Origin: Ramazzottius varieornatus | Lineage: Eukaryota > Animalia > Tardigrada | Reading direction: 5' to 3' | DNA: 64,000 bases | Assembly (NCBI GenBank): GCA_001949185.1 | Contig: BDGG01000002.1 | Span: 8,236,448 to 8,300,447 of the forward strand | Part shown: positions 1-64,000 of the stretch, piece by piece | Layout of the letters: every line of letters begins with the position of its first letter | Position numbering within the stretch: position 1 is the stretch's first letter | Made by a program: the position numbers and the translations under genes | Notes under the pieces: generated by a model | Told to the model about the DNA's origin: nothing | Seen by the model: the letters and a program-made list of their open reading frames with translations, nothing else | Database searches by the model: none

Positions 1-3000
1 ATTCACGCTAAAAGTCCTGTCGAAACCCACAGCGCCGGAGAGTCTAACAGCCACCGAGATCACTTCTCAATCCGTCACGCTAACTTGGACAACACCAACG
101 GAAGATGGTGGCAAGCCGTTGACACACTACACGGTCTACAAACGAGTGACGACAAGAACTGTCTGGCAGAAAGTCACTCGCGTCACATCGACCACCACCT
201 CGGTAACGGTGGAGGAACTACAAGCTAGCACCGCTTACGACTTTTACGTCACAGCCCAGAATGAAATTGGCGAGAGCGAAGGCGCCGAACTCAGCCGCAT
301 CCGAACTGAAGAAGCGAAGAAGCCTGAGAAGGTGGCGCCACGAGGATCCGTTGATAAAGGTGATAGACGTAAGCCATCGTTGGTGCCCGCCGAAGAGAAG
401 GAAACGCTGGTCACACCAACTATTCATCTGAGCAAGAGCAACGTAACAACGACCATCAACCAGCTTGTTCAAATATCGGTTACCTTCTCGGGAGAACCAC
501 GCCCGAAGCTGACGGTGTACCATAACGATGTCCTGATCGACACGGTGGCATCGCGTCATTATCAACTGGACGAACGTCGACATGATATGATGGCCACGTT
601 TAGCATCACAAGAACGGAGCTGAGTGACACCGGAACCTACAAGATCAAAGCTACTAGCCCTGCTGGAGAAACTAGCGCTGAATTTACTCTAAAGGTAAAT
701 AGAAAAATGCCCTTGTTTGAGCCTAAAAAGTAGAAACCAGTCTCCTGCATCATGGCTGACATGCACAGGTTACCATGATTTCTATGTTTTTTTGCAGGTT
801 TTGACCAAAGCCGGCCCTCCAACTCAAGCCTCCGCTACCGACGTTACTACCGCCAGTGCCACCATAAGCTGGCAGCCTCCTACACAAGATGGTGGCTCGC
901 CCATCAAGCAGTACATTATTGAGAAGAAGGTGTCCACTCGCTCAACGTGGATTCGAGTAACGACCACCAAGACCACGGAAGTGACCATTACCGAGCTGAA
1001 CGAAGACACCAGCTACGACTTCCGCATTCGAGCAGAGACGGACTATGGCGAAGGGGAGAATGCCGAGTTGGTGAATGTCAAGACCAAAACTGTGGAGATC
1101 AAGAAGGAAGTGAAGGTAGTCGAGACGAAGAGAGAGCAAGGACCAGCTGCGACGACGCCAACAGTTACCATCAGTAAATCCAGCATCTCAGTGGGAACTA
1201 ATCAGATGATGCAGGTTGATGTCTCGTTTACTGGTCAACCACGACCGCAGTTGACGTGGAGGCATAACGGAGCGGTACTAGAGATGACGCGTCGTGTCAC
1301 CATTGAAGAACGACGAACACAAATGGTGGCCACTTTCACCATTAAGAAGACGGAACAGACTGATGCCGGAACTTACACCGTTACAGCCAAGAATGACCAC
1401 GGTGAGGCTTTGGCTAATCTAACTCTGGTAGTCTTGGATAAAGCTGGACCGCCAAGGAACTTGACCGTCAGAGAAGTGACGCCCAAGACGGCAGGGCTGA
1501 CATGGGAAGCCCCGTTGACCGATGGTGGAGCACCTGTTAAACATTACTTGGTGGAAAAGAGAAGTGCCGGAAGGACCACATGGACCAAGGTGACCACTAC
1601 CCAAGAAATGAAGGCTGTTGTCACCGAGCTTGTGCAAGGAAACAAGTTCGAGTTCCGCGTTAGAGCTGTCACCGACCAGGGCGAAGGAGCAGAAGCGCAA
1701 GTTGGACCTATTACCGCTGACTACACTTTCGGTCAGATAACAGGGAGCTCGGCCAAGAAACTGCGCAAGCTCGTCATCTCCAGTGGCGCAGGCTTTCGGC
1801 TAACAACATTGACAAGCTCGCCACTTGGGATAACAATCTTGTCGAGTTTGTCTGCCGAGCTACCAGTAGCGTTCAATCTTTGACATTTGCGATGTTCGGG
1901 CTCATTTACGCTTTCCCTATTTACAGATGTTCCATCAGCACCGGCAGCTCCTTCAGTCAGCAACGTTACTTCCAAGACTGTAACCTTAACCTGGCTCCCA
2001 CCGTTCAAAGACGGCGGAAGTCCCGTCACCGGCTACCACCTTGAGCAACGGGTCGGCAAGTCTTCCTACTGGCGCAAGATCACCAAGCAAGCCATCACAA
2101 GCACCACCTTCGAAGTGACGGACGTCATCGAAAAAGAGTCGTATGAATTCCGTGTCATCGCTGAGAACCTCAAAGGACCCAGTCAACCTAGTGAACCCAG
2201 CGAGAAAGTGACCATCCCGACAGCCGTCGTCGAGAGCAAGCCACCGCGACCCGATACTACTGGTCGACCCAGCCGTGTCTCGGCCACACCCGTTCGCGAT
2301 CGCCTAGGCCGTGCGCCTTCCGAGATGTCCGGACGAGGATCAAGAGATCGATCAGCACGAGAGGACACCATCGGCTCGGAGGATTTGGAAATGTCCGATG
2401 AAGAAGCGGAGATGCCCGAGTATGAGGAAAATATGAACAAGCCGGCCTTCTTGAGACCCTTGAGCGATACTCGATGTACTGAAGGCGAAATGGTGGCACT
2501 CCGTTGCGAGGTAATTCACCGATGAATCACTAAATAGAATTTTGCTGAAAAAACTCTACAAGATCGTTGTTCCGCATGGCGCGGATCTTCTGACAATAAC
2601 CCAGGCAACGTGCGCCATTTGGGTGAACAATCTCGTTGAGTTTTGTTAGTGGCGCATGCTTTTGGCCAACAACACTTGGAACGTGCGCCGCTTGAAAAAG
2701 CAAACTTGTAAATAATGTGTAGAAATGGGCCTCCTGCCTTGATGAGTTGTTGATCCGGGAATGTTAAAGGTTTTGGGAACGCCAACGCCCACTGCGCTTT
2801 GGTACAAGGATGGCCAAGTCATTAGAGAGAACATGGGATACCAGCACATCGTTCAAGATTCCGTCCACAAGCTGCTCATCAAGGAAGCGTTTGTGGAAGA
2901 TGGCGGCGTGTATAAGATTGTAGCGCAGAACGCCGCGGGCAAAGCCGACTCCAGCTGCACGCTGACTGTCAAACACCGACAACAGCTTGAGGAACGTGGA

Positions 3001-6000
3001 GTCAACAAGCCACCCAAGTTTACTCAGCCCTTGGTCGATAAGATTGTACAGGAAAGAGACCAAATGTACCTGGAAGTCAAAGTGGAATCCTTATCTTTCG
3101 TCAGTTTCCGATGGTACGGCGTTTTTCACTGTGACTCTTAAGGTGTGCTCGAACTGTTACAGAACTTCCTCACAATTTTTTTACAGGAAAAAAGACGGAA
3201 GAGAAATCACAACTGATGAAACCTTCACGATCAAGTCCATCACCAAAACTTCATACCTGATCATTAACAAGTGCTCAACCACCGACAGCGGAAGATATTC
3301 TTGCGTCGCGCAGAATGTCTCAGGAACTGCGGAGACCTCAGCTCAGATTACCGTCCAAGGTAAGAGAATAAAACTAAATGCCGCCACATGACATTACGGG
3401 AAAAAAAATGTTTGTGGTTTAGCTGGAAAGAAAAAGGTGGAACGACAAGCAGCGCCAACCTTTATCCGCGGGCTGGACGACATGACGGTGCGCCACGGCG
3501 ACTCGGCCACGCTGGACTGCGACTTCCGGGCTGAACCAGCTGCCGAAGTCACTTGGTACTTCAACGGTCGCAAGATCAGCCGTTCCAGCAAGTACCGAAT
3601 CTTTTCCGACAGCAACCACAGTCGCTTGACCATAGTTGACACCACTCTGCAAGACAGTGGCGAGTTTACGGTGGACATCCGCAACGTCGCCGGCGTCAAG
3701 AAGTCCTCTTGCAACTTGACGGTCAAGCAGGCGCCATCCGACATTGTGCCGCTAAGGGAAGGCGAAGCCCCGCGGGTTGTCGATCGCTTGACTGACGTGG
3801 AGATCATGGAGGGCTATGACGTGGGCTTGACTTGCAAGATAGTCGGCACACCCACACCGCGCATCCAGTGGCTCTTTGACAAGAAAGTCATCGCCAGCTT
3901 CACCGACCGCATCAAGATGACACAGACCGAACATGGCAAGACCTACATGTTGTCCATCAAGAACGTCACGCCAGCCGATCTGGGCATCTATACCTGTAAG
4001 GCTACTAACGAGTTTGGGGAAGTAACCACATCGGCCTTCTTGAACGTCCTGTCTGGAGAACGACATGTCGAACAGAGGGAAGCAACACTGAATGCACCGC
4101 ATATCACTCGGGGCTTGCGAGATACCGAAGTTATTCGCGGGGAAGATGTTAAACTTGACTGTCGTGTAATGTGTGACTCGGAGTATTTTGTCAACTGGTA
4201 AGTTTTGCCAAACTGGGCAGCTCGTCAACGAGATCCAGATTACAGGTTGCGCATGTTACAATTTCACAGAACAAAATGCGTACGCCACTTGAAAAATAAC
4301 CAAGCTTGAAAATTCTTTTTTCAAGTGGAGCATAGTTTCAGACAGTGATACTGTAACTATGCGCCACTTCGAAGACAGTCTTGTCGAGTTTGTTTACCGA
4401 TTCGTCATCACAAGTATTGGTCGTTAAAAGTTGAGTTATCAAGAAGGTGAACCCGTCCCTTTGTGTAGGTACAAGGATGGTATTGAGTTGGGTTACGAAG
4501 ACCACCGCATCAGCCGCTACCAGCTGCCCAACGGTCGGGTCGTCCTCGAAATCAAGGAAGCCAGCCTACACGACACCGGCTACTACAGCGTCACTGTAAG
4601 GAATGCAGCGGGTAAAGCAACTTCCTCCGCCCAAATGACAGTCGACGCACCGCGCTACTCTTTGGAGCCTCGCCGTAGCGTAGAAGATGTCCGTCTGGAA
4701 GAACGAGCCAAGAGACGCCTCAACCGCGTCCACGCCAACCCACCGGCGCCCATCGCCGAAGCACCCACTGTCTTGAGCTACGAACCCGGAGTTTTCAACA
4801 TTCACTGGCAGCCGGTCTTATCCGAGTTCGAGCCAGAAATACCCACCTACTACGTGGTGGAGATGCGTGACAAGTCCCAGAGTGACTGGACACGAATCCA
4901 GCAAGGTATCACCACACCGCGGGTGATGCTGAATATTGCGCGACCTGGAGAGGATTTCATCTTCCGTGTCCGCGCTGAGAACATTCACGGCACGAGCGAA
5001 CCGTCGCCCATCGCGTTGACCACCCGCGACATGGACATGGAGAGAGCCATCCTCAAAGACCGTATGTCCACTTCGACGGCTCGCCGTCCCCCCGTCCAAG
5101 CCATCCATCCCATCTACATTCCCTACCACGAGCACCTTCGCACTGATTGGAGTACACAGTACGAACACGAAGAGTACAGCGAGGTGCCGAAAGTCCATTT
5201 GAAGAATAACGACATCAACTATGTGCCCGAACACCACCCCGTCATGCTGGAATGCTGGGTGTCGGGATACCCGCCACCGATGGTCAAGTGGCTCTTCAAG
5301 GGTAAGGAGATCACCACGGGAGGACGGTACAGTATCCGGTCGACGCCCAGTGGACACGTCCAGCTTCACATCGACAACATGATGTTGGCTGACAGTGGGG
5401 AATACTTGGTGCTGGCCCAGAACAAGAGCGGCCATCAGGCCTTAGCCATTCGAGTCGAAGTAGCCGATCCACCAGTGTTTATCGAACCGATGGTTGATAC
5501 CGTGGCCCAAACACGCAAGACCATTCGGCTGGACTGTCGTGTCGATGGGACTCCCTTCCCGGAGATTCGCTGGTTGAAGGACTGGGCTGTCGTGGTCGAC
5601 AGTGCCCGCATCAAGATTCAGCACGGTGTCGGTGGGTACACTTCGCTGATCATCAATGATGTCTTGGCTCGAGACGCCGGGTTGTACACTTGTGAAGCCA
5701 AAAATGCGGCGGGCACGGCCTTGTGTACCATAACCATGACGGTGGTACAGAGCAAGGACACGTACACCGACACGGATGTCTATGTGAGGCGGGTAAGACC
5801 GAAACGGAAACGCCTGACGGACTTTTACGACCTCCAGGAAGAAATCATGCGTGGAACACAAGGTAATGCATTTTTGTATTCAAATTTGGTTCAAGACGTC
5901 GCCAAATGATTTATCCAGATCGCTATCTCAAGTGGCGCACATTTCCAATATTGACGGCCGAGAGCGTACGCCACTTGGGAAACTCGACTGCACTGCTTCT

Positions 6001-9000
6001 CTAAGTGGCGTACAGTTGCATTTTATTTGGCTGAGAGTGTGCGTCACTTGGCGAACGGTCCGGATGATTTCTTTGCCGACTTCCTAGTTGATTATTTTGA
6101 ATAAGTGTGCGCGGGTTCACAGGTGTAATCAAGCGAGTGACTGAGAAGGCTTCCGGACGAACCTACGCCGCCAAGATTTCCTTCGCGGAGCAGAAATACT
6201 ACCCCTACCTGGAGAACGAACTGCACATCCTCAACGAGCTGAACCACAAGAACATTATCGGTCTTCATGACGCCTTCGAAGGTGGCAAGTCCATGACGGT
6301 TATCATGGAGTACGCTCGTGGTGGCAACATCCTCAACCGATTGACCACTCGCCAAAGCTACACCGAACGCCAGGTGGCCAACATCATCCGACAAGTCCTC
6401 CAAGCACTAGCCCACATGCACGAGAAGAACATTGCTCACTTGGACATCAAGCCTGAAGACATCCTGCTGGCCAGTGCCGACGACGATCGAGTGAAACTGG
6501 TGGACTTTGGCCTGGCCAAGAAACTCAGCCCAACCGAACGCTATATTTCCGAGTTTGGTACGCCCGAGTTCGTCTCGCCAGAGATTGTTAACAAGTACGC
6601 CGTGACGACTGCTAGCGACCTCTGGAGCGTGGGTACACTGACTTACCTGCTCCTGTCTGGTCGCAACCCCTTCTTGGGCGAGACGGATCGCGATACACTG
6701 CTGAACATCCAGAGCGCCGTCTGGAACTTCGACCACTACTTCGCCAATATCAGCCAGGAAGGCAAGGACTTTATATCGAAGCTGTTGAAGATGAACCCGA
6801 CGGACCGACTAACGGCAACCCAAGCGCTAGACCATCCTTGGTTGGTCGATCGGGCATCGCAAGACGAGGTTGTCATTGACGCCGACAAGCTGCAACAGTA
6901 TCAACGCCATCGTCGCGACAAACTGGTTTCGTCGGCTGTACACAAATATGCGCGGTTCAAGCCACTTCACGCTGCCATCCACCACCCTCAGGTATAGTAA
7001 TTCATTAGCTAATACAGTCCGGTCGCACGAAATCTGGTACCTGATTTTGCGATTTCAAAATAAAGAAATCGTGCAAAATTAACGATACTGCAAGCCATAC
7101 CGACACAGCCGGTCCACATGCGGGTTCATTACTTGATCACACCAGTACAGCTACATGTAATTTCGGCCTTGGCTTGTCGTGCTGTATGGCGAATGTATAG
7201 CAGACTTCAAAACAAAATCGGAGAAATAGGTACCAGATTTCGATCGACCGGGCTGTAATTTAATTTGGTTTTTGTTTTAATTTAGTATTTCTTGCAGGGT
7301 ATTTTGTATCCACCGGAAATTCTGGCCTATGACGAATACGAAGCACGGTTACGATCTCCTTCTCCAGAAGCTGTAACGTGGACAGGAGCTCGCGACCTCA
7401 GCAGTCGTGGAGCCACGCCCTTCGGGGATGATCGAACAGTCAGTTCAGGCGGAAGTGAGCCTTCAGCCTCCGAGTCCAAGTACCAAATGGGTCCGGACTC
7501 GGAGCTCCTCCAGCTCCGCGATCCAGACTTGCCTGTAAGTTCCATGACGCAGTCCGACATCGCAGAAACCGGCGAAGAAATGTCTTGTTTTTAGATTCGT
7601 ATTCGACAATACCGAAGACTGGCGCGTAACCCGCACGGCTACGGTAGCGTCAAGCTGGAGATGGAGCAACGTGCATGGGGATTGAAACCAGCGGTGAAAG
7701 AGCGACGCCGCATGCACGACGTGATGGACGAGGAAGGTGTGACACAAGATTATGCCGCCGAACGCTTCGTAGCCAGGAAGAAGCAGAAGCGTGTCATGGA
7801 GGAAGAAGTTGAGTACTATCCACCAGTCTTCCGAGAGAAGCTGCGCGACATGGCTTTTGCCGAACACAAACCACTGAGCTTGAGGGTGGTGGTCAACGGC
7901 AACCCCACACCCAAGGTGACATGGTACCGCAACGAAGCGCCGTTGGAAAGGAACCCTCGAACCAGCACTCATTACTCGGACAATGGCACCTGCGTCCTCA
8001 ATATCTCACCGGCTGTCTCCAGCGATGCTGGAGAGTATAAGATTGTCGCGCGCAATCGCCTCGGCGGTAAATTGTTCCATACAATATTTGTGGACGCCGG
8101 CAAATGTAACGTGCAAGATCAATATCTCAACCGACGCCACCTCCCGTCGTATTGGCCACTTGGGGTGGAGGTCTGGTCGAGCTCGCAAGTGGTGCACGTT
8201 CTCAGTAACATAAGCTGGAAATATGCGCCACTTGAGACACAATCTTGTGCATTTCGTTTGCCGGCCTTTCATCCCAGTGTAAAACGGCTCTACGAGTGAT
8301 TTTACTTTGCAGAGGTGATCTCGCGTTGCCGAGTTCTTGCCGGTTCGCCGCCTGATCCACCATCATGGCCGACAGTGGAGCAAATCGGAAGCGACCACGC
8401 GCACATTCAGTGGCACTATCCCGTCTTTGATGGTAACAGCGAAGTGTTGGCCTACAGAGTGGAATACCGAAGTCGCAACGACAACAGCTGGAACTTGTAC
8501 AGCGACGAACTGATAGACGAACGCGTCGTGGTTCGCCACCTCCTCCCTGGCACATTCTACCGGTAAGCCATATTAAAGCCATTGAGCCAAGACACACAAT
8601 TTTTGGCGGTTGTCTGACCAATTTATCCTGACAGGTTTCGCGTTTTCGGACGTAACATCTTCGGCTGGAGCGAGGGCAGTTATTCGTCGGAGGAAGTTCG
8701 CACACTCCATCCTCACGACCACGACCTGCCCATGGCTAGTGTTGTGGCTGATCCTAGTGCCATCACCAAACGCAGCGCACTTTTGCAACAGACATCCAGC
8801 ACCACCACGTCCAACAAACTTGCCGATCGCATTCCTGGTAGCTTTGAAAAAGTTTCCGTCTCGCTAACCGACGGCGACCCGGGTGCCTTCTATGACTTCC
8901 AGAAAGAAATCGCCAGGTAAAACATTTTGGAGCCTGTCGTCATAGCGTACAAGCTTGTTATAAGAACTGGCGTATAATTCCAGCCAACAGCAATGGAAGA

Positions 9001-10422
9001 TTGCGCCATTTGAGATAACTTATTTTAAGCGGCGCACGTCTGCGCCGGCACGGATGAGTACGTGCGCCACTGAGGATGACGATCTTGCATGTTTCGTTTG
9101 CCGGCTTTCCTGTCAGTTTTCCATGGCATAATGCGTTAATATGGATTTTGGGTTTTACAGAGGTCAGTTTTCTGTGGTATACAGCGGACTCGATCGCAAG
9201 ACATTCGGCATTGTGGCGGCAAAGTTCATTGATTCGTCCAGCCCCGATGCCTTGAACGAATACGAGACGCTGCGTTCGCTGAAACACGAGCGCATCTCGG
9301 AATTGTACCGCGCATTCCGATTCAAGAACGAGTACATGGTCCTGGTCATGGAGAAGCTGGACAATATGGACATTTTGACATACTTGTGCCAACGAGAACA
9401 GTACTCGGAAGAAGACGTCTCCATAATGATGCGCCAGACGTTAGACGCGCTGCAGTACCTCCACCTGCTGGGCATCGCCCATCTTAACCTCCAACCGGAC
9501 AACATCATCATGGAAACACCATTCAAGACCAGTGTGAAGCTGGTTGATTTCGGATCGGCACGAAGACTGCCGAAAGAGGGCATGATCATTCGCAACTTGA
9601 CCACACCGCTTGACTACAGAGGTACGATTACACAGCTCTTTTACTCTGTATGAAGACGCGGGCAAATGGCTTGAGCCAGGTCGTTGTCTCCAGAAGCGCA
9701 CGCCTTCATTGTTATTGACTGAGCATGTGCGCCGCTTGAGAGGATGGTAGTGCTTAATTCATTACCCCTTTTAATTTTATATTTTAGAATTTTTAGATAC
9801 CAGATAGTGATCATTCAACTGTCATTTGAATTTGTGTATCATTTGCTTCTGTATGTTTGCAGCGCCGGAGATTATCACCAACCGGTTGACCGATGTTCAA
9901 GCCGACATTTGGGGAATGGGCGTTCTCGTCTTTATACTGTAAGTTCGGCACATTACTAAAACCGCAATTGGCTTTTCTTTATGAAGAATGGTATCATTAC
10001 AGGTTGAGTGGATGCTCACCATTCCACGGTGAAGACGACGAAGAGACCACCGACAACGTACGGTTTGTGCGCTATCGGATCGGCGAACTTTATCATGGCC
10101 TAACTACCGAAGCTTCGCGCTTTATCATGCAAACCTTGAAAGCCATTCCCAGGTACGATACTCATAGGAGAAAATTATGATCTCTGAGGTTAACGGCCAT
10201 TTCTTTCATTATAGCAATCGACTGAGTGTGGAAGAGTGTTTGGAGCACCGCTGGATAATTCCTAGCGAACTAGGCGTACTGAAGCGCGAGAAGACAGTCT
10301 TTAACTCACTGCGACTGTCCAACTTCCGCCGAGCCTACTACATGCGGAAGGAAAAGATCACCGGCTTTATTGACACCTTAGTGAAGTTGCCCATCCCAGT
10401 AGCAGAGCCTGAGGAACCCTGA
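1..10422 (+). CDS. unc-89: UNC-89/obscurin-like giant sarcomeric protein (Ig/Fn3 domains plus two C-terminal kinase domains), 5'-partial, multi-exon
   Basis: Exons join in frame across GT-AG introns: <1-694, 798-1731, 1927-2510, 2770-3113, 3187-3359, 3423-4197, 4469-5862, 6123-6991, 7298-7534, 7595-8066, 8313-8562, 8635-8916, 9161-9621, 9863-9938, 10003-10152, 10215-10422 (TGA). Ig motifs (W-x-K-D-G; D-x-G-x-Y-x-C/V-x-A-x-N), Fn3 motifs (W-x-P-P-x-x-D-G-G-S-P; Y-E-F-R-V-x-A-x-N), kinase 1 (GTQGVIK, YAAK, HLDIKPED, DFG, GTPEFVSPE), Ig-Fn3 linker, kinase 2 (RGQFSVV, HLNLQPDN, DFG, APE). Kinase-linker-Ig-Fn3-kinase ending is characteristic of UNC-89/obscurin. Confidence 0.9.
1746..1861. repeat. 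Intronic palindromic element (IPE) 1, single unit
   Basis: In unc-89 intron 1732-1926; AGCTCGGC..CAGTGGCGCA..CGCCACTTGG..GCCGAGCT; core 1783-1824. Confidence 0.85.
2553..2709. repeat. IPE 2, double unit
   Basis: In intron 2511-2769; cores 2576-2618 and 2649-2691. Confidence 0.85.
4216..4400. repeat. IPE 3, double unit
   Basis: In intron 4198-4468; cores 4246-4288 and 4325-4367. Confidence 0.85.
5897..6081. repeat. IPE 4, double unit
   Basis: In intron 5863-6122; cores 5932-5974 and 6005-6047. Confidence 0.88.
7015..7255. mobile_element. MITE family A (Tc1/mariner-type) in an unc-89 intron
   Basis: TIR CAGTCCGGTCG..CGAAATCTGGTACC / GGTACCAGATTTCG..CGACCGGGCTG flanked by TA; related copy at 56619-56875. 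Confidence 0.85.
8096..8265. repeat. IPE 5, double unit (first unit degenerate)
   Basis: In intron 8067-8312; ends GCCGGCAAA/TTTGCCGGC; core 8189-8231. Confidence 0.85.
8945..9116. repeat. IPE 6, double unit
   Basis: In intron 8917-9160; cores 8967-9009 and 9029-9070; right end GACGATCTTG..TTTGCCGGC. Confidence 0.85.
9658..9745. repeat. IPE 7, single degenerate unit
   Basis: In intron 9622-9862; core 9693-9735 (GAAGCGCAC..GTGCGCCGCTTG). Confidence 0.7.
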
Positions 10423-10836
10423 GTGAATGCCTGAATGATGATCAAAGTTGTTTACGCTTTCGTCTGCCTTTCTACCGAACATAATTTATACTCTACGCCC
10501 ATGTTTTCTTACGCAATATGACAGTGATGATTTTATTTGCAGAGCCTTTCGAGTTTACCGCATTTTATCTTTTTCGTGCCTGTTATGCTACATAGTTAAG
10601 CTTGCCTTCAAGAAATAATCTTCGTACTTTAGGAGAAGATAGCATTAAGTAAAACTAATACGTGCAATAGCGAAAAGTCTGTTCTTCGTGCAGAAATCGG
10701 AATACGGTTAATTTCATTTGCACAAGCCATGCGCATGGATAAACAACTTAAAATAATGACACAGTCCCGCACATGTTGGAGAAAATGATACTTGTTTACA
10801 AAAGATGAACACTGGTACAAACTACAAAGGAGAAGG

Positions 10837-10854
10837 ACACACACACACACACAC
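10837..10854. repeat. (AC)n microsatellite between convergent 3' ends
   Basis: ACACACACACACACACAC. Confidence 0.8.
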
Positions 10855-10943
10855 GAGCTAGATTACAAGACGACAAAGCACGGAAAAACGAATAACAGAA
10901 TTTGCGTTATTTTCCCTGATGACTGAAAAAGCGAGGGTAATAG

Positions 10944-13405
10944 CTAACGGCTTGCGACGACGGGGCTCTTCCTGGTGTTGAGGTGGACTGTCAACGTAGG
11001 TGGCATTTCGGCCAAGTTGGAGTTACTGGCTCGTTGTCCGCCGCGTTCATCCAAGTCTTGGACAACCAGCTGCTGGCCATCTCGCTTGGCCACAACAGCA
11101 GCCGGAAATGCCACCGGCTTACCCAGTGGAATGACTTGACTGACAAATCTGGCCACTGGCTCAGGCGGACCTTCCAGATTGTAAAGAATGCGAGAACGTA
11201 CTGCAAGAACAAGAATCCTTTTATAGCAAAAATTGTTCGTTTGGAAAAGCCTGAATTAAAATGTAGCTTGGCACACAAACTCGACCAGATGGTATCTCAG
11301 GTGGCGCAAACTCCCAGCCAATCGAACCGTAAATATGCGCCATTTGGGCAACCATCAAGCTCGACGAGATCCGTTTCCAAGTGACGCGCGATTACAGCCA
11401 ACAAGACCGTAAATTCGCGTCAATTGAATAAAGGTCTGGTCGAGGCTGTTGCGGAGCTTCGAAGTTCAGAATTCAAGTCGAGCTTCGAATGCATAAGGTT
11501 TGACCCGAACCGCCGACAAACAAACACTGTTTACCTGGTGTGACGTTCTCGACTTCGTAATCGCCGATAGTCATGGTCTGTTTGGCGTCAGGACTGGTAT
11601 TGTGGCTATCATTGTTGTAGGGCGTCATTATCAGCGCTACCGAAAGGACCAAAGCCTACGAACGAGAGAAATGATAATTACAATTTATTATGGAGAATGA
11701 CCTGCTTTTCCCTCATTACGTAACCGACAAGAAGAAAAGTCCCGATTCAGCGTCTGAAAAGGACAATTCGAAACAAAGCTTCGACATACCATGAGACATG
11801 TGCCGGTGGCTTTGGTGTTGCGAGTAGCGCGTCCCAGGACGGTTTGGAGAGTCTTGAGTTGGCTCTGCAGAGAGGCGTTCTCGCGTTCTAGGTCCTTGAC
11901 GCGCTTGTGCAAAGTCTTGTTCTGCGCGGTCACGTCCTTGACCTGCTCCTCCAACTGATCCATATATACCTTGCGTTTCCGCCGGCTCTCTTGTGCTGAC
12001 TTCTGCAAACATACACATAAACCGTTTTAGAAACACCAGCCGCCTTCCTGCGCATGTTTCAACGCTATGTAAACAACCCGCGCTTGAACCAATATGGGGC
12101 CGCAACATGAACCATCACAATCTTACATACAAGCCGTAGAGGAGAACCCCACAGAACTGTATGCAGCTGCTTGTCGCAGCTGCATTTCAACAACTTGCAT
12201 ACGGTAACTTTGATGTCGATGCAACACGACCGTCTGTAGGTTCGCGCTCTTTCAGATACTATGAAACACGAAGAAATCGGACCGACAACCGGTGTTTACT
12301 CAAGGTAATGAAAAGACAACCTCGGGCCATCATCATGTGCGTAAAAAGAGATGGGCGGTAGATTTGCACTGCGAGGTTCATTGACTGCAACCTTGTCTCA
12401 TCTAGACGAGGGAAAGAGGTAAACAAACCTTGTTGCGAATCTTGCGACGAATCTTCTTCAGGGTGCGCTCATCCTGCTTGGATAGAGGGTAGCATTTAGG
12501 CAGACTGAGACCTTCCTTTCGTAGCAGCGTCAACTCTTCCGGGGTTAACGTCAACTCCATTTTATCGGGATGAGAAGTAGCAGTTTTGGAATGGGTCGAT
12601 TTGGGCGAGCCTTGGCAGCTGCCGTTGTCGCTTGAACCATCATCGCTGGAACTCCCCGAACTGTTGGACGAGACCAACGCTTCCGGGTTCTGCAGGTACT
12701 CCGTCAAGGCTGACAGGGTTTCCGCGTCGAATTCTAAATCGTCTGCAAAAGAACAAACCACAGTCACAAAATCGATATCGACGGTTGAGAAGCCAGTTGT
12801 TGCCATTACCGACCAAAACGAAGCACCCTTGAATTTAACGTAGTGCCGTCATAGACCCACGTGGGATAACAATGTACACACAACAGAGTGATCCCACATG
12901 ATCACTAAACACACGGCAAGACGTCACAAGTCGAAAACAGTTATTTCACTTTGACTGCCACATCTGCCTTCCAGCAAAATAATATTCTTTCGTCCTCGCG
13001 TACCGATGCCGCAGAGAACTCACCAGAAAGCAGCTGGTCTGAATCCACGGTATGAAGTGTGGCACTTCCAGGAGACGAAGCAGAGTCGCGCGAACTGCCA
13101 ACCGTGTCCATATGCTCCACCGAAGAGCTGATGCAGTCGTCGATGAAGGAGGCACTTCCGGTCAGCTCACTGCCGTCCAAACACTGCATACCCCCGGTCG
13201 AACTTCCCACTAGCAGCGACATCAGATCACCCGATAAATTCTGCAAGGAAAACCATTCGTACCCTTCGTCTCTAAGGTTAGAACAAAAGCCAGAACTAAC
13301 CAGGTTGAGGGTGGTGGTATCATCCTGACAGGCTTCCATCTTGATGGCCGCATCCGGATCATTCACTCCGAACAACAAGTCCCATAAACCGCGTCCCTGG
13401 TCCAT
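10944..13405 (-). CDS. CREB3: CREB3/Luman/OASIS-family membrane-anchored bZIP transcription factor
   Basis: Exons approx 13405-13301, 13240-13024, 12742-12429, 12002-11790, 11655-11535, 11200-10944. ATB+basic region [42 protein letters not shown]|[15 protein letters not shown], leucine zipper, then TGTCLM|[12 protein letters not shown] transmembrane segment and luminal VRSRIL (site-1-protease-like). Start codon and paralog assignment uncertain. Confidence 0.85.
11267..11458. repeat. IPE 8, double unit
   Basis: In CREB3-like intron 11201-11534; cores 11301-11343 and 11381-11423; flanks CTCGACCAGA/TCTGGTCGAG. Confidence 0.85.
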
Positions 13406-14106
13406 TACACACACCACTAGATGATCCCACCTGTAAAATGAAGAATCTCGGACAGGTAAAGACTTGAGGATGAGGATCCGAGGACAGGTGCAGGATCTAT
13501 CTCTTCGAAACTGTTCCGCGAAAGAGATCGAACTCGAAATAAACGCGTCATTCAGGCCACGCTGGCACTCCTTGCTGGCTGTGACGTCAGTCTGTCTGAA
13601 TGGGTGCAACTGTACATACGGCAGAGCTTGATTGGACCGAAGAGGAACGTGGGTGGGACCTTCATTGTTCCCCATCCATAGTCTGTTTTTAACGCACACA
13701 TTCATCATGTAAAATATCACGCTTTCTCATGCAACTGAGACGCGTCTTTACATGACAGCCATGCTTTTCAGATTTCAGGGGCCATCGATTCTCTCACGAA
13801 CCTGCGTACGAAACATATTTTGATCAGGTCTACGAAATATCGATTGATTACTCGATGTGTTGAATGCACCCTGGTTCTGCCATCTGACGCATATTTTCGC
13901 GCTGCTGAAGTTTTGTCAGAAATCCGGGTTAAGAATTTAAGATTTGGCGGGATCTCTTCAGCCGAGAACGACTAGTCCCAGTGTTCACGTCGTGGTCCAT
14001 ATCAAAAGGAGAGCAACGTTCGCCCAAGCGGTTCTCTCGGTTTAGTTGTAGGCAGTAAACGAGCCATAGAATTTCATCTAAACTAATGTTCCCTTCGAGC
14101 AGAGCC

Positions 14107-17100
14107 ATGGACGTCGTCGTTCCTTCTGAAGACAATCCTTACACGGACAACCTTCCCGATACTTCACCTCTGGAGAAAGCAACGTCGCTTCGAGAAGCTC
14201 TCCATGTTATCGTGCGAGAGACTTCCGATGATAGAAACGGCAAAAGCGTCCTGATCTGCAGCCACCAGAATCGAGAGTTTCGCGTGGCTGTCCCTGCTGA
14301 TCTTTCTCCCCCTCCACACAAAGGCAACCATCTTCTGCTAACCTCTTCTTTAACCTTTCTGGAAGATGGTGACATCGAAGCTTCGGCTGTGCAGTACACC
14401 CGTCAACGTGAAGACATCCTGGTCCGATTGACTGATGCTCACCAAGCTAACAATGGCCAACACTTCGTCTTCGAGAAGAATGCCTGTTGTGATGTCGACG
14501 CCATGCCAGATGATGCTGTCTTGGAAGTTGGGATGTGGTTCAAGGTGGTTCAAGGTGTCCTTGGTGGAGAGTAGGCAGCCTAAGCGGCGGCAATGGCGAG
14601 CTTTTGGAGCGAAACGCGTCCTGGATAACGATATCGATGCTGCTGAAAACGCGTAAGTCAATCAAGCCAATCAAGATGTTCGGTACCACCGGAAGCGAAA
14701 ATTGAGCACTGTGTGACGTCAGAAGCCTATCTTGGTTTGTACTTGGCTCTCTAACGTCATTAACCACATTCTTGTTTTTGAAGCAAATTTGGTCGAATGA
14801 TCGTTTCATTCCGTGTGCGTCCGCGTTTTCGAGATTGTTTCTGCACTGACGAAACGACCGGCTCGACGCTATCCGTAGCTGATAATGCTTTCGGATTTAG
14901 GAATGATTTGGAGGAAGGTATAGCGATGACGCGTCTTTTGGATTTTGGGCAAGTGACGTTTGGCGAGGTCTCAACCAGACCGATAACCATTCAGTGAGTA
15001 CCCTCTTTCTAAGTTACTGGCCAATCCTCTTACGATTGAAGGTTTTCGTGTTGTGTAGAAATGTGGACACTTCCGGTCCTCATACGATGGTGGACCGTTT
15101 ATCGGTGGGAGGCTGTCCGATCAGGTTAATCTCTCCGGTGAATAAATGAACCAAAAGCAAGAGACACCGCCACATAAAATCAGAAGTTTCTTCCTGGCTG
15201 CAGGTGGAGATCTACAATGTTTATTTTGAAGAAATGACACCAGATCGTTTCTATCCTTCCATCGACTTTCATCCCTTCAAAAGCATACGGTACAGTATTC
15301 CACCGATGGTCGTTGTCCAGCTGACTGTTCGAGTGACGGGGGTGACGCTGGGCAAGTTCCGTTGCGCTGTGCGGGCTCACTTTCACGGCCAGTTGAAGAA
15401 AACCTGTGTAGTCACAGTCGATATTGTCGGTAAGGATCCACAGCAAGCTCAGGTAGTTCCTGTTGAGACGGTCAACATATCGACAACGTTTATGCGGGGT
15501 ATTCGCATGAGGTTCCAACGACGGTGCGAAGAAGCGGAACGATTGACGAGCCTGGTGGAATCGGCCAAGAAGGATGGCATCGTTCCTGGACCTTCTAGAA
15601 TTTTGTAAGTCACTTTAGAAAACACCGTGTTTGATTTGGATTGTTTATACCAATGGAGGGAACCTTTTTCCCGTCGCCGTGTGATACAGTATTTCGCCCG
15701 TTTTCAAAAATGGCCATGTCAAGGCCGTGCTCGACACAAACTTGACATACCTATCGTAGAAAAACGGCAGAGTCAAATCCCTTGCCCAAAATATAGTTTC
15801 GCCCCACGGCTGATTCACACATCTCATTCTCCTTGTCGTTTGTGTCCGCAGGCATTTGGACGAGAAGCGTTCAGAACGTCGTCGCGCGTTATTGCAAAAT
15901 CCCTTTTCGATTCCGGAAGACCTTCGGGCCTTCCTCAACACCTCCGACGTGACTCTGGAAGGTCTTCTGGCCAAGTATCCCGCTTTGTCCCGGCCTCTAG
16001 ACGCTGACAATTACGACCAGCAATTCCATCTCTTGCTGTACCTGGAGGAACACCAGGAAGCCCTTGACGTTCGTCAGTTCGACATGATATCCGTAAGTTC
16101 TCTTCCCACTAAGTTTGAAAAGCCGGCAATCAGTCTCGCGAGGATTGCTGTCTCAAGTGGCGCATATTTCTGGCCAGTAACGTGTACAACTGCGCCACTT
16201 GAGATGACGAACATCCCGGGATTGGTTTGTGGACCTCTGGTTTTTCCCTCTGTCGTAATTTACTTGTTGATGGCAGAAACTGTGTCCATGTCCGTAGAGC
16301 GAGATGGAACGTCAGGACGATGGGCAGTTTAAGCTGAAGATGTACAATCTGCAAGAACACCGTCCGTCGTTGGTCAGAGGCGATCTGGTGTCAGTGCGAG
16401 GCTTGGCTGACTTGGATGGACCACGCTTTCACGGGCGTATCAACTCGGTAACCTAACAGTTTTCTTTGCTGTCCTTGATTTTAGCATCGACAACTCTATG
16501 TTTCATGACCATTGCTTTTTTATACTATGGGTGGAAATGGACTGCGTGAAGTTTGCTTGCGATCCGAGGTTCTACGAGTATTACCACAAGTACTCCACCT
16601 GGGACTTTGCTTTCATGCTGAATCGAAACACCTATAAAGAGCTCCATGTAAGTGTTTCATCTGAATCGCAATTCATTGTAAGAATATTCTACAGCAGTTC
16701 GCTGTTTTAGGAGATGATCAACTTTGCCAAGCGCAATATCAGCAAACGCCTGTTGTTTCCCGATGTCCTTCATCGTGACAGTTGCGCCAACCGTGTGACT
16801 GCTAACCTTGCTGGTGCGTCGAGGGATAGAGTCTTTCTTCTGCCTTTCGCAATTCTTCTGCTCAGGGACTTTTAGTGGGGTCACTAAGCTGTATATTTGA
16901 CAGAGGTCGAGCCGATCAAGTTTTGCAACGACAGTTTAAACCAGGCGCAACGAAACGCTGTGCGGATGGTCGTGACGGGCAAATGCCAACCTCTGGCTCA
17001 TGTCTTGGTCGGTTCACCCGGTGACTTAATATTCAGGTCCAGGTGCCGGTTGGTCATTACATCTAAAAGAAGAAGCTCCGTGTTCTGTGTTGCAGGCACG

Positions 17101-19865
17101 GGCAAGACGGTGATAGGGGTGGAAATCATCCTTCAGATCTTCTTAACCTCCCCCAAAGGCCGTATCCTCGTCTTTGCCCCGTCCAACGCCGGGGTGGACC
17201 TCATCGGGGAAACGCTGATGCAGAGTAACAAAGTACCTACTAACGCTCTTCGGCGTCTTCTCGGTAAGGAATCAACAGTCGTCAACGATAAGAACAACTT
17301 TAATTTATGGGTGAGGTTATTATCACCCAGTAAAACCCAGAAAGGTATTGGCACTCACTGGAATTATGGGTGAAACCCACTTAAGTTTTTGTCACCCAGT
17401 GAAATTTCAGTTTTTTCAGAGGTTACCGCACACCCCGAAAAGTTACTGCCACCCAGTTTTTATTGGTCTCAGTCTGCTGGGAAGACTCCACACAAAAGGG
17501 TGGCAGTAACGCTAGTGGGTGTGGTCGTGTAAATAGTCTTAATTAATTCTCAATTTCACTGGGTGACAATAACTAAGTGGGTTTTGGTTATGAATTTAGG
17601 TAGGTGACAATAACCTACGAGGAGACAATAACCATTTCCTTAATTTACAGCTTAGACAATTCTAAGTTGGACGTGCTGTGTTCCATCTGAAATGGAGGAG
17701 ATCGAAATTTGTTTTCAGGCTTTTCTCGAAACCCGGAGCATATTCCCGACAGCTTGGCTGCATCGGTCCAGACGGGCTGTGAGGAGAAGCTGGACGACGA
17801 ATGTCGCATCATCCTGACGATGTGTCTGGGGGCGGCCTTCCTTTTCCAGCTGGTTCATGATTTCACCCACATCGTCATGGACGAAGCCGGCTTCTGCACC
17901 GAACCGGAAGCCTTGATGCCCTTGGCTGCTGCAGCTGGCCGGCCCGACGTCCAAGTCGTCCTGGCGGGAGACCCCAACCAACTGGGACCGGTCATCTTTT
18001 CACCTTTCGCCAAAGAACTCGGCCTTGCGGTATGATAGATAAAACTAAAGTCCAGATGAATATTGTATGGAAAAACTCGAAAATCCATCATGAACAGATC
18101 TTTTATCCAAGAGCGCACACTCTCATTGATATTGACTAGGAGCTTGCGCCACTTGGGAAAGCGATCTGGGTTGAGTTTCCAAGTGGCGCACGTTTTCTGT
18201 GATTGGCTGGAACCGTGCTGCAGTCCAAATAAAGATTTTATCGGCTTTAATTTGCCGAGCTTCCAGTCACGTACTGATTTTATTTTCCACGTAGAAATCG
18301 CTGATGTGTCGACTGCTGGAGCTGCCAGCTTATCGAGAGGGAACAAAGTACTGCCCGTTCGTGGTCCGTAAGCTAGACATCAGTTACCGCGCTGTGCCTG
18401 CCTTGCTGAAGATCCCCTCCCAGCTCTTCTACGACGAGGAACTGAAGTCTAGTCTAGAAGATTCTGAGTAAGCTAGGTTTCCGCTGGTCGATCAAGTGAC
18501 GTGCTGAATAATATTTTGAATGGTCTCTACAGGAATGTGTATGCTGAACGTCTGGGTACATCACCGTTAACGTTCTGGCCGGTCAAGTCCCAAGAGTTCC
18601 GCGAAAGCCGCAGCTCGTCCATCTACAACCCTGGGCAAGTCTCCGCCGTCACGACACTGCTGAAGAGCTTGGTGGCGGTGGGACTTGAACCGCAAGACAT
18701 CGGCATCATTACACCCTACCGTCTTCAGGTATTTCCATCCTTCTCCCTAAAAAAATGATGCGGTTTCTCGCTTGTTCACATCGTTTAACAGACTGGCTTT
18801 TTGTGCTTCGAAATATTAGCAGAGAAAGGGCATATGGTGGATGAGCGGGTTGCTGTGAGAAGCTAGAGTTCTATTCAGATGCTCCATATCTTGGTTTGGT
18901 ACGGGCATACAGAAACCGGGCATTTGAGAGCATTGTACATCGTTATGAGAAGTCTGATTTTTATTTAAACATGGCGACTTTCTGTTCGGTACGGGGAAAC
19001 AAAAACCGGACCATTGCTGATTGTCTCGATTATTGAACAGCGCCCAGTTTCTATTTTCTGAAAGTAAAATTCTCTCTTGTAGTTCTGTTTGTTCTATTGA
19101 AGGTGAGCAAGATTCGCGATGGAGTGAGCAAAGAGTTTCTGGACGAAGAGGGAAAGTTGAAGATCGGGACGGTGGACGAGTTTCAAGGGCAGGAGAAGAA
19201 GGCCATCATCCTGAGCACCGTTCGAGCTCGCAAACGGCAGGACAATGACGACGAGGAAGCGCCCATCAAAAGTCTGCTGGGCTTTGTGGCCTGTCCCAAG
19301 CGCATCAACGTCGCACTGACCCGCGCCAAGTTTTTCATGATCATCATTGGTGATCCCATCTCCTCGCTGTGGTTGGTCTTTCTGAATCTTTGTTCAAGTA
19401 GAAGGACAGGTACGAAATCGTCTGTGTGAAGTGGCGCACGTTATCATTGTTACTGACCGGAAGCCTGCGCCACTGTTGATAGCGATCTTGTCGAGTGCTC
19501 AAGAGGCGCACTGTTTCGTGGTGATTGGTTGCAAGCGTGCGCCACTTGGTATGACGATCTTGTACATCTAATCTTGTACATCTACCCTACCGGCCTCCCA
19601 ACTAACACCGGGTGGAAAAAAGTCATCCATCATTCTTGTCTTGAAGGATAAACACTGGCGAAGCAGTCTGCGCTACTGCGTGGCCAAGGACTTGTACCAG
19701 ACGGATGTCTACAACGGTAAGCAGTACCCGCCACCGTCAAGCGTTCAGGGAAAGAGCAAGCAACAGAGAAAGCGCAATTGTTTTCGCGAACCTGACGAAG
19801 AACCACCGGTTCCTGTCGTGTCGTCTCTGCAGCAAGTACCTCTTATACAGTCTCCTCATGATTGA
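14107..19865 (+). CDS. MOV10: MOV10/Armitage/SDE3-like SF1 RNA helicase; carries apparent lesions, so possibly a pseudogene or assembly error
   Basis: Motifs across exons: LLLYLEE..FDM, RPSLVRGD, LNQAQRNAV, Walker A GSPG|TGKT, APSNAGVD, MDEAG, LAGDPNQLGP, SYR..P.LL..PSQLFYDEEL, IGIITPYRLQ, GTVDEFQGQE, RINVALTRAK. A 10-bp tandem duplication at 14535-14554 shifts the frame, and the homology-implied acceptor at 16530 reads GG rather than AG. Confidence 0.8.
16121..16235. repeat. IPE 9, single unit
   Basis: In helicase intron 16093-16297; TCTCAAGTGGCGCA..TGCGCCACTTGAGA; core 16157-16198. Confidence 0.88.
17310..17620. repeat. Palindromic MITE-like insertion in a helicase intron (distinct family)
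   Basis: TGTCACCCAGTGAAATT (~17390) vs AATTTCACTGGGTGACA (~17552); AGGTTATTATCACCCA (~17314) vs TAGGTGACAATAACCT (~17601); ends approximate. Confidence 0.65.
18074..18261. repeat. IPE 10, double unit
   Basis: In helicase intron 18030-18294; core 18111-18152 and second left arm at 18183 (right arm decayed). Confidence 0.8.
19405..19595. repeat. IPE 11, double unit
   Basis: In last helicase intron; cores 19431-19473 and 19503-19545. Confidence 0.88.
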
Positions 19866-20387
19866 GCTGTTCAGCGATTAGGCTCGATACCAGTGAACTG
19901 TTTCCCGGTTGAACAACTCCTGTTTTACATTTATTTTGTTTGAATTGGTGCGATGAAAATATTTTTCTGTTTTAAAAATTTACATTATTGTCTTTGTTTT
20001 TGCTTTTTCTCAGTATTTCGGTTTGCTGACCGAAGATGCCTTTCATCGACCGAAGTCACTCTTTGATGTTTTAGCGGGTCGTCATGGAAGATAACCACGT
20101 TAAACTGAAAAATGATTGAAAATGCGTCTTACTTCAGCAATCCAGGTCTGACAAACGCCAAAATCGATCGTTGCCAAGGTCAGACAAAAGTTAGAAGAAG
20201 TAACGGAGGATTGAAACCAGCTTGGAAGTGACATCATCCAGAAGTCCGGTAAGCCCGCTCTGACTTTCATCGGATATTCCGACGGAATTTTTCCTTAGAT
20301 ATTTTTGTTGCTGCATTTTACCATTGGGAATATTTTTTATTGTTCAGCATACTTTTTGAGGATCTCGGGTGATGATGAATTGGGCAT

Positions 20388-23300
20388 ATGATGAATCCCT
20401 TCAAAAATGTCTTTCGCTCCAAGAGTAAGTCCAGTCATCAGTCGGCACATTACAATGTGGTTCCCTGAACGCCTGTACTTTCTGTCTTGTCGTTGCAGAA
20501 GCAAAGTCGCTTGATTTACTGTCCAATTTTGTACGGGCGTCAAAGAGCACATCCAGTATCAGTGTAGAAACTGTCGACTTGGACGCAAATGCCGGCACAG
20601 AAGCCTCAGAATGGGACACGGAAGTAAGGGCAGCTTGAGAATGATACTCTCCTGTTTTGATTCTGAGTGAATTTACCTTCAACCATCCAACTCAAAATAT
20701 TGAAGGTTGAGGATGGTAAAACTTTCGAGAAGGAAGATGACCTCGTCAGGGAAGAGGAGGAAGAAACACGTGGTCTGGTGCCGCCGGATGTCGAGCCCAA
20801 CTGGTCCGCTCTGCCGCTGTTTACCTTCAGCCGCGAGGTCTACGAAGCGCAACATACCGGCAACGCCCTTATCCAGCCCTATGGTAACCTCGTTCTAGTC
20901 GTCGTCGCCGACCTCCATCGCGTCCTCAGTCTCAAGCTACCACGCTATATCGTGGCTTTGATGAGCAACTACCGCTACCTCAATGGCACTTCCGGCAACG
21001 TCGCACAAGTCCAGCAGATGGACCTCTACCTCAGCAATGTCCAGGTACAGTACAAAATCTAACCACCGTTTCGATGTACTGTTCATCTGTCGCTTGAGTC
21101 TTTTCAGCAAGCTTTTGCTTCTATATTGCACCTTGTTGATCCGGTTCAGAAACCGATTTAGATTTCTAATCTCATTCATTAATTCAAGATGTCGGCGTAC
21201 GATTTCACTCAGATCGTAACTGTAGGTGGCGCGCAGTTTCATTGCTGTCGTGAAAGAGGTGCGCCACTTGGGAGAACGATCTGATCGAGGTTGTCTTTTC
21301 TTTCAAGTGGCGCACATTCACATGGTTATTGTCCGACAGTGCGCACCACTTGAGAAAGCCATCTGGCTGAATTGTTTCGCCGACGGCCCAAATACGTTTT
21401 ATTTCAGTTTCGTCAGTGTTTATTTAATTTAGCAAGTTTTTTGCAGGAGTACTTGGACATTATTGGCAACCTCGAAGCATTCGAGTATCAAAAGATGTTG
21501 TACAACTGCTGCAAAGCCATTTCTGTCCTAGCCAGTATTCTCGAACTGTGCGCAGTTCACGCTTCGCAGGATATTTTCTTCCTGTCTTTTCAACAGCAAA
21601 GCATTGCTGCCTTCGGTGTGCAGTACCTGTGCGAGTTCAACGTCCAGATTGAGTACCTGGAATACCTTCTACCAGATGCCGATAGACAAGACCGAGACTA
21701 CCCCAACCCCGAAGTCGACTTGGCCGATACGCCGACACAAACCGAGACGATGCTGCCTGTCATTGTCGAAGAACCGAAAGTGGTTAGCGCCCATGTTCAA
21801 ACTGATAACGATTTTGACTTGGTGAGACCATCGTCAAAACTGCCGCCATCGTTTCCTGCTGAAATCTTCATCGACCTGGCAAACGATACAGTCCACACCC
21901 ACGCGACAGTTTTCGATGCGGTGCTGGATGATTACACCACCAGTATCGTTCGAAAGCTGTCGGAGATACAAGGGCGAATTCGGCGGATCGATGATGCGAA
22001 AGAGCGTGTATGTCGTGAAGTGTTGCAGAAGGATATCTACCTTCGTCGTTTACTACAAGAACTTGTCACTCGTGATGCTGATCTGTCAACCATCGAGAAC
22101 GAGAAATCGCTACTGCAGCGTCGTTTTGTCGATCTGCAGACGAGTAATGATAAGCTGAACGAAGAGAAAGAAGGCTTAATGGCCGACCTCTCCTATTATA
22201 CCATGCTGGCCGAACAAAAGACCCACTTGATCGGCGAGCTTTCGGAGCAGATATGTGGACTTGAAGAACGTAACACAAAAATGAACGAAGAGCGGTCCAG
22301 TCTGGCCGGCGATTTTTCCGAGTTAATACAGAAGACTGAAGAACGGTGTGAAGAACTAACGGGCCAGAACGAACAATTACGGGAGAAAATTAGCCTTCTT
22401 GAAGAAGAAGTCGGCGAAAACAAAGAAAAGCTCTACCATCTTGAAAGTGTGGTGGAGGAAGTGAAGGAACAGAAAGAACAAGGAAGGACTTTGGAAGGGC
22501 GGATCGGTACCTTGCAAGCTGATTTGCACAACCAGGGACAGACGCTGCTGTTGTCACAACAGGAGAACGCCACTCTGCTTTCAAGATGCGCGACTTTGGA
22601 AAGTGGCGGAAACAGCCAGCATGCCATTGCTTTGGCTGTGAGGAGGAAGGATGAGTTGCTGAGAAAGCTGCAAGCTGCATTGGCTGCTGCCATTGCCGAC
22701 GGTATCTTTGAACTACTGAATACCCCGCTTGACTGACGCGAAGCTCTGCACGAGTTACGCCGGGCAGTCTATAATGGGACGTCGACAGACGAGTTTATGC
22801 AGACCGTTTTCCAGGTGGCGCACACTCTCAGCCAATAGTAATGAGAACGTGCGCCACTTGAACTAACGGTCTGGGTGATTTGCCAACGTCGCATGTCGGT
22901 CTCCCGTTTTCCGCGTTTCGGACTTATCATCTTTCCTTTCTGCAGGTAATGAGATGCGCTCGGATATTTGCAAGTTGAAAAAGCAACGCAAAACTTTCAG
23001 CCATACCCTCAAAACAAACGAAGATACTATGCAGAATTTGCAGAGAAACGTCGACAACCTGCAGACCAACGTCAAGCAGAAAGATGCGACCATCAACCAG
23101 TTGGAGCAGTTCATTCGGTGCCAAGCGCAGGAACTGACCACCGTTCTGCAGCGTGTCGATTTGAAGGAAGATGCCATCGCGGCAATGCAGGCTAAAGTTG
23201 AACAATCGAGGAACCAGATTGGGTCGCTGCAGTCAACACAAAAGGCTCTAGAGGACAATATCGACGAGATACTGCAACAGCTGAACAGTGTACAAAACGA

Positions 23301-26107
23301 CAAAGAGCACGCTGAAACTTTGGTCCGAGATTTGACGAACCGCAACGCGATGTTGAAGGAAGACCTCGCAGACATGACGACTGAATGTGACGACCTCCGA
23401 CACCGACAAGTTGAGCCGCTAATAGAGCTCGGCAAAAATACAGCCGAGTTGGATGACGCTCGAGGCCAGATCGAAAGGCTACAAAGAGAAGTGCGGACCC
23501 TACAGGAGACCCGTGACTGGCAGCAGACTGTTCGGCTACCCGTAAACGCAGCATGGGCTGAAACGCAGACCGACAACGTTGAGGAAAGGGAGTACACTAG
23601 CTTGTCGACTCAGACGGACGATGTCAACCCGGAAGCACAAGTGGTGAAAGTCGTTAGCCATCACCGTCTCGAAACAGGCGAGAACGATCGCATCAAGTAC
23701 TTGGAAGCTCAGTTGGAAGAAGGACGGAATGTACTACGCGCCACTGAATACGGAAAGGTTTGTGAGGCGCTCATCATAAAGACAATGACCATAAAATAAC
23801 TAATTAGTCAAGATGAAAGAATAGAAACAGTGGCTTGCAAAAATGAGACGGAATAGCTGAAACAGACTGGCTTGTAATTTAACTGGAAATAATCATGGTA
23901 TTAATAGCTTGCTTCGTTTTGCAGGAGTGTTTGGCCTTGAAAGTATCGGGTCTTCAGACCGACAACAGAGCTTGCGAAGCCCGCATCAAAGAACTGGAGA
24001 CCACACTTTCCACCACCCTGACCACTCACGCTGAGGAGACCAAGTCTCTACAAGGAGATTTTCAAGCCAAGCTGTACGACGCGCGTTGTCGGTTGGCCCA
24101 GAAAGGCCAGGAACTTGAGTTCTGCCGAGTCAATGCCGACAAGCTTATCCAGCGCACCGAAGAACTCTCCACCGACCTCTCTCGCTGCATCACTACCAAG
24201 AATCAAGCCGAACAACGCTTGATCCTTCTGAAAGACCAGGCTTCTCGCGAAGTCGACGAGCTGGAACTGCAGATCAAGGATTTACGAGCTCGGGAGGAAC
24301 AGCGCGCCGCACAGTTCGATCATAAGCAAACGTCGACTGATCAGACGCAGTCCCAAGTTTCATTAGTCCAGACTTCGATCAGCTTCGAATATGGTTACGA
24401 TCTGGAATCGGGTGCTAGGTTACGCGGTGACAATCTTTACGTCATGTCGAACTGCCACAAAGAAGCTCAAACTGTCCCTGAAGCGAACACACTCGACTCC
24501 GTTGTACAAGTCAACCCACTGACTGCTGCGGGTTTAACCCAGACTAATGTCGAGAACCGTGGGTTCGCTTCGCAGACAGACGAAGCGGATATCGTGACTC
24601 GGAGGGTCAGTGCTGCCCAGACGGAGGAAGTGGATGCTGACACACGGTACACGCAAACCAACGAGGTGGAGACTACCAGTGTGCTGTGTCAGACGGTTGA
24701 TGAGACCGATGTGGCTGGGCCGAAAGCTTACTCGCTAGACCTGCTCAAGCTTACTCCTTCGCTGCTCGATATTGACAACCTTATCTCGGGGAAACCTTCC
24801 GTCGGTCAGGACCTGAATGTCGTGCAGCCACAAGCTAGTTTCAGTTGGCCTGTAGCGTCTGCAGTACCTCAGATGGCTTCTTCCTCGCTTTCGGCTATTG
24901 GTCAACCCTCCGCACTAAGCGTGCTGGCGAACACAAAGGACAACCTTCACGAGTTTGGAGACTATAAACGGCTGAAAAGACGCAGTCCAGCATAGCTGAA
25001 TTCAAGGAGATAAGGTCCGGGAAAGATGACGAAAAGATCGATGTGGCGACCTCGGTTGCTTCTTTCAAGTTACGCACGCCGTCACGAAGGTCTCTAGCCC
25101 GTAACAGAAAAGCCAAGAACTCCGTTAAAAGAAGCCAGAAGAGAAAGGAAATCCCGGTGTTACCGCCCACAGTACCTCGGAAAACTGAGCTCTGGTCGGC
25201 TGCTTCGGATTCCGTCAGCCTTAGTGCAATCAGTCGGGTTTCAAGCTGCAATCTGAGCATAACCAACACCGAACGAAGTACGCCGGTTTCGGCCACCGTA
25301 GAAGCAAAGTGCATACCCGTGCTGCAGTCACAGCCGAAAGGACCGAAGCCGATGCCGAAAAGGTTGGATGAGGTCAAAAGTGAGCCGACAATTTCGTCCG
25401 AATCTAGTTTACACGATATTTGCCAGTTTCTCTACGACATCATGTCCAAGGACCTCACTACTCGTCACATTCTGATTGATATCAGCAACGGCCTGGATTA
25501 CACCCTGAAGGATGAAATCTTCGATCGGCAGTTCACACAGAAATTTCTACGTGCTTATGACAAGCACCATATTGTACGGACTCTTTTACATCAACAAGGA
25601 AGTGCCATTGGGAATGCTGAAGAACTTATTCAGAAACTAAAAACTGTCAGTGCGCCTCCAAAAGCCTCTATACTAAAATATCCAGGAAAATTCCAGCGAA
25701 GAAACCATCCGGATATTTCGGAAGAACTGAAGCGGTTCTTCCGACAGTTTGTTTCCAACGAGGAATTGGGTCCGCTTGAAGACATCAACAGTTTCTTCGC
25801 CCACTGCTTCGTCTTACTTTCGCCGGCCTCGAAGAACTTAAGGAAGACCTTTCACGACTCGTGCAAAATAATATCAAGGATGCCTTATGATGAAAGACAT
25901 GTGGCCTTTGCCAGTTTGGCTTTGAGGTTTTCTGTCAGATCTCACAAAATGCGTGACATTGTTAACTACGAAACAGGACGTGATCCTGAACAAACGTTTC
26001 AGAAATACCGTTTAGCTTTAGATAGAAGAAAACAGTGTACCGCTCTTGATTACCTACCTTCGCACACTTTTTTCGGCAGTTTATTCGGGATGAAAGTTTC
26101 AAACTGA
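20388..26107 (+). CDS. Large uncharacterised coiled-coil protein with multiple TQT-type motifs
   Basis: In-frame exons approx 20388-20424, 20499-20623, 20707-21044, 21447-22701, 22946-23757, 23925-24995, then a 354-aa ORF (25043-26107) in another frame that is open from ~24968. Long E/K/Q/L heptad-rich stretches. Whether the last ORF belongs to the same protein is uncertain. Confidence 0.6.
21190..21385. repeat. IPE 12, double unit
   Basis: In coiled-coil gene intron 21045-21446; ends GTCGGCG/CGCCGAC; cores 21226-21267 and 21307-21349. Confidence 0.88.
22780..22890. repeat. IPE 13, single unit
   Basis: In intron 22702-22945; CAGACCGTT..CAGGTGGCGCAC-25nt-GTGCGCCACTTG..AACGGTCTG; core 22815-22857. 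Confidence 0.9.
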
Positions 26108-27839
26108 CTTTGTACTATATATTTCTTGTGTACACGTTTACAGTTTACTCTCTCGATGCACTAGTGGAGGACCCAACAAAGTCTCATCCACTATTTCAAA
26201 CGTGATGTCATGACCCTACTCGAACTCCCCCCGTTTTTGTATTTGTATTTCTATTTATTCAGCTGGTAGACGAACCTCGAAGGGACTTTCAGGAGTTTAA
26301 TAGCCAAAGCAGCAAGTAACTTGAAGCTGTTTAGCTCATCTGTATCCCGTTCAAGCCAACTCACTACCACCTGGGTTTCGACGTAAGAAAGATCAGATTG
26401 CTGCTTTTCTGCTGGTCCTACGTAGTGTTTATCCAACACTGTCAGCTATTTCTACTGAGCCATAACCATAACCATCCATTTGGTTACAGTGAGGAGCAAC
26501 TTCAGAAATTCAACTGGCATCGTTTCCGGTGGCGAAGACATGCTGTAACAAGTCGAATGGACTCGGCAGGTCCCTATAAAGGAACGAAGAATCAATCCCT
26601 GAAGGTGCACGAAGAAAAGGGAACAACAAGCGATGGCCGTGCGCCGGACCCGGTCGAGAAAGACTACACGTGGCAGACGGAGCAGTATGAAGTTTGGTCG
26701 AACCATGTACAGCAGTTTATACCAAGTTCTAAAGCACCTAATCGACGTGTTTCTGTTTTCCCTACGTCTGCTTCATGTGGACGGCATTATGACGTGAAGT
26801 TAAAGGCCTGTACCTCAATTCGTTAGCCACCATCGCTATGTAACCCGGTCGAATCAAAGGAAGCGCACTGCACTAGAAAACTGCGATTGCATGGGAAAGC
26901 CAACACCGATTCGTTTTCTGATGGGAAAATAAAACCAAAGACCATCATGCTAGAACATAAACCAGGAAAGCAAGTAACAAAAGAACTCTGAACCCCAGTT
27001 TCAACCTAGTGCCCACGGACAAGGTGGTCTTCGATGGTATGATAGGTCGCCACCACAACACTTTTTTCCGTTCTTCCCGAGTTCCAGTTCCGGATCCGAT
27101 GGACGATCTGCGAAGATTGAAGCGCAAGTTATCGTGAAAACGATGGCTGGAACTAATCAAGCGTTTCATCACACTAGCATTCAGTAAGTCTCGTTTGCTG
27201 CTGCTGGCAGGCTGTATCGTACGCCCTTACACGAACTGCTCCCTACAATCGAAAATTTCCTGAGAAACAATGTTTCCAACGTTACAGTCACGGTACAGTA
27301 CGTGGCGACCACGTTGCCGCACAGATGAGGTACACACTTTGCTGTAGCTGTCTCATAAGATGCGAGGCCATGCTGTGTAAACTACATCAGCTGATACGTT
27401 ATCCTGTACTAGGTGGCGCCACTTACTACACGTTATCAAGTACTAAATGGCGCAATCGCTGTGGAAAATTCAATAAACTATTACAGCCATGCACAAAACG
27501 CGAGCCAGTTTGCAAAAGCATAAAGAGGCCCGGCAGTACCAGACCCCAAAACGATAAAACAATTCAAATCAGCAAAAAATCTCGGTTATTGACATCGACA
27601 ATAGAATGGATCTCCTCCAAACCTCTATGACTAGATAAGGTTCCGAAAACAGAGGCAGCATTACCACGTTGAATATCTATACTAAGCTTTTGCTTCAAAA
27701 ACGAGAGAGATCTTGTTTCGCCGGTGGCTTCTGCTATTCTTTTGCCTATTTGCTGGATAAGGCTGGATGCTTCGTTCCCGAAAGGACCGAAAGTTTCGAA
27801 CGCTACTGGACAGAACAGGTAGCGTCCATCCAGCTCGCG

Positions 27840-28250
27840 CTACTTGTGTCTCTTGAGCTCTTCTGCCTTGTTGGTGGCATAACCGAGCTGCCCCGCTGAT
27901 CCTCGCAGGTATGTTTCTGCAAGAGTGTCCACACAGGTTACATCCCAGACAAGAGCCTTACCTTGTTGCCACGGGATGAGCGTCAGTTCGTCAGGTCGTT
28001 TCTGGTCGTCCCTTAGGATCCTGTTGGGCTCAAGAACGTTCGGGACTTTACAGCTGATGAGGGCACGGTGGAGGGAGTCATTCAGAGCGGAATGTCTAGA
28101 ATGACGTCCGGCACTCAACTGACAAGACAAGCCGTGGCGCCTTAGCTCGTCGACAAGTTTTTTGCAACGACAAACATGGGGCTCACAGAGCCTAGCCCCA
28201 AGACGCAAACCAACTGAGATGTGAAACGAGTTGTCGTCCAGCAAGTTACC
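27840..28250 (-). mobile_element. Fragment of a non-LTR retrotransposon with restriction-like endonuclease (CRE/R2/NeSL type), C-terminal part
   Basis: LRLG..C..C....HGLSC..RHSALN..EP..KRPD.LTLIPWQQGKALVWDVTCVDT..AEELKRHK: zinc knuckle plus PD-(D/E)xK endonuclease typical of these elements; no RT domain attached. Confidence 0.8.
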
Positions 28251-28352
28251 TAAAACAGAATTTCAATTACTGTACGCACCTTCAGCTGATTATGTCTTAT
28301 AGTTTTCCCCTTGCGTTGTACATTACAAGCTTCCGAATTGATTTTTATACTG

Positions 28353-28806
28353 ACGAGAGGATTTTTCCAATCCGCCGCCTCTGATGCTCAAACCCACATT
28401 CCAGGTGGATAGAGAAGAGTTTCCTCTATCGTCTGAGCCGAAAACCTCGTCATCATTCCCTTTCTCGAATAAACTGGACGGTTCGGAAGTGATCGTCCAT
28501 TGACCGCTACAGTGCGCCGCGATGACGTGAAGTTTCTTAATTGCCTCTCTGGTTGATCACAAAACGATCAGCTGATCGCCGGTACTGTTGGCTATGCAGC
28601 GGANNNNNNNNNNNNNNNNNNNNNNNNNNNNNNNNNNNNNNNNNNNNNNNNNNCGGTCATGGACGATCACTTCCGAACCGTCCAGTTTATTCCAGGAAGG
28701 GAATGATGACGAGGTTTTCGGCTCAGACGATAGAGGAAACTCTTCTCTATCCACCTAGAATGTGGGTTTGAGCATCAGGGGCGGCGGATTGGAAAAATCC
28801 CCTCGT
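28353..28806. repeat. Fold-back element: ~150-bp imperfect inverted arms around an N gap
   Basis: 28353-28506 is the reverse complement of 28654-28806 with a few mismatches; ends ACGAG(A/G)GG. Confidence 0.8.
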
Positions 28807-30679
28807 GAGGTGGCATCAACTTGGGCGACCAGAAAAAAACACCCCTCTGATATTTTGCCCGGTCCTGGTTGAGACTTGGGCGATAGGTATGCATCCTACG
28901 TGAGCAGAGCGCTGTTTGAGCCAGTGGTATCTTTTACTCGATACTGATGGTATAATCTTTGAGCTCTTAATGCACAGTGCGGTATACGCTCGTGTGAACA
29001 AATCCATCCAAATACAGTTCGGTCACTCGAGATTTGTCCCGAATTTTCCGATTTCTATACACGCGAGGTTTCAGAGTTAACAACAATGCTCGCCATGCCC
29101 ACTACAGCCAAATTATAAGCCAATTGATCACTTGGTTACATGACTTAACGCATCGTGTAAAGCTTGTGTTATGTGTTATGAAAAACTGGCGGTAGTTTTT
29201 GAAGGCAATGGACAGTGTTTTCACAGTCCATTGCCTTCAATATTCATATCATGAATATCAAAGATACCACACAAATTTTTTGAAAGCATTTTTGATGTGC
29301 GCTGGCACGATGAGTCGATAGGTTGTTAAATTGAAACCGAAAAATTTGGTAAGGATTTCAAGAGGCCGGCCTGTGGTGGATGTACAAGCCAGCACTCACT
29401 CGGACATAACTTGAGGTAGACAAGTGACTGACGGCAGATTTGTGCTCTCCGCGGTCTGTCAAATCAGAACCAAGCAGAAAACCTCCATGTAGCCTGTACA
29501 CTCATTGCAAAAATTTTTCTCTGTATATTAGGTATTCGTTCGCGACACTTATGAGATCGATAGAGGGGTGGTTAACCGACCACATTTACAAGCTGGTCGC
29601 TCGCCTTCGGCTCGCTCGAAGCTTGCCGTGAGTGGGTACCGCGGATCCTGAATTTTGCTCTAAATAAAACTCGGTCGGTTGTTTCAATAAGCAATTTTAG
29701 AAGTAAGATATGGTGTTGAAGGACAACATCAATAAGGTGAGGTTACATACTACACGAATAAAACGAGATTCTATGATACAGTAGACAGAAGGTTGTTATT
29801 TGAAAAATTACTGATGGGCATTGTAATGGAACGGTTACGTATACGTAAGTATGCAGGGTTATGCAGGTCGAACATCACGAGACTGTAGGAGAAAGTTGAC
29901 CGAAGGCCGTTATTGGAAGTTCTGTGCAGCTTTATTTTCGAAGAAAGAGGTAAAGTGTAACGTACTGATGGGCCGCGGAGGGATGATGTGCGGCTCTCAT
30001 CCAGAGACCTTCGCGCAAAGATAGTTGCTAGATGAAACAGAGCTTATACGTTCAGAAATTTTACGGCTTGAGAATTGGTGTGTTATCCCCAACTGTGTTT
30101 CTTTACTGAAGTATTACAGTTGTTACCCTATACTGTATTAATTCCGTCCGTCTGGACTGAACCGGTTAGACCGACATGATCAAAATCGCCCAAGCTGTAG
30201 TCGCAGGACTGAAACTGATGTATTTGAAATTCGAAGTTCGTGAGAGTAAAACTTATAAATAAAGGATAGCAGTCGAACTGATTCAGTTCCAGTCTATGGC
30301 ACTGACAAGGAAACGTCGGAGACGTTCTCCTCTAATTCTCTGGTTTTCCTCTTCCAAAAAACAGAACAGGTTCCAGTATAGAGTGTATAGAGCGTCACAG
30401 TATTGGAAGTGGTGTTCCGCCGATCACGCTGCATGAATTTATCGAATAACGATTGAAGTTTGTCGTGAAAAGTTGGCTCCGGCCCGCCGAAGATAGACCA
30501 GAAACCTGTTCAACCAAACTTCTCAGGAAGGGTCGGCAGCCCGCGTTTATGTGAAATTCGATCCTATGAGTCTGATGCACATGTTTGCCAGTTCTGGACG
30601 ACTTGATTATGGGTCGGAGGGATTTTTTACTTCTATGCGGTGGACCCTTCCGAGTTCGAAACCTATTCCACCCCCAACC

Positions 30680-30839
30680 AGGGTGGGCGCGACCCGACCA
30701 CGGAAAGTATGGTCACGGTGTGACCGCAGTCGCACATTTTTCGGCTTGATTGCTTGATCATGTGCGACCACGTGCGACCATATGGTCGCGCGACTATGGT
30801 CGGGACATGACATGAGACATGGTCGGGTCGAGCCCACCC
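30680..30839. repeat. GC-rich hairpin element with repeated (G)CGACCA/TGGTCG motifs
   Basis: GGGTGGGCGCGACCCGACCA ... TGGTCGGGTCGAGCCCACCC. Confidence 0.6.
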
Positions 30840-32052
30840 TTCCCCCAACCTGAAAGCTAAACTTGTGTCCTAGCTCCCATGGTGACCTTCTGAGGGACTG
30901 TTTCTAAGATCCAGTCAACTACACAACCTCCGAAAGGTCATGTCCACGAAATATCTTTCGACCCTGAGCAACTGACCAGGAGTATATTCAAACTGTTCCT
31001 ATATGCCGAGTAAAATGGTCCAGAAGAATTCGGATAAAAATCATTTTGAATTCTAAGACATTAAAACTGCTTTAGCTCCCCACAAATGTTTTTCGAAGCT
31101 GTTTGCAAACTTTTGGGCGATTTAGATCAATAGTTTTTGGATAAGTAGTTTTTGCCGTTGAGCAGAGTATCAAAGAAGGTTTTCAGGTTGGTTTGCGTTG
31201 TATGTTGCTGGAACGAGTGGCGTACGCGGAAAGGCAGTGCGACGAGGTGACGTTGAGTGTACGATGTAAAACGTTTGTTGAGAGCCAATGAGAGCCGTGT
31301 TGACTTCGTAAAGGCGGCAAACATTTCAGTGGTAGATGGAAGAAAGAGAAAGAGATAAGGTTGGTCATATCGGTTGCTTCGATGGAACTTGTTTTGCGGA
31401 AGTTGACTGTACGCTTGGCCGACTTCGGATTGGATTATGGTGTTTATGAATAAGCTGAACAGGATGGCTGTAAACACTGATAAGTCAAAAATAAAGAGAA
31501 AGATCTACAGGAATGGGTGAAAACATTGATCAGGTCCAAAGTCCAAAAAGAAGGGGATAAGGATCAAAGTGCACCGCCATCACCGAGCCAAACTTCTGAC
31601 TGAGCTTCGAAAACGAGTGAACGCTTCGATAAGCGCGACCAAAATTAGTTATCTGAACTTTGCAGGACTGAATTTCCAGATCAACGAATCACCTTCTCAA
31701 TCTTGCGTTGTTCCGCGTAGAAAATAGTTTACAACCAACCGTAAAAGAACCCATTGATTACTATTCAGAAAATCGGAAAGCTTCCCACTTTGACGCTTAT
31801 ATCGTCGGACCGACCCGATCTCACGGCTTAACGTGACGTAGTAGGCCGTTTTTCCGGAAAATTACTGTTAACTCTGAAACCAGATGTTGCGACACCTCTG
31901 TAAATCCAGCCTGCGAAACATTCCGGTTTCCCAGGTATTCTTCGAATCATGCGAGAGACCCGTTGAATTCCCATTGGAATTCGCCGCGGTGTCGAGTTTT
32001 CGTCAAACAAGCTAAATTGTTTGACGTAACAACATCCCAGGCACTTCCGGTA

Positions 32053-32207
32053 CGAGGGAAAAGTCATAAAGTTAGCCGGGTGGTGCCCGAGTTGTAAATT
32101 TAGCCACTCAATAATAGAAGTAGGCCATCAAAAGGCCTACGCTTTATAAGATGTGGCTAACTTTACAACGTAGGCCTCAACCGGCTAACTTTACAACCTT
32201 TTCCTCG
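32053..32207. mobile_element. MITE family B (mariner-like TA-CGAGG ends)
   Basis: TA-CGAGGGAAAAGTCATAAAGTTAGCCGG ... CCGGCTAACTTTACAACCTTTTCCTCG-TA with internal repeats of GTAAAGTTAGCC. Confidence 0.8.
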
Positions 32208-34792
32208 TACTGTGAATACTAAGTGATATCGCGCTACACGCACACGTACGTGTTAATGCACCCTAGTAGAGGCTTGTGCAGGCAGGAGAACCAGACCGGG
32301 GCTGTACTTGACGTAAAGGGCGATAGCAACGAATATTTACGAGGTAGAGGACAAAATTCTTCCGTAACCTTTTTTAGTGCGAGTTCTCGTACGTAATTCT
32401 GACGGCGTAGAAGGTTAGAGCATTATCGTCAACGCTTGAATCATTTGTCATCGTACGCCAGTTGGTACAAATTTAGGCTTTCTAGCGTTAGACAGACCAC
32501 ACTTCCTCCCAAGACCAGTTTTTCCGATCCAAAACATCTCATCATAACCTATCCAGAGCGCTGTGAGATAAGTTTGTCTACCTGTGGAACGAAAACCAAA
32601 TGAGGTGGTGCAGTTTGCTCAGGAACGTAACCCGTCATAATTACGTCCAAAAACGGGCACGGCAGAAATATGTCTTCTGTTTTATGCAGCGTTTCATTTG
32701 GATGGTAAAGTGTTGAAGTTTACCGGCTCACTCCCAGAATGGCAAGATTCCCGGAGTATGGTTTTCGTTGGTATTATCCCGGTTAGGAGCCAGGAATACC
32801 GAGAATATTTCAGATTTTTTCGTAGATGAATACCAGCTTTAGAAGCATCATAAATGATGATTAAAACGAAAGGAAACCTCGAGAAATGACGGGATTGGGC
32901 CAGAAAGCTCTGTCAATGTTTTGCTGAGGATGGCTAGCCGTACTACGTACGCGAAATTATATCTTCGTCAATCACGGTTCGACACGAAACACACGGTGGA
33001 TTATGAACCACAGGTCGAAACCAAACAGTCCAAAGGTCGAACAAAATTATCGAATAGGTTCGACCAATGCTTGGTCTGATCCACTCTAGATCGGATGGAA
33101 GCTGCGTGCATGAATAAATATTTCACAGCTAGATACGCCAAACAACCGTCAGTCTTTGAGAAAGTCTGAAAAACCCACTGGATTCGGGAACTTGATTATG
33201 TTTGTGTCGTGCTATCACCGGACCGTTGGTCAAGCAACTGAAGACGTGGACACGAAGTAAGTTAGTTTTTCCCAAGGATATATGCAGAAAGCAGAATAAC
33301 TCGTAGCTTGAGTAGCCGTTCAGAAAAGGGCCGCTTACCTCTGTCAATCAGCGTTGTCAGAGCTCCAGCAAAATCTTTCTTGACGTGGGCGTACAGCGTG
33401 TCTGCTAAATGGATGCACACATCGCATTTCACTTCGGATTTCAGTAGAGATGGCTTGGCGCTGCGGCAGGGAACAAGGCCTGCCTTCTGTTGCCAAGGCA
33501 AATCGTTGCATTCATAACAAGAAAGGTCGCCGCCATCTATGAAAATTCTTTTGCAGGGAATATCTTCATTTGTGTACCTTAGACATACAATAAGTCACTC
33601 TATCAGGTCGTGACCCCAGTTCCAGCAGGGAAGCACTTGTGAGTAGCAAATGTCGTACATTCAAAACCAACATCACGTTTTGATTCGTACATTGCTCTGT
33701 ATCTTTATCTCCGCAATAGCTCACCTCAGCATGCAAATCTGCCTTATCATGCATCAATTGATTCAAAAGGTATAATCAAGTACAGAGACTGAGTCTCAGT
33801 TAATTCTACAACAGAACTTTCTGGAGCATCCTACGCCGACTATAAGATCAATGTTCTTCCGTACTAGTAACGGTATCTCGAACCACTTCCTGGATCGAGT
33901 GGATCTCACAAACTGTCCGCTGTAGAGCCAGCATTACCGACTGTGATGTTTACAGCGATCAATCGGAAACCGGCCTCTTCTTGAAGCAAACACCGACTTC
34001 ACCTTTACATGGCGTGAACTACGGTTCGGAATCCCTCACTTGCGAGCGAAGGTCAAACAGGTGTAAAAGTGATAGTTGTAATTTTCGTTCAAAATTATAA
34101 CGATCAGCAATGCCAGCAGCAGCACAAATGAACATACCGGAAAGCCCTTTGTCTAAGAATTGGCTTTCTGTTGATATAAATCCTGGACTTTTGTTTCACA
34201 CCATTCGAACGTAAAATTCAGTGCATCAAGAAACAATCGGTTTTCCGATTGACCTTCAAGACTTTATAGCCTGTAACACTGTTTCTGCGGTGGGCGGCGT
34301 ATCTCTGGGAGTTCATCTCGATCCAGGAACTTGTCCGTGGCCTTTCTTCTTGCTTGTTCAAAGATAGGACTCTTAGCTATCGATAAAAACATTCGCTTCA
34401 TAACTGACATCTAATGTACCTGAAAGTTCTCTTGTTAGTCCATCACAGTGTCGATAAGGCTTGCACTTGTACTGCAGGGGTTTTTAAGCATCTCAAAACG
34501 ATAAAAAAGCGTTCCGCAAATGGAATGGAAACTGCATACCAAGGTTGGAGAAGGCCCACTGCAAAATCTCTGCCGGGATTCGGCACATGACGAGATAGAA
34601 GCCGCGATCTGCTGATTCGGCTACTCTACATTTTGCAGTTCTTCATGCATGCAGAATGAAAAAGCGTCTGATGACACGCCGAGAATCTACGACCGGGAGC
34701 GGAAAACCGGAGATGATTGGCTGAGTCAGTTTCATCTGGGGACTCGTGAAGGCTTTATCGGAAGCACATCAGTGCGCAAGCCCAGGGGACGC

Positions 34793-36070
34793 TGTCAGGT
34801 GCGAAATTATGACTTGTAACTTTTGGAGCAAAACGTTTTCAAATACTTTTCCTGACATCAAATCTCGGACTGTTTGGTCCGCTTGTCCACATATACTAGC
34901 AAGGAACTTCTACCGTTTTGCTGGCGGTGAATTCATACCGCCGCCGCAGGAGCATCGGAGAAGACACAAAATTAACTTTTGGGAGCCCGTTTTTACAGCC
35001 TCTTGGGAGAAAATTTTTTTCTCGTGGGAAATACTCTAATTTTCGGAAATTCTGACAAACCAATAGCATCGGATCCCCACCGCAAGATATGTGTATCGCA
35101 GTTCCGAGCTCCACCTCTGGCAGTTTTGCGGAGGTGTTTTGTGCAGTCTACTCTCTGGAGCTGTCTTGCAACAGTGGTGGTTGTGGTCGACTGAATTATC
35201 TCGGCTGTTGCACGGCATGTGTTTTTCCATCAGCCTTCGTCGTTTCAGGGAGGTTTGAATCTTTTTTATCGTTCTGTTGGGTCGGAGAATTGTACAGCGG
35301 TCAGGACTGCGAATTGGCCACTAGATAGTGAAGAAAAACTCGGGTGCCACTCATGAATCGAGATCTTTCGCGACGCTTCCGCTGTCTCAGCAGCCCGGTT
35401 CTGCTTACAGACATCCTACGGAGTCCCCGTTTTATCAGCAACCACGACACAATCTGAAGCGGTTCGTTCCAATTCGGAATCAGTAGAGAAAAAAATGACA
35501 GAACTCGGCGTTTTATCAGAGGAGCGCTAGGTAAGTGGGGTGCTCACTTTTCTTCGTTTCTGCCTTCCCAATTTTTTGTAAATGCAAGGCAAGAGTTTAG
35601 AAAGACAGACTAAGGTCTCGTGAGAACCGCACTGTGATTAGAGGACGATCCGCACTCCGTCAGGACGATGTCGTCCACTTCAATTTCCGACGTCTTCATT
35701 GGTAAATTTCGAGCAAAAAGTCTCCGGAACCCAATCTTCCTATCCAACCTCCTGCTAAACGTTGACTAGCGGTTTTATTCGTAAATATATCGCTGCTTTT
35801 TCGATCGTCAGCAATGCTCTGGTGAAGGAAAAAGTTGAAATACCAAAGTCACTCCGAAATTCCCTATTTCATGGTCCCAACAAGATCCATTCTATTTTCC
35901 CACCGATCCGCCAAACAAGAAAGTCCTAAGCACAACCTGATACAGATTACGGAAGAGTTTGTGAAGTGAATGCAAAAGAGTTTCAGGACGGTAGGACGAG
36001 GGAGAGCGCCGTTATGAAATTTCGAAATGAACAATTTTTACAGGTTCAAGTCATACTTCCGCACCTGATA
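34793..36070. mobile_element. Probable decayed mariner element (~1.28 kb)
   Basis: Imperfect TIRs TGTCAGGTGCGAAATTATGACTTG / CAAGTCATACTTCCGCACCTGATA resembling mariner TATCAGGTG ends at mariner-like spacing; no intact ORF inside. Confidence 0.5.
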
Positions 36071-36375
36071 GCAAGACAGTTAAATGTGAGTGGGCCCAAC
36101 AGGAAAGGGTAAGCGGTCAGACTACAGCGGCCAAGATATCTGACGTAAAAATCTTTAACTTCCCGAAACACAAACATCAGCTGATTGTGTCGATGTCTTT
36201 GTTTGAGCTGCTCGCCAAACAGCCGCGCGGGTGATCAGTGTTCCCCCGGAACTGCCGTTTTCCCCAGAACAGAACAGAACAAAACAGATCACTTATCTGT
36301 TATGGCCGGCAGTAGGCTTGGCGCANNNNNNNNNNNNNNNNNNNNNNNNNNNNNNNNNNNNNNNNNNNNNNNNNN

Positions 36376-36766
36376 CCTTTACCTCGTAGTGAACATTTAT
36401 CTACAACAATTTGGTGAGTTTCTTTGATGATCCGGCCGTCTTTCAACTATCTCCAGCAGGATCAAATTAAGCTGCCAGCTCTTGTTATCTTTGCGACAGT
36501 AGTTGAAATGATTTGCAACCAGATCATGCGTAGAGGGATTAATTTGGTCGCGCCAAGCATAGCCGGCAGTAAAGCCGTCGAGTGATTGGCCAGACCAAAT
36601 TAATCCCTCTACGCATGATCTGGTTGCAAATCATTTCAACTACTGTCGCAAAGATAACAAGAGCTGGCAGCTTAATTTGATCCTGCTGGAGATAGTTGAA
36701 AGACGGCCGGATCATCAAAGAAACTCACCAAATTGTTGTAGATAAATGTTCACTACGAGGTAAAGG
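36376..36766. repeat. Apparently perfect ~175-bp-arm palindrome beside an N gap
   Basis: 36376-36550 is the reverse complement of 36593-36766. Confidence 0.85.
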
Positions 36767-37072
36767 TTGTAAACTTAGCCACCCATACTGGGTTTGTAAA
36801 GTTAGCCACGGCTGTGGCGCCTATGGCTTGATTGACTATTTGATTGTCAGTCTTGGCTGTTTAACATGAGATTTCAACGTTCTTTTAATTGCGGATCTCT
36901 TGGATTCTCTGACTTCTCGTGTTGACTGTGCCTATTACCATTCGACAGCTCATTATTTTATCTTTCGATCTATCCTTAAAAGTTTGGGATTGAGTAGTAG
37001 AGAACAGGCGAACTTGAACGGCTAACTTTACAAACCCGGTATGGGGTGGCTAACTTTACAACCTTTCCCTCG
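36756..37072. mobile_element. MITE family B, second copy
   Basis: TA-CGAGGTAAAGGTTGTAAACTTAGCCACCCATACTGGGTTTGTAAAGTTAGCC ... GGCTAACTTTACAAACCCGGTATGGGGTGGCTAACTTTACAACCTTTCCCTCG-TA. Confidence 0.82.
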
Positions 37073-38869
37073 TAACACGGCAAAATATCTTGCTTTGGTC
37101 GAGCGGGGTAATATCTCTTATATCGATCGGCAAAGTTCCCAGTGCTGCTATGAGTTTAACAGTACTATACTGTAATATTACGGAAGGGAAAAATGACCTT
37201 GTTTCTGTCACGAAAGGCAATACAAGTATAAGGTTGCGCGGTACGACCTCAATCAATGTACTGTAAAGACATGGGCTGATGTAGGGGATGGAGGCATCCA
37301 GCACGGTGGTAGGGCCGAACCATCCTAATTTATATATACTGCTATCCACTTATTTTCACTGTACGCTCTGGCATTCGCCGAATTTCGGTCCGAATTGGTT
37401 CAAATCTTGCCCGAAATTCGGAAACGGTGCCCAGATGTTGCTAACGTGGTCGTTTTCTTCAGTTTTTTATCGTGCAGTTCTGATTCTGATTTTTTGTGTC
37501 AGTTTCTGTGTCGCCCGTATGTTTTCATAATACAGCTCATTGCTTAGCAAACTAGCAAATAAGTTAGATAGCGCCATTACCTGACCTCTATGTGCGCTGG
37601 CACATAAATCTTGCTGTGGTTCTCTTCTCGATATTCACTACCGAAGAACTCAACAAAGTTAGTCCCTGTTCCGTACACCGTTTGAAACTTGGTGGTTCAA
37701 ACCTGCTCGAACTCCACCTAAGTTTGGCTGATCTAGCCTTTTTGGGATAGATAATTTCCAGCGAACCGTACGTTTCCGAAGTCCACATGTGGATCTGTAG
37801 ACAGTGATTGGTGGGATACACGTTTCGCCAAAACTTGTTGCAGCACTTTTTCGAAATTAGCGTGACCAAACGAACGAGTTCTAGAACTTCCCCGGCACCT
37901 GCATGACCGTGCGACAGCACAAACATACTGCTTTTACATATGTACGAAACTATAAAAGACTTCCGTAGTATTTGTCCTGAGAAATCAACCAGCAGTGTTA
38001 CAACAGAAGTCCCAAGTGTAAATCATACAGTGCACGCCAAGGCTAACCGTGGAAAATGGCGGGGGGTGGGATAGTGTCATTTTGAAGCAGCTCACCATAA
38101 AACAGCGTCTGTCCAGTTCCCGAATTTTATTGGCTGTAGATCGCAGGCACCACCTAACGCCACTCTGAGCTGGCGCACCGAATACTAATTCGTCAAGCTA
38201 ATAAGAAGTAGAGCTATCAGTTTCTGACAAAAAGCTACGCAGAAAAAAATCACCGAAGTAGCCAATTGGGTCTTATAAAATATCACCGCACGAAACCGCT
38301 GTAAGTGTATGAGATTATCGTTTCAAGTGTCACAAAAGTTCCTGCCGGTTGCTAGAAATCTGATCTGGAGAAGCACAAAACGGAAAAGATCGACTAAATC
38401 AACTAGCTACTGAAAGGAAATAATCCAGGTAGAGCAATAATACTATTAAAAACGGAGTAACCTCACAAAAGATCGAAAAGTGGCTGTTCTACTGCGATTG
38501 GTTACGGGTTTCAAAATATTTTATCTTCAATCGCGAACCGTCTAAGACGCGACAAAACTTTTCGCTAATTGGACGGTAACAGTGGACACTTCGAAAACTT
38601 GTTAGGGTGAGTATCAAACAAAATTAAAGTTATCTAATGGTTTCAATTTGCACAGTTTGAGATTCCATTGTGAGTGCACCATGTTTGGAACGAGCCTACG
38701 AGGTTTATTCATTCCGAACTGAGCATAGCTTTCAACATTTACATTGTCATTCTTCTACGCTATCCGTTTCTGTTTTTCCACATCATTGACAAGCTGCGAG
38801 CGAGCCGAAGGCGAAGCGAACAGTTTCTAATCAGAACAGAATAGCTGTCAGGTCAGAAAAGCATTTTTG

Positions 38870-39290
38870 ATCTAATTGCTCACCGTAGCTAGGATTCTGC
38901 CTCGAACCAGCCGCACGCAGCCGTGATCTGTGGTGGATGGAGTCATGGGTGGTTGATGGGAACACGGCTGACAAAAGTCTTTGCTTATTCGATTTGAGAT
39001 GCCAGCAATCAAGCAAACCATCGTTAGACGTAACTGGGCTTTTGTCTGTAGGCCGGCGCTCACCGTCGCTCTACCGCTAAACAGGATGCACCGTATTCAG
39101 TGGGATCCGTAAAGTAAACAGGCGCTGACTGGTCAAAGCGCCAGTCCTTTCCAGCCTTCTTGACATTACTTCGGCTGCCTCCTCTTCCAGCACACCAGGT
39201 ACAGCTTCTTCGAGGACAGGGGCTCCCAACAGCATCAGCTTTGAGCTGGACAGAAAAGTCACTTTCGGGAAGGTGCTGTTGTCGACGGAT
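38870..39290 (-). mobile_element. Degenerate fragment, probably the post-RT region of the same non-LTR family
   Basis: KLMLLGAPVLEEAV..MSRRLE resembles the LLGAP segment following RT in CRE-like elements; frameshifted. Confidence 0.4.
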
Positions 39291-39372
39291 TTCGTGCCCA
39301 GCCTTTCTTTGTTGCTACCACTAAAGATGTACACCTTGTACTTGGCCATGTTCAGCTCTAAGGGGAAAGACA

Positions 39373-41130
39373 GTGTATTCCCTCTAAGATACTGCGCAGT
39401 TCGTCATCACGTAAATGAATTATACCCCGCAAAAAATTTACGGTACATCGGACTGATTGTTTGATTGTTGTCCGTCAGGTTGTCACTTATCGCTCATTGT
39501 TTTCTGAATTTTCAACCGGAAGCACATTGCTGAGCTCCTTGCCGCAATGAGCTCTAAAGCTCATAGTACTTACTCTGTGGAGGAGGCCAAGCGTCATGCC
39601 ATTGCACTGGAAAGGTGGGAGGGAAGCATCCGGAGTTACGCCAAGGCTGTTGGAATATCTGAATCGATATTGCGCCTTTGGAAGTAAGAACTGCTTCAAG
39701 TTGTTTCGGATCCTCTAGTGTTTCTCCAATAACTTTTGTCATTCTCAGGTCTGGAAAGCTTCCAGAAAACAGCAACAACTCCGCAAAGCAGATTATGCAC
39801 CCTGAAATCGATGTTGAGGTGTACAGCAAATACGAAGAGCGTCTCGCGCAGCTCAAGCCTACTCGAGATTTCGATCTGCAAAGAATGGCTCTCGCCGCTG
39901 CTGTCAAGCTAGGAATCACCGGGTTTAGGGCTTCGAAAGGATGGGTGGAGAAGTTTAGAAAGCGACGTGGAATAGTTTTGACAGTCACAGCGAAGATTGG
40001 CCGAAACTTCGCGTAAACGGACGAAGACAAGGTAAGAGGTCTGCTTATTACGGTGGGTATGTGTGTATGTGTGTATGTTATGAAATTTTTTTGAAGCCGT
40101 GTTACTTGCTGTTGCATTACGATTAGTGACGATACACGCAAATTAAACTGCCATTCGCTTTTCCTATCTGCAGATCCAGGAAGAATCCTTCTTTCACAGG
40201 ATTTTTGAAGCTGTCTCCCTAAATCAACCTCATCCTTACATCATGAACATGGACCAGACTTCTGTCAGACTGCAGAAAACGTATAAGAAGACGCTTTCTC
40301 CAAAAGGTGCGAAAGAAGTTCGAGTTGTCCAGCCTCCAGGAGATCCCGAAAGCCTCACGGTGTGCCTCATGATTTGCGCCGACGGCATAAAATTGCCCCC
40401 CTCCATTGTGTTCAAAGGCAACAAGAAGACCGGAAAGCTGTCGCCAAGAATCCTAAACAAGTTGGTGATGCCCGAGAACGTGCGCATTTTCGGTACTCAT
40501 TCGGGGTGGTGGAATTCGGCTTTTGATCAGTTTTGGATCAGCGAAACATTCGACGAAAGACACGATGGTGGAACCCTGATCCGCGATCGTGCGCCAGCTC
40601 ATGGGAGTTTCGAAAGTCAGCTCCTACTGGAAAATCTGGGTATTGAGCAGGTGTTCATTCCCGCTGGACTCACTGGTACCTATCAACTTCTCGACCTAGG
40701 TGTTAACTTTCCCTTTAAATCGTACTTGCGGCGATCTTACCATGTCTAGAGGGATGATCTCACCGCTGTTACCAAGAGTGGGTACTTGAAGAAGCCGAAC
40801 CGCAAGGACTTCATCAATTTTGTTTCGGAAGCTTGGGACGAAATCAAGGTTTCTACGGTAAAAAATTCTTTTGTTGGAGCTAATATTATGCCAGAGCCTT
40901 TGTACATGTTAGCTGGACAGGAAGAGATTATGGATAGTCCTGAGGATTTGGAGGCCTCTTTCGAGTGTAGTTTCAGCTCGATGGAAGGTTCATTCACAGA
41001 AGAATAAAGCGTAACTGTGTGGAAATTGATTGACGAGCCTTTGATTGACGATATAGTAGTTTTTCTATACCCGGCAGGTAATGTTTACGGGCCTGTCACG
41101 TGACTATGCAGAACCGTAGAGGAAATACAG
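39373..41130 (+). mobile_element. Decayed pogo-superfamily transposon related to the 54443-56201 element
   Basis: Degenerate TIRs (GTGTATTCCCTCTAAGATACTGCGCAGT vs reverse complement CTGTATTTCCTCTACGGTTCTGCATAGT); length ~1758 bp; homologous transposase. Confidence 0.8.
39547..41007 (+). pseudogene. pogo transposase pseudogene
   Basis: Same two intron positions as the intact copy; FRASKGWVEKFRKRR, MNMDQT, LIRDRA, YQLLDLG; in-frame stops TAA 40014-40016 and TAG 40747-40749 (at the conserved Trp). Confidence 0.85.
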
Positions 41131-42590
41131 TACACATCGGTTAACCACCGTCTTGAAATCCGATTAATGGTTTATTAGATAAGCGGTAAAAAATTAAGTT
41201 GGAAGAGATGGAGTATCGCTACCGGAAGCCGAAGACGCCTGATAGGTGTTTACGATTATTTGTTTACAAAAAAATCTGCATAATCCAGGCGTTAATTCTG
41301 CTGTCTTTTCTAGCTAAAGGAAAGGTGAAAAACATGATTTTCGGAGGGAAATTTGATTTCATCGAAATGTCCAAAATCACGAAGCCCTTCATAAAATAAC
41401 AAGATAGTTTCAAAATTTTACAGAACTGAGCAACAAAAACCCGAAATCAAAAGACGCCATGTGAACCGAACTCGGAGAGACTTTCTTCAAGACCGCAACA
41501 CCACAGTCAAAATGGAAAAGAAAAACTCTATAAAGGTGGGGAAAGGATGTTTCTTTTCCGCTGCAGTTCAGTTTCCGCTGCAGTCCTGTAAGATGAAGCA
41601 GTAGTTTGCCATCGGATAACTGGAATGTTCACCTAAACACATCGAAAATGTCTCCAGACCCAAGCTAACTGACAATACGTACCGGCCAGCTTACGTAGTG
41701 AAATCCGCGAGATCGCTATTCGACCTTCCTTCCTGCTTACTGACGTGTCTTGTGACGCGCTATTTGTGACAGTCATTAAGCTCGAGGTAGTCCTTAGTCA
41801 GCAATTTCGAGTTCCAGAGAGTGAGGTATTTACCTTGTAGCTGATATCTCCGAGCTCGGGCGAACGACGGCGAGAAGCGACCTGATCAAACGGGATCGTC
41901 ATACCGTAGCCAAACGCAGTCCGTCCGATTCCCATGTCCTGCCAGTGTGCATGGCAGCGGCGTTCTCGTCTCCAGAGCGGGTACTTGTCCCATCACCGAG
42001 CACGGATTCCTTTTCCATAAACGACAGCTTCTGGAAGCCGGATGGGATCGGTTTTTCTGCATCATTTCTACTGTTTGACATCAGGCAACATCCGCGAAAA
42101 GTATCCTAGGTACTACGTACAAGCTCAGTTTGCGCACCGGGTTATGGAAAACGATGGAGCACCACATAGTTTTGTTTTCGCGCACCGTGAATTGTGCGTT
42201 TTGTTATGCTGCGGTGCATTGATTCAACGACTGAAGAGCTAACAGTGCTCCAGCATGGCGTGAAACGTGCCAGTTTCCATTGCCCTGCAATTAAAATAAT
42301 TAAAATTGCTGCTGCTGCTGCTAACGTAAGTAAAATTAATAGATAATAGACAATTCTACGAGAACCGTTTCCTGCAATTAAAATTATGGAGCCTGGTAGA
42401 ATTTTAATGATCGTAATAGGAATTAAAATTCCAAAAGTCATAGTAAAATAACACTGCTGTCGCGCTCCCTAGCTTCGCTGGTTTGCCAGTATTGTACTGT
42501 TTAGCCACGCTCGGTTTGAACACACAGAGTTACACTTTTAGTATAGCCGAACTTGGAATTAAAAAACTTTGGAGTAGGAAACTTTCCCGA

Positions 42591-42792
42591 TCTTAGCCAT
42601 CTATGGTAGATACTTCATGATGGGACATACAGTAATAGAGTCTTTCTAACACCAAACCAGTCTACTTTGTTGTCTGTTCGTCGACACAGATTACCAAGCG
42701 TATCGACGGACAGTCAACAAAGTATACGGATTTTGGTGTTAGAAAGCCTCTGTTATGACCCATCATGAAGTATGTAACATAGATGGCTAAGA
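42591..42792. repeat. Palindromic MITE-like element
   Basis: TCTTAGCCATCTATG..ATACTTCATGATGGG..CTTTCTAACACCAAA mirrored by TTTGGTGTTAGAAAG..CCCATCATGAAGTAT..CATAGATGGCTAAGA. Confidence 0.75.
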
Positions 42793-43214
42793 CTAAGGTC
42801 TAAGGATTAAGGTAGAAGGAAGCCAGAGAACTCAAGTTCCTGGCAACGCGGTTCCCGAGCACAACTTCGCAACCTACAGCACATACGTCAGGGAAAATAT
42901 TGCTCTGTCTACAGTAGTGATGCTAATTGATCATGTGAAATGTTTACACGAAAACGTGCGCAAAATGTTTTCCTGCAAGGACGTCTGATGAAACTTCGAC
43001 CGACTACTCTGGCGGTCAAAAGTGCCCTGGCGGGATCTGGTCTTACAGTACTGCGCACCTGGTCAAGCGCCATCTTTATGGCTCGTTCCTTCTTGCGGCG
43101 TGTCAGAAGCATAGTTTAATGTTAAGCGCGGGATAATGCACTGTAGAAAAACTGGTTGGACTAACTTACAGTAGAGAGGAAATAATGGAAAAAACAGCAA
43201 TCCAAGGGAGAAAA

Positions 43215-45736
43215 CTAAAGGTCGAAACTAGCTCGTTTAGTTTGACTGACATCTTGGGTGCTGCCACTGAAGCCCGTATCGGAATGTTTTCTTTTGTTTC
43301 TGAAAGAGCAACAACACAAACAGCCAGCGCAGCCCTTCTTAGCTTTTTGGCGTGTCCGCAGCGTGGCTTGGTTATAAGGCGGCTTGATCCTAGAATCAAA
43401 GACATCCCCGACACCGTTCATCGGGTCTGCTCGATCACTGCGGACGTTGCGCGATGAAGCCGCCCCCGCGTTTTTCGACTTCCGACCACCACCTGCCTCC
43501 ATTGTCTGTCCGTCGTACCTTCTAGCCAGCTCTATTCTCGTCTGAAATCAAGCAACATGCCCGTAAGGATTCATGGTCAGATCACAGCACCGAAGTCACC
43601 TAGCTCCGTTTAGCTCGTAAGCCAACAGTGATCTGCCATTTTTCTACAGGAATGGCCAACAAAGGCGTGCAGGACACGGCCCTGGTCGAGACTTTTGTGT
43701 ACCTGTCGTAAACAAAACGGCCAAACGGTTCATCTGAAGTGGCACACGTTCTTACTGTTGCTGGGAGACAAAGTGCGCCACTTGGGAAATCAACTGGGTG
43801 AATTTACTTTTCGACGTCTCGAATGAGCTGAACGAGTTACGCGCGCTCGTGTGTACCTGTAGGTCTTCTGGCAGGGGTCCTAAGCTGCCTAACAGCTTGT
43901 TCCGCGTTTTCCAAAAATCAGCTACCCTTTCTCCATGAAAATCATAGACATGATCGAAGGTGGCTTTCTCCCTGGCTATCATATCATGGAAGAGCTGCCG
44001 GCAAAAGTTATAGTCGGGTTTCTCTTCGTATTCCAGCGTCCTGGAGTACTTCATGAACTTGCAGAACTCCACCGGCGCACCCTTACACACGTCCTCAACG
44101 CCCAGCTTGAGCTTCTTCTCCAATATCCTTTTGCACTTCTCGGCGAACGTCGAACCAGGCAAGCCTTGCCAAGGAAGGTGGCCAATGTGCAGATACAGAA
44201 AAAGGTAGGACAGAGCTTCCAAATCATCGCGACGACCTACAGCAATGGAGCAGTTCATGAAAGGAAGCGAGGATAATATCCTATTCTTTCTGACCTTGTT
44301 CATGATGCTGCAAAGCGTTGATAGACATATAGCGTGGAGTGCCCACTGAGCCCTTCTTGGTGTTGAAAGGGACATGTTGTCGAGAAACCGGGTTAATGTA
44401 CTCTTTCGACAAGCCAAAGTCGACGATGAAGACCGTGTTGGCGTTCGGCCCATCTCTCCTTCCCAACAAGAAATTCTCCGACTTAATATCCCGATACAAT
44501 ATACCTGTCAAGACAGAGATGGTTCGACATGAGGAGTACGGAGTATAGCATGGACGTGGATCAGTACCTTTAGAGTGGATGTATTCCATCCGATCCAGCA
44601 GCTGAATAGCCAGCATGCAGGTCGTCTTGACAGCGAACTTGCCACCACAGGCTTGTAGGAGGTCTTCGATATTGGGACCGAGAAGCTCCATGATAAGCAA
44701 TTGGTAGTGGTGTCCGGTGGAGCACTCACCGAAATAGTAAATGATGGGTATGCCGGGCTGGGCAGGTGCCACGCCCACATTGACACCACCACCCAAGACC
44801 TGATAGAACTTACGCTCGCGATGGAGCTGCGGGTACGACGAGTCCATGCGTTCGGCCTTGATGGCCACAGGCTCCAGCGTGTGGATGTGCCTGCCGATGA
44901 ACAGAGTTCCAAAGGAGCCTGCAGCAATGCGCCGTTCGATGAGCCAGTTTTTGCCCGCCATCGTTCCCACTAGGATCTCGCCGTCCTCCCTTTCCCGCGC
45001 ACCCGACTTGCTGTCTCGTCGAGCATCCGCCAGCGCCTTAGCTTGCGCTGGAGATGAGCTTGCTTTTGGAGGAGGGTTTGTAAGATCGGTAGGTTTCTTC
45101 TGTCGCGTGCCGGGTTCATCCTTCGCGGGCTCGGGCCGCGCCTCCTGATTTTCCTTCTGCAGGTCGGCAGGTAGCTCTTTTGCCTTCTGAGAACTATTTT
45201 TGGGCATGGATGGCGGTTTACTGGACTTGAAAGTGGAGACTTCTGGTGACGGCACGGATACAGCCAAATGGCCTAACGCGAGAAAAAATGAAGGTGAAAA
45301 ATAGAGATAAATTTCAAACATTTCCAAAATCACAGGCAAGCCGAGCGTACGAATAGTATTCAGTCGTCATCGTAAGTGACGCGCTTTTGCATTATCATCG
45401 GCTGAACGCCTGCGTCACTTGAAATGACGATCTTGTACGTTTACTTTGCCGGCCTCTCATATGCTAGGATTAATCGCAGTTGGGTCAGGTGTTACGGTTA
45501 CCTCTGTCATGTTGACCGTTTACAGGGGTAGAGTTGGTCAGAGGCGCAACGGCAGGTAGAGGCGAAGGAATAGGCGGTTGGGAGGCCACACTGCCTGTCC
45601 GATCAGTAATGTCGGACCTCACCTCTTCCGGCTCCGAACCGAGATCAAGGGATTGCAAATGAGAGTTTTCAGTGCTGAATTTAGACTTCTTATTTGTTGC
45701 GAGAAATAACTGATTGGGGGACTCCACCATCGTCAT
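43215..45736 (-). CDS. CSNK1G: Casein kinase I gamma (gilgamesh)-like kinase with long N-terminal extension
   Basis: Exons approx 45736-45502, 45272-44568, 44504-44295, 44236-43857, 43541-43215. IAAGSFG, VAIKAE, PQLHRE, MELLGPNIEDL, YRDIKSENFL, DFGLSK, GTPRYMSIN, RRDDLEAL, LPWQGL. Terminal exon has CLCCCSFRNKRK, the CK1-gamma type Cys palmitoylation tail. Confidence 0.85.
43718..43818. repeat. IPE 14, single unit
   Basis: In last CK1-gamma intron; core 43739-43781. Confidence 0.85.
45339..45454. repeat. IPE 15, single unit
   Basis: In CK1-gamma intron 45273-45501; TCGTCAT..AAGTGACGC..GCGTCACTT..ATGACGA; core 45376-45418. Confidence 0.88.
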
Positions 45737-45988
45737 TTGATCTCCAATTTAACAGAATCATTTCGCTAGCATTATCCACATTCGTTAAAGTCAGAAAACC
45801 CCAGTCTGATCGTCCTCAGAAAATCCGTTTATCCTGCTCCAAATTTCACCCATTCCCTTTCAGCGTACTTGGCAACCACCAGGTCGAAACTGCGTAAATC
45901 ACCATCACGAAACAGAAAACGCTGGGAGAACAATACACAGTACTTTATTTCCCTTTTCGCGGACTTGAGAAAATTCGAAAAAGAACTT

Positions 45989-48106
45989 TCAGACTCTTGC
46001 AGCGCTGAACACTTTCAGCGCACTGTCAGCTCCACCGCTGAGCAGAAGGTTCCTGTCGGACCAGCTACAGCATAGGATCTTGTCAGAATGCCCAGCCATG
46101 TCGTATAGTGGAGCTTTCGGACTGCAAGAAAACACCCCGTCATGATATCCAGCTTCCTGGAAATTCACTGAGCGATGTGGCCAGAGACCCAGAAAACCAC
46201 AAGGAGGAGTTAGTTTACCTTCTTGCGTCCCACATCTTCATGACTTTGTCGTACGATCCGCTGATGAAGAGGTGGTCGTTATTCGGGCTCCACGCGACTG
46301 ACGACACCCATCCCGAGTGCGAGAGAAAGCCGAGCTTCACCACGGATCCTTCTGCAAAAGCACGCGAAGTCTCATCACAAGTTTCTTCGAAATTCCATGT
46401 GGCGAATACTTCCGGCCAACATCACTAGAGACGTGCGCCATCTGGGATAGCAAAAAAAACCAACTCGACCAGATCTTTTCCCCAAGTAGCGCACGTTCTC
46501 GGTTGTATTAGCTGAAATTGTGCGCCACTTGGAAAAATAATCTGGTCGAACGTCTACGCGGAGTTCCAATATGAATCTCTGTGACAGAGTTTGCTTACCA
46601 TGGGAACGAGGGTCGTACAGTCTTATAAGGCGATCAGAAGATCCGCTAATTACTGTGCGATTCAAGGAAGAGTAGGACAAGGAAGTGAAGGCTTTGGAGC
46701 TGTCCAGCTGTCGGCTGACGCCGCCCAACTCCACGTCCCATATGCGGATGGAATGGTCCCAGCTACCCGTGATGATCTCAGTCTTTCCTGTCCAGGCACA
46801 ACACGAGACGGCTTCCTTGTGTCCTGGCAACGTCATCTCCGGCGTCTACGATACACCAGCGGATGAATGAATACGGATGAATGAACATTGCCGGCAGTGA
46901 CTGCGACAAACGGGACCTCGGTAAGCATACTCAACTCTCGTTTTTCCTACGTTACGCATTATTCAGCCAAAAACACTGAGGAATGCGATACCTTCGTCAG
47001 ATTCTTCCTGTTCTCGCCCTTGAACTTCTTATCGGCAGGTGCGGCAATTTCTTCTGTAGCGTCGTCCTCCAGCGACCATATCTTCAACGTCTTGTCCCAA
47101 GAAACCGAACAGAACTACCAGGAGAAAGCGCAGGCTTGGCTTGTGTTGAATTTCTTGAATATTTAGCGAAAAATACCTTCTTTCTGTCTGGACTGAGGGA
47201 TAGGGCGTCAACGCTGTTTGCATGTCCCCGGAAGAAGGCTCTGGGCGATACGTTCTTCCCTCCTTCGTCGATATTCCACAGAGCCACTGTCTGGTCATGG
47301 GAGGCGGTTAGGAAAGAGGAAGAAGTTGTCCAGCAGACGCCCTTGATGGGCGCTGTGTGCGCGGCGTGGCTGAGGACCAACTGTCCATCGCGGGAGTTCC
47401 ATACCCGCACCGAGTTATCGTAGGCACCCGTCAGGATGTAATCGTCAAAGGAATGAACAGCTGAGACCCAGTCTCGATGCTCCAAAGAACGGTCAGGCTC
47501 AGGTGCTGGCGCACGCTCGATATATTCAATGGAAATCACATTTTCCTACAAAGAAATCAAGTGAGCAGATCAATGGAAATCAATCAAGCACAGCCGGTAC
47601 ACAATCAGATGAACTGACGCATGACGTTAACGAATATTCGAAAAACACACGTAATTGATCATTCCAAATCTCATGACGCCGTGAAGCAAATCGGTAGTAA
47701 AAGACTCCTATTTTCCTCAAGATTTCCTGCAAATTTCGAGACCAAATCACTCACGGAAGAAATTTGTTGCTGTTGAACATATTCTCCGACGGACGTAAGG
47801 AGAATATCCCCGTTGATGAGGAAGTCAAAGTCGACAGGAATCCAGTTTTCGACAGCGCTTTCTGCAAAATAGAGTCGATCAGCTGGACAGCCTAAACACA
47901 CCATTCGCGAAACAACTGAATATTCATGTATTCTCAGAGTAATTACCTCCAAGAAGCTGATTGACCAACAGGTTAAGGTCTGAAGAGGCTGTGGTAGTGG
48001 GGATGGAGTAAGGAATATCGGTGACTGCGAAGCGAGGAGACTTCGTGTGTAGTCGGATCTGGAGGTACGAATCCTGCGGCTCCATCGTGCCTTCTCCCTC
48101 ATCCAT
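45989..48106 (-). CDS. WDR12: Ribosome biogenesis protein WDR12/Ytm1 (NLE/UBL domain plus WD40 repeats)
   Basis: N-terminal [38 protein letters not shown]; [20 protein letters not shown]; WD repeats ([63 protein letters not shown]); stop TGA at 45989-45991. Confidence 0.92.
46370..46566. repeat. IPE 16, double unit
   Basis: In WDR12 intron 46352-46598; cores 46399-46441 and 46486-46528. Confidence 0.88.
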
Positions 48107-48306
48107 CTTTGCGAGATGCAAAAAGCACAGGATGCCAGTAAGACAACAAGAACTGCAGCACGGCGGAAGAAGGACTACCCAGTTCACTCCGAGTTTGAGA
48201 GAAAGCAAAATGAGATGGGGAAAAAACAGCGGGTTGCGAAATCCGTGTCCTTGTGACATAATGCAAAATCGTCTCATTGGTGAAAGTCCAAAGTGAGATC
48301 AGATAC

Positions 48307-48379
48307 GCCGAAATAGCTCAGTTGGGAGAGCGTTAGACTGAAGATCTAAAGGTCCCGTGTTCAATCCACGGTTTCGGCA
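48307..48379 (+). tRNA. tRNA-Phe (GAA)
   Basis: GCCGAAATAGCTCAGTTGGGAGAGCGTTAGACTGAAGATCTAAAGGTCCCGTGTTCAATCCACGGTTTCGGCA: 73-nt cloverleaf, anticodon GAA, followed by a T-run Pol III terminator. Confidence 0.97.
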
Positions 48380-48914
48380 CTTCTTTTTCGCTGGTTTTTT
48401 CTTCTTTCTTGCAATGTACTGTGTTCCGATGTGGTATGACTAGGTTATCTGCTAAAAGCTTCCATCGGCAGCGTGTCGCTCGAAGCGTCAGTTTCTAAAG
48501 TGAGAAAGGGAATTAAGGGAGGTTATCGTGTATTCTGGCATTTTTCCCAGTAATACGGTCGTCATCGACCGCTGTAGACCATTACACTGCGAAATGCACA
48601 AGAGCTCCGATAATTTATTTCTGACATGCGCAGGACGGCAGATGACATCTGTAAAGTGTAAACAGCATAGATAAAACGAGAATAATCGAGGAAATTAAAA
48701 CGATGCAATAGTGAATAGACACGCTGGAAAACTGCCAGACAGCTTCGATCAAAACAAGCAAACCAGGAAGGACTCGTCGACTCACGAACGTCATGGAATG
48801 AAAATAATTAGCTAATACTCCAGAAGCAGATTCGTTGTCACCGAGATTAAATGTATAGATCGTGGAACAGAGAGCGTAACACGTCCAGAAAGAAATATCA
48901 TTGAATGTATTAAA

Positions 48915-51900
48915 TCAGTTTTTCGATTGGTAATGTTGAGCCAGGATATTCCAGGCCGACTGGCCCATAAAACCCGCTGGCGGCGTCACGCCATCACGGG
49001 CGAACTGCCGCATCTTGGTCCCGGAGATATTGTTAAATTCATCTTTGCGTTGAGCATCAAAGAACTCCATCCGTTGGTTCTTGGTGTTGTAGGAGGCTTC
49101 TCGGAAGGGAATGATTTCCAGGTTCTGCAGACCCGGCGCCATGGTCAACACCTGGATGAGACCATTTCAGTATCGCAGTCGACACACCCATTCTTTACTT
49201 TAATTTGATTTTATGAATTCACTGATGCTCTTGGGACTTCGGCAAATGATCATTTTCTTAGATCACTTAGATCATTTTCTCAAGTGATGCACGCTCTCCA
49301 CCAGTTAAAATGTGCGCCAATCGAGAAGACAACCTCAAAAATTTTCAAAGTGGCGCACTCTCTAAGCCAACAACAACACAAAGGTGCGCCACGTGAAGTA
49401 ACGATCTGGGAGAAGGTTTTTGCCGACGTACTATTTATCATTTTTTACTTCATTCTTTCACTTTACTTTGTTTCATTTCATGTGTGAGAAGTGTTACCTT
49501 TGAGCCATGGGTAGCCACGTAGAGATCCTTCTTGGTTGCCGGGTGCGGCATGCCAGCAGGATCTCGGCCGACAATGTAAAAGTTGGCACCGGTCGCCATG
49601 CGAGCTTTGGCGTGCCACTGCACTTCCGTGGGACCAGCGTAGAGCATTGGCGACGGGAAGATAGACAGCACCGTCGACTTGGGGTCGAGAATACCCTCGT
49701 CCAGGACGGCATGATGCTGTCGCATGCGGACATCTAGTGGCACGTCGTCGTCTTTCGTCCATCCACCTGCAGACAAATCATAGTTTAATTAACCTGATAC
49801 AAACATTACTCAACTGCCAGCGGCGTTGGTCATAGTAAGACTGATCATTCGCCTCCAGCGCCTTCGCAACACGTTCTAGATCCCATCGGGATATTACCCT
49901 GCTTAACGACACTTTCTCACAATAAAAATTGGAGAGAAGGATTAAACCTTCTGATTCCTGCGAACAGAATTTACTGTTGAAACCTGTACATCAATGAAAA
50001 GATATTTGGGAATTCAGAATACTTGCTGGATACGCTTAAAATTTCAGCTCACTGAGCAGCTGAATATTCAAACAGTTTACGAAACATTTAAGTTACCCAG
50101 AGGATGGAGAAGGAGTGTGGGATTCTTGTAGCCGCGACCCAGTAGTTGTCGCCGAGTGTCTTGCATCAGCAATGCGTGGCCGTTGTGGATGGGGTTCCGT
50201 AATTGGAAGGCAAAAATCGCGTCGGCCTGCAACCGCAGAAAAACGTTGACACCGAAAACTCAACCTAGGAAAGAAAGAAAGGAAGGAGATGCACTGCAGA
50301 AAGAGTTACCCCGAGAGTATGGAATTTCTTTCGGAGCTCGTTGGGTGTCAGACGATATTCGTCCAACCCATCGTTCCAGCGAATTCTCTCCAGAACATCC
50401 AGCTCACCACCGACTAGCCAATCCCCACTCTCCATGATCATCTGCGAAACCTCAAGTTCTTTTTTGTTCTAACTTCTAGACAGGACACTTTGGTAATTTC
50501 TGGTGAAGTAACACAAGGTTGCTTCTGCAAGTGGTGCACACTGCCAGTTGACAACACTCGAAACGCGCGCCACTTGGGAAAACACCTAAATTCGCCAAGA
50601 TCGCTTCCTCAAGTGGCGCAGGCTTGCAGCAACCCCACTGAGTACGTGCGCGACTTGAAAGACAATCTTGTCGACTTTGTTTGCCCACCTCCCGTATTAT
50701 TGAACATGAACCTTAATGTAAGGATGGCCATCGTTAGTTGTGCCAAAGGTCCTAGCACACCGCTCTTCCTTCCTGTGCTCGTAAAACTCCGGACACCGTA
50801 AAATAGCCACTGGTTTCTGATTGTACGTCAAAGCGATGGCTTGCTGATCCTTCAGCCGTTCCTTGTCCTCTGTACTAACAGCGAGCACGATAGGGATGGA
50901 CTGGTTGATTGCTCGTCCATTCAGTAAGCTACAACGACGAAAGGCTCGTTAACGGCCGAACCGGAAGTCGGTCCGAGAAAGTCCCACCTGTTGAAATGTT
51001 GCGACTGTAGAAAGACGTCTTCGCGCATGAAGCCAGCCAACGGTGCAGCCCATCCTTCAGCCAGCACCTGGACCCACTGGAGATCGACCGTGTTGATGGA
51101 TAATGCGGGCAGTGAAGCAGCTTCCTGCGTGGCCGCCGCTTGGTAGGCCGCGGGGACGAAGAGCTCCTTGACGACGTCGACTGTGTGGGCTGTCACGATC
51201 TCCCGTTCCTCCAGCAGGCGCACCAGCTGCTCCACCGAAGCCTCAATGTTATAGTCGGCTGTACGGACGTCCAGGTCGGGAGTGAGCGGAGGCTCGTAAA
51301 CCGAATCGACACCCGTAAAATCTACCGGAAGTAAACTATTATCAGACTTTATATCGATAATAAAATATGGAGTGTTACAGGTCGATCCGAGTATACCTTT
51401 GATAAGGCCTTTGCGAGCTTTGAGGTAGAGTCCCTTGACGTCACGCTGTTCGCAGACAGATAAGGGAGCGTCGACAAAGATCTCCAGGAATGTCAGACCG
51501 TCCTTCTCGTGCACTCTCCGCGCGTTGTCACGATCCTAAAAGGAAATTCAACTGTGCCTCGATGAGAGTATTTGAGAGCGTTCTACGAACGTACTTTGGT
51601 GTAGGGACTAATGAAGGAAGTGATGCAAATGAGACCAGCATCAGCCATCAGCCTGGCCACTTCCGCCACTCGTCGAATATTCTCCTCACGATCCTCTTGC
51701 GTAAAGCCCAGGTTTTTGTTCAGACCATGGCGGATGTTGTCACCGTCCAAGACGTAGGCCGGAATACCGCGATTGCATAAGTAGTCCTCTAGGGCAAAGG
51801 CTAACGTCGACTTCCCCGCACCCGAATATCCTACAGACAAAAAATTGTAGTATTCGCGTTAAACCATTACACGCGATATAAAATCGACCATACATACTCG

Positions 51901-52197
51901 ACGCTGTTACGAACATTTCGAAGTATTATTTTTCGTTCTCGTTTGTAAATCTGCTGAACAAGATAAATATTACCGGTAAACCAGATGGTACAGCCCCGGA
52001 ATCCAGCGCGATGTCCCATAATTTTATTCCGGGTCGACCGAGAGACTTGGTGCTGCATGGGATGGATATTAGTCGCCGGATTCTGAAATAAGAAATATAT
52101 GACATTATTAGAACGTCGAACAGTCCCTAAGATTAACATCGCTGTAGATTACTCCGCGAATTCCATAAGGATCCGACGATGTGGCCAGAGTTCCCAT
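48915..52197 (-). CDS. PAPSS: Bifunctional 3'-phosphoadenosine 5'-phosphosulfate synthase (APS kinase plus ATP sulfurylase)
   Basis: [11 protein letters not shown]|YSGAGKST P-loop, [65 protein letters not shown] (HxGH), [37 protein letters not shown]; multi-exon. Confidence 0.95.
49236..49428. repeat. IPE 17, double unit
   Basis: In PAPSS intron 49152-49497; ends TCGGCAAA/TTTGCCGA; cores 49284-49320 (shortened) and 49350-49392. Confidence 0.85.
50500..50690. repeat. IPE 18, double unit
   Basis: In PAPSS intron ~50443-50711; cores 50531-50573 and 50613-50654. Confidence 0.88.
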
Positions 52198-54442
52198 TCT
52201 GCAGGCTCAGTCGTAGAGCAAGAGCAAGCACGCCGAGGCTATCCGCGAGAAAGGCAGTAGTTTCCCCCACGAAGAAAGCAAACGCTGAAAGCTAGCTTTT
52301 CGTTATTCGCACTGGAACCTTCTCTCTTATTATGTACTCGAGCAGAACACGGCAGCACTTGTAGCTGTTTTCTCTTTTGATAACACGAATGCCCTGCAGG
52401 TGCTGCCATAAGTGCCGTTGCTTCGAGGGTCTGATAAGAAGCACCATGATTCCTTCCTTCAAGCTTCCGCGACGCGCAAACGAGCCCTTATTATGTCTCA
52501 GCCTATACTCACGTCATCCTGTCACCGTGACGGAGAGAAGTGTCTCTTCCTGTCAAAGCCCCGCTATCTAATCTGCCGATCCGTTTACGATCTACAGTAC
52601 TGCTACTGAACCAAGGCTAAACACGAAACATAAACTTGGTAGACTTACTCTGTACACTGAGTCCGATGCATCGCCACCTCCGCCAAACGATCTCATTGGC
52701 CTTTCCGGAAATCCGTCGTGGGTGCTCATCATGAGTGGCAGATCCAAGATGGCAAAAGCTCAGCTGGAGGCAGAAGATCAGCTGGAAAAGACTAGGGATA
52801 GTCCATACAAATAGACTTCCGTCCACTGTGATGATCGTCATGGTAATTACAGAGATTGCGAAACCCAGGGTTCGAGTCCGAAAGATTTTCGCATAACCAC
52901 ACATCAGTCAAGGGAAAGAAAAGATCCAGTTTTCAGCTTTGGGATTAAGAGCGCTCATCTCTTAACACCGTTCAGTACCTTCCTCAGAAGATCTCTAAAA
53001 TTACAGGAGAGTATGAGGAATATGAAAACGCTTTCGAGGATGGAACAGGTGAAGCAGAAAACTTCAGACAGATGCTTAAGCCAGGGCACTTTAATTCGAT
53101 TTCATTCAGCCTGGATATTACGCGAGTTACCAGACTGCTCACCAGATCGTAGAAACTTAACTACTGTACTCGTATCGCCGTTCAGTCAGAAGAATCTATT
53201 CTCGATTAGGCAACTCTGTTAACAGTACTTTCGGTCAGATAATACTTGATCTTTCGTTCCATGGCTGATCACAGTGATGAGAATGTTGCTGTGGTAAGTT
53301 AGTGGTATGGTTAACACAGACCAACACATTGTGGCGAGGGGCTCGCTGTCCCGTGCTTTTGAATTTGTCTCAAACGTGCTACGCACTTGAGCTTTCATTA
53401 AGTTTGTGCATTCCAAGATCCATTCCTCTCCATATTCCGTTCCTTTCCAGGAATTCCTCTCCGTTCCAAGGGGTGAATCGTACCTCATCTGACATTGCGG
53501 TACGCACTGGAACGGTTAGGACTTTCTCCCAGTTTTTCTGGAAGTTTTCTGGGATATTGGGATTTTTTGGGATAGTGAACTTTTTTGGGGTATTCTAGAA
53601 CTTCTCTGAGCTAGACGACAGCCGACCCGTCCTTAAGATGAACAGACAGTCCATGCTCTGACCTGCATCCCTGTCGTTCGTACACGGTGTAAGAACGACA
53701 GGATACGCAGATCCGGTGTTAACTTGGGCAAAGGATCATGCTTTCAGGGCGTGGTTTTTCCAGAAAACTTCTAAATTGCTGAGCACTCAAGAGTAAATGT
53801 ATGCAAAACATAGTGAACTGGAAAGCGGGCTTTGACCTGTACTGCATTACTTTCCTGCCCGTTTTTCCTAAGTATATCCACAGGCTTCACAACATCTCGC
53901 TGACATTTTGCACGGTTATACGTTCCACAACCTGTTACAAAACGCGTCAAAGGTTGTCTGGGTTTTTCGCTTTAGCTCAGAACGTCGAATGGCACTCTGA
54001 AAAACAACGGTGTGTGAGATGAGCACGCTCAGCAACTACTAGTTCACATTACACACCGTAGGTAATCCTTTTGGGGGTGGACGAGGCGCTTTCCCTGTCG
54101 ATGGTACACTGGTACGATCGACAGAGTCACCACGTCCATGCATGTGACAGCGTGGTCATTACACTAAAGTGTTTGCCCGGCTCACAATGTGTCAATTCAA
54201 GTTTGGATCAGTTTTACAAGCGGCACGCAGTGGAAGCGCTCTGTACCTTCCCCGAATTTTTCTGGAATTTTTCCAGATTTCTTTGGATTTTTTTCAAGTC
54301 ACGTTATGTGTCGTGTCATATTTCATGATATATGCCATGCCATGTAATATCACATATGAAATATCATGTACACTGACGTCACATCACGTGGTCCATGCGT
54401 TACCGTTTACAGTCATCAGCTGGGGTGAACGACATTCAGTTA

Positions 54443-56201
54443 CTGTACTCCCGCGATACACACGCCATACTTCCCTCTGTATTAGGAAAAGTAGTACTGC
54501 AAGTAAAAAAGTACCGTAGCGTTAACTGAGCTGATTGTCTGATCAGCTTGTTCTTTTGACCTGTTGAATTTCTGTTTTCTGTGTTTCCGGTGAAAGAGTC
54601 TGAACACTGCTTTACTTTGGTATCCTCCCTTGAACTCTACCTTTTTTGCCTATCATAATGGGGACATTTAGAACCCGCTCGGTGTACAGAGTATCGGAAG
54701 CTGTAAGGAACTTGAGAGCTATGGCGGAAAGCGGGATGTCGATGTGGTCTTACGCGAAGGTGGTGAAAATTCCAAGGACAACGATCAGAGATTGGAAGTG
54801 AGTGACTTCGATGATCAAATATTTTGAAATGGAGTTGTCTCTTATGATGACAATATTTCAGAAAAAAGCTACCGGAAGGAACTTTCAAAGGCCGCAGAAA
54901 ACCCATGTTTCAAGATGTGGAAAAGCGAGTGTACCACGAGGTGATCAAGACTAGAAACGTCAGCTTACCTGTACGCGACTCCGACCTTCGAAAGTGGGCA
55001 GCGCAAATCGCGAAAGATTTGAACGTGAAAAATTTCAGGGTATCAAACGGTTGGATATATAGCCTGAAGAAGCGATACCGTCTGAGTTATCGGGCAACAA
55101 CAAAAGTGAGCAGAAAAACGACGAAGACGGCAGCGGATGAGGTACAACAATAGTTTGCTTTTGTACCAAAATCTTGATGTTCTGTCAGGCTTTCTTATTT
55201 TCGAAATTTAAACGTTTAGCTGAAGATCTGTTCTTACAGCTTGAAGAACATGTCTTCATGGAACGCGTAGAGGAAATTTTTGGCGTAAACAATACTCATC
55301 CTAGCCGGATCATCAACTTCGACCAGACAAGCGTTCTTCTGCAAAATACTTACGGGAAGACGTTGTCTCCTATTGGAGTGAAGCAAGTGCACGTCATTCA
55401 ACCTCCAGGGGAAAAGGAACGGTTTACTGTTGGGCTTGCTGTAACGGGAGACGGACAGAAGTTTCCTGCTGCCATCGTCTTCAAAGGCGGCGTGAAGACT
55501 GGACAGTTGTCGGCGAACATTCTAGGAAAACTGAAAATTCCTGATAACGTTCGCGTTTTCAGTACGCGTACTGCTTGGTGGAATTCGAGGATCGATCACG
55601 AATGGATAAAGCAGTCGTTCGAGGAAGATACTCAGAACACCTTGTACCTCATTCGAGACCATTTTGCAGCTCATCTGAAATTCGAAAGCAGAGAACTTCT
55701 AGAAAGCAGGAACGTCGATCAAGTTTTCATTCCTCGAGGAATGACTGGCACTTATCAGCCGCTAGACGTGGGCATAAACGCTCCATTTAAGGCTAACCTG
55801 AAGCGAGCGTATCATGAATGGCGAAAAGAACGAGCAGAGTTGACAGGTAAAGGATACCTTCGTAAACCCTCCCGACAGGACTTCATCGACTTCGTGTCTC
55901 AAGCTTGGGCAGATGTGAATCCAGAAACAATCGAGAACGCGTTCGTGGGGGCTCAAATTCTACCTGAACCAACATATATGATTGCTAATGAACAAACTTC
56001 TGTAGAGAATGATGAAGCGCCATTGGAATTTAGCTTTAGTTCGATCGAAGAGAACAGTGGTGACGAAGTGGCGGAAGATTCCTCTTTAGAGTACAGCTTT
56101 TCGACTGATTATTGATTCAATAAAGTTCAAATTTTCTGCCCCCGGGAGGTGCACATTCCTGACGTACGTACGAGTATGGCGTGTGTATCGCGGGAGTACA
56201 G
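54443..56201 (+). mobile_element. Intact pogo-superfamily (DD35D) DNA transposon, 1759 bp
   Basis: Perfect 29-bp TIRs CTGTACTCCCGCGATACACACGCCATACT (54443-54471 / 56173-56201), TA on both sides; encloses a spliced transposase gene. Confidence 0.92.
54658..56115 (+). CDS. pogo/Tigger-type transposase (HTH, CENP-B HTH, DDE_1), 3 exons
   Basis: Exons ~54658-54797, 54861-55141, 55240-56115 splice in frame. FRVSNGWIYSLKKRY CENP-B HTH; catalytic INFDQT, LIRDHF, YQPLDVG with 35 residues between 2nd and 3rd Asp. AATAAA just after the stop. Confidence 0.88.
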
Positions 56202-56203
56202 TA

Positions 56204-56339
56204 CTGTAAAAACCCGCTGTGTCCGCGCAAAACGTCATCGTACACGTGAAGCAGAGACCCGGTCCGGCTTTACTGCCTGTTCAACCCCCTACGGGGGGGG
56301 CATCGTTCCGTACTGCGCGGACGCAGCGGGTTTTCACAG
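56204..56339. mobile_element. 136-bp pogo-type MITE abutting the right end of the intact pogo element
   Basis: TA-CTGTAAAAACCCGCTGTGTCCGCGCA ... TGCGCGGACGCAGCGGGTTTTCACAG-TA. Confidence 0.8.
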
Positions 56340-56618
56340 TATCTACCGAAGATTAAGGCTCTCCTATAGTCTCGCTGAGACTACCGTCGACGCATGTCAA
56401 GGAATCAATGGGAAATACGTACCGCAAAAGCGAAATGCAAGCGAAAGTCCTTTGGACGCATTCTCATGTGGAGATACCCATGTGAAGTACTTATCACGAT
56501 CCTAGGAGGAGCCAGGAGGCACAGTCATTTGCCCCTGAACCCCTGGACCGGTGGACCCCTATCCTATAGAGCACAAGTTAAAGCGTCGAAAACGGGTTGG
56601 GATGGGGCAAAACGTGTA

Positions 56619-56875
56619 CAGTCCGGTCGTTCGAAATCTGTACCAAATTTTCGGATTTCAGTTTAGGGCTCGCCATACATCCACCATACTGCGTGCCAGG
56701 CTGAATGACAAAATCACATAACACATGCATTTCACCGTTCTTTAACTGGAGTAATCAGGTAATCAAGTCGCAAACAACCGGCTGTGTGAGCATGGCGAGC
56801 AGTGGGGTTAACGTTGAACGATTTTCGAGGTTTAGAAATCCGAAAATTTGGTACAGATTTCGAACGACCGGACTG
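56619..56875. mobile_element. MITE family A, second copy
   Basis: ~40-bp perfect TIR CAGTCCGGTCGTTCGAAATCTGTACCAAATTTTCGGATTT, TA flanks; interior homologous (inverted) to the 7015 copy (CACAGCCGGT..ATTAC.TGAT.AC.CCAGT). Confidence 0.88.
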
Positions 56876-57525
56876 TAGATCCAAATTTTTGACACGGTAA
56901 TGAAAATTCACGAGGGACAACTTGGCTGGAACGTGCTGTGTCTGACAAATGCGTAATATTCAACTTTAGCTTAGGTCTAGTTCGTGTGACGTGAGAATAT
57001 TGGTTTTACCCACTTGTTAGCGGGAGGTAATCAATCAATCGCCCAGTCAGTGTGTTTGACGCTCCAGCAGAGCCCCCTTCAGCAACACTTGTATGGCTGT
57101 GCTTGACTTTGCAAAGCCGTTTTGTGCTTTCGATTCTTCACTGGGCTAGTCTGGGTAAACCACCCGCGGAAGGTGCAGCCAGCGTTGGTCGGGTGATTTT
57201 CGCAGCGAATTAATCGGAATCACCGAAAACACAGAACGGCTTCGCAATATCCCAACCCTATGTAGATCGGCAGAACACGAACAAACATCCATATGCTTTA
57301 GTCGGACATCTGCACAGTGCACGCTTTGTTCCCACCTTGGAAATCCCGAACACAAATACCTCAGACGCCCGGCTATATACTCGGTACACAGCTCGGTCGA
57401 TGGTTTCCATCCGGATCGCGGGTCGTTCCGGAATTTTCGGGTCGACGGGGCTAGAAGGTGCCGCATGGACAAAGCTAACCGGCAGATACTGGTTAATAAT
57501 GGGTCGATCAAGGATGCTTATTCGT

Positions 57526-57575
57526 GCACAGGAAGACCAGGCACAGAAGGACCAGGCACAGAAGGACCAGGGCAC
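57526..57575. repeat. 15-bp tandem repeat x3
   Basis: GCACAGAAGGACCAG unit. Confidence 0.8.
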
Positions 57576-58568
57576 TTTTGACTAACCGACCGGTCAATCC
57601 AAGTTTCTCACCAGTTCCTCGTTACAAAACGTTTTTCGTAATTTTTTCTCGCAGTCGTTTTCCATAAGTATCAAGCATCGCTGGATAGAGTGATGTTCTC
57701 TCTATCGCACGGTGTGGATTGCGAAATCATGCTCGAGAGCCCTGCTGTCAGACCTTCATTCCCTTAAACATGTGCAGCAAGAACCGAAGAGAAAACACGA
57801 TCACGGGGGAACATACGCGCAGCGTGCCCTAGTAAAAGTGTGCGACCATTACAGCTTACAAATAACACAAGCAGACAAAAACGGCAGAAGAGGAAACAGA
57901 CGACTGTTGGTGAATCTTTCGGAGAAGACATCAGAAATAACACATCTAAACCAAAAGAAGAACCCTGGAACTCGTCTCTTTTCACCGTCGAGTCACCGCT
58001 GTGTGGATGTACGTATGTCTATAAGAAGTATTTTTGTAAGTCGTGGGTTCAAATATGTCACTGTCAATGATAACTGCACCAAACCCTCTAGTACTACGAA
58101 AGCTTTTCCCAAGTTGCTAGCATTACATTCAGTTTCAGTTCCAGTTCCTCCGATGATATCTATCCCAGCGTCACGTTCCAAAGTTGAAGAAGAAAAACGT
58201 TTCTTTCGACCAACGCAGTATGCTGATACTGCCCTCCACCAGAAAGAGAACGCACTCTATGCTGGGGTGTATAACTTGGAACAGGCGTGAATTTCTACAT
58301 GTGATAGTCACGTTATTAGTGAAGCTGTTTTTGTTAGCTTTCAGCATACCTGTGCGCAGGATAGTAAAGGCGAGAAACACCGGGATCGGACCATATCGCT
58401 TCGCAAACATGGAAGCTTAGCAACTTTTAGCGCAACTATGAACTGGAGAGTCTCCGTACACCCCCAATAACCACCATTGACTCCGCACACCACCTTTTGC
58501 CACCGTAGTCTCCTGATACCACCTCTGCACCACCTATTGTTCACCACGACAAGTCAATTGTAATTCGC

Positions 58569-58650
58569 AGTTGATTTGTCGCGGGAATTACAATTGATTT
58601 GTCGTGATGAACAATTGATTTGTCGTGGTGAACAAGTGATTTGTCGTGTT
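58569..58650. repeat. Minisatellite, ~21-bp unit x4
   Basis: (C)AATTGATTTGTCGTGRTGAAC-like unit in tandem. Confidence 0.8.
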
Positions 58651-61600
58651 GATTCGTCGTTTACTCTGTACACCACATTTGTTTTCAAAGGGGAACAAAG
58701 ACGCTTGTAGGTGAAAGTCCAAAGACTGGTTCTCCGGACATTCACCACTGTGCAGGCCTTCGCCCTTATCAAAGGCTCAAAATCAAGAACAACGTATTTC
58801 CGACAAGGGAATTACGCGTGTGCTCCGTCTCTGAGTCAGAAACTGAGACGGCAGAAAGATAGAGAACAGTCTGTTCTACATACTGACACGGGCCAATAGG
58901 GCTTAAAAAAATCCTCTAAGACACCACCTTAGTCAGAAGTGACGTCAGAAACAGGGCGGATCATAAGTGTACTACCAAATGAACCCATTTGATTGCCTGA
59001 TGGTTGATAGGGTATTGATTGATCGAACGAAGTTTGCACTGTACGCTCAGCTGGTTGCAGCTAGTTTTACTGTATCTGTAATCTGTTACTTCGTTCCTCT
59101 TACTTTTCCGTTTCGCTACTGTTCATCATGTCCAACTGGTGGACCCTTTTTGCCTATCTCGTGTGTCACAATGCAACGTATATTATATGTGAGCTTCTGA
59201 GTAAAGGCTAGAAACACCAGGATCGGACCATATCGCTTCGCAAACAAGCATACATAATTTTTAACCGGCATGGTTTGAGTCCTAACCTAGCTCCACACGA
59301 TGATATGATTCGCTACCATCTTCCTTTGCCCGCTCTTGAAAGAAAAATTCGGAAAAAGGGTGGAAAAACCTTCTTCGTTTGCGGTTGAATCAAGATTTTC
59401 TACCAGTTATCTACGCACGGGTTCAGGACTTGCCGCCTGAGAACAAGGAGTGTTGGTATACAACATGACTTATGCCGGAGAACTTAAACAACAACTAAAA
59501 AATATGCAAAAAATATTTTAATTCAATCCTTCGAAAAGTGACAAGTCACACTTCCGCACCTAATAGTTCCTAGGTGGCGACGCATCTGCACACTGCCGGC
59601 ACAAAACGTTTTGTGCATCGTAGCTTTTAGCACAAATATGATATTTGACACGCGTCAAATGTGACGGTACCGGTTCGGTACCTAAATGTTCGGTACAAGG
59701 AGCGAGGTCTTACTTTGCTCAGTGCACAACTTTGCGCACCTACGTTACGTCTACGTCCAAAGCCTAAGAAGCCTGCGCATGGCTCGTAACGTATGGTGAG
59801 CAAAGTTGTACGCTGAGCACAGTAAGACCTTGCTCCTCGTACGCTTAGAATTGAAGCGGTAAAAAAAATCGAGGCTGATTGTGACGAAAATAAACTCTTG
59901 CTGACGAAGTAAACCGAAAGTTGGACGAATTGGGAATTGGCACCCGCATACTGCTTACATGGCAAGCATTCACAGTACTGGACCATCCAAGCCCAAACCA
60001 TCAACTGCTCCGTGACTACACCTACCCTGGCGACTCCACGCCCTCGGTCAATCGGTTATCATGTCGATATCCACAAATAAAATATCTGCTTCAATCGTAG
60101 AGTGAAACTTTCAAGTATCGACATTATTTTCAACCGATCAAATTCTCCCTGCTTTCAAAGCCCGCAAGATTTGCCGCGCTATGGTGCTGCGTTACTTTCC
60201 ACCGTAACAAATATTGCAGATTCTCCTTCCGCAAAACGTTTTTCTGGAGTGTGCAGTTCTTCACAGAAACGCTGCACCACTGTAGGTGATCGATCACCTG
60301 TAGTGTATTTCGATGACATTTTACGCGTAAATTGAAGAACACTGGCACATTTTCCAGCTATCTACAGATCCTTTCTTATCTGAGCGATCAGCGCCCTCGA
60401 CGGTGGGTCATAAAGAAAGCTGGGCGGCAGGTTCGCCCTTAGATGGCAGCATCAGTCTGGCCAACCATCGGTGACAGTGATCCAGTCGGTATCACTCACG
60501 GGCTGGAAACCGGGTATCCGCTGCGGTGAGAAATAAGGTGACACAGTTTTTTCAGGTTTCTGCAATTTTGGGATGGTAGCAGTGTAAGTTTCCCGACGTT
60601 CAAGGTGACATTTGCCATCGGATGCGACCTGCACTTTGAAGTTCTGATTATTCAGTCTATTGACTAGGAAATGCGCAGATTAATTAAAAATCAGCTCACA
60701 TATCTTGCGATTAACCAAGTGACGTGTTCGGCGTTTTAGAGTCGCTGCGTGCCGCTCGTTCCAAATTCACGTTCCAAATTCTCCACATGACTCCCCAGCT
60801 GCAATGAAGCTCAAACAGGAAACGCTCAAATAGTTGATAAGACGACCGATGATCTGATTCTATGAGTCGGCTGACAGAACCAGCAGCGATTTCGCACATT
60901 CCAGAGCAGTGCGCTGCAGTAATCTGCAGGTTGTGTCGTACTGATACTTCAACCATGAAACTGGGAATCCTTATTCGGAGAGAATAACATACACTCGAAA
61001 AATGAAGAAGCAGCGATACAGGAATCCTAAGATGTATATATTCCTATCCCCTGACATTTTCGTACGGTCTTACGTTCGGTTGTCTGTGGTTTAGACTCCT
61101 AAAAGTTTTTCTTAGTTTTCGGAACGCTCCAGCGGGCGGACACGCGCGGTTTTTGCGTTTTTATTTTGACCTAAGTTTGTGATAAATTTTTCGGTTTTGG
61201 GAAGTATTTTGCATTCATCAAGCAAAGAGCTTTGCTTAGCAATGTAAGGCTTTGTAAGCTGTATCAACCGGCAAGCAAAGACGCTCCTTACTCCAAGCTG
61301 CTAGTGTTTGACCTTGAACTCCATATAGCAGCAGCTTGTGTCAAGTCCTACGTACAATTCCTACAATCATGACAAGCGAAGCGCAAATCTATCAGTGTGA
61401 AAACAACGACAAGCTAAAGCTGATCGTGTAGAGTGTCATCGTTCCGGTGCGAAGCGTGAGCGCGAAGGAGAGGTATCCTCAGATTCAACTAGCCAGCAAA
61501 AGAAGCTAATCAGGGCTCCGCCGGTCAAACAATGCAATTCCCTCGATGTGGCCTTTCGTTATTCTGATCGAACTCCGCATATCCAAAACTGTTACTCGAT

Positions 61601-64000
61601 CAGGCAAAAATACTTCGGAAGCTATCGCTGCGCTGTTTCTGTCATTATTATTTGTTATTTTAGATCTTCACCCTGACTTTCGACCACCATACCCATTGCC
61701 CAGCTAAAGTCGTGAAAAGTAGAACGCAGTCTAGAAATTATTAGAGGTTGATACGGAACTCGATCAGCGCAAAAGTTCCGGGTAGCGTAAGAGGCATCCA
61801 AATCAGCCTGGCCATTTTGGGCGGAGTTGAACCCGCGGAACTCACTAAGCTGCTCCGAGATCGAAATCGGAGTGAGGCATAGGGGTCGTTACTCAAATGG
61901 GTCAGAAATCCGAGAAAATTTTCAATCATGATTTTCCGTGGGTATTTTATTCCAAAAGTTTGCCAAACTTTTATGTTTATCACTTAGGTTGTCACACGAA
62001 TACAAACTGCAGATCTGACTGCGCCTTTCGGCGTCTGACATTTCATTTGAACTATTTGCCAACTGCATGCATAGCTGTGGCTTTTCAACCTAAAGAAACG
62101 GAAATCCGTAGTGTAACTCTGGGTTCGACTGTGGGGGTAACTTTCAAACGCTGAATAGAACTGCTACTTTAACTGTAACTTCAGCAATATCATTGTGAGA
62201 GGTGAACTGCACAATTCTGTGTAATCCAGTGATTCGCTCAACACTAACGTAGGAGCAAAAATTGATGTTTGCAAAAACTCCGTGGAAAATTGACGCTAAT
62301 CGAGCGCACCGAGTAGCGAGTTTCAGTCTTTCCTCAGTAGGGCAAGGAGTAGGCGGGGCCAAGGGTCTTACCATTTTTCCATGAAACCTGGGTCATTCAA
62401 TCTGAGCGTCTCTTGTCCTTCTTGAAGATGCTCGGAGATTCAAAGATGGCCGGGATGTATGCGGAAGTCGAGGCACGTTTGATCGGCTCGTTGAGCGCGC
62501 TGTGCCGGCTGCAACGACCGCCACTGAACTCGCAGCTCAAACCGTGCTGACAGTATTACCATCAGCCCTTGATTGATTTCTCATCGTACACCTGTTGATA
62601 CAACATTAGGCTTTTAACATTGAACTGACCCGTCTCTTCCCCACGACATGGTCTTCCGACCTACAACATTTAGTCGTCCACGATCCTATTCGGATCTTGA
62701 GGAGAAAGATTGATCTACTCAGGAAACAAGAAACACGTTATGACGTGCAGCAGGAGCTCCGAAAATGTATGCCCGAATCATGATGCGAAAATGACTATGC
62801 CTGAAATATGTCCTCTACCTCGTAATTATTTTCAACCACTAAAGAGCATGCAGATTCTTTGCGGCTCCTCGCTTCAGGAATGCTACCGTCTGCGACACAT
62901 GTAACGGGCTGCGAACAATTCAAAGAAATCTCTGTTAGAATAGAAGGGTGAAGGTAGTGGGCACTGTCCCAGTGGAGCCAAACCCGGCAAGTCCATTCTG
63001 CTCTTGAGTCTGTCACCTTACGATACGGCTATCCTGTTGCCTTTCATCACTGCTCCTCAGTGGCTGAAAGCGCACCGGCCGTTATCTTCCTGACATGCCG
63101 TTGCTCGTTGAACCAGGCATAGGACCGCTAATCGTGCTGGCACAGGTATGCCACCAGGCCAACTCCGCTTTCGGGAGAATTGAGACACGTAAGTTGCACT
63201 GCGGTTGCGAGAGAGTGTGCATGACATCGATGGAATAAGCGGACGAACGCGCGTGTGAGGTGCATGTACCCAGGCTAACGCCTTAACTCTCAACGAGAAC
63301 CTTGACTGAGGTACTTGAGTCTGTTGTAGTTTTGTATATAACCGCCTAGTCAGCACGGGGCCGGGACAGTCGGAGTGGTTGAGATCTTCGAGGACTTCTT
63401 CCTTTCTGTGGACCGAAGCGAGGTAAGTCGTAAGATTTACAGGTAGCTAGCGGTGTGAAGTACATGTGAGGCCTTCGCCTAATTTCTTGGAGTGCAGGGA
63501 GATTTGTGGTGCGAGGTTACTGGACATTTGACCGACAGGAAATGCGGGGGGAATGCTGACGTGTGAGTTGGTGTAGGGAAATTACAGCTTGACCGAGTTT
63601 GCTGAGTCCTTTTATTCTATCAATTTAAAGTAACGTCTGAATGAATATTCCTCGCTATCGGACGTAACACTTTGTATCGAGGTGTTCATCGGGAATTCTA
63701 CGGAGGCGACTGCCTTTTGTTTTGAGCCGATATTCTTGGGCATTTTGCCCTTTGTAGGAAAACCTTTGCAACAGCCGTAAATAATCTCGTTGACCATCGT
63801 AAAGGTTGTCACTTCTGTCGCACACGGACTCTACACTGGAAAAAATTTCTGAGAAAGGTTGGAAGAGCTTTTGAGTCTTTGCAAAGGATAACAATTCGGT
63901 AACAATTCAGAAACAGCACAAACCGAAAGATGCATCGAAGTGTCGCGACTTGTCTGTTTGGCGCGAGACGCACCGATTCGATCGATACAACGGCTCTGTC

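What the first reader, a model, noticed from the sequence alone, without database searches (positions are those of the whole stretch)
1746..50690. Dispersed family of intron-restricted palindromic elements (CAAGTGGCGCAC-N25-GTGCGCCACTTG) in every host gene of the window
Seen: 18 elements, about 30 units, each in a different intron of all seven protein-coding host genes (unc-89 x7, CREB3-like x1, helicase x3, coiled-coil x2, CK1-gamma x2, WDR12 x1, PAPSS x2). Consensus layout: GCCGGCAAA..CTCGACCAGATCG....YCAAGTGGCGCAC-[25 nt]-GTGCGCCACTTGR....CGATCTGGTCGAG..TTTGCCGGC, as one unit (~115 bp) or two (~170-195 bp). In three introns checked, removing the element leaves 75-79 nt (195-116, 246-170, 260-185), the size of ordinary short introns here, so the elements sit inside otherwise normal introns. 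Copies are highly diverged except in the core arms, and I see no consistent target-site duplication. Inference: this does not look like a neutrally decaying MITE. It suggests a selected, gene-body-wide cis-element, perhaps MITE-derived, such as a site for a dimeric chromatin/insulator or kinetochore-related protein, or a structural hairpin. I do not recognise it as a described element.
Basis: partly seen in the sequence, partly recalled or inferred. Interest (0 to 1): 0.92.

Follow-up and report, generated by a model that had tools for sequence, protein, structure and literature searches.

The report
Ancient palindromic MITE in tardigrade introns
The repeated hairpin motif belongs to a very old, very abundant mini-transposon of about 125 bp that sits mostly in short introns of the tardigrade Ramazzottius varieornatus; it is an ordinary kind of element, except that two inverted 10-11-bp boxes inside it have decayed about three times more slowly than the rest.

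Summary
The window holds 19 elements with 31 hairpin units, all inside gene territory. Genome-wide there are roughly 12,000-18,000 units, about 3% of the genome.

The organism is the tardigrade Ramazzottius varieornatus, not a nematode.

The element is a palindromic, non-coding MITE of about 123-125 bp, or about 190-205 bp with a tandemly duplicated unit. It has long terminal inverted repeats.

- Copies are old, about 32% diverged, and star-like, with no young copies.
- Hairpin pairing is no better than chance pairing of arms from different copies, and orientation relative to the host gene is random. A selected RNA or DNA structure is therefore not supported.
- The fixed 25-nt spacer is explained by a low indel rate.
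- Splice sites lie outside the elements at variable distances, so these are not introners.
- The two boxes (AAGTGGCGCA and its inverse) are only 7-12% diverged, for all four bases and independently of each other. This points to a constraint on the sequence itself, whose cause is unresolved.

Two earlier agents of this scan reached the same reading on other pieces of this genome. No published description was found.

The parts
1736..1872 (.).
   Evidence: nhmmer E=2e-28; arms found; coding segments on both sides
2523..2710. Two-unit element (cores 2573-2621 and 2646-2694), same gene; modelled intron 2511-2769 or 2511-2808
4212..4401 (.). Two-unit element (cores 4243-4291 and 4322-4370) in intron 4198-4435
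5892..6100 (.). Two-unit element (cores 5929-5977 and 6002-6050) in intron 5863-6122
8081..8272 (.). Element with one degenerate unit (8081-8184) and one good unit (core 8186-8234); intron starts at 8067
8921..9121 (.). Two-unit element (cores 8964-9012 and 9026-9073); intron starts at 8917
9654..9754 (.). Single-unit element with eroded outer arms (core 9690-9738)
   Evidence: fold z only -0.1
11256..11474 (.). Two-unit element (cores 11298-11346 and 11378-11426) between - strand coding segments
16111..16243 (.). Single-unit element (core 16154-16201), + strand gene
18066..18269 (.). Two-unit element (cores 18107-18155 and 18180-18226); the + strand coding segment two introns downstream (19094-19360) matches helicase domain AAA_12
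19412..19606 (.). Two-unit element (cores 19428-19476 and 19500-19548), directly downstream of the AAA_12 helicase-domain segment 19094-19360
21176..21398 (.). Two-unit element (cores 21223-21270 and 21304-21352) just before the large open segment 21354-22724
22771..22896 (.). Well-kept single-unit element (core 22812-22860), a good exemplar; modelled intron about 22702-22945
   Evidence: RNA fold z -7.0
43710..43825 (.). Single-unit element (core 43736-43784) in the 306-nt intron 43548-43853 of the CK1-like gene RvY_06163 (- strand)
   Evidence: exon map of the annotated protein
45339..45475 (.). Single-unit element (core 45373-45421), 130-270 nt upstream of the annotated start codon of RvY_06163; either a 5'-UTR intron or a promoter-proximal site, unresolved
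46392..46576 (.). Two-unit element (cores 46396-44 and 46483-531); its two loops point in opposite directions
46900..46982 (.).
   Evidence: nhmmer E=1e-5
49230..49446 (.).
50513..50704 (.). Two-unit element (cores 50528-50576 and 50610-50657), same - strand run of coding segments (APS-kinase match at 51005-51529)

Best explanation
The elements are dead copies of one ancient, non-autonomous, cut-and-paste-type DNA transposon (a palindromic MITE) of Ramazzottius varieornatus.

Structure (shown). One copy is a palindrome of about 123-125 bp. It has an outer inverted repeat of about 32 nt that starts with GGGAGCTCGGCAAAC, then a short linker, then a 49-nt core made of a 12-nt arm, a 25-nt spacer and the inverted arm. 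A common variant carries a tandem duplicate of the core with part of the left arm.

Insertion (shown weakly). It entered at A-W-W-T sites and duplicated 2-4 nt.

History (shown). It spread in essentially one old burst and has since sat still. Copies are about 32% diverged from the consensus. They are no closer to each other than chance predicts, and the two units of one element are no more alike than random pairs.

Location (enrichment shown, causes inferred). The copies survive mainly in short introns. Exon insertions are lost. Intergenic DNA in this compact genome turns over and now holds younger transposons. There may also have been an insertion preference for transcribed genes.

Hairpin (shown). 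The hairpin is inherited from the palindromic design and is not maintained by selection.

The boxes (slower decay shown, cause inferred). The one non-neutral feature is the pair of inverted boxes AAGTGGCGCA / TGCGCCACTT. They change about 3 times more slowly than the rest, at all four bases and independently of each other. I read them as protein-recognition sites, originally those of the element's transposase. Their slow decay is a sequence-level constraint acting on copies where they sit. Its agent is not identified: it could be a host or domesticated DNA-binding protein, or an RNA-binding or splicing factor.
For: Abundance:
- 449 units have both 12-mers exact, against 0 for the reversed control.
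- 2,338 units have exact 8+8 cores, against 0.
- There are 5,283 exact 12-mers, against 6.
- Scaling these counts by the sample's per-position identities gives about 11,000-18,000 units. The product of the sample identities (0.168) matches the genome-derived 0.170.

MITE features:
- Long inverted repeats with defined ends.
- Elements are too short (about 125-205 bp) to encode a protein.
- TSD-like direct flanks: p = 0.007 for 4 nt, p = 0.012 for the inner dinucleotide. Inner dinucleotides were identical in 8 cases and reverse-complementary in 4.
- Some subfamily structure in the outer arms: within-element complementarity 0.663 against 0.598 shuffled, z = 5.5.

Age and inactivity:
- Only 13 exact copies of a 23-nt outer-arm consensus exist in the genome.
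- Divergence outside the boxes is 32-33%.

Star-like history:
- Box mismatches do not correlate with loop or flank divergence (rho -0.01 and 0.05).
- There are no sibling pairs, and adjacent units are 0.494 identical against 0.500 for all pairs.

No selection on structure. Orientation relative to the host strand is 32:36.

Location:
- All 19 window elements lie in the roughly 35 kb of gene territory and none in the other 29 kb.
- 59 of 75 elements are flanked on both sides by same-strand coding segments, against 45% of random non-coding points.
- Published spans are 22.2% intron and 42.8% intergenic (PMC5531438).

Boxes: (copies chosen by outer arm alone still have boxes 87% identical).
Against: - No autonomous partner and no empty site were found, so the transposon superfamily is unknown.
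- The TSD signal is weak: only 2 of 28 elements have perfect 4-nt repeats.
- The outermost nucleotides are not specially conserved (0.51-0.88). That is unusual if the ends were needed for repeated mobilisation.
- A 3-fold slower decay at about 30,000 boxes is hard to ascribe to selection on each copy. The sequenced strain is, to my knowledge, parthenogenetic (the species is among the asexual animals analysed in PMC7953838), which makes such selection weaker still.
- Intron enrichment was measured with my own crude coding-potential model on about 200 kb, not with the genome's annotation.
Confidence: 0.8

Rival explanations
1. One reading: an exapted host cis-element. The paired boxes, 37 bp apart centre to centre, would be binding sites for a dimeric host DNA-binding protein. 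That protein might be a domesticated transposase, an insulator or architectural factor, or a condensin/cohesin loader. Purifying selection would keep the boxes in thousands of gene bodies.
For: - In a star-like, uniformly old family the boxes are 7.5-12% diverged against 32-33% next to them. The factor is about the same for A, C, G and T.
- The box CpG is the best-kept position (0.92-0.95), while CpGs outside the boxes decay like other sites.
- Units with perfect boxes are no younger than the others.
- The two boxes behave independently, as separate half-sites would.
- The 12-mer is essentially never found outside the elements in the window.
- Repeated mobilisation of box-intact copies would give sibling structure, and none is seen.
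Against: - There is no cross-species, population or binding evidence.
- About 30,000 boxes would need to be under selection in a lineage that is, to my knowledge, parthenogenetic.
- Box conservation is the same in clearly intronic copies and in other copies (3.13 against 2.83 mismatches of 24, p = 0.46).
- No known factor is matched convincingly. From memory, the resemblance to the GTGGCGC half of the CTCF motif fails at a key G.
Confidence: 0.3
2. A mutational or repair cold spot. The GC-rich 12-bp stem would be protected from damage, or corrected against its partner arm when the palindrome extrudes as a hairpin. The boxes would then decay slowly without having any function.
For: - The boxes form the most stable part of the predicted hairpin. 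Elements fold with z of -3 to -7.
- This reading needs no selection at 30,000 sites.
Against: - Protection is equal for A, T, C and G. That does not fit GC-biased mismatch repair or protection from cytosine deamination.
- Pairing between the boxes of one unit does not exceed pairing between boxes of different units (0.764 against 0.766). Partner-templated correction therefore leaves no trace.
- The AT-rich stem extension nearer the loop and the outer arms, which pair in the same hairpin, are not protected.
Confidence: 0.1
3. A structured intronic RNA, or a hairpin selected to keep the effective intron length short for splicing.
For: - The elements lie in transcribed introns and fold stably.
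- Because the element is a palindrome, both boxes appear in the pre-mRNA whichever way the element points.
Against: - No covariation: 70.5% paired against 70.1% shuffled, 121 against 126 cells with a change on both sides.
- Loop orientation is random relative to the host strand (32:36).
- No Rfam family matches.
- About 30% of stem pairs are already broken.
Confidence: 0.05
4. An introner: a transposon that creates new introns when it inserts into exons. That would explain the restriction to introns.
For: - Nearly every copy is in an intron, one per intron.
- By my estimate about one intron in seven carries a copy.
Against: - Splice sites lie outside the element, about 4-180 nt from its ends.
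- The flanks share no sequence beyond the 4-nt repeat.
- The intron residue after removing the element is a complete ordinary intron or longer.
- Orientation is random, whereas introners carry directional splice signals.
Confidence: 0.05

Closest known systems
Palindromic / foldback MITEs of animals and plants, such as the Stowaway- and Tourist-type elements and the palindromic MITEs common in Caenorhabditis introns (named from my own knowledge, not tested here)
   Same: Short, non-coding and high in copy number. Long terminal inverted repeats give a hairpin. Short AT-rich target duplication. Located in genes. Decays after a burst.
   Different: The best-kept part is an internal pair of boxes, not the termini. 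No partner transposase is known. The concentration in minimal introns is unusually strong. The terminal sequence (GGGAG...) and the A-W-W-T flanks match no superfamily that I can name with confidence.
Introner elements (Micromonas, Aureococcus, fungi, dinoflagellates; from my own knowledge)
   Same: A transposon family found almost only in introns and making up a sizeable share of them.
   Different: Introners supply or co-opt splice sites at fixed positions and are directional. Here the splice sites are outside the element at variable distances and orientation is random.
Bacterial REP/BIME and Correia/NEMIS elements (from my own knowledge)
   Same: Dispersed small palindromes whose conserved core is a protein-recognition site rather than just a stem. 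They occur as single or tandem units.
   Different: Those elements are prokaryotic, lie between genes and are mobilised by Y1/RAYT-type enzymes without a TSD. No relationship is implied. The bacterial hits to the box pattern are unrelated hairpins at what is apparently one orthologous locus, probably terminators.
Transposon families that spread transcription-factor sites, such as the mouse B2 SINE carrying CTCF sites and the conserved MIR core (from my own knowledge)
   Same: One internal motif of a dispersed repeat is kept better than the rest of the element, which suggests protein binding at thousands of copies.
   Different: Those are retroelements with demonstrated binding. Here binding is untested. 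The similarity of the box to the GTGGCGC half of the CTCF motif is partial and recalled from memory.

Membership tests
MITE (non-autonomous cut-and-paste DNA transposon) | Terminal inverted repeats with defined ends | tested here: met
   The inverted repeat runs from GGGAG to CTCCC. Complementarity stops there in 28 of 29 copies.
MITE (non-autonomous cut-and-paste DNA transposon) | Target-site duplication flanking the repeat | tested here: inconclusive
   Direct 4-nt A-W-W-T flanks exceed permuted pairs (p = 0.007) and the inner dinucleotide is identical 8 times (p = 0.012). Only 2 of 28 are perfect, and no empty site was available.
MITE (non-autonomous cut-and-paste DNA transposon) | Small, non-coding, dispersed and high in copy number | tested here: met
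   Elements are 110-205 bp. There are 5,283 exact boxes spread evenly over the contigs, implying about 12,000-18,000 units.
MITE (non-autonomous cut-and-paste DNA transposon) | An autonomous element with the same ends that encodes a transposase | not tested
   The pogo-like element in the window (54441-56203) has different ends, TACTGTAC....
Introner | Element ends at fixed distance from, or providing, the splice sites; directional | tested here: not met
   Distances are variable, the intron residues are ordinary, and orientation is random.
Introner | Host intron absent at the orthologous position in relatives | not testable with these tools
Structured RNA family / selected hairpin | Compensatory base changes beyond what column composition gives | tested here: not met
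   70.5% paired against 70.1% shuffled; covariation score 0.160 against 0.160; boxes 0.793 against 0.791.
Structured RNA family / selected hairpin | Consistent strand relative to transcription; match to a curated family | tested here: not met
   Orientation is 32:36. Rfam finds only a tRNA in the window.
Helitron/Helentron-derived element | Asymmetric ends, insertion between fixed nucleotides without duplication, 3' hairpin | tested here: not met
   The element is symmetric end to end. The T-T flanks seen at first disappeared when copies were oriented by their loop.
Host protein-binding cis-element (insulator-type) | Sequence kept by selection where it sits; occupancy by a protein; conservation at orthologous sites | tested here: inconclusive
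   Decay at the boxes is 3-fold slower in a star-like family. Occupancy and orthology are not testable with these tools.

The most novel reading that the evidence does not exclude
The paired boxes could be living binding sites. After an ancient burst, a sequence-specific protein, possibly a domesticated form of the element's own transposase, would still recognise AAGTGGCGCA half-sites 37 bp apart in about 10,000 introns. Selection would keep them, which would make this a gene-body-wide chromatin or co-transcriptional signal particular to tardigrades.
Probability: 0.25. Interest if true: 0.8.

Novelty: new variant of a known kind. Interest (0 to 1): 0.5.

Why it matters
By my estimate this one family makes up about 3% of a famously compact genome and sits in roughly one intron in seven. 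It therefore explains much of the long tail of intron lengths in R. varieornatus, and it should be masked or modelled in any annotation or comparative study of tardigrade genes.

The protected boxes give a clean natural experiment. About 30,000 copies of the same 10-nt motif, all of about the same age, each sit beside neutral controls. If the protection is selection, it marks an unknown DNA- or RNA-binding system acting in thousands of genes. If it is not selection, it is an unusually clear case of local variation in mutation rate.

Most of the rest of the finding is ordinary transposon biology.

Tried and rejected
TOOLS THAT WERE NOT AVAILABLE.
Genome-wide figures therefore rest on pattern counts plus about 200 kb of sequence in hand.

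SEARCHES OUTSIDE THIS GENOME. The box pattern was scanned against metagenomes, viral contigs and prokaryotic genomes.
- Metagenomes gave three contigs. These carry unrelated perfect hairpins at what is apparently one orthologous bacterial locus, probably terminators.
- The viral contigs gave none.
- The prokaryotic genomes gave one Caldilineaceae MAG, which I did not inspect.

IDEAS REJECTED.
- Nematode origin.
- Introner.
- Selected hairpin or RNA.
- Helentron-like T|T insertion. This was an artefact of how I first oriented the copies.
- Spacer-length constraint.
- CpG-driven decay as the cause of the contrast. CpGs outside the boxes decay like other G/C sites.
- GC-biased repair.
- Repeated mobilisation of box-intact copies as the cause of box conservation. 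It is disfavoured by the star-like history but not excluded.
- Ascertainment bias. Copies chosen on an outer arm alone still have boxes 87% identical. The product of the sample identities predicts the genome-wide frequency of exact boxes.

OTHER NOTES.
- My splice-site heuristics are noisy. I used them only for clear cases.
- Only single exons were searched, by reference.

Full report
WHAT IS THERE

The 12-mer CAAGTGGCGCAC, allowing one mismatch, occurs 29 times in the window against 0.24 expected. I built an HMM of the whole element by iteration on the window plus 45 fetched loci. It adds a degenerate unit at 8081-8184 and a degenerate element at 46900-46982. It finds nothing in 26-43 kb or 51.9-64 kb. 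Rfam finds only a tRNA in the window.

WHOSE GENOME

The long open exon at 44284-45207 (- strand) is 99% identical to the protein RvY_06163 of Ramazzottius varieornatus. The genome size (55.84 Mb in 200 contigs) matches the published assembly (PMC5531438). The host is therefore a tardigrade, not a nematode.

ANATOMY

Aligning copies gives one palindrome of about 123-125 bp, built as follows:
- an outer arm of about 32 nt starting with GGGAGCTCGGCAAAC and ending with CCAGATCG;
- a T-rich linker;
- a 12-nt arm, a 25-nt spacer and the inverted 12-nt arm;
- the mirror image of the linker and outer arm.

Window 22771-22896 and L027:1408-1532 are good exemplars.

The spacer is itself a weak stem (TTTCAG / CTGAAA) around an asymmetric loop of about 9 nt (CCAATAACA). 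This asymmetry lets each unit be oriented.

About 30% of elements carry two units, and one at a contig end carries five. The second unit comes with a copy of the inner part of the left arm, so it is a tandem duplication.

Complementarity ends at GGGAG/CTCCC in all but one copy.

TRANSPOSON HALLMARKS

The four nucleotides on either side of GGGAG...CTCCC have the consensus A-W-W-T. They are direct repeats more often than chance: 55 of 112 positions match against 43.4 for permuted partners (p = 0.007). The inner dinucleotide is identical in 8 cases (p = 0.012) and reverse-complementary in only 4. Matches such as AGAT/CGAT and GCAT/GTAT show that this is a duplication and not part of the palindrome. 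This fits a 2-4-nt target-site duplication. It is weak, as expected for old copies, and I had no empty site to confirm it.

The left and right outer arms of one element share variants more than arms of different elements do (0.663 against 0.598, z = 5.5). Several source variants therefore existed.

I found no autonomous partner. The pogo-like transposon in the window (DDE_1 domain; 54441-56203) has different ends.

ABUNDANCE

| Pattern counted in the genome | Count | Reversed control |
|---|---|---|
| Units with both 12-mers exact | 449 | 0 |
| Units with exact 8+8 cores | 2,338 | 0 |
| Exact 12-mers | 5,283 | 6 |
| Exact copies of a 23-nt outer-arm consensus | 13 | 0 |

From 2qN = 5,283 and q²N = 449, q is 0.170 and N is about 15,500 units. 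The product of the per-position identities in my sample is 0.168, so the sample is representative. Other scalings give 11,000-18,000 units.

That corresponds to roughly 10,000 elements and about 1.6 Mb. This is about 3% of the genome, or about 13% of the published 12.4 Mb intron span. With about 70,000 introns (13,917 genes × 5.02 introns; PMC5531438), about one intron in seven would carry a copy. These last figures are my inference.

WHERE THE COPIES SIT

My coding-potential map places all 19 window elements between coding segments, within the roughly 35 kb of gene territory. None lies in the other 29 kb. Under uniformity this has probability of about 1e-5.

Mapping the annotated protein shows that element 43710-43825 lies in a 306-nt intron. 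Element 45339-45475 lies upstream of the annotated start codon. Plausible splice sites surround it, but I had no RNA evidence.

Across the window and the loci, 59 of 75 elements are flanked on both sides by same-strand coding segments. The figure for random non-coding points in the same DNA is 45%. This is a lower bound, because a known intronic copy was scored as one-sided.

The published genome is 22% intron and 43% intergenic. The enrichment in introns is therefore real, but 'restricted to introns' is too strong.

Ordinary short introns are 58-73 nt. Element-bearing introns are 240-350 nt, with splice sites 4-180 nt outside the element ends. The elements therefore entered existing introns and did not create them.

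The element-free stretches of the window hold young transposons with perfect inverted repeats. I infer that old copies survive where deletions are dangerous and are lost where DNA turns over. An insertion bias toward transcribed genes is also possible.

IS THE HAIRPIN SELECTED? NO

I aligned 121 oriented units (alignment A1) and counted the 27-pair stem.
- 70.5% of cells are standard pairs, against 70.1 ± 0.4% when the 3' halves are dealt out among copies.
- The covariation score is 0.160 against 0.160.
- Cells with a change on both sides number 121 against 126.
- For the box pairs alone the figures are 0.793 against 0.791. Without the units that had been selected for perfect boxes they are 0.764 against 0.766.

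The arms therefore decay independently from a palindromic ancestor. The copies still fold (z of -3 to -7 for most) only because about 70% of the pairs survive. Loop orientation relative to the inferred host strand is 32:36.

IS THE FIXED SPACER SELECTED? NOT NEEDED

101 of 121 units are 49 nt long and 18 are 48 nt. The family-wide ratio is 0.040 indel events per substitution. A 25-nt spacer at 31% divergence then expects about 0.3 events, which means about 73% should have no indel.

THE ONE ANOMALY: THE BOXES

In 79 units that were not the targets of any pattern search, positions AAGTGGCGCA are 85-95% identical to the consensus. The flanking, spacer and outer-arm positions are 36-88% identical.

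Divergence by consensus base, on the 104 units of alignment A1 left after dropping the 17 picked for perfect boxes:

| Base | Boxes | Outside the boxes |
|---|---|---|
| A | 11.1% | 32.0% |
| C | 10.4% | 32.4% |
| G | 7.5% | 33.5% |
| T | 12.3% | 32.1% |

This is not ascertainment bias. Copies chosen only by a near-perfect outer arm have boxes 83-90% identical and the opposite arm 71%. Copies found by both outer arms alone have boxes 87% identical. The box-mismatch distribution peaks at 1-2 of 20, far from my cut-off.

It is not an age effect either.
- Box mismatches do not correlate with spacer or flank divergence (rho -0.01 and 0.05). Units with perfect boxes have spacers 32% diverged.
- Pairwise identity outside the boxes is 0.50 ± 0.086, against a column-shuffle sd of 0.073, with no sibling pairs.
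- The two units of one element are no more alike than random pairs (0.494).

In such a star-like family, a filter acting only during transposition should leave sibling groups that share most of their non-box changes. None is seen. The slower decay therefore seems to act on copies where they sit.

Equal protection of all four bases argues against GC-biased repair and against protection from deamination. The independence of the two boxes argues against partner-templated correction and against selection for pairing.

What remains is a constraint on the sequence itself, which is the signature of a recognition site. Its agent is unknown. The number of sites (about 30,000) and, to my knowledge, the parthenogenetic reproduction of the sequenced strain make copy-by-copy selection surprising.

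I therefore put about 0.3 on a host-level function. I leave the cause open within the main explanation.

ASSEMBLY GAPS

The gaps at 28604-28653 and 36326-36375 are in the transposon-rich, gene-poor stretch. They are at least 5.7 kb from any element. No open frame of the host genes crosses them, and their flanks share no 12-mer. Continuity could not be tested without reads. The gaps do not affect the elements. They do mean that 'no copy in 26-43 kb' holds only for the letters that were read.

KNOWN OR NEW

Searches of the paper library found nothing on this family. I searched for the motif, for R. varieornatus with introns, inverted repeats, MITE, hairpin and palindromic, and for introners in tardigrades. 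Dfam and Repbase could not be queried.

Two earlier agents of this scan reached the same reading on other pieces of this genome: an old palindromic MITE with protected boxes (s1-789700 and s1-789703). I reached mine before reading theirs. New here, as far as their short summaries show, are:
- the duplication signal at the flanks;
- the star-like history;
- the base-independent protection of the boxes;
- the independence of the two boxes;
- the explanation of the spacer by the indel rate;
- the case against an introner.

VERDICT

This is a real, very abundant, apparently undescribed MITE family. It is ordinary in kind. Its unusual features are its concentration in minimal introns and a pair of internal boxes under an unexplained sequence constraint.

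LIMITS

No reads, no related genomes and no further genome sequence were available. I searched single exons only, by reference, and built no joined model.

Noticed in passing
window 48307-48380 (+): A tRNA-Phe (GAA) gene (Rfam 70.5 bits; also found by ARAGORN). It lies on the + strand among - strand coding segments, about 1.3 kb from the nearest element.
   Followed up: partly
window 54441-56203: A pogo-type transposon that looks intact. It has perfect 31-nt terminal inverted repeats (TACTGTACTCCC...) around an open frame of about 316 aa with a DDE_1 domain (E = 1e-22). It is young, unlike the palindromic family.
   Followed up: partly
window 56617-56877 and 56202-56341: Two small elements with inverted repeats starting TACAGT / TACTGT (43 nt at 100% and 33 nt at 88%). 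They look like young Tc1/mariner- or pogo-type MITEs. They sit in the stretch that lacks the old family.
   Followed up: no
window 40147-40725 (+): An open frame with a partial DDE_1/DDE_3 transposase match (E = 1e-9) in the gene-poor stretch between the two assembly gaps and the CK1-like gene.
   Followed up: no
window 42591-42792: A nested set of three inverted-repeat pairs (39, 34 and 24 nt; 82-92% complementary) forming a foldback of about 200 bp that is unrelated to the family studied.
   Followed up: no
window 28484-28675: A stretch of about 22 nt starting 120 nt left of gap 28604-28653 is nearly the reverse complement of the first 22 nt after the gap. The gap may sit inside an inverted repeat, which could be why assembly broke there.
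   Followed up: no
L001:1387-1768 (G000 contig 1, first 2 kb): Five units of the family in tandem with a period of about 82 nt at the very start of the contig. This is the only array longer than two units that I saw.
   Followed up: no
L035:1469-1639: One copy whose palindrome continues perfectly for 23 more nt beyond both ends (AT-rich). It is either a variant with longer arms or an insertion into another palindrome.
   Followed up: no
window 44284-45207 (-): The long open exon of the CK1-like gene reads through a short in-frame intron of about 60 nt without a stop. The annotated protein matches at 96% over this stretch because of it.
   Followed up: partly
L046-L048 (metagenome contigs); L049 (Caldilineaceae MAG) not inspected: In the three metagenome contigs, the box pattern AAGTGGCGCAC...GTGCGCCACTT occurs by coincidence in a perfect hairpin of about 45 nt, probably a terminator, at what is apparently one orthologous bacterial locus. 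It is unrelated to the tardigrade element. The single prokaryote-genome hit (L049) was not read.
   Followed up: partly
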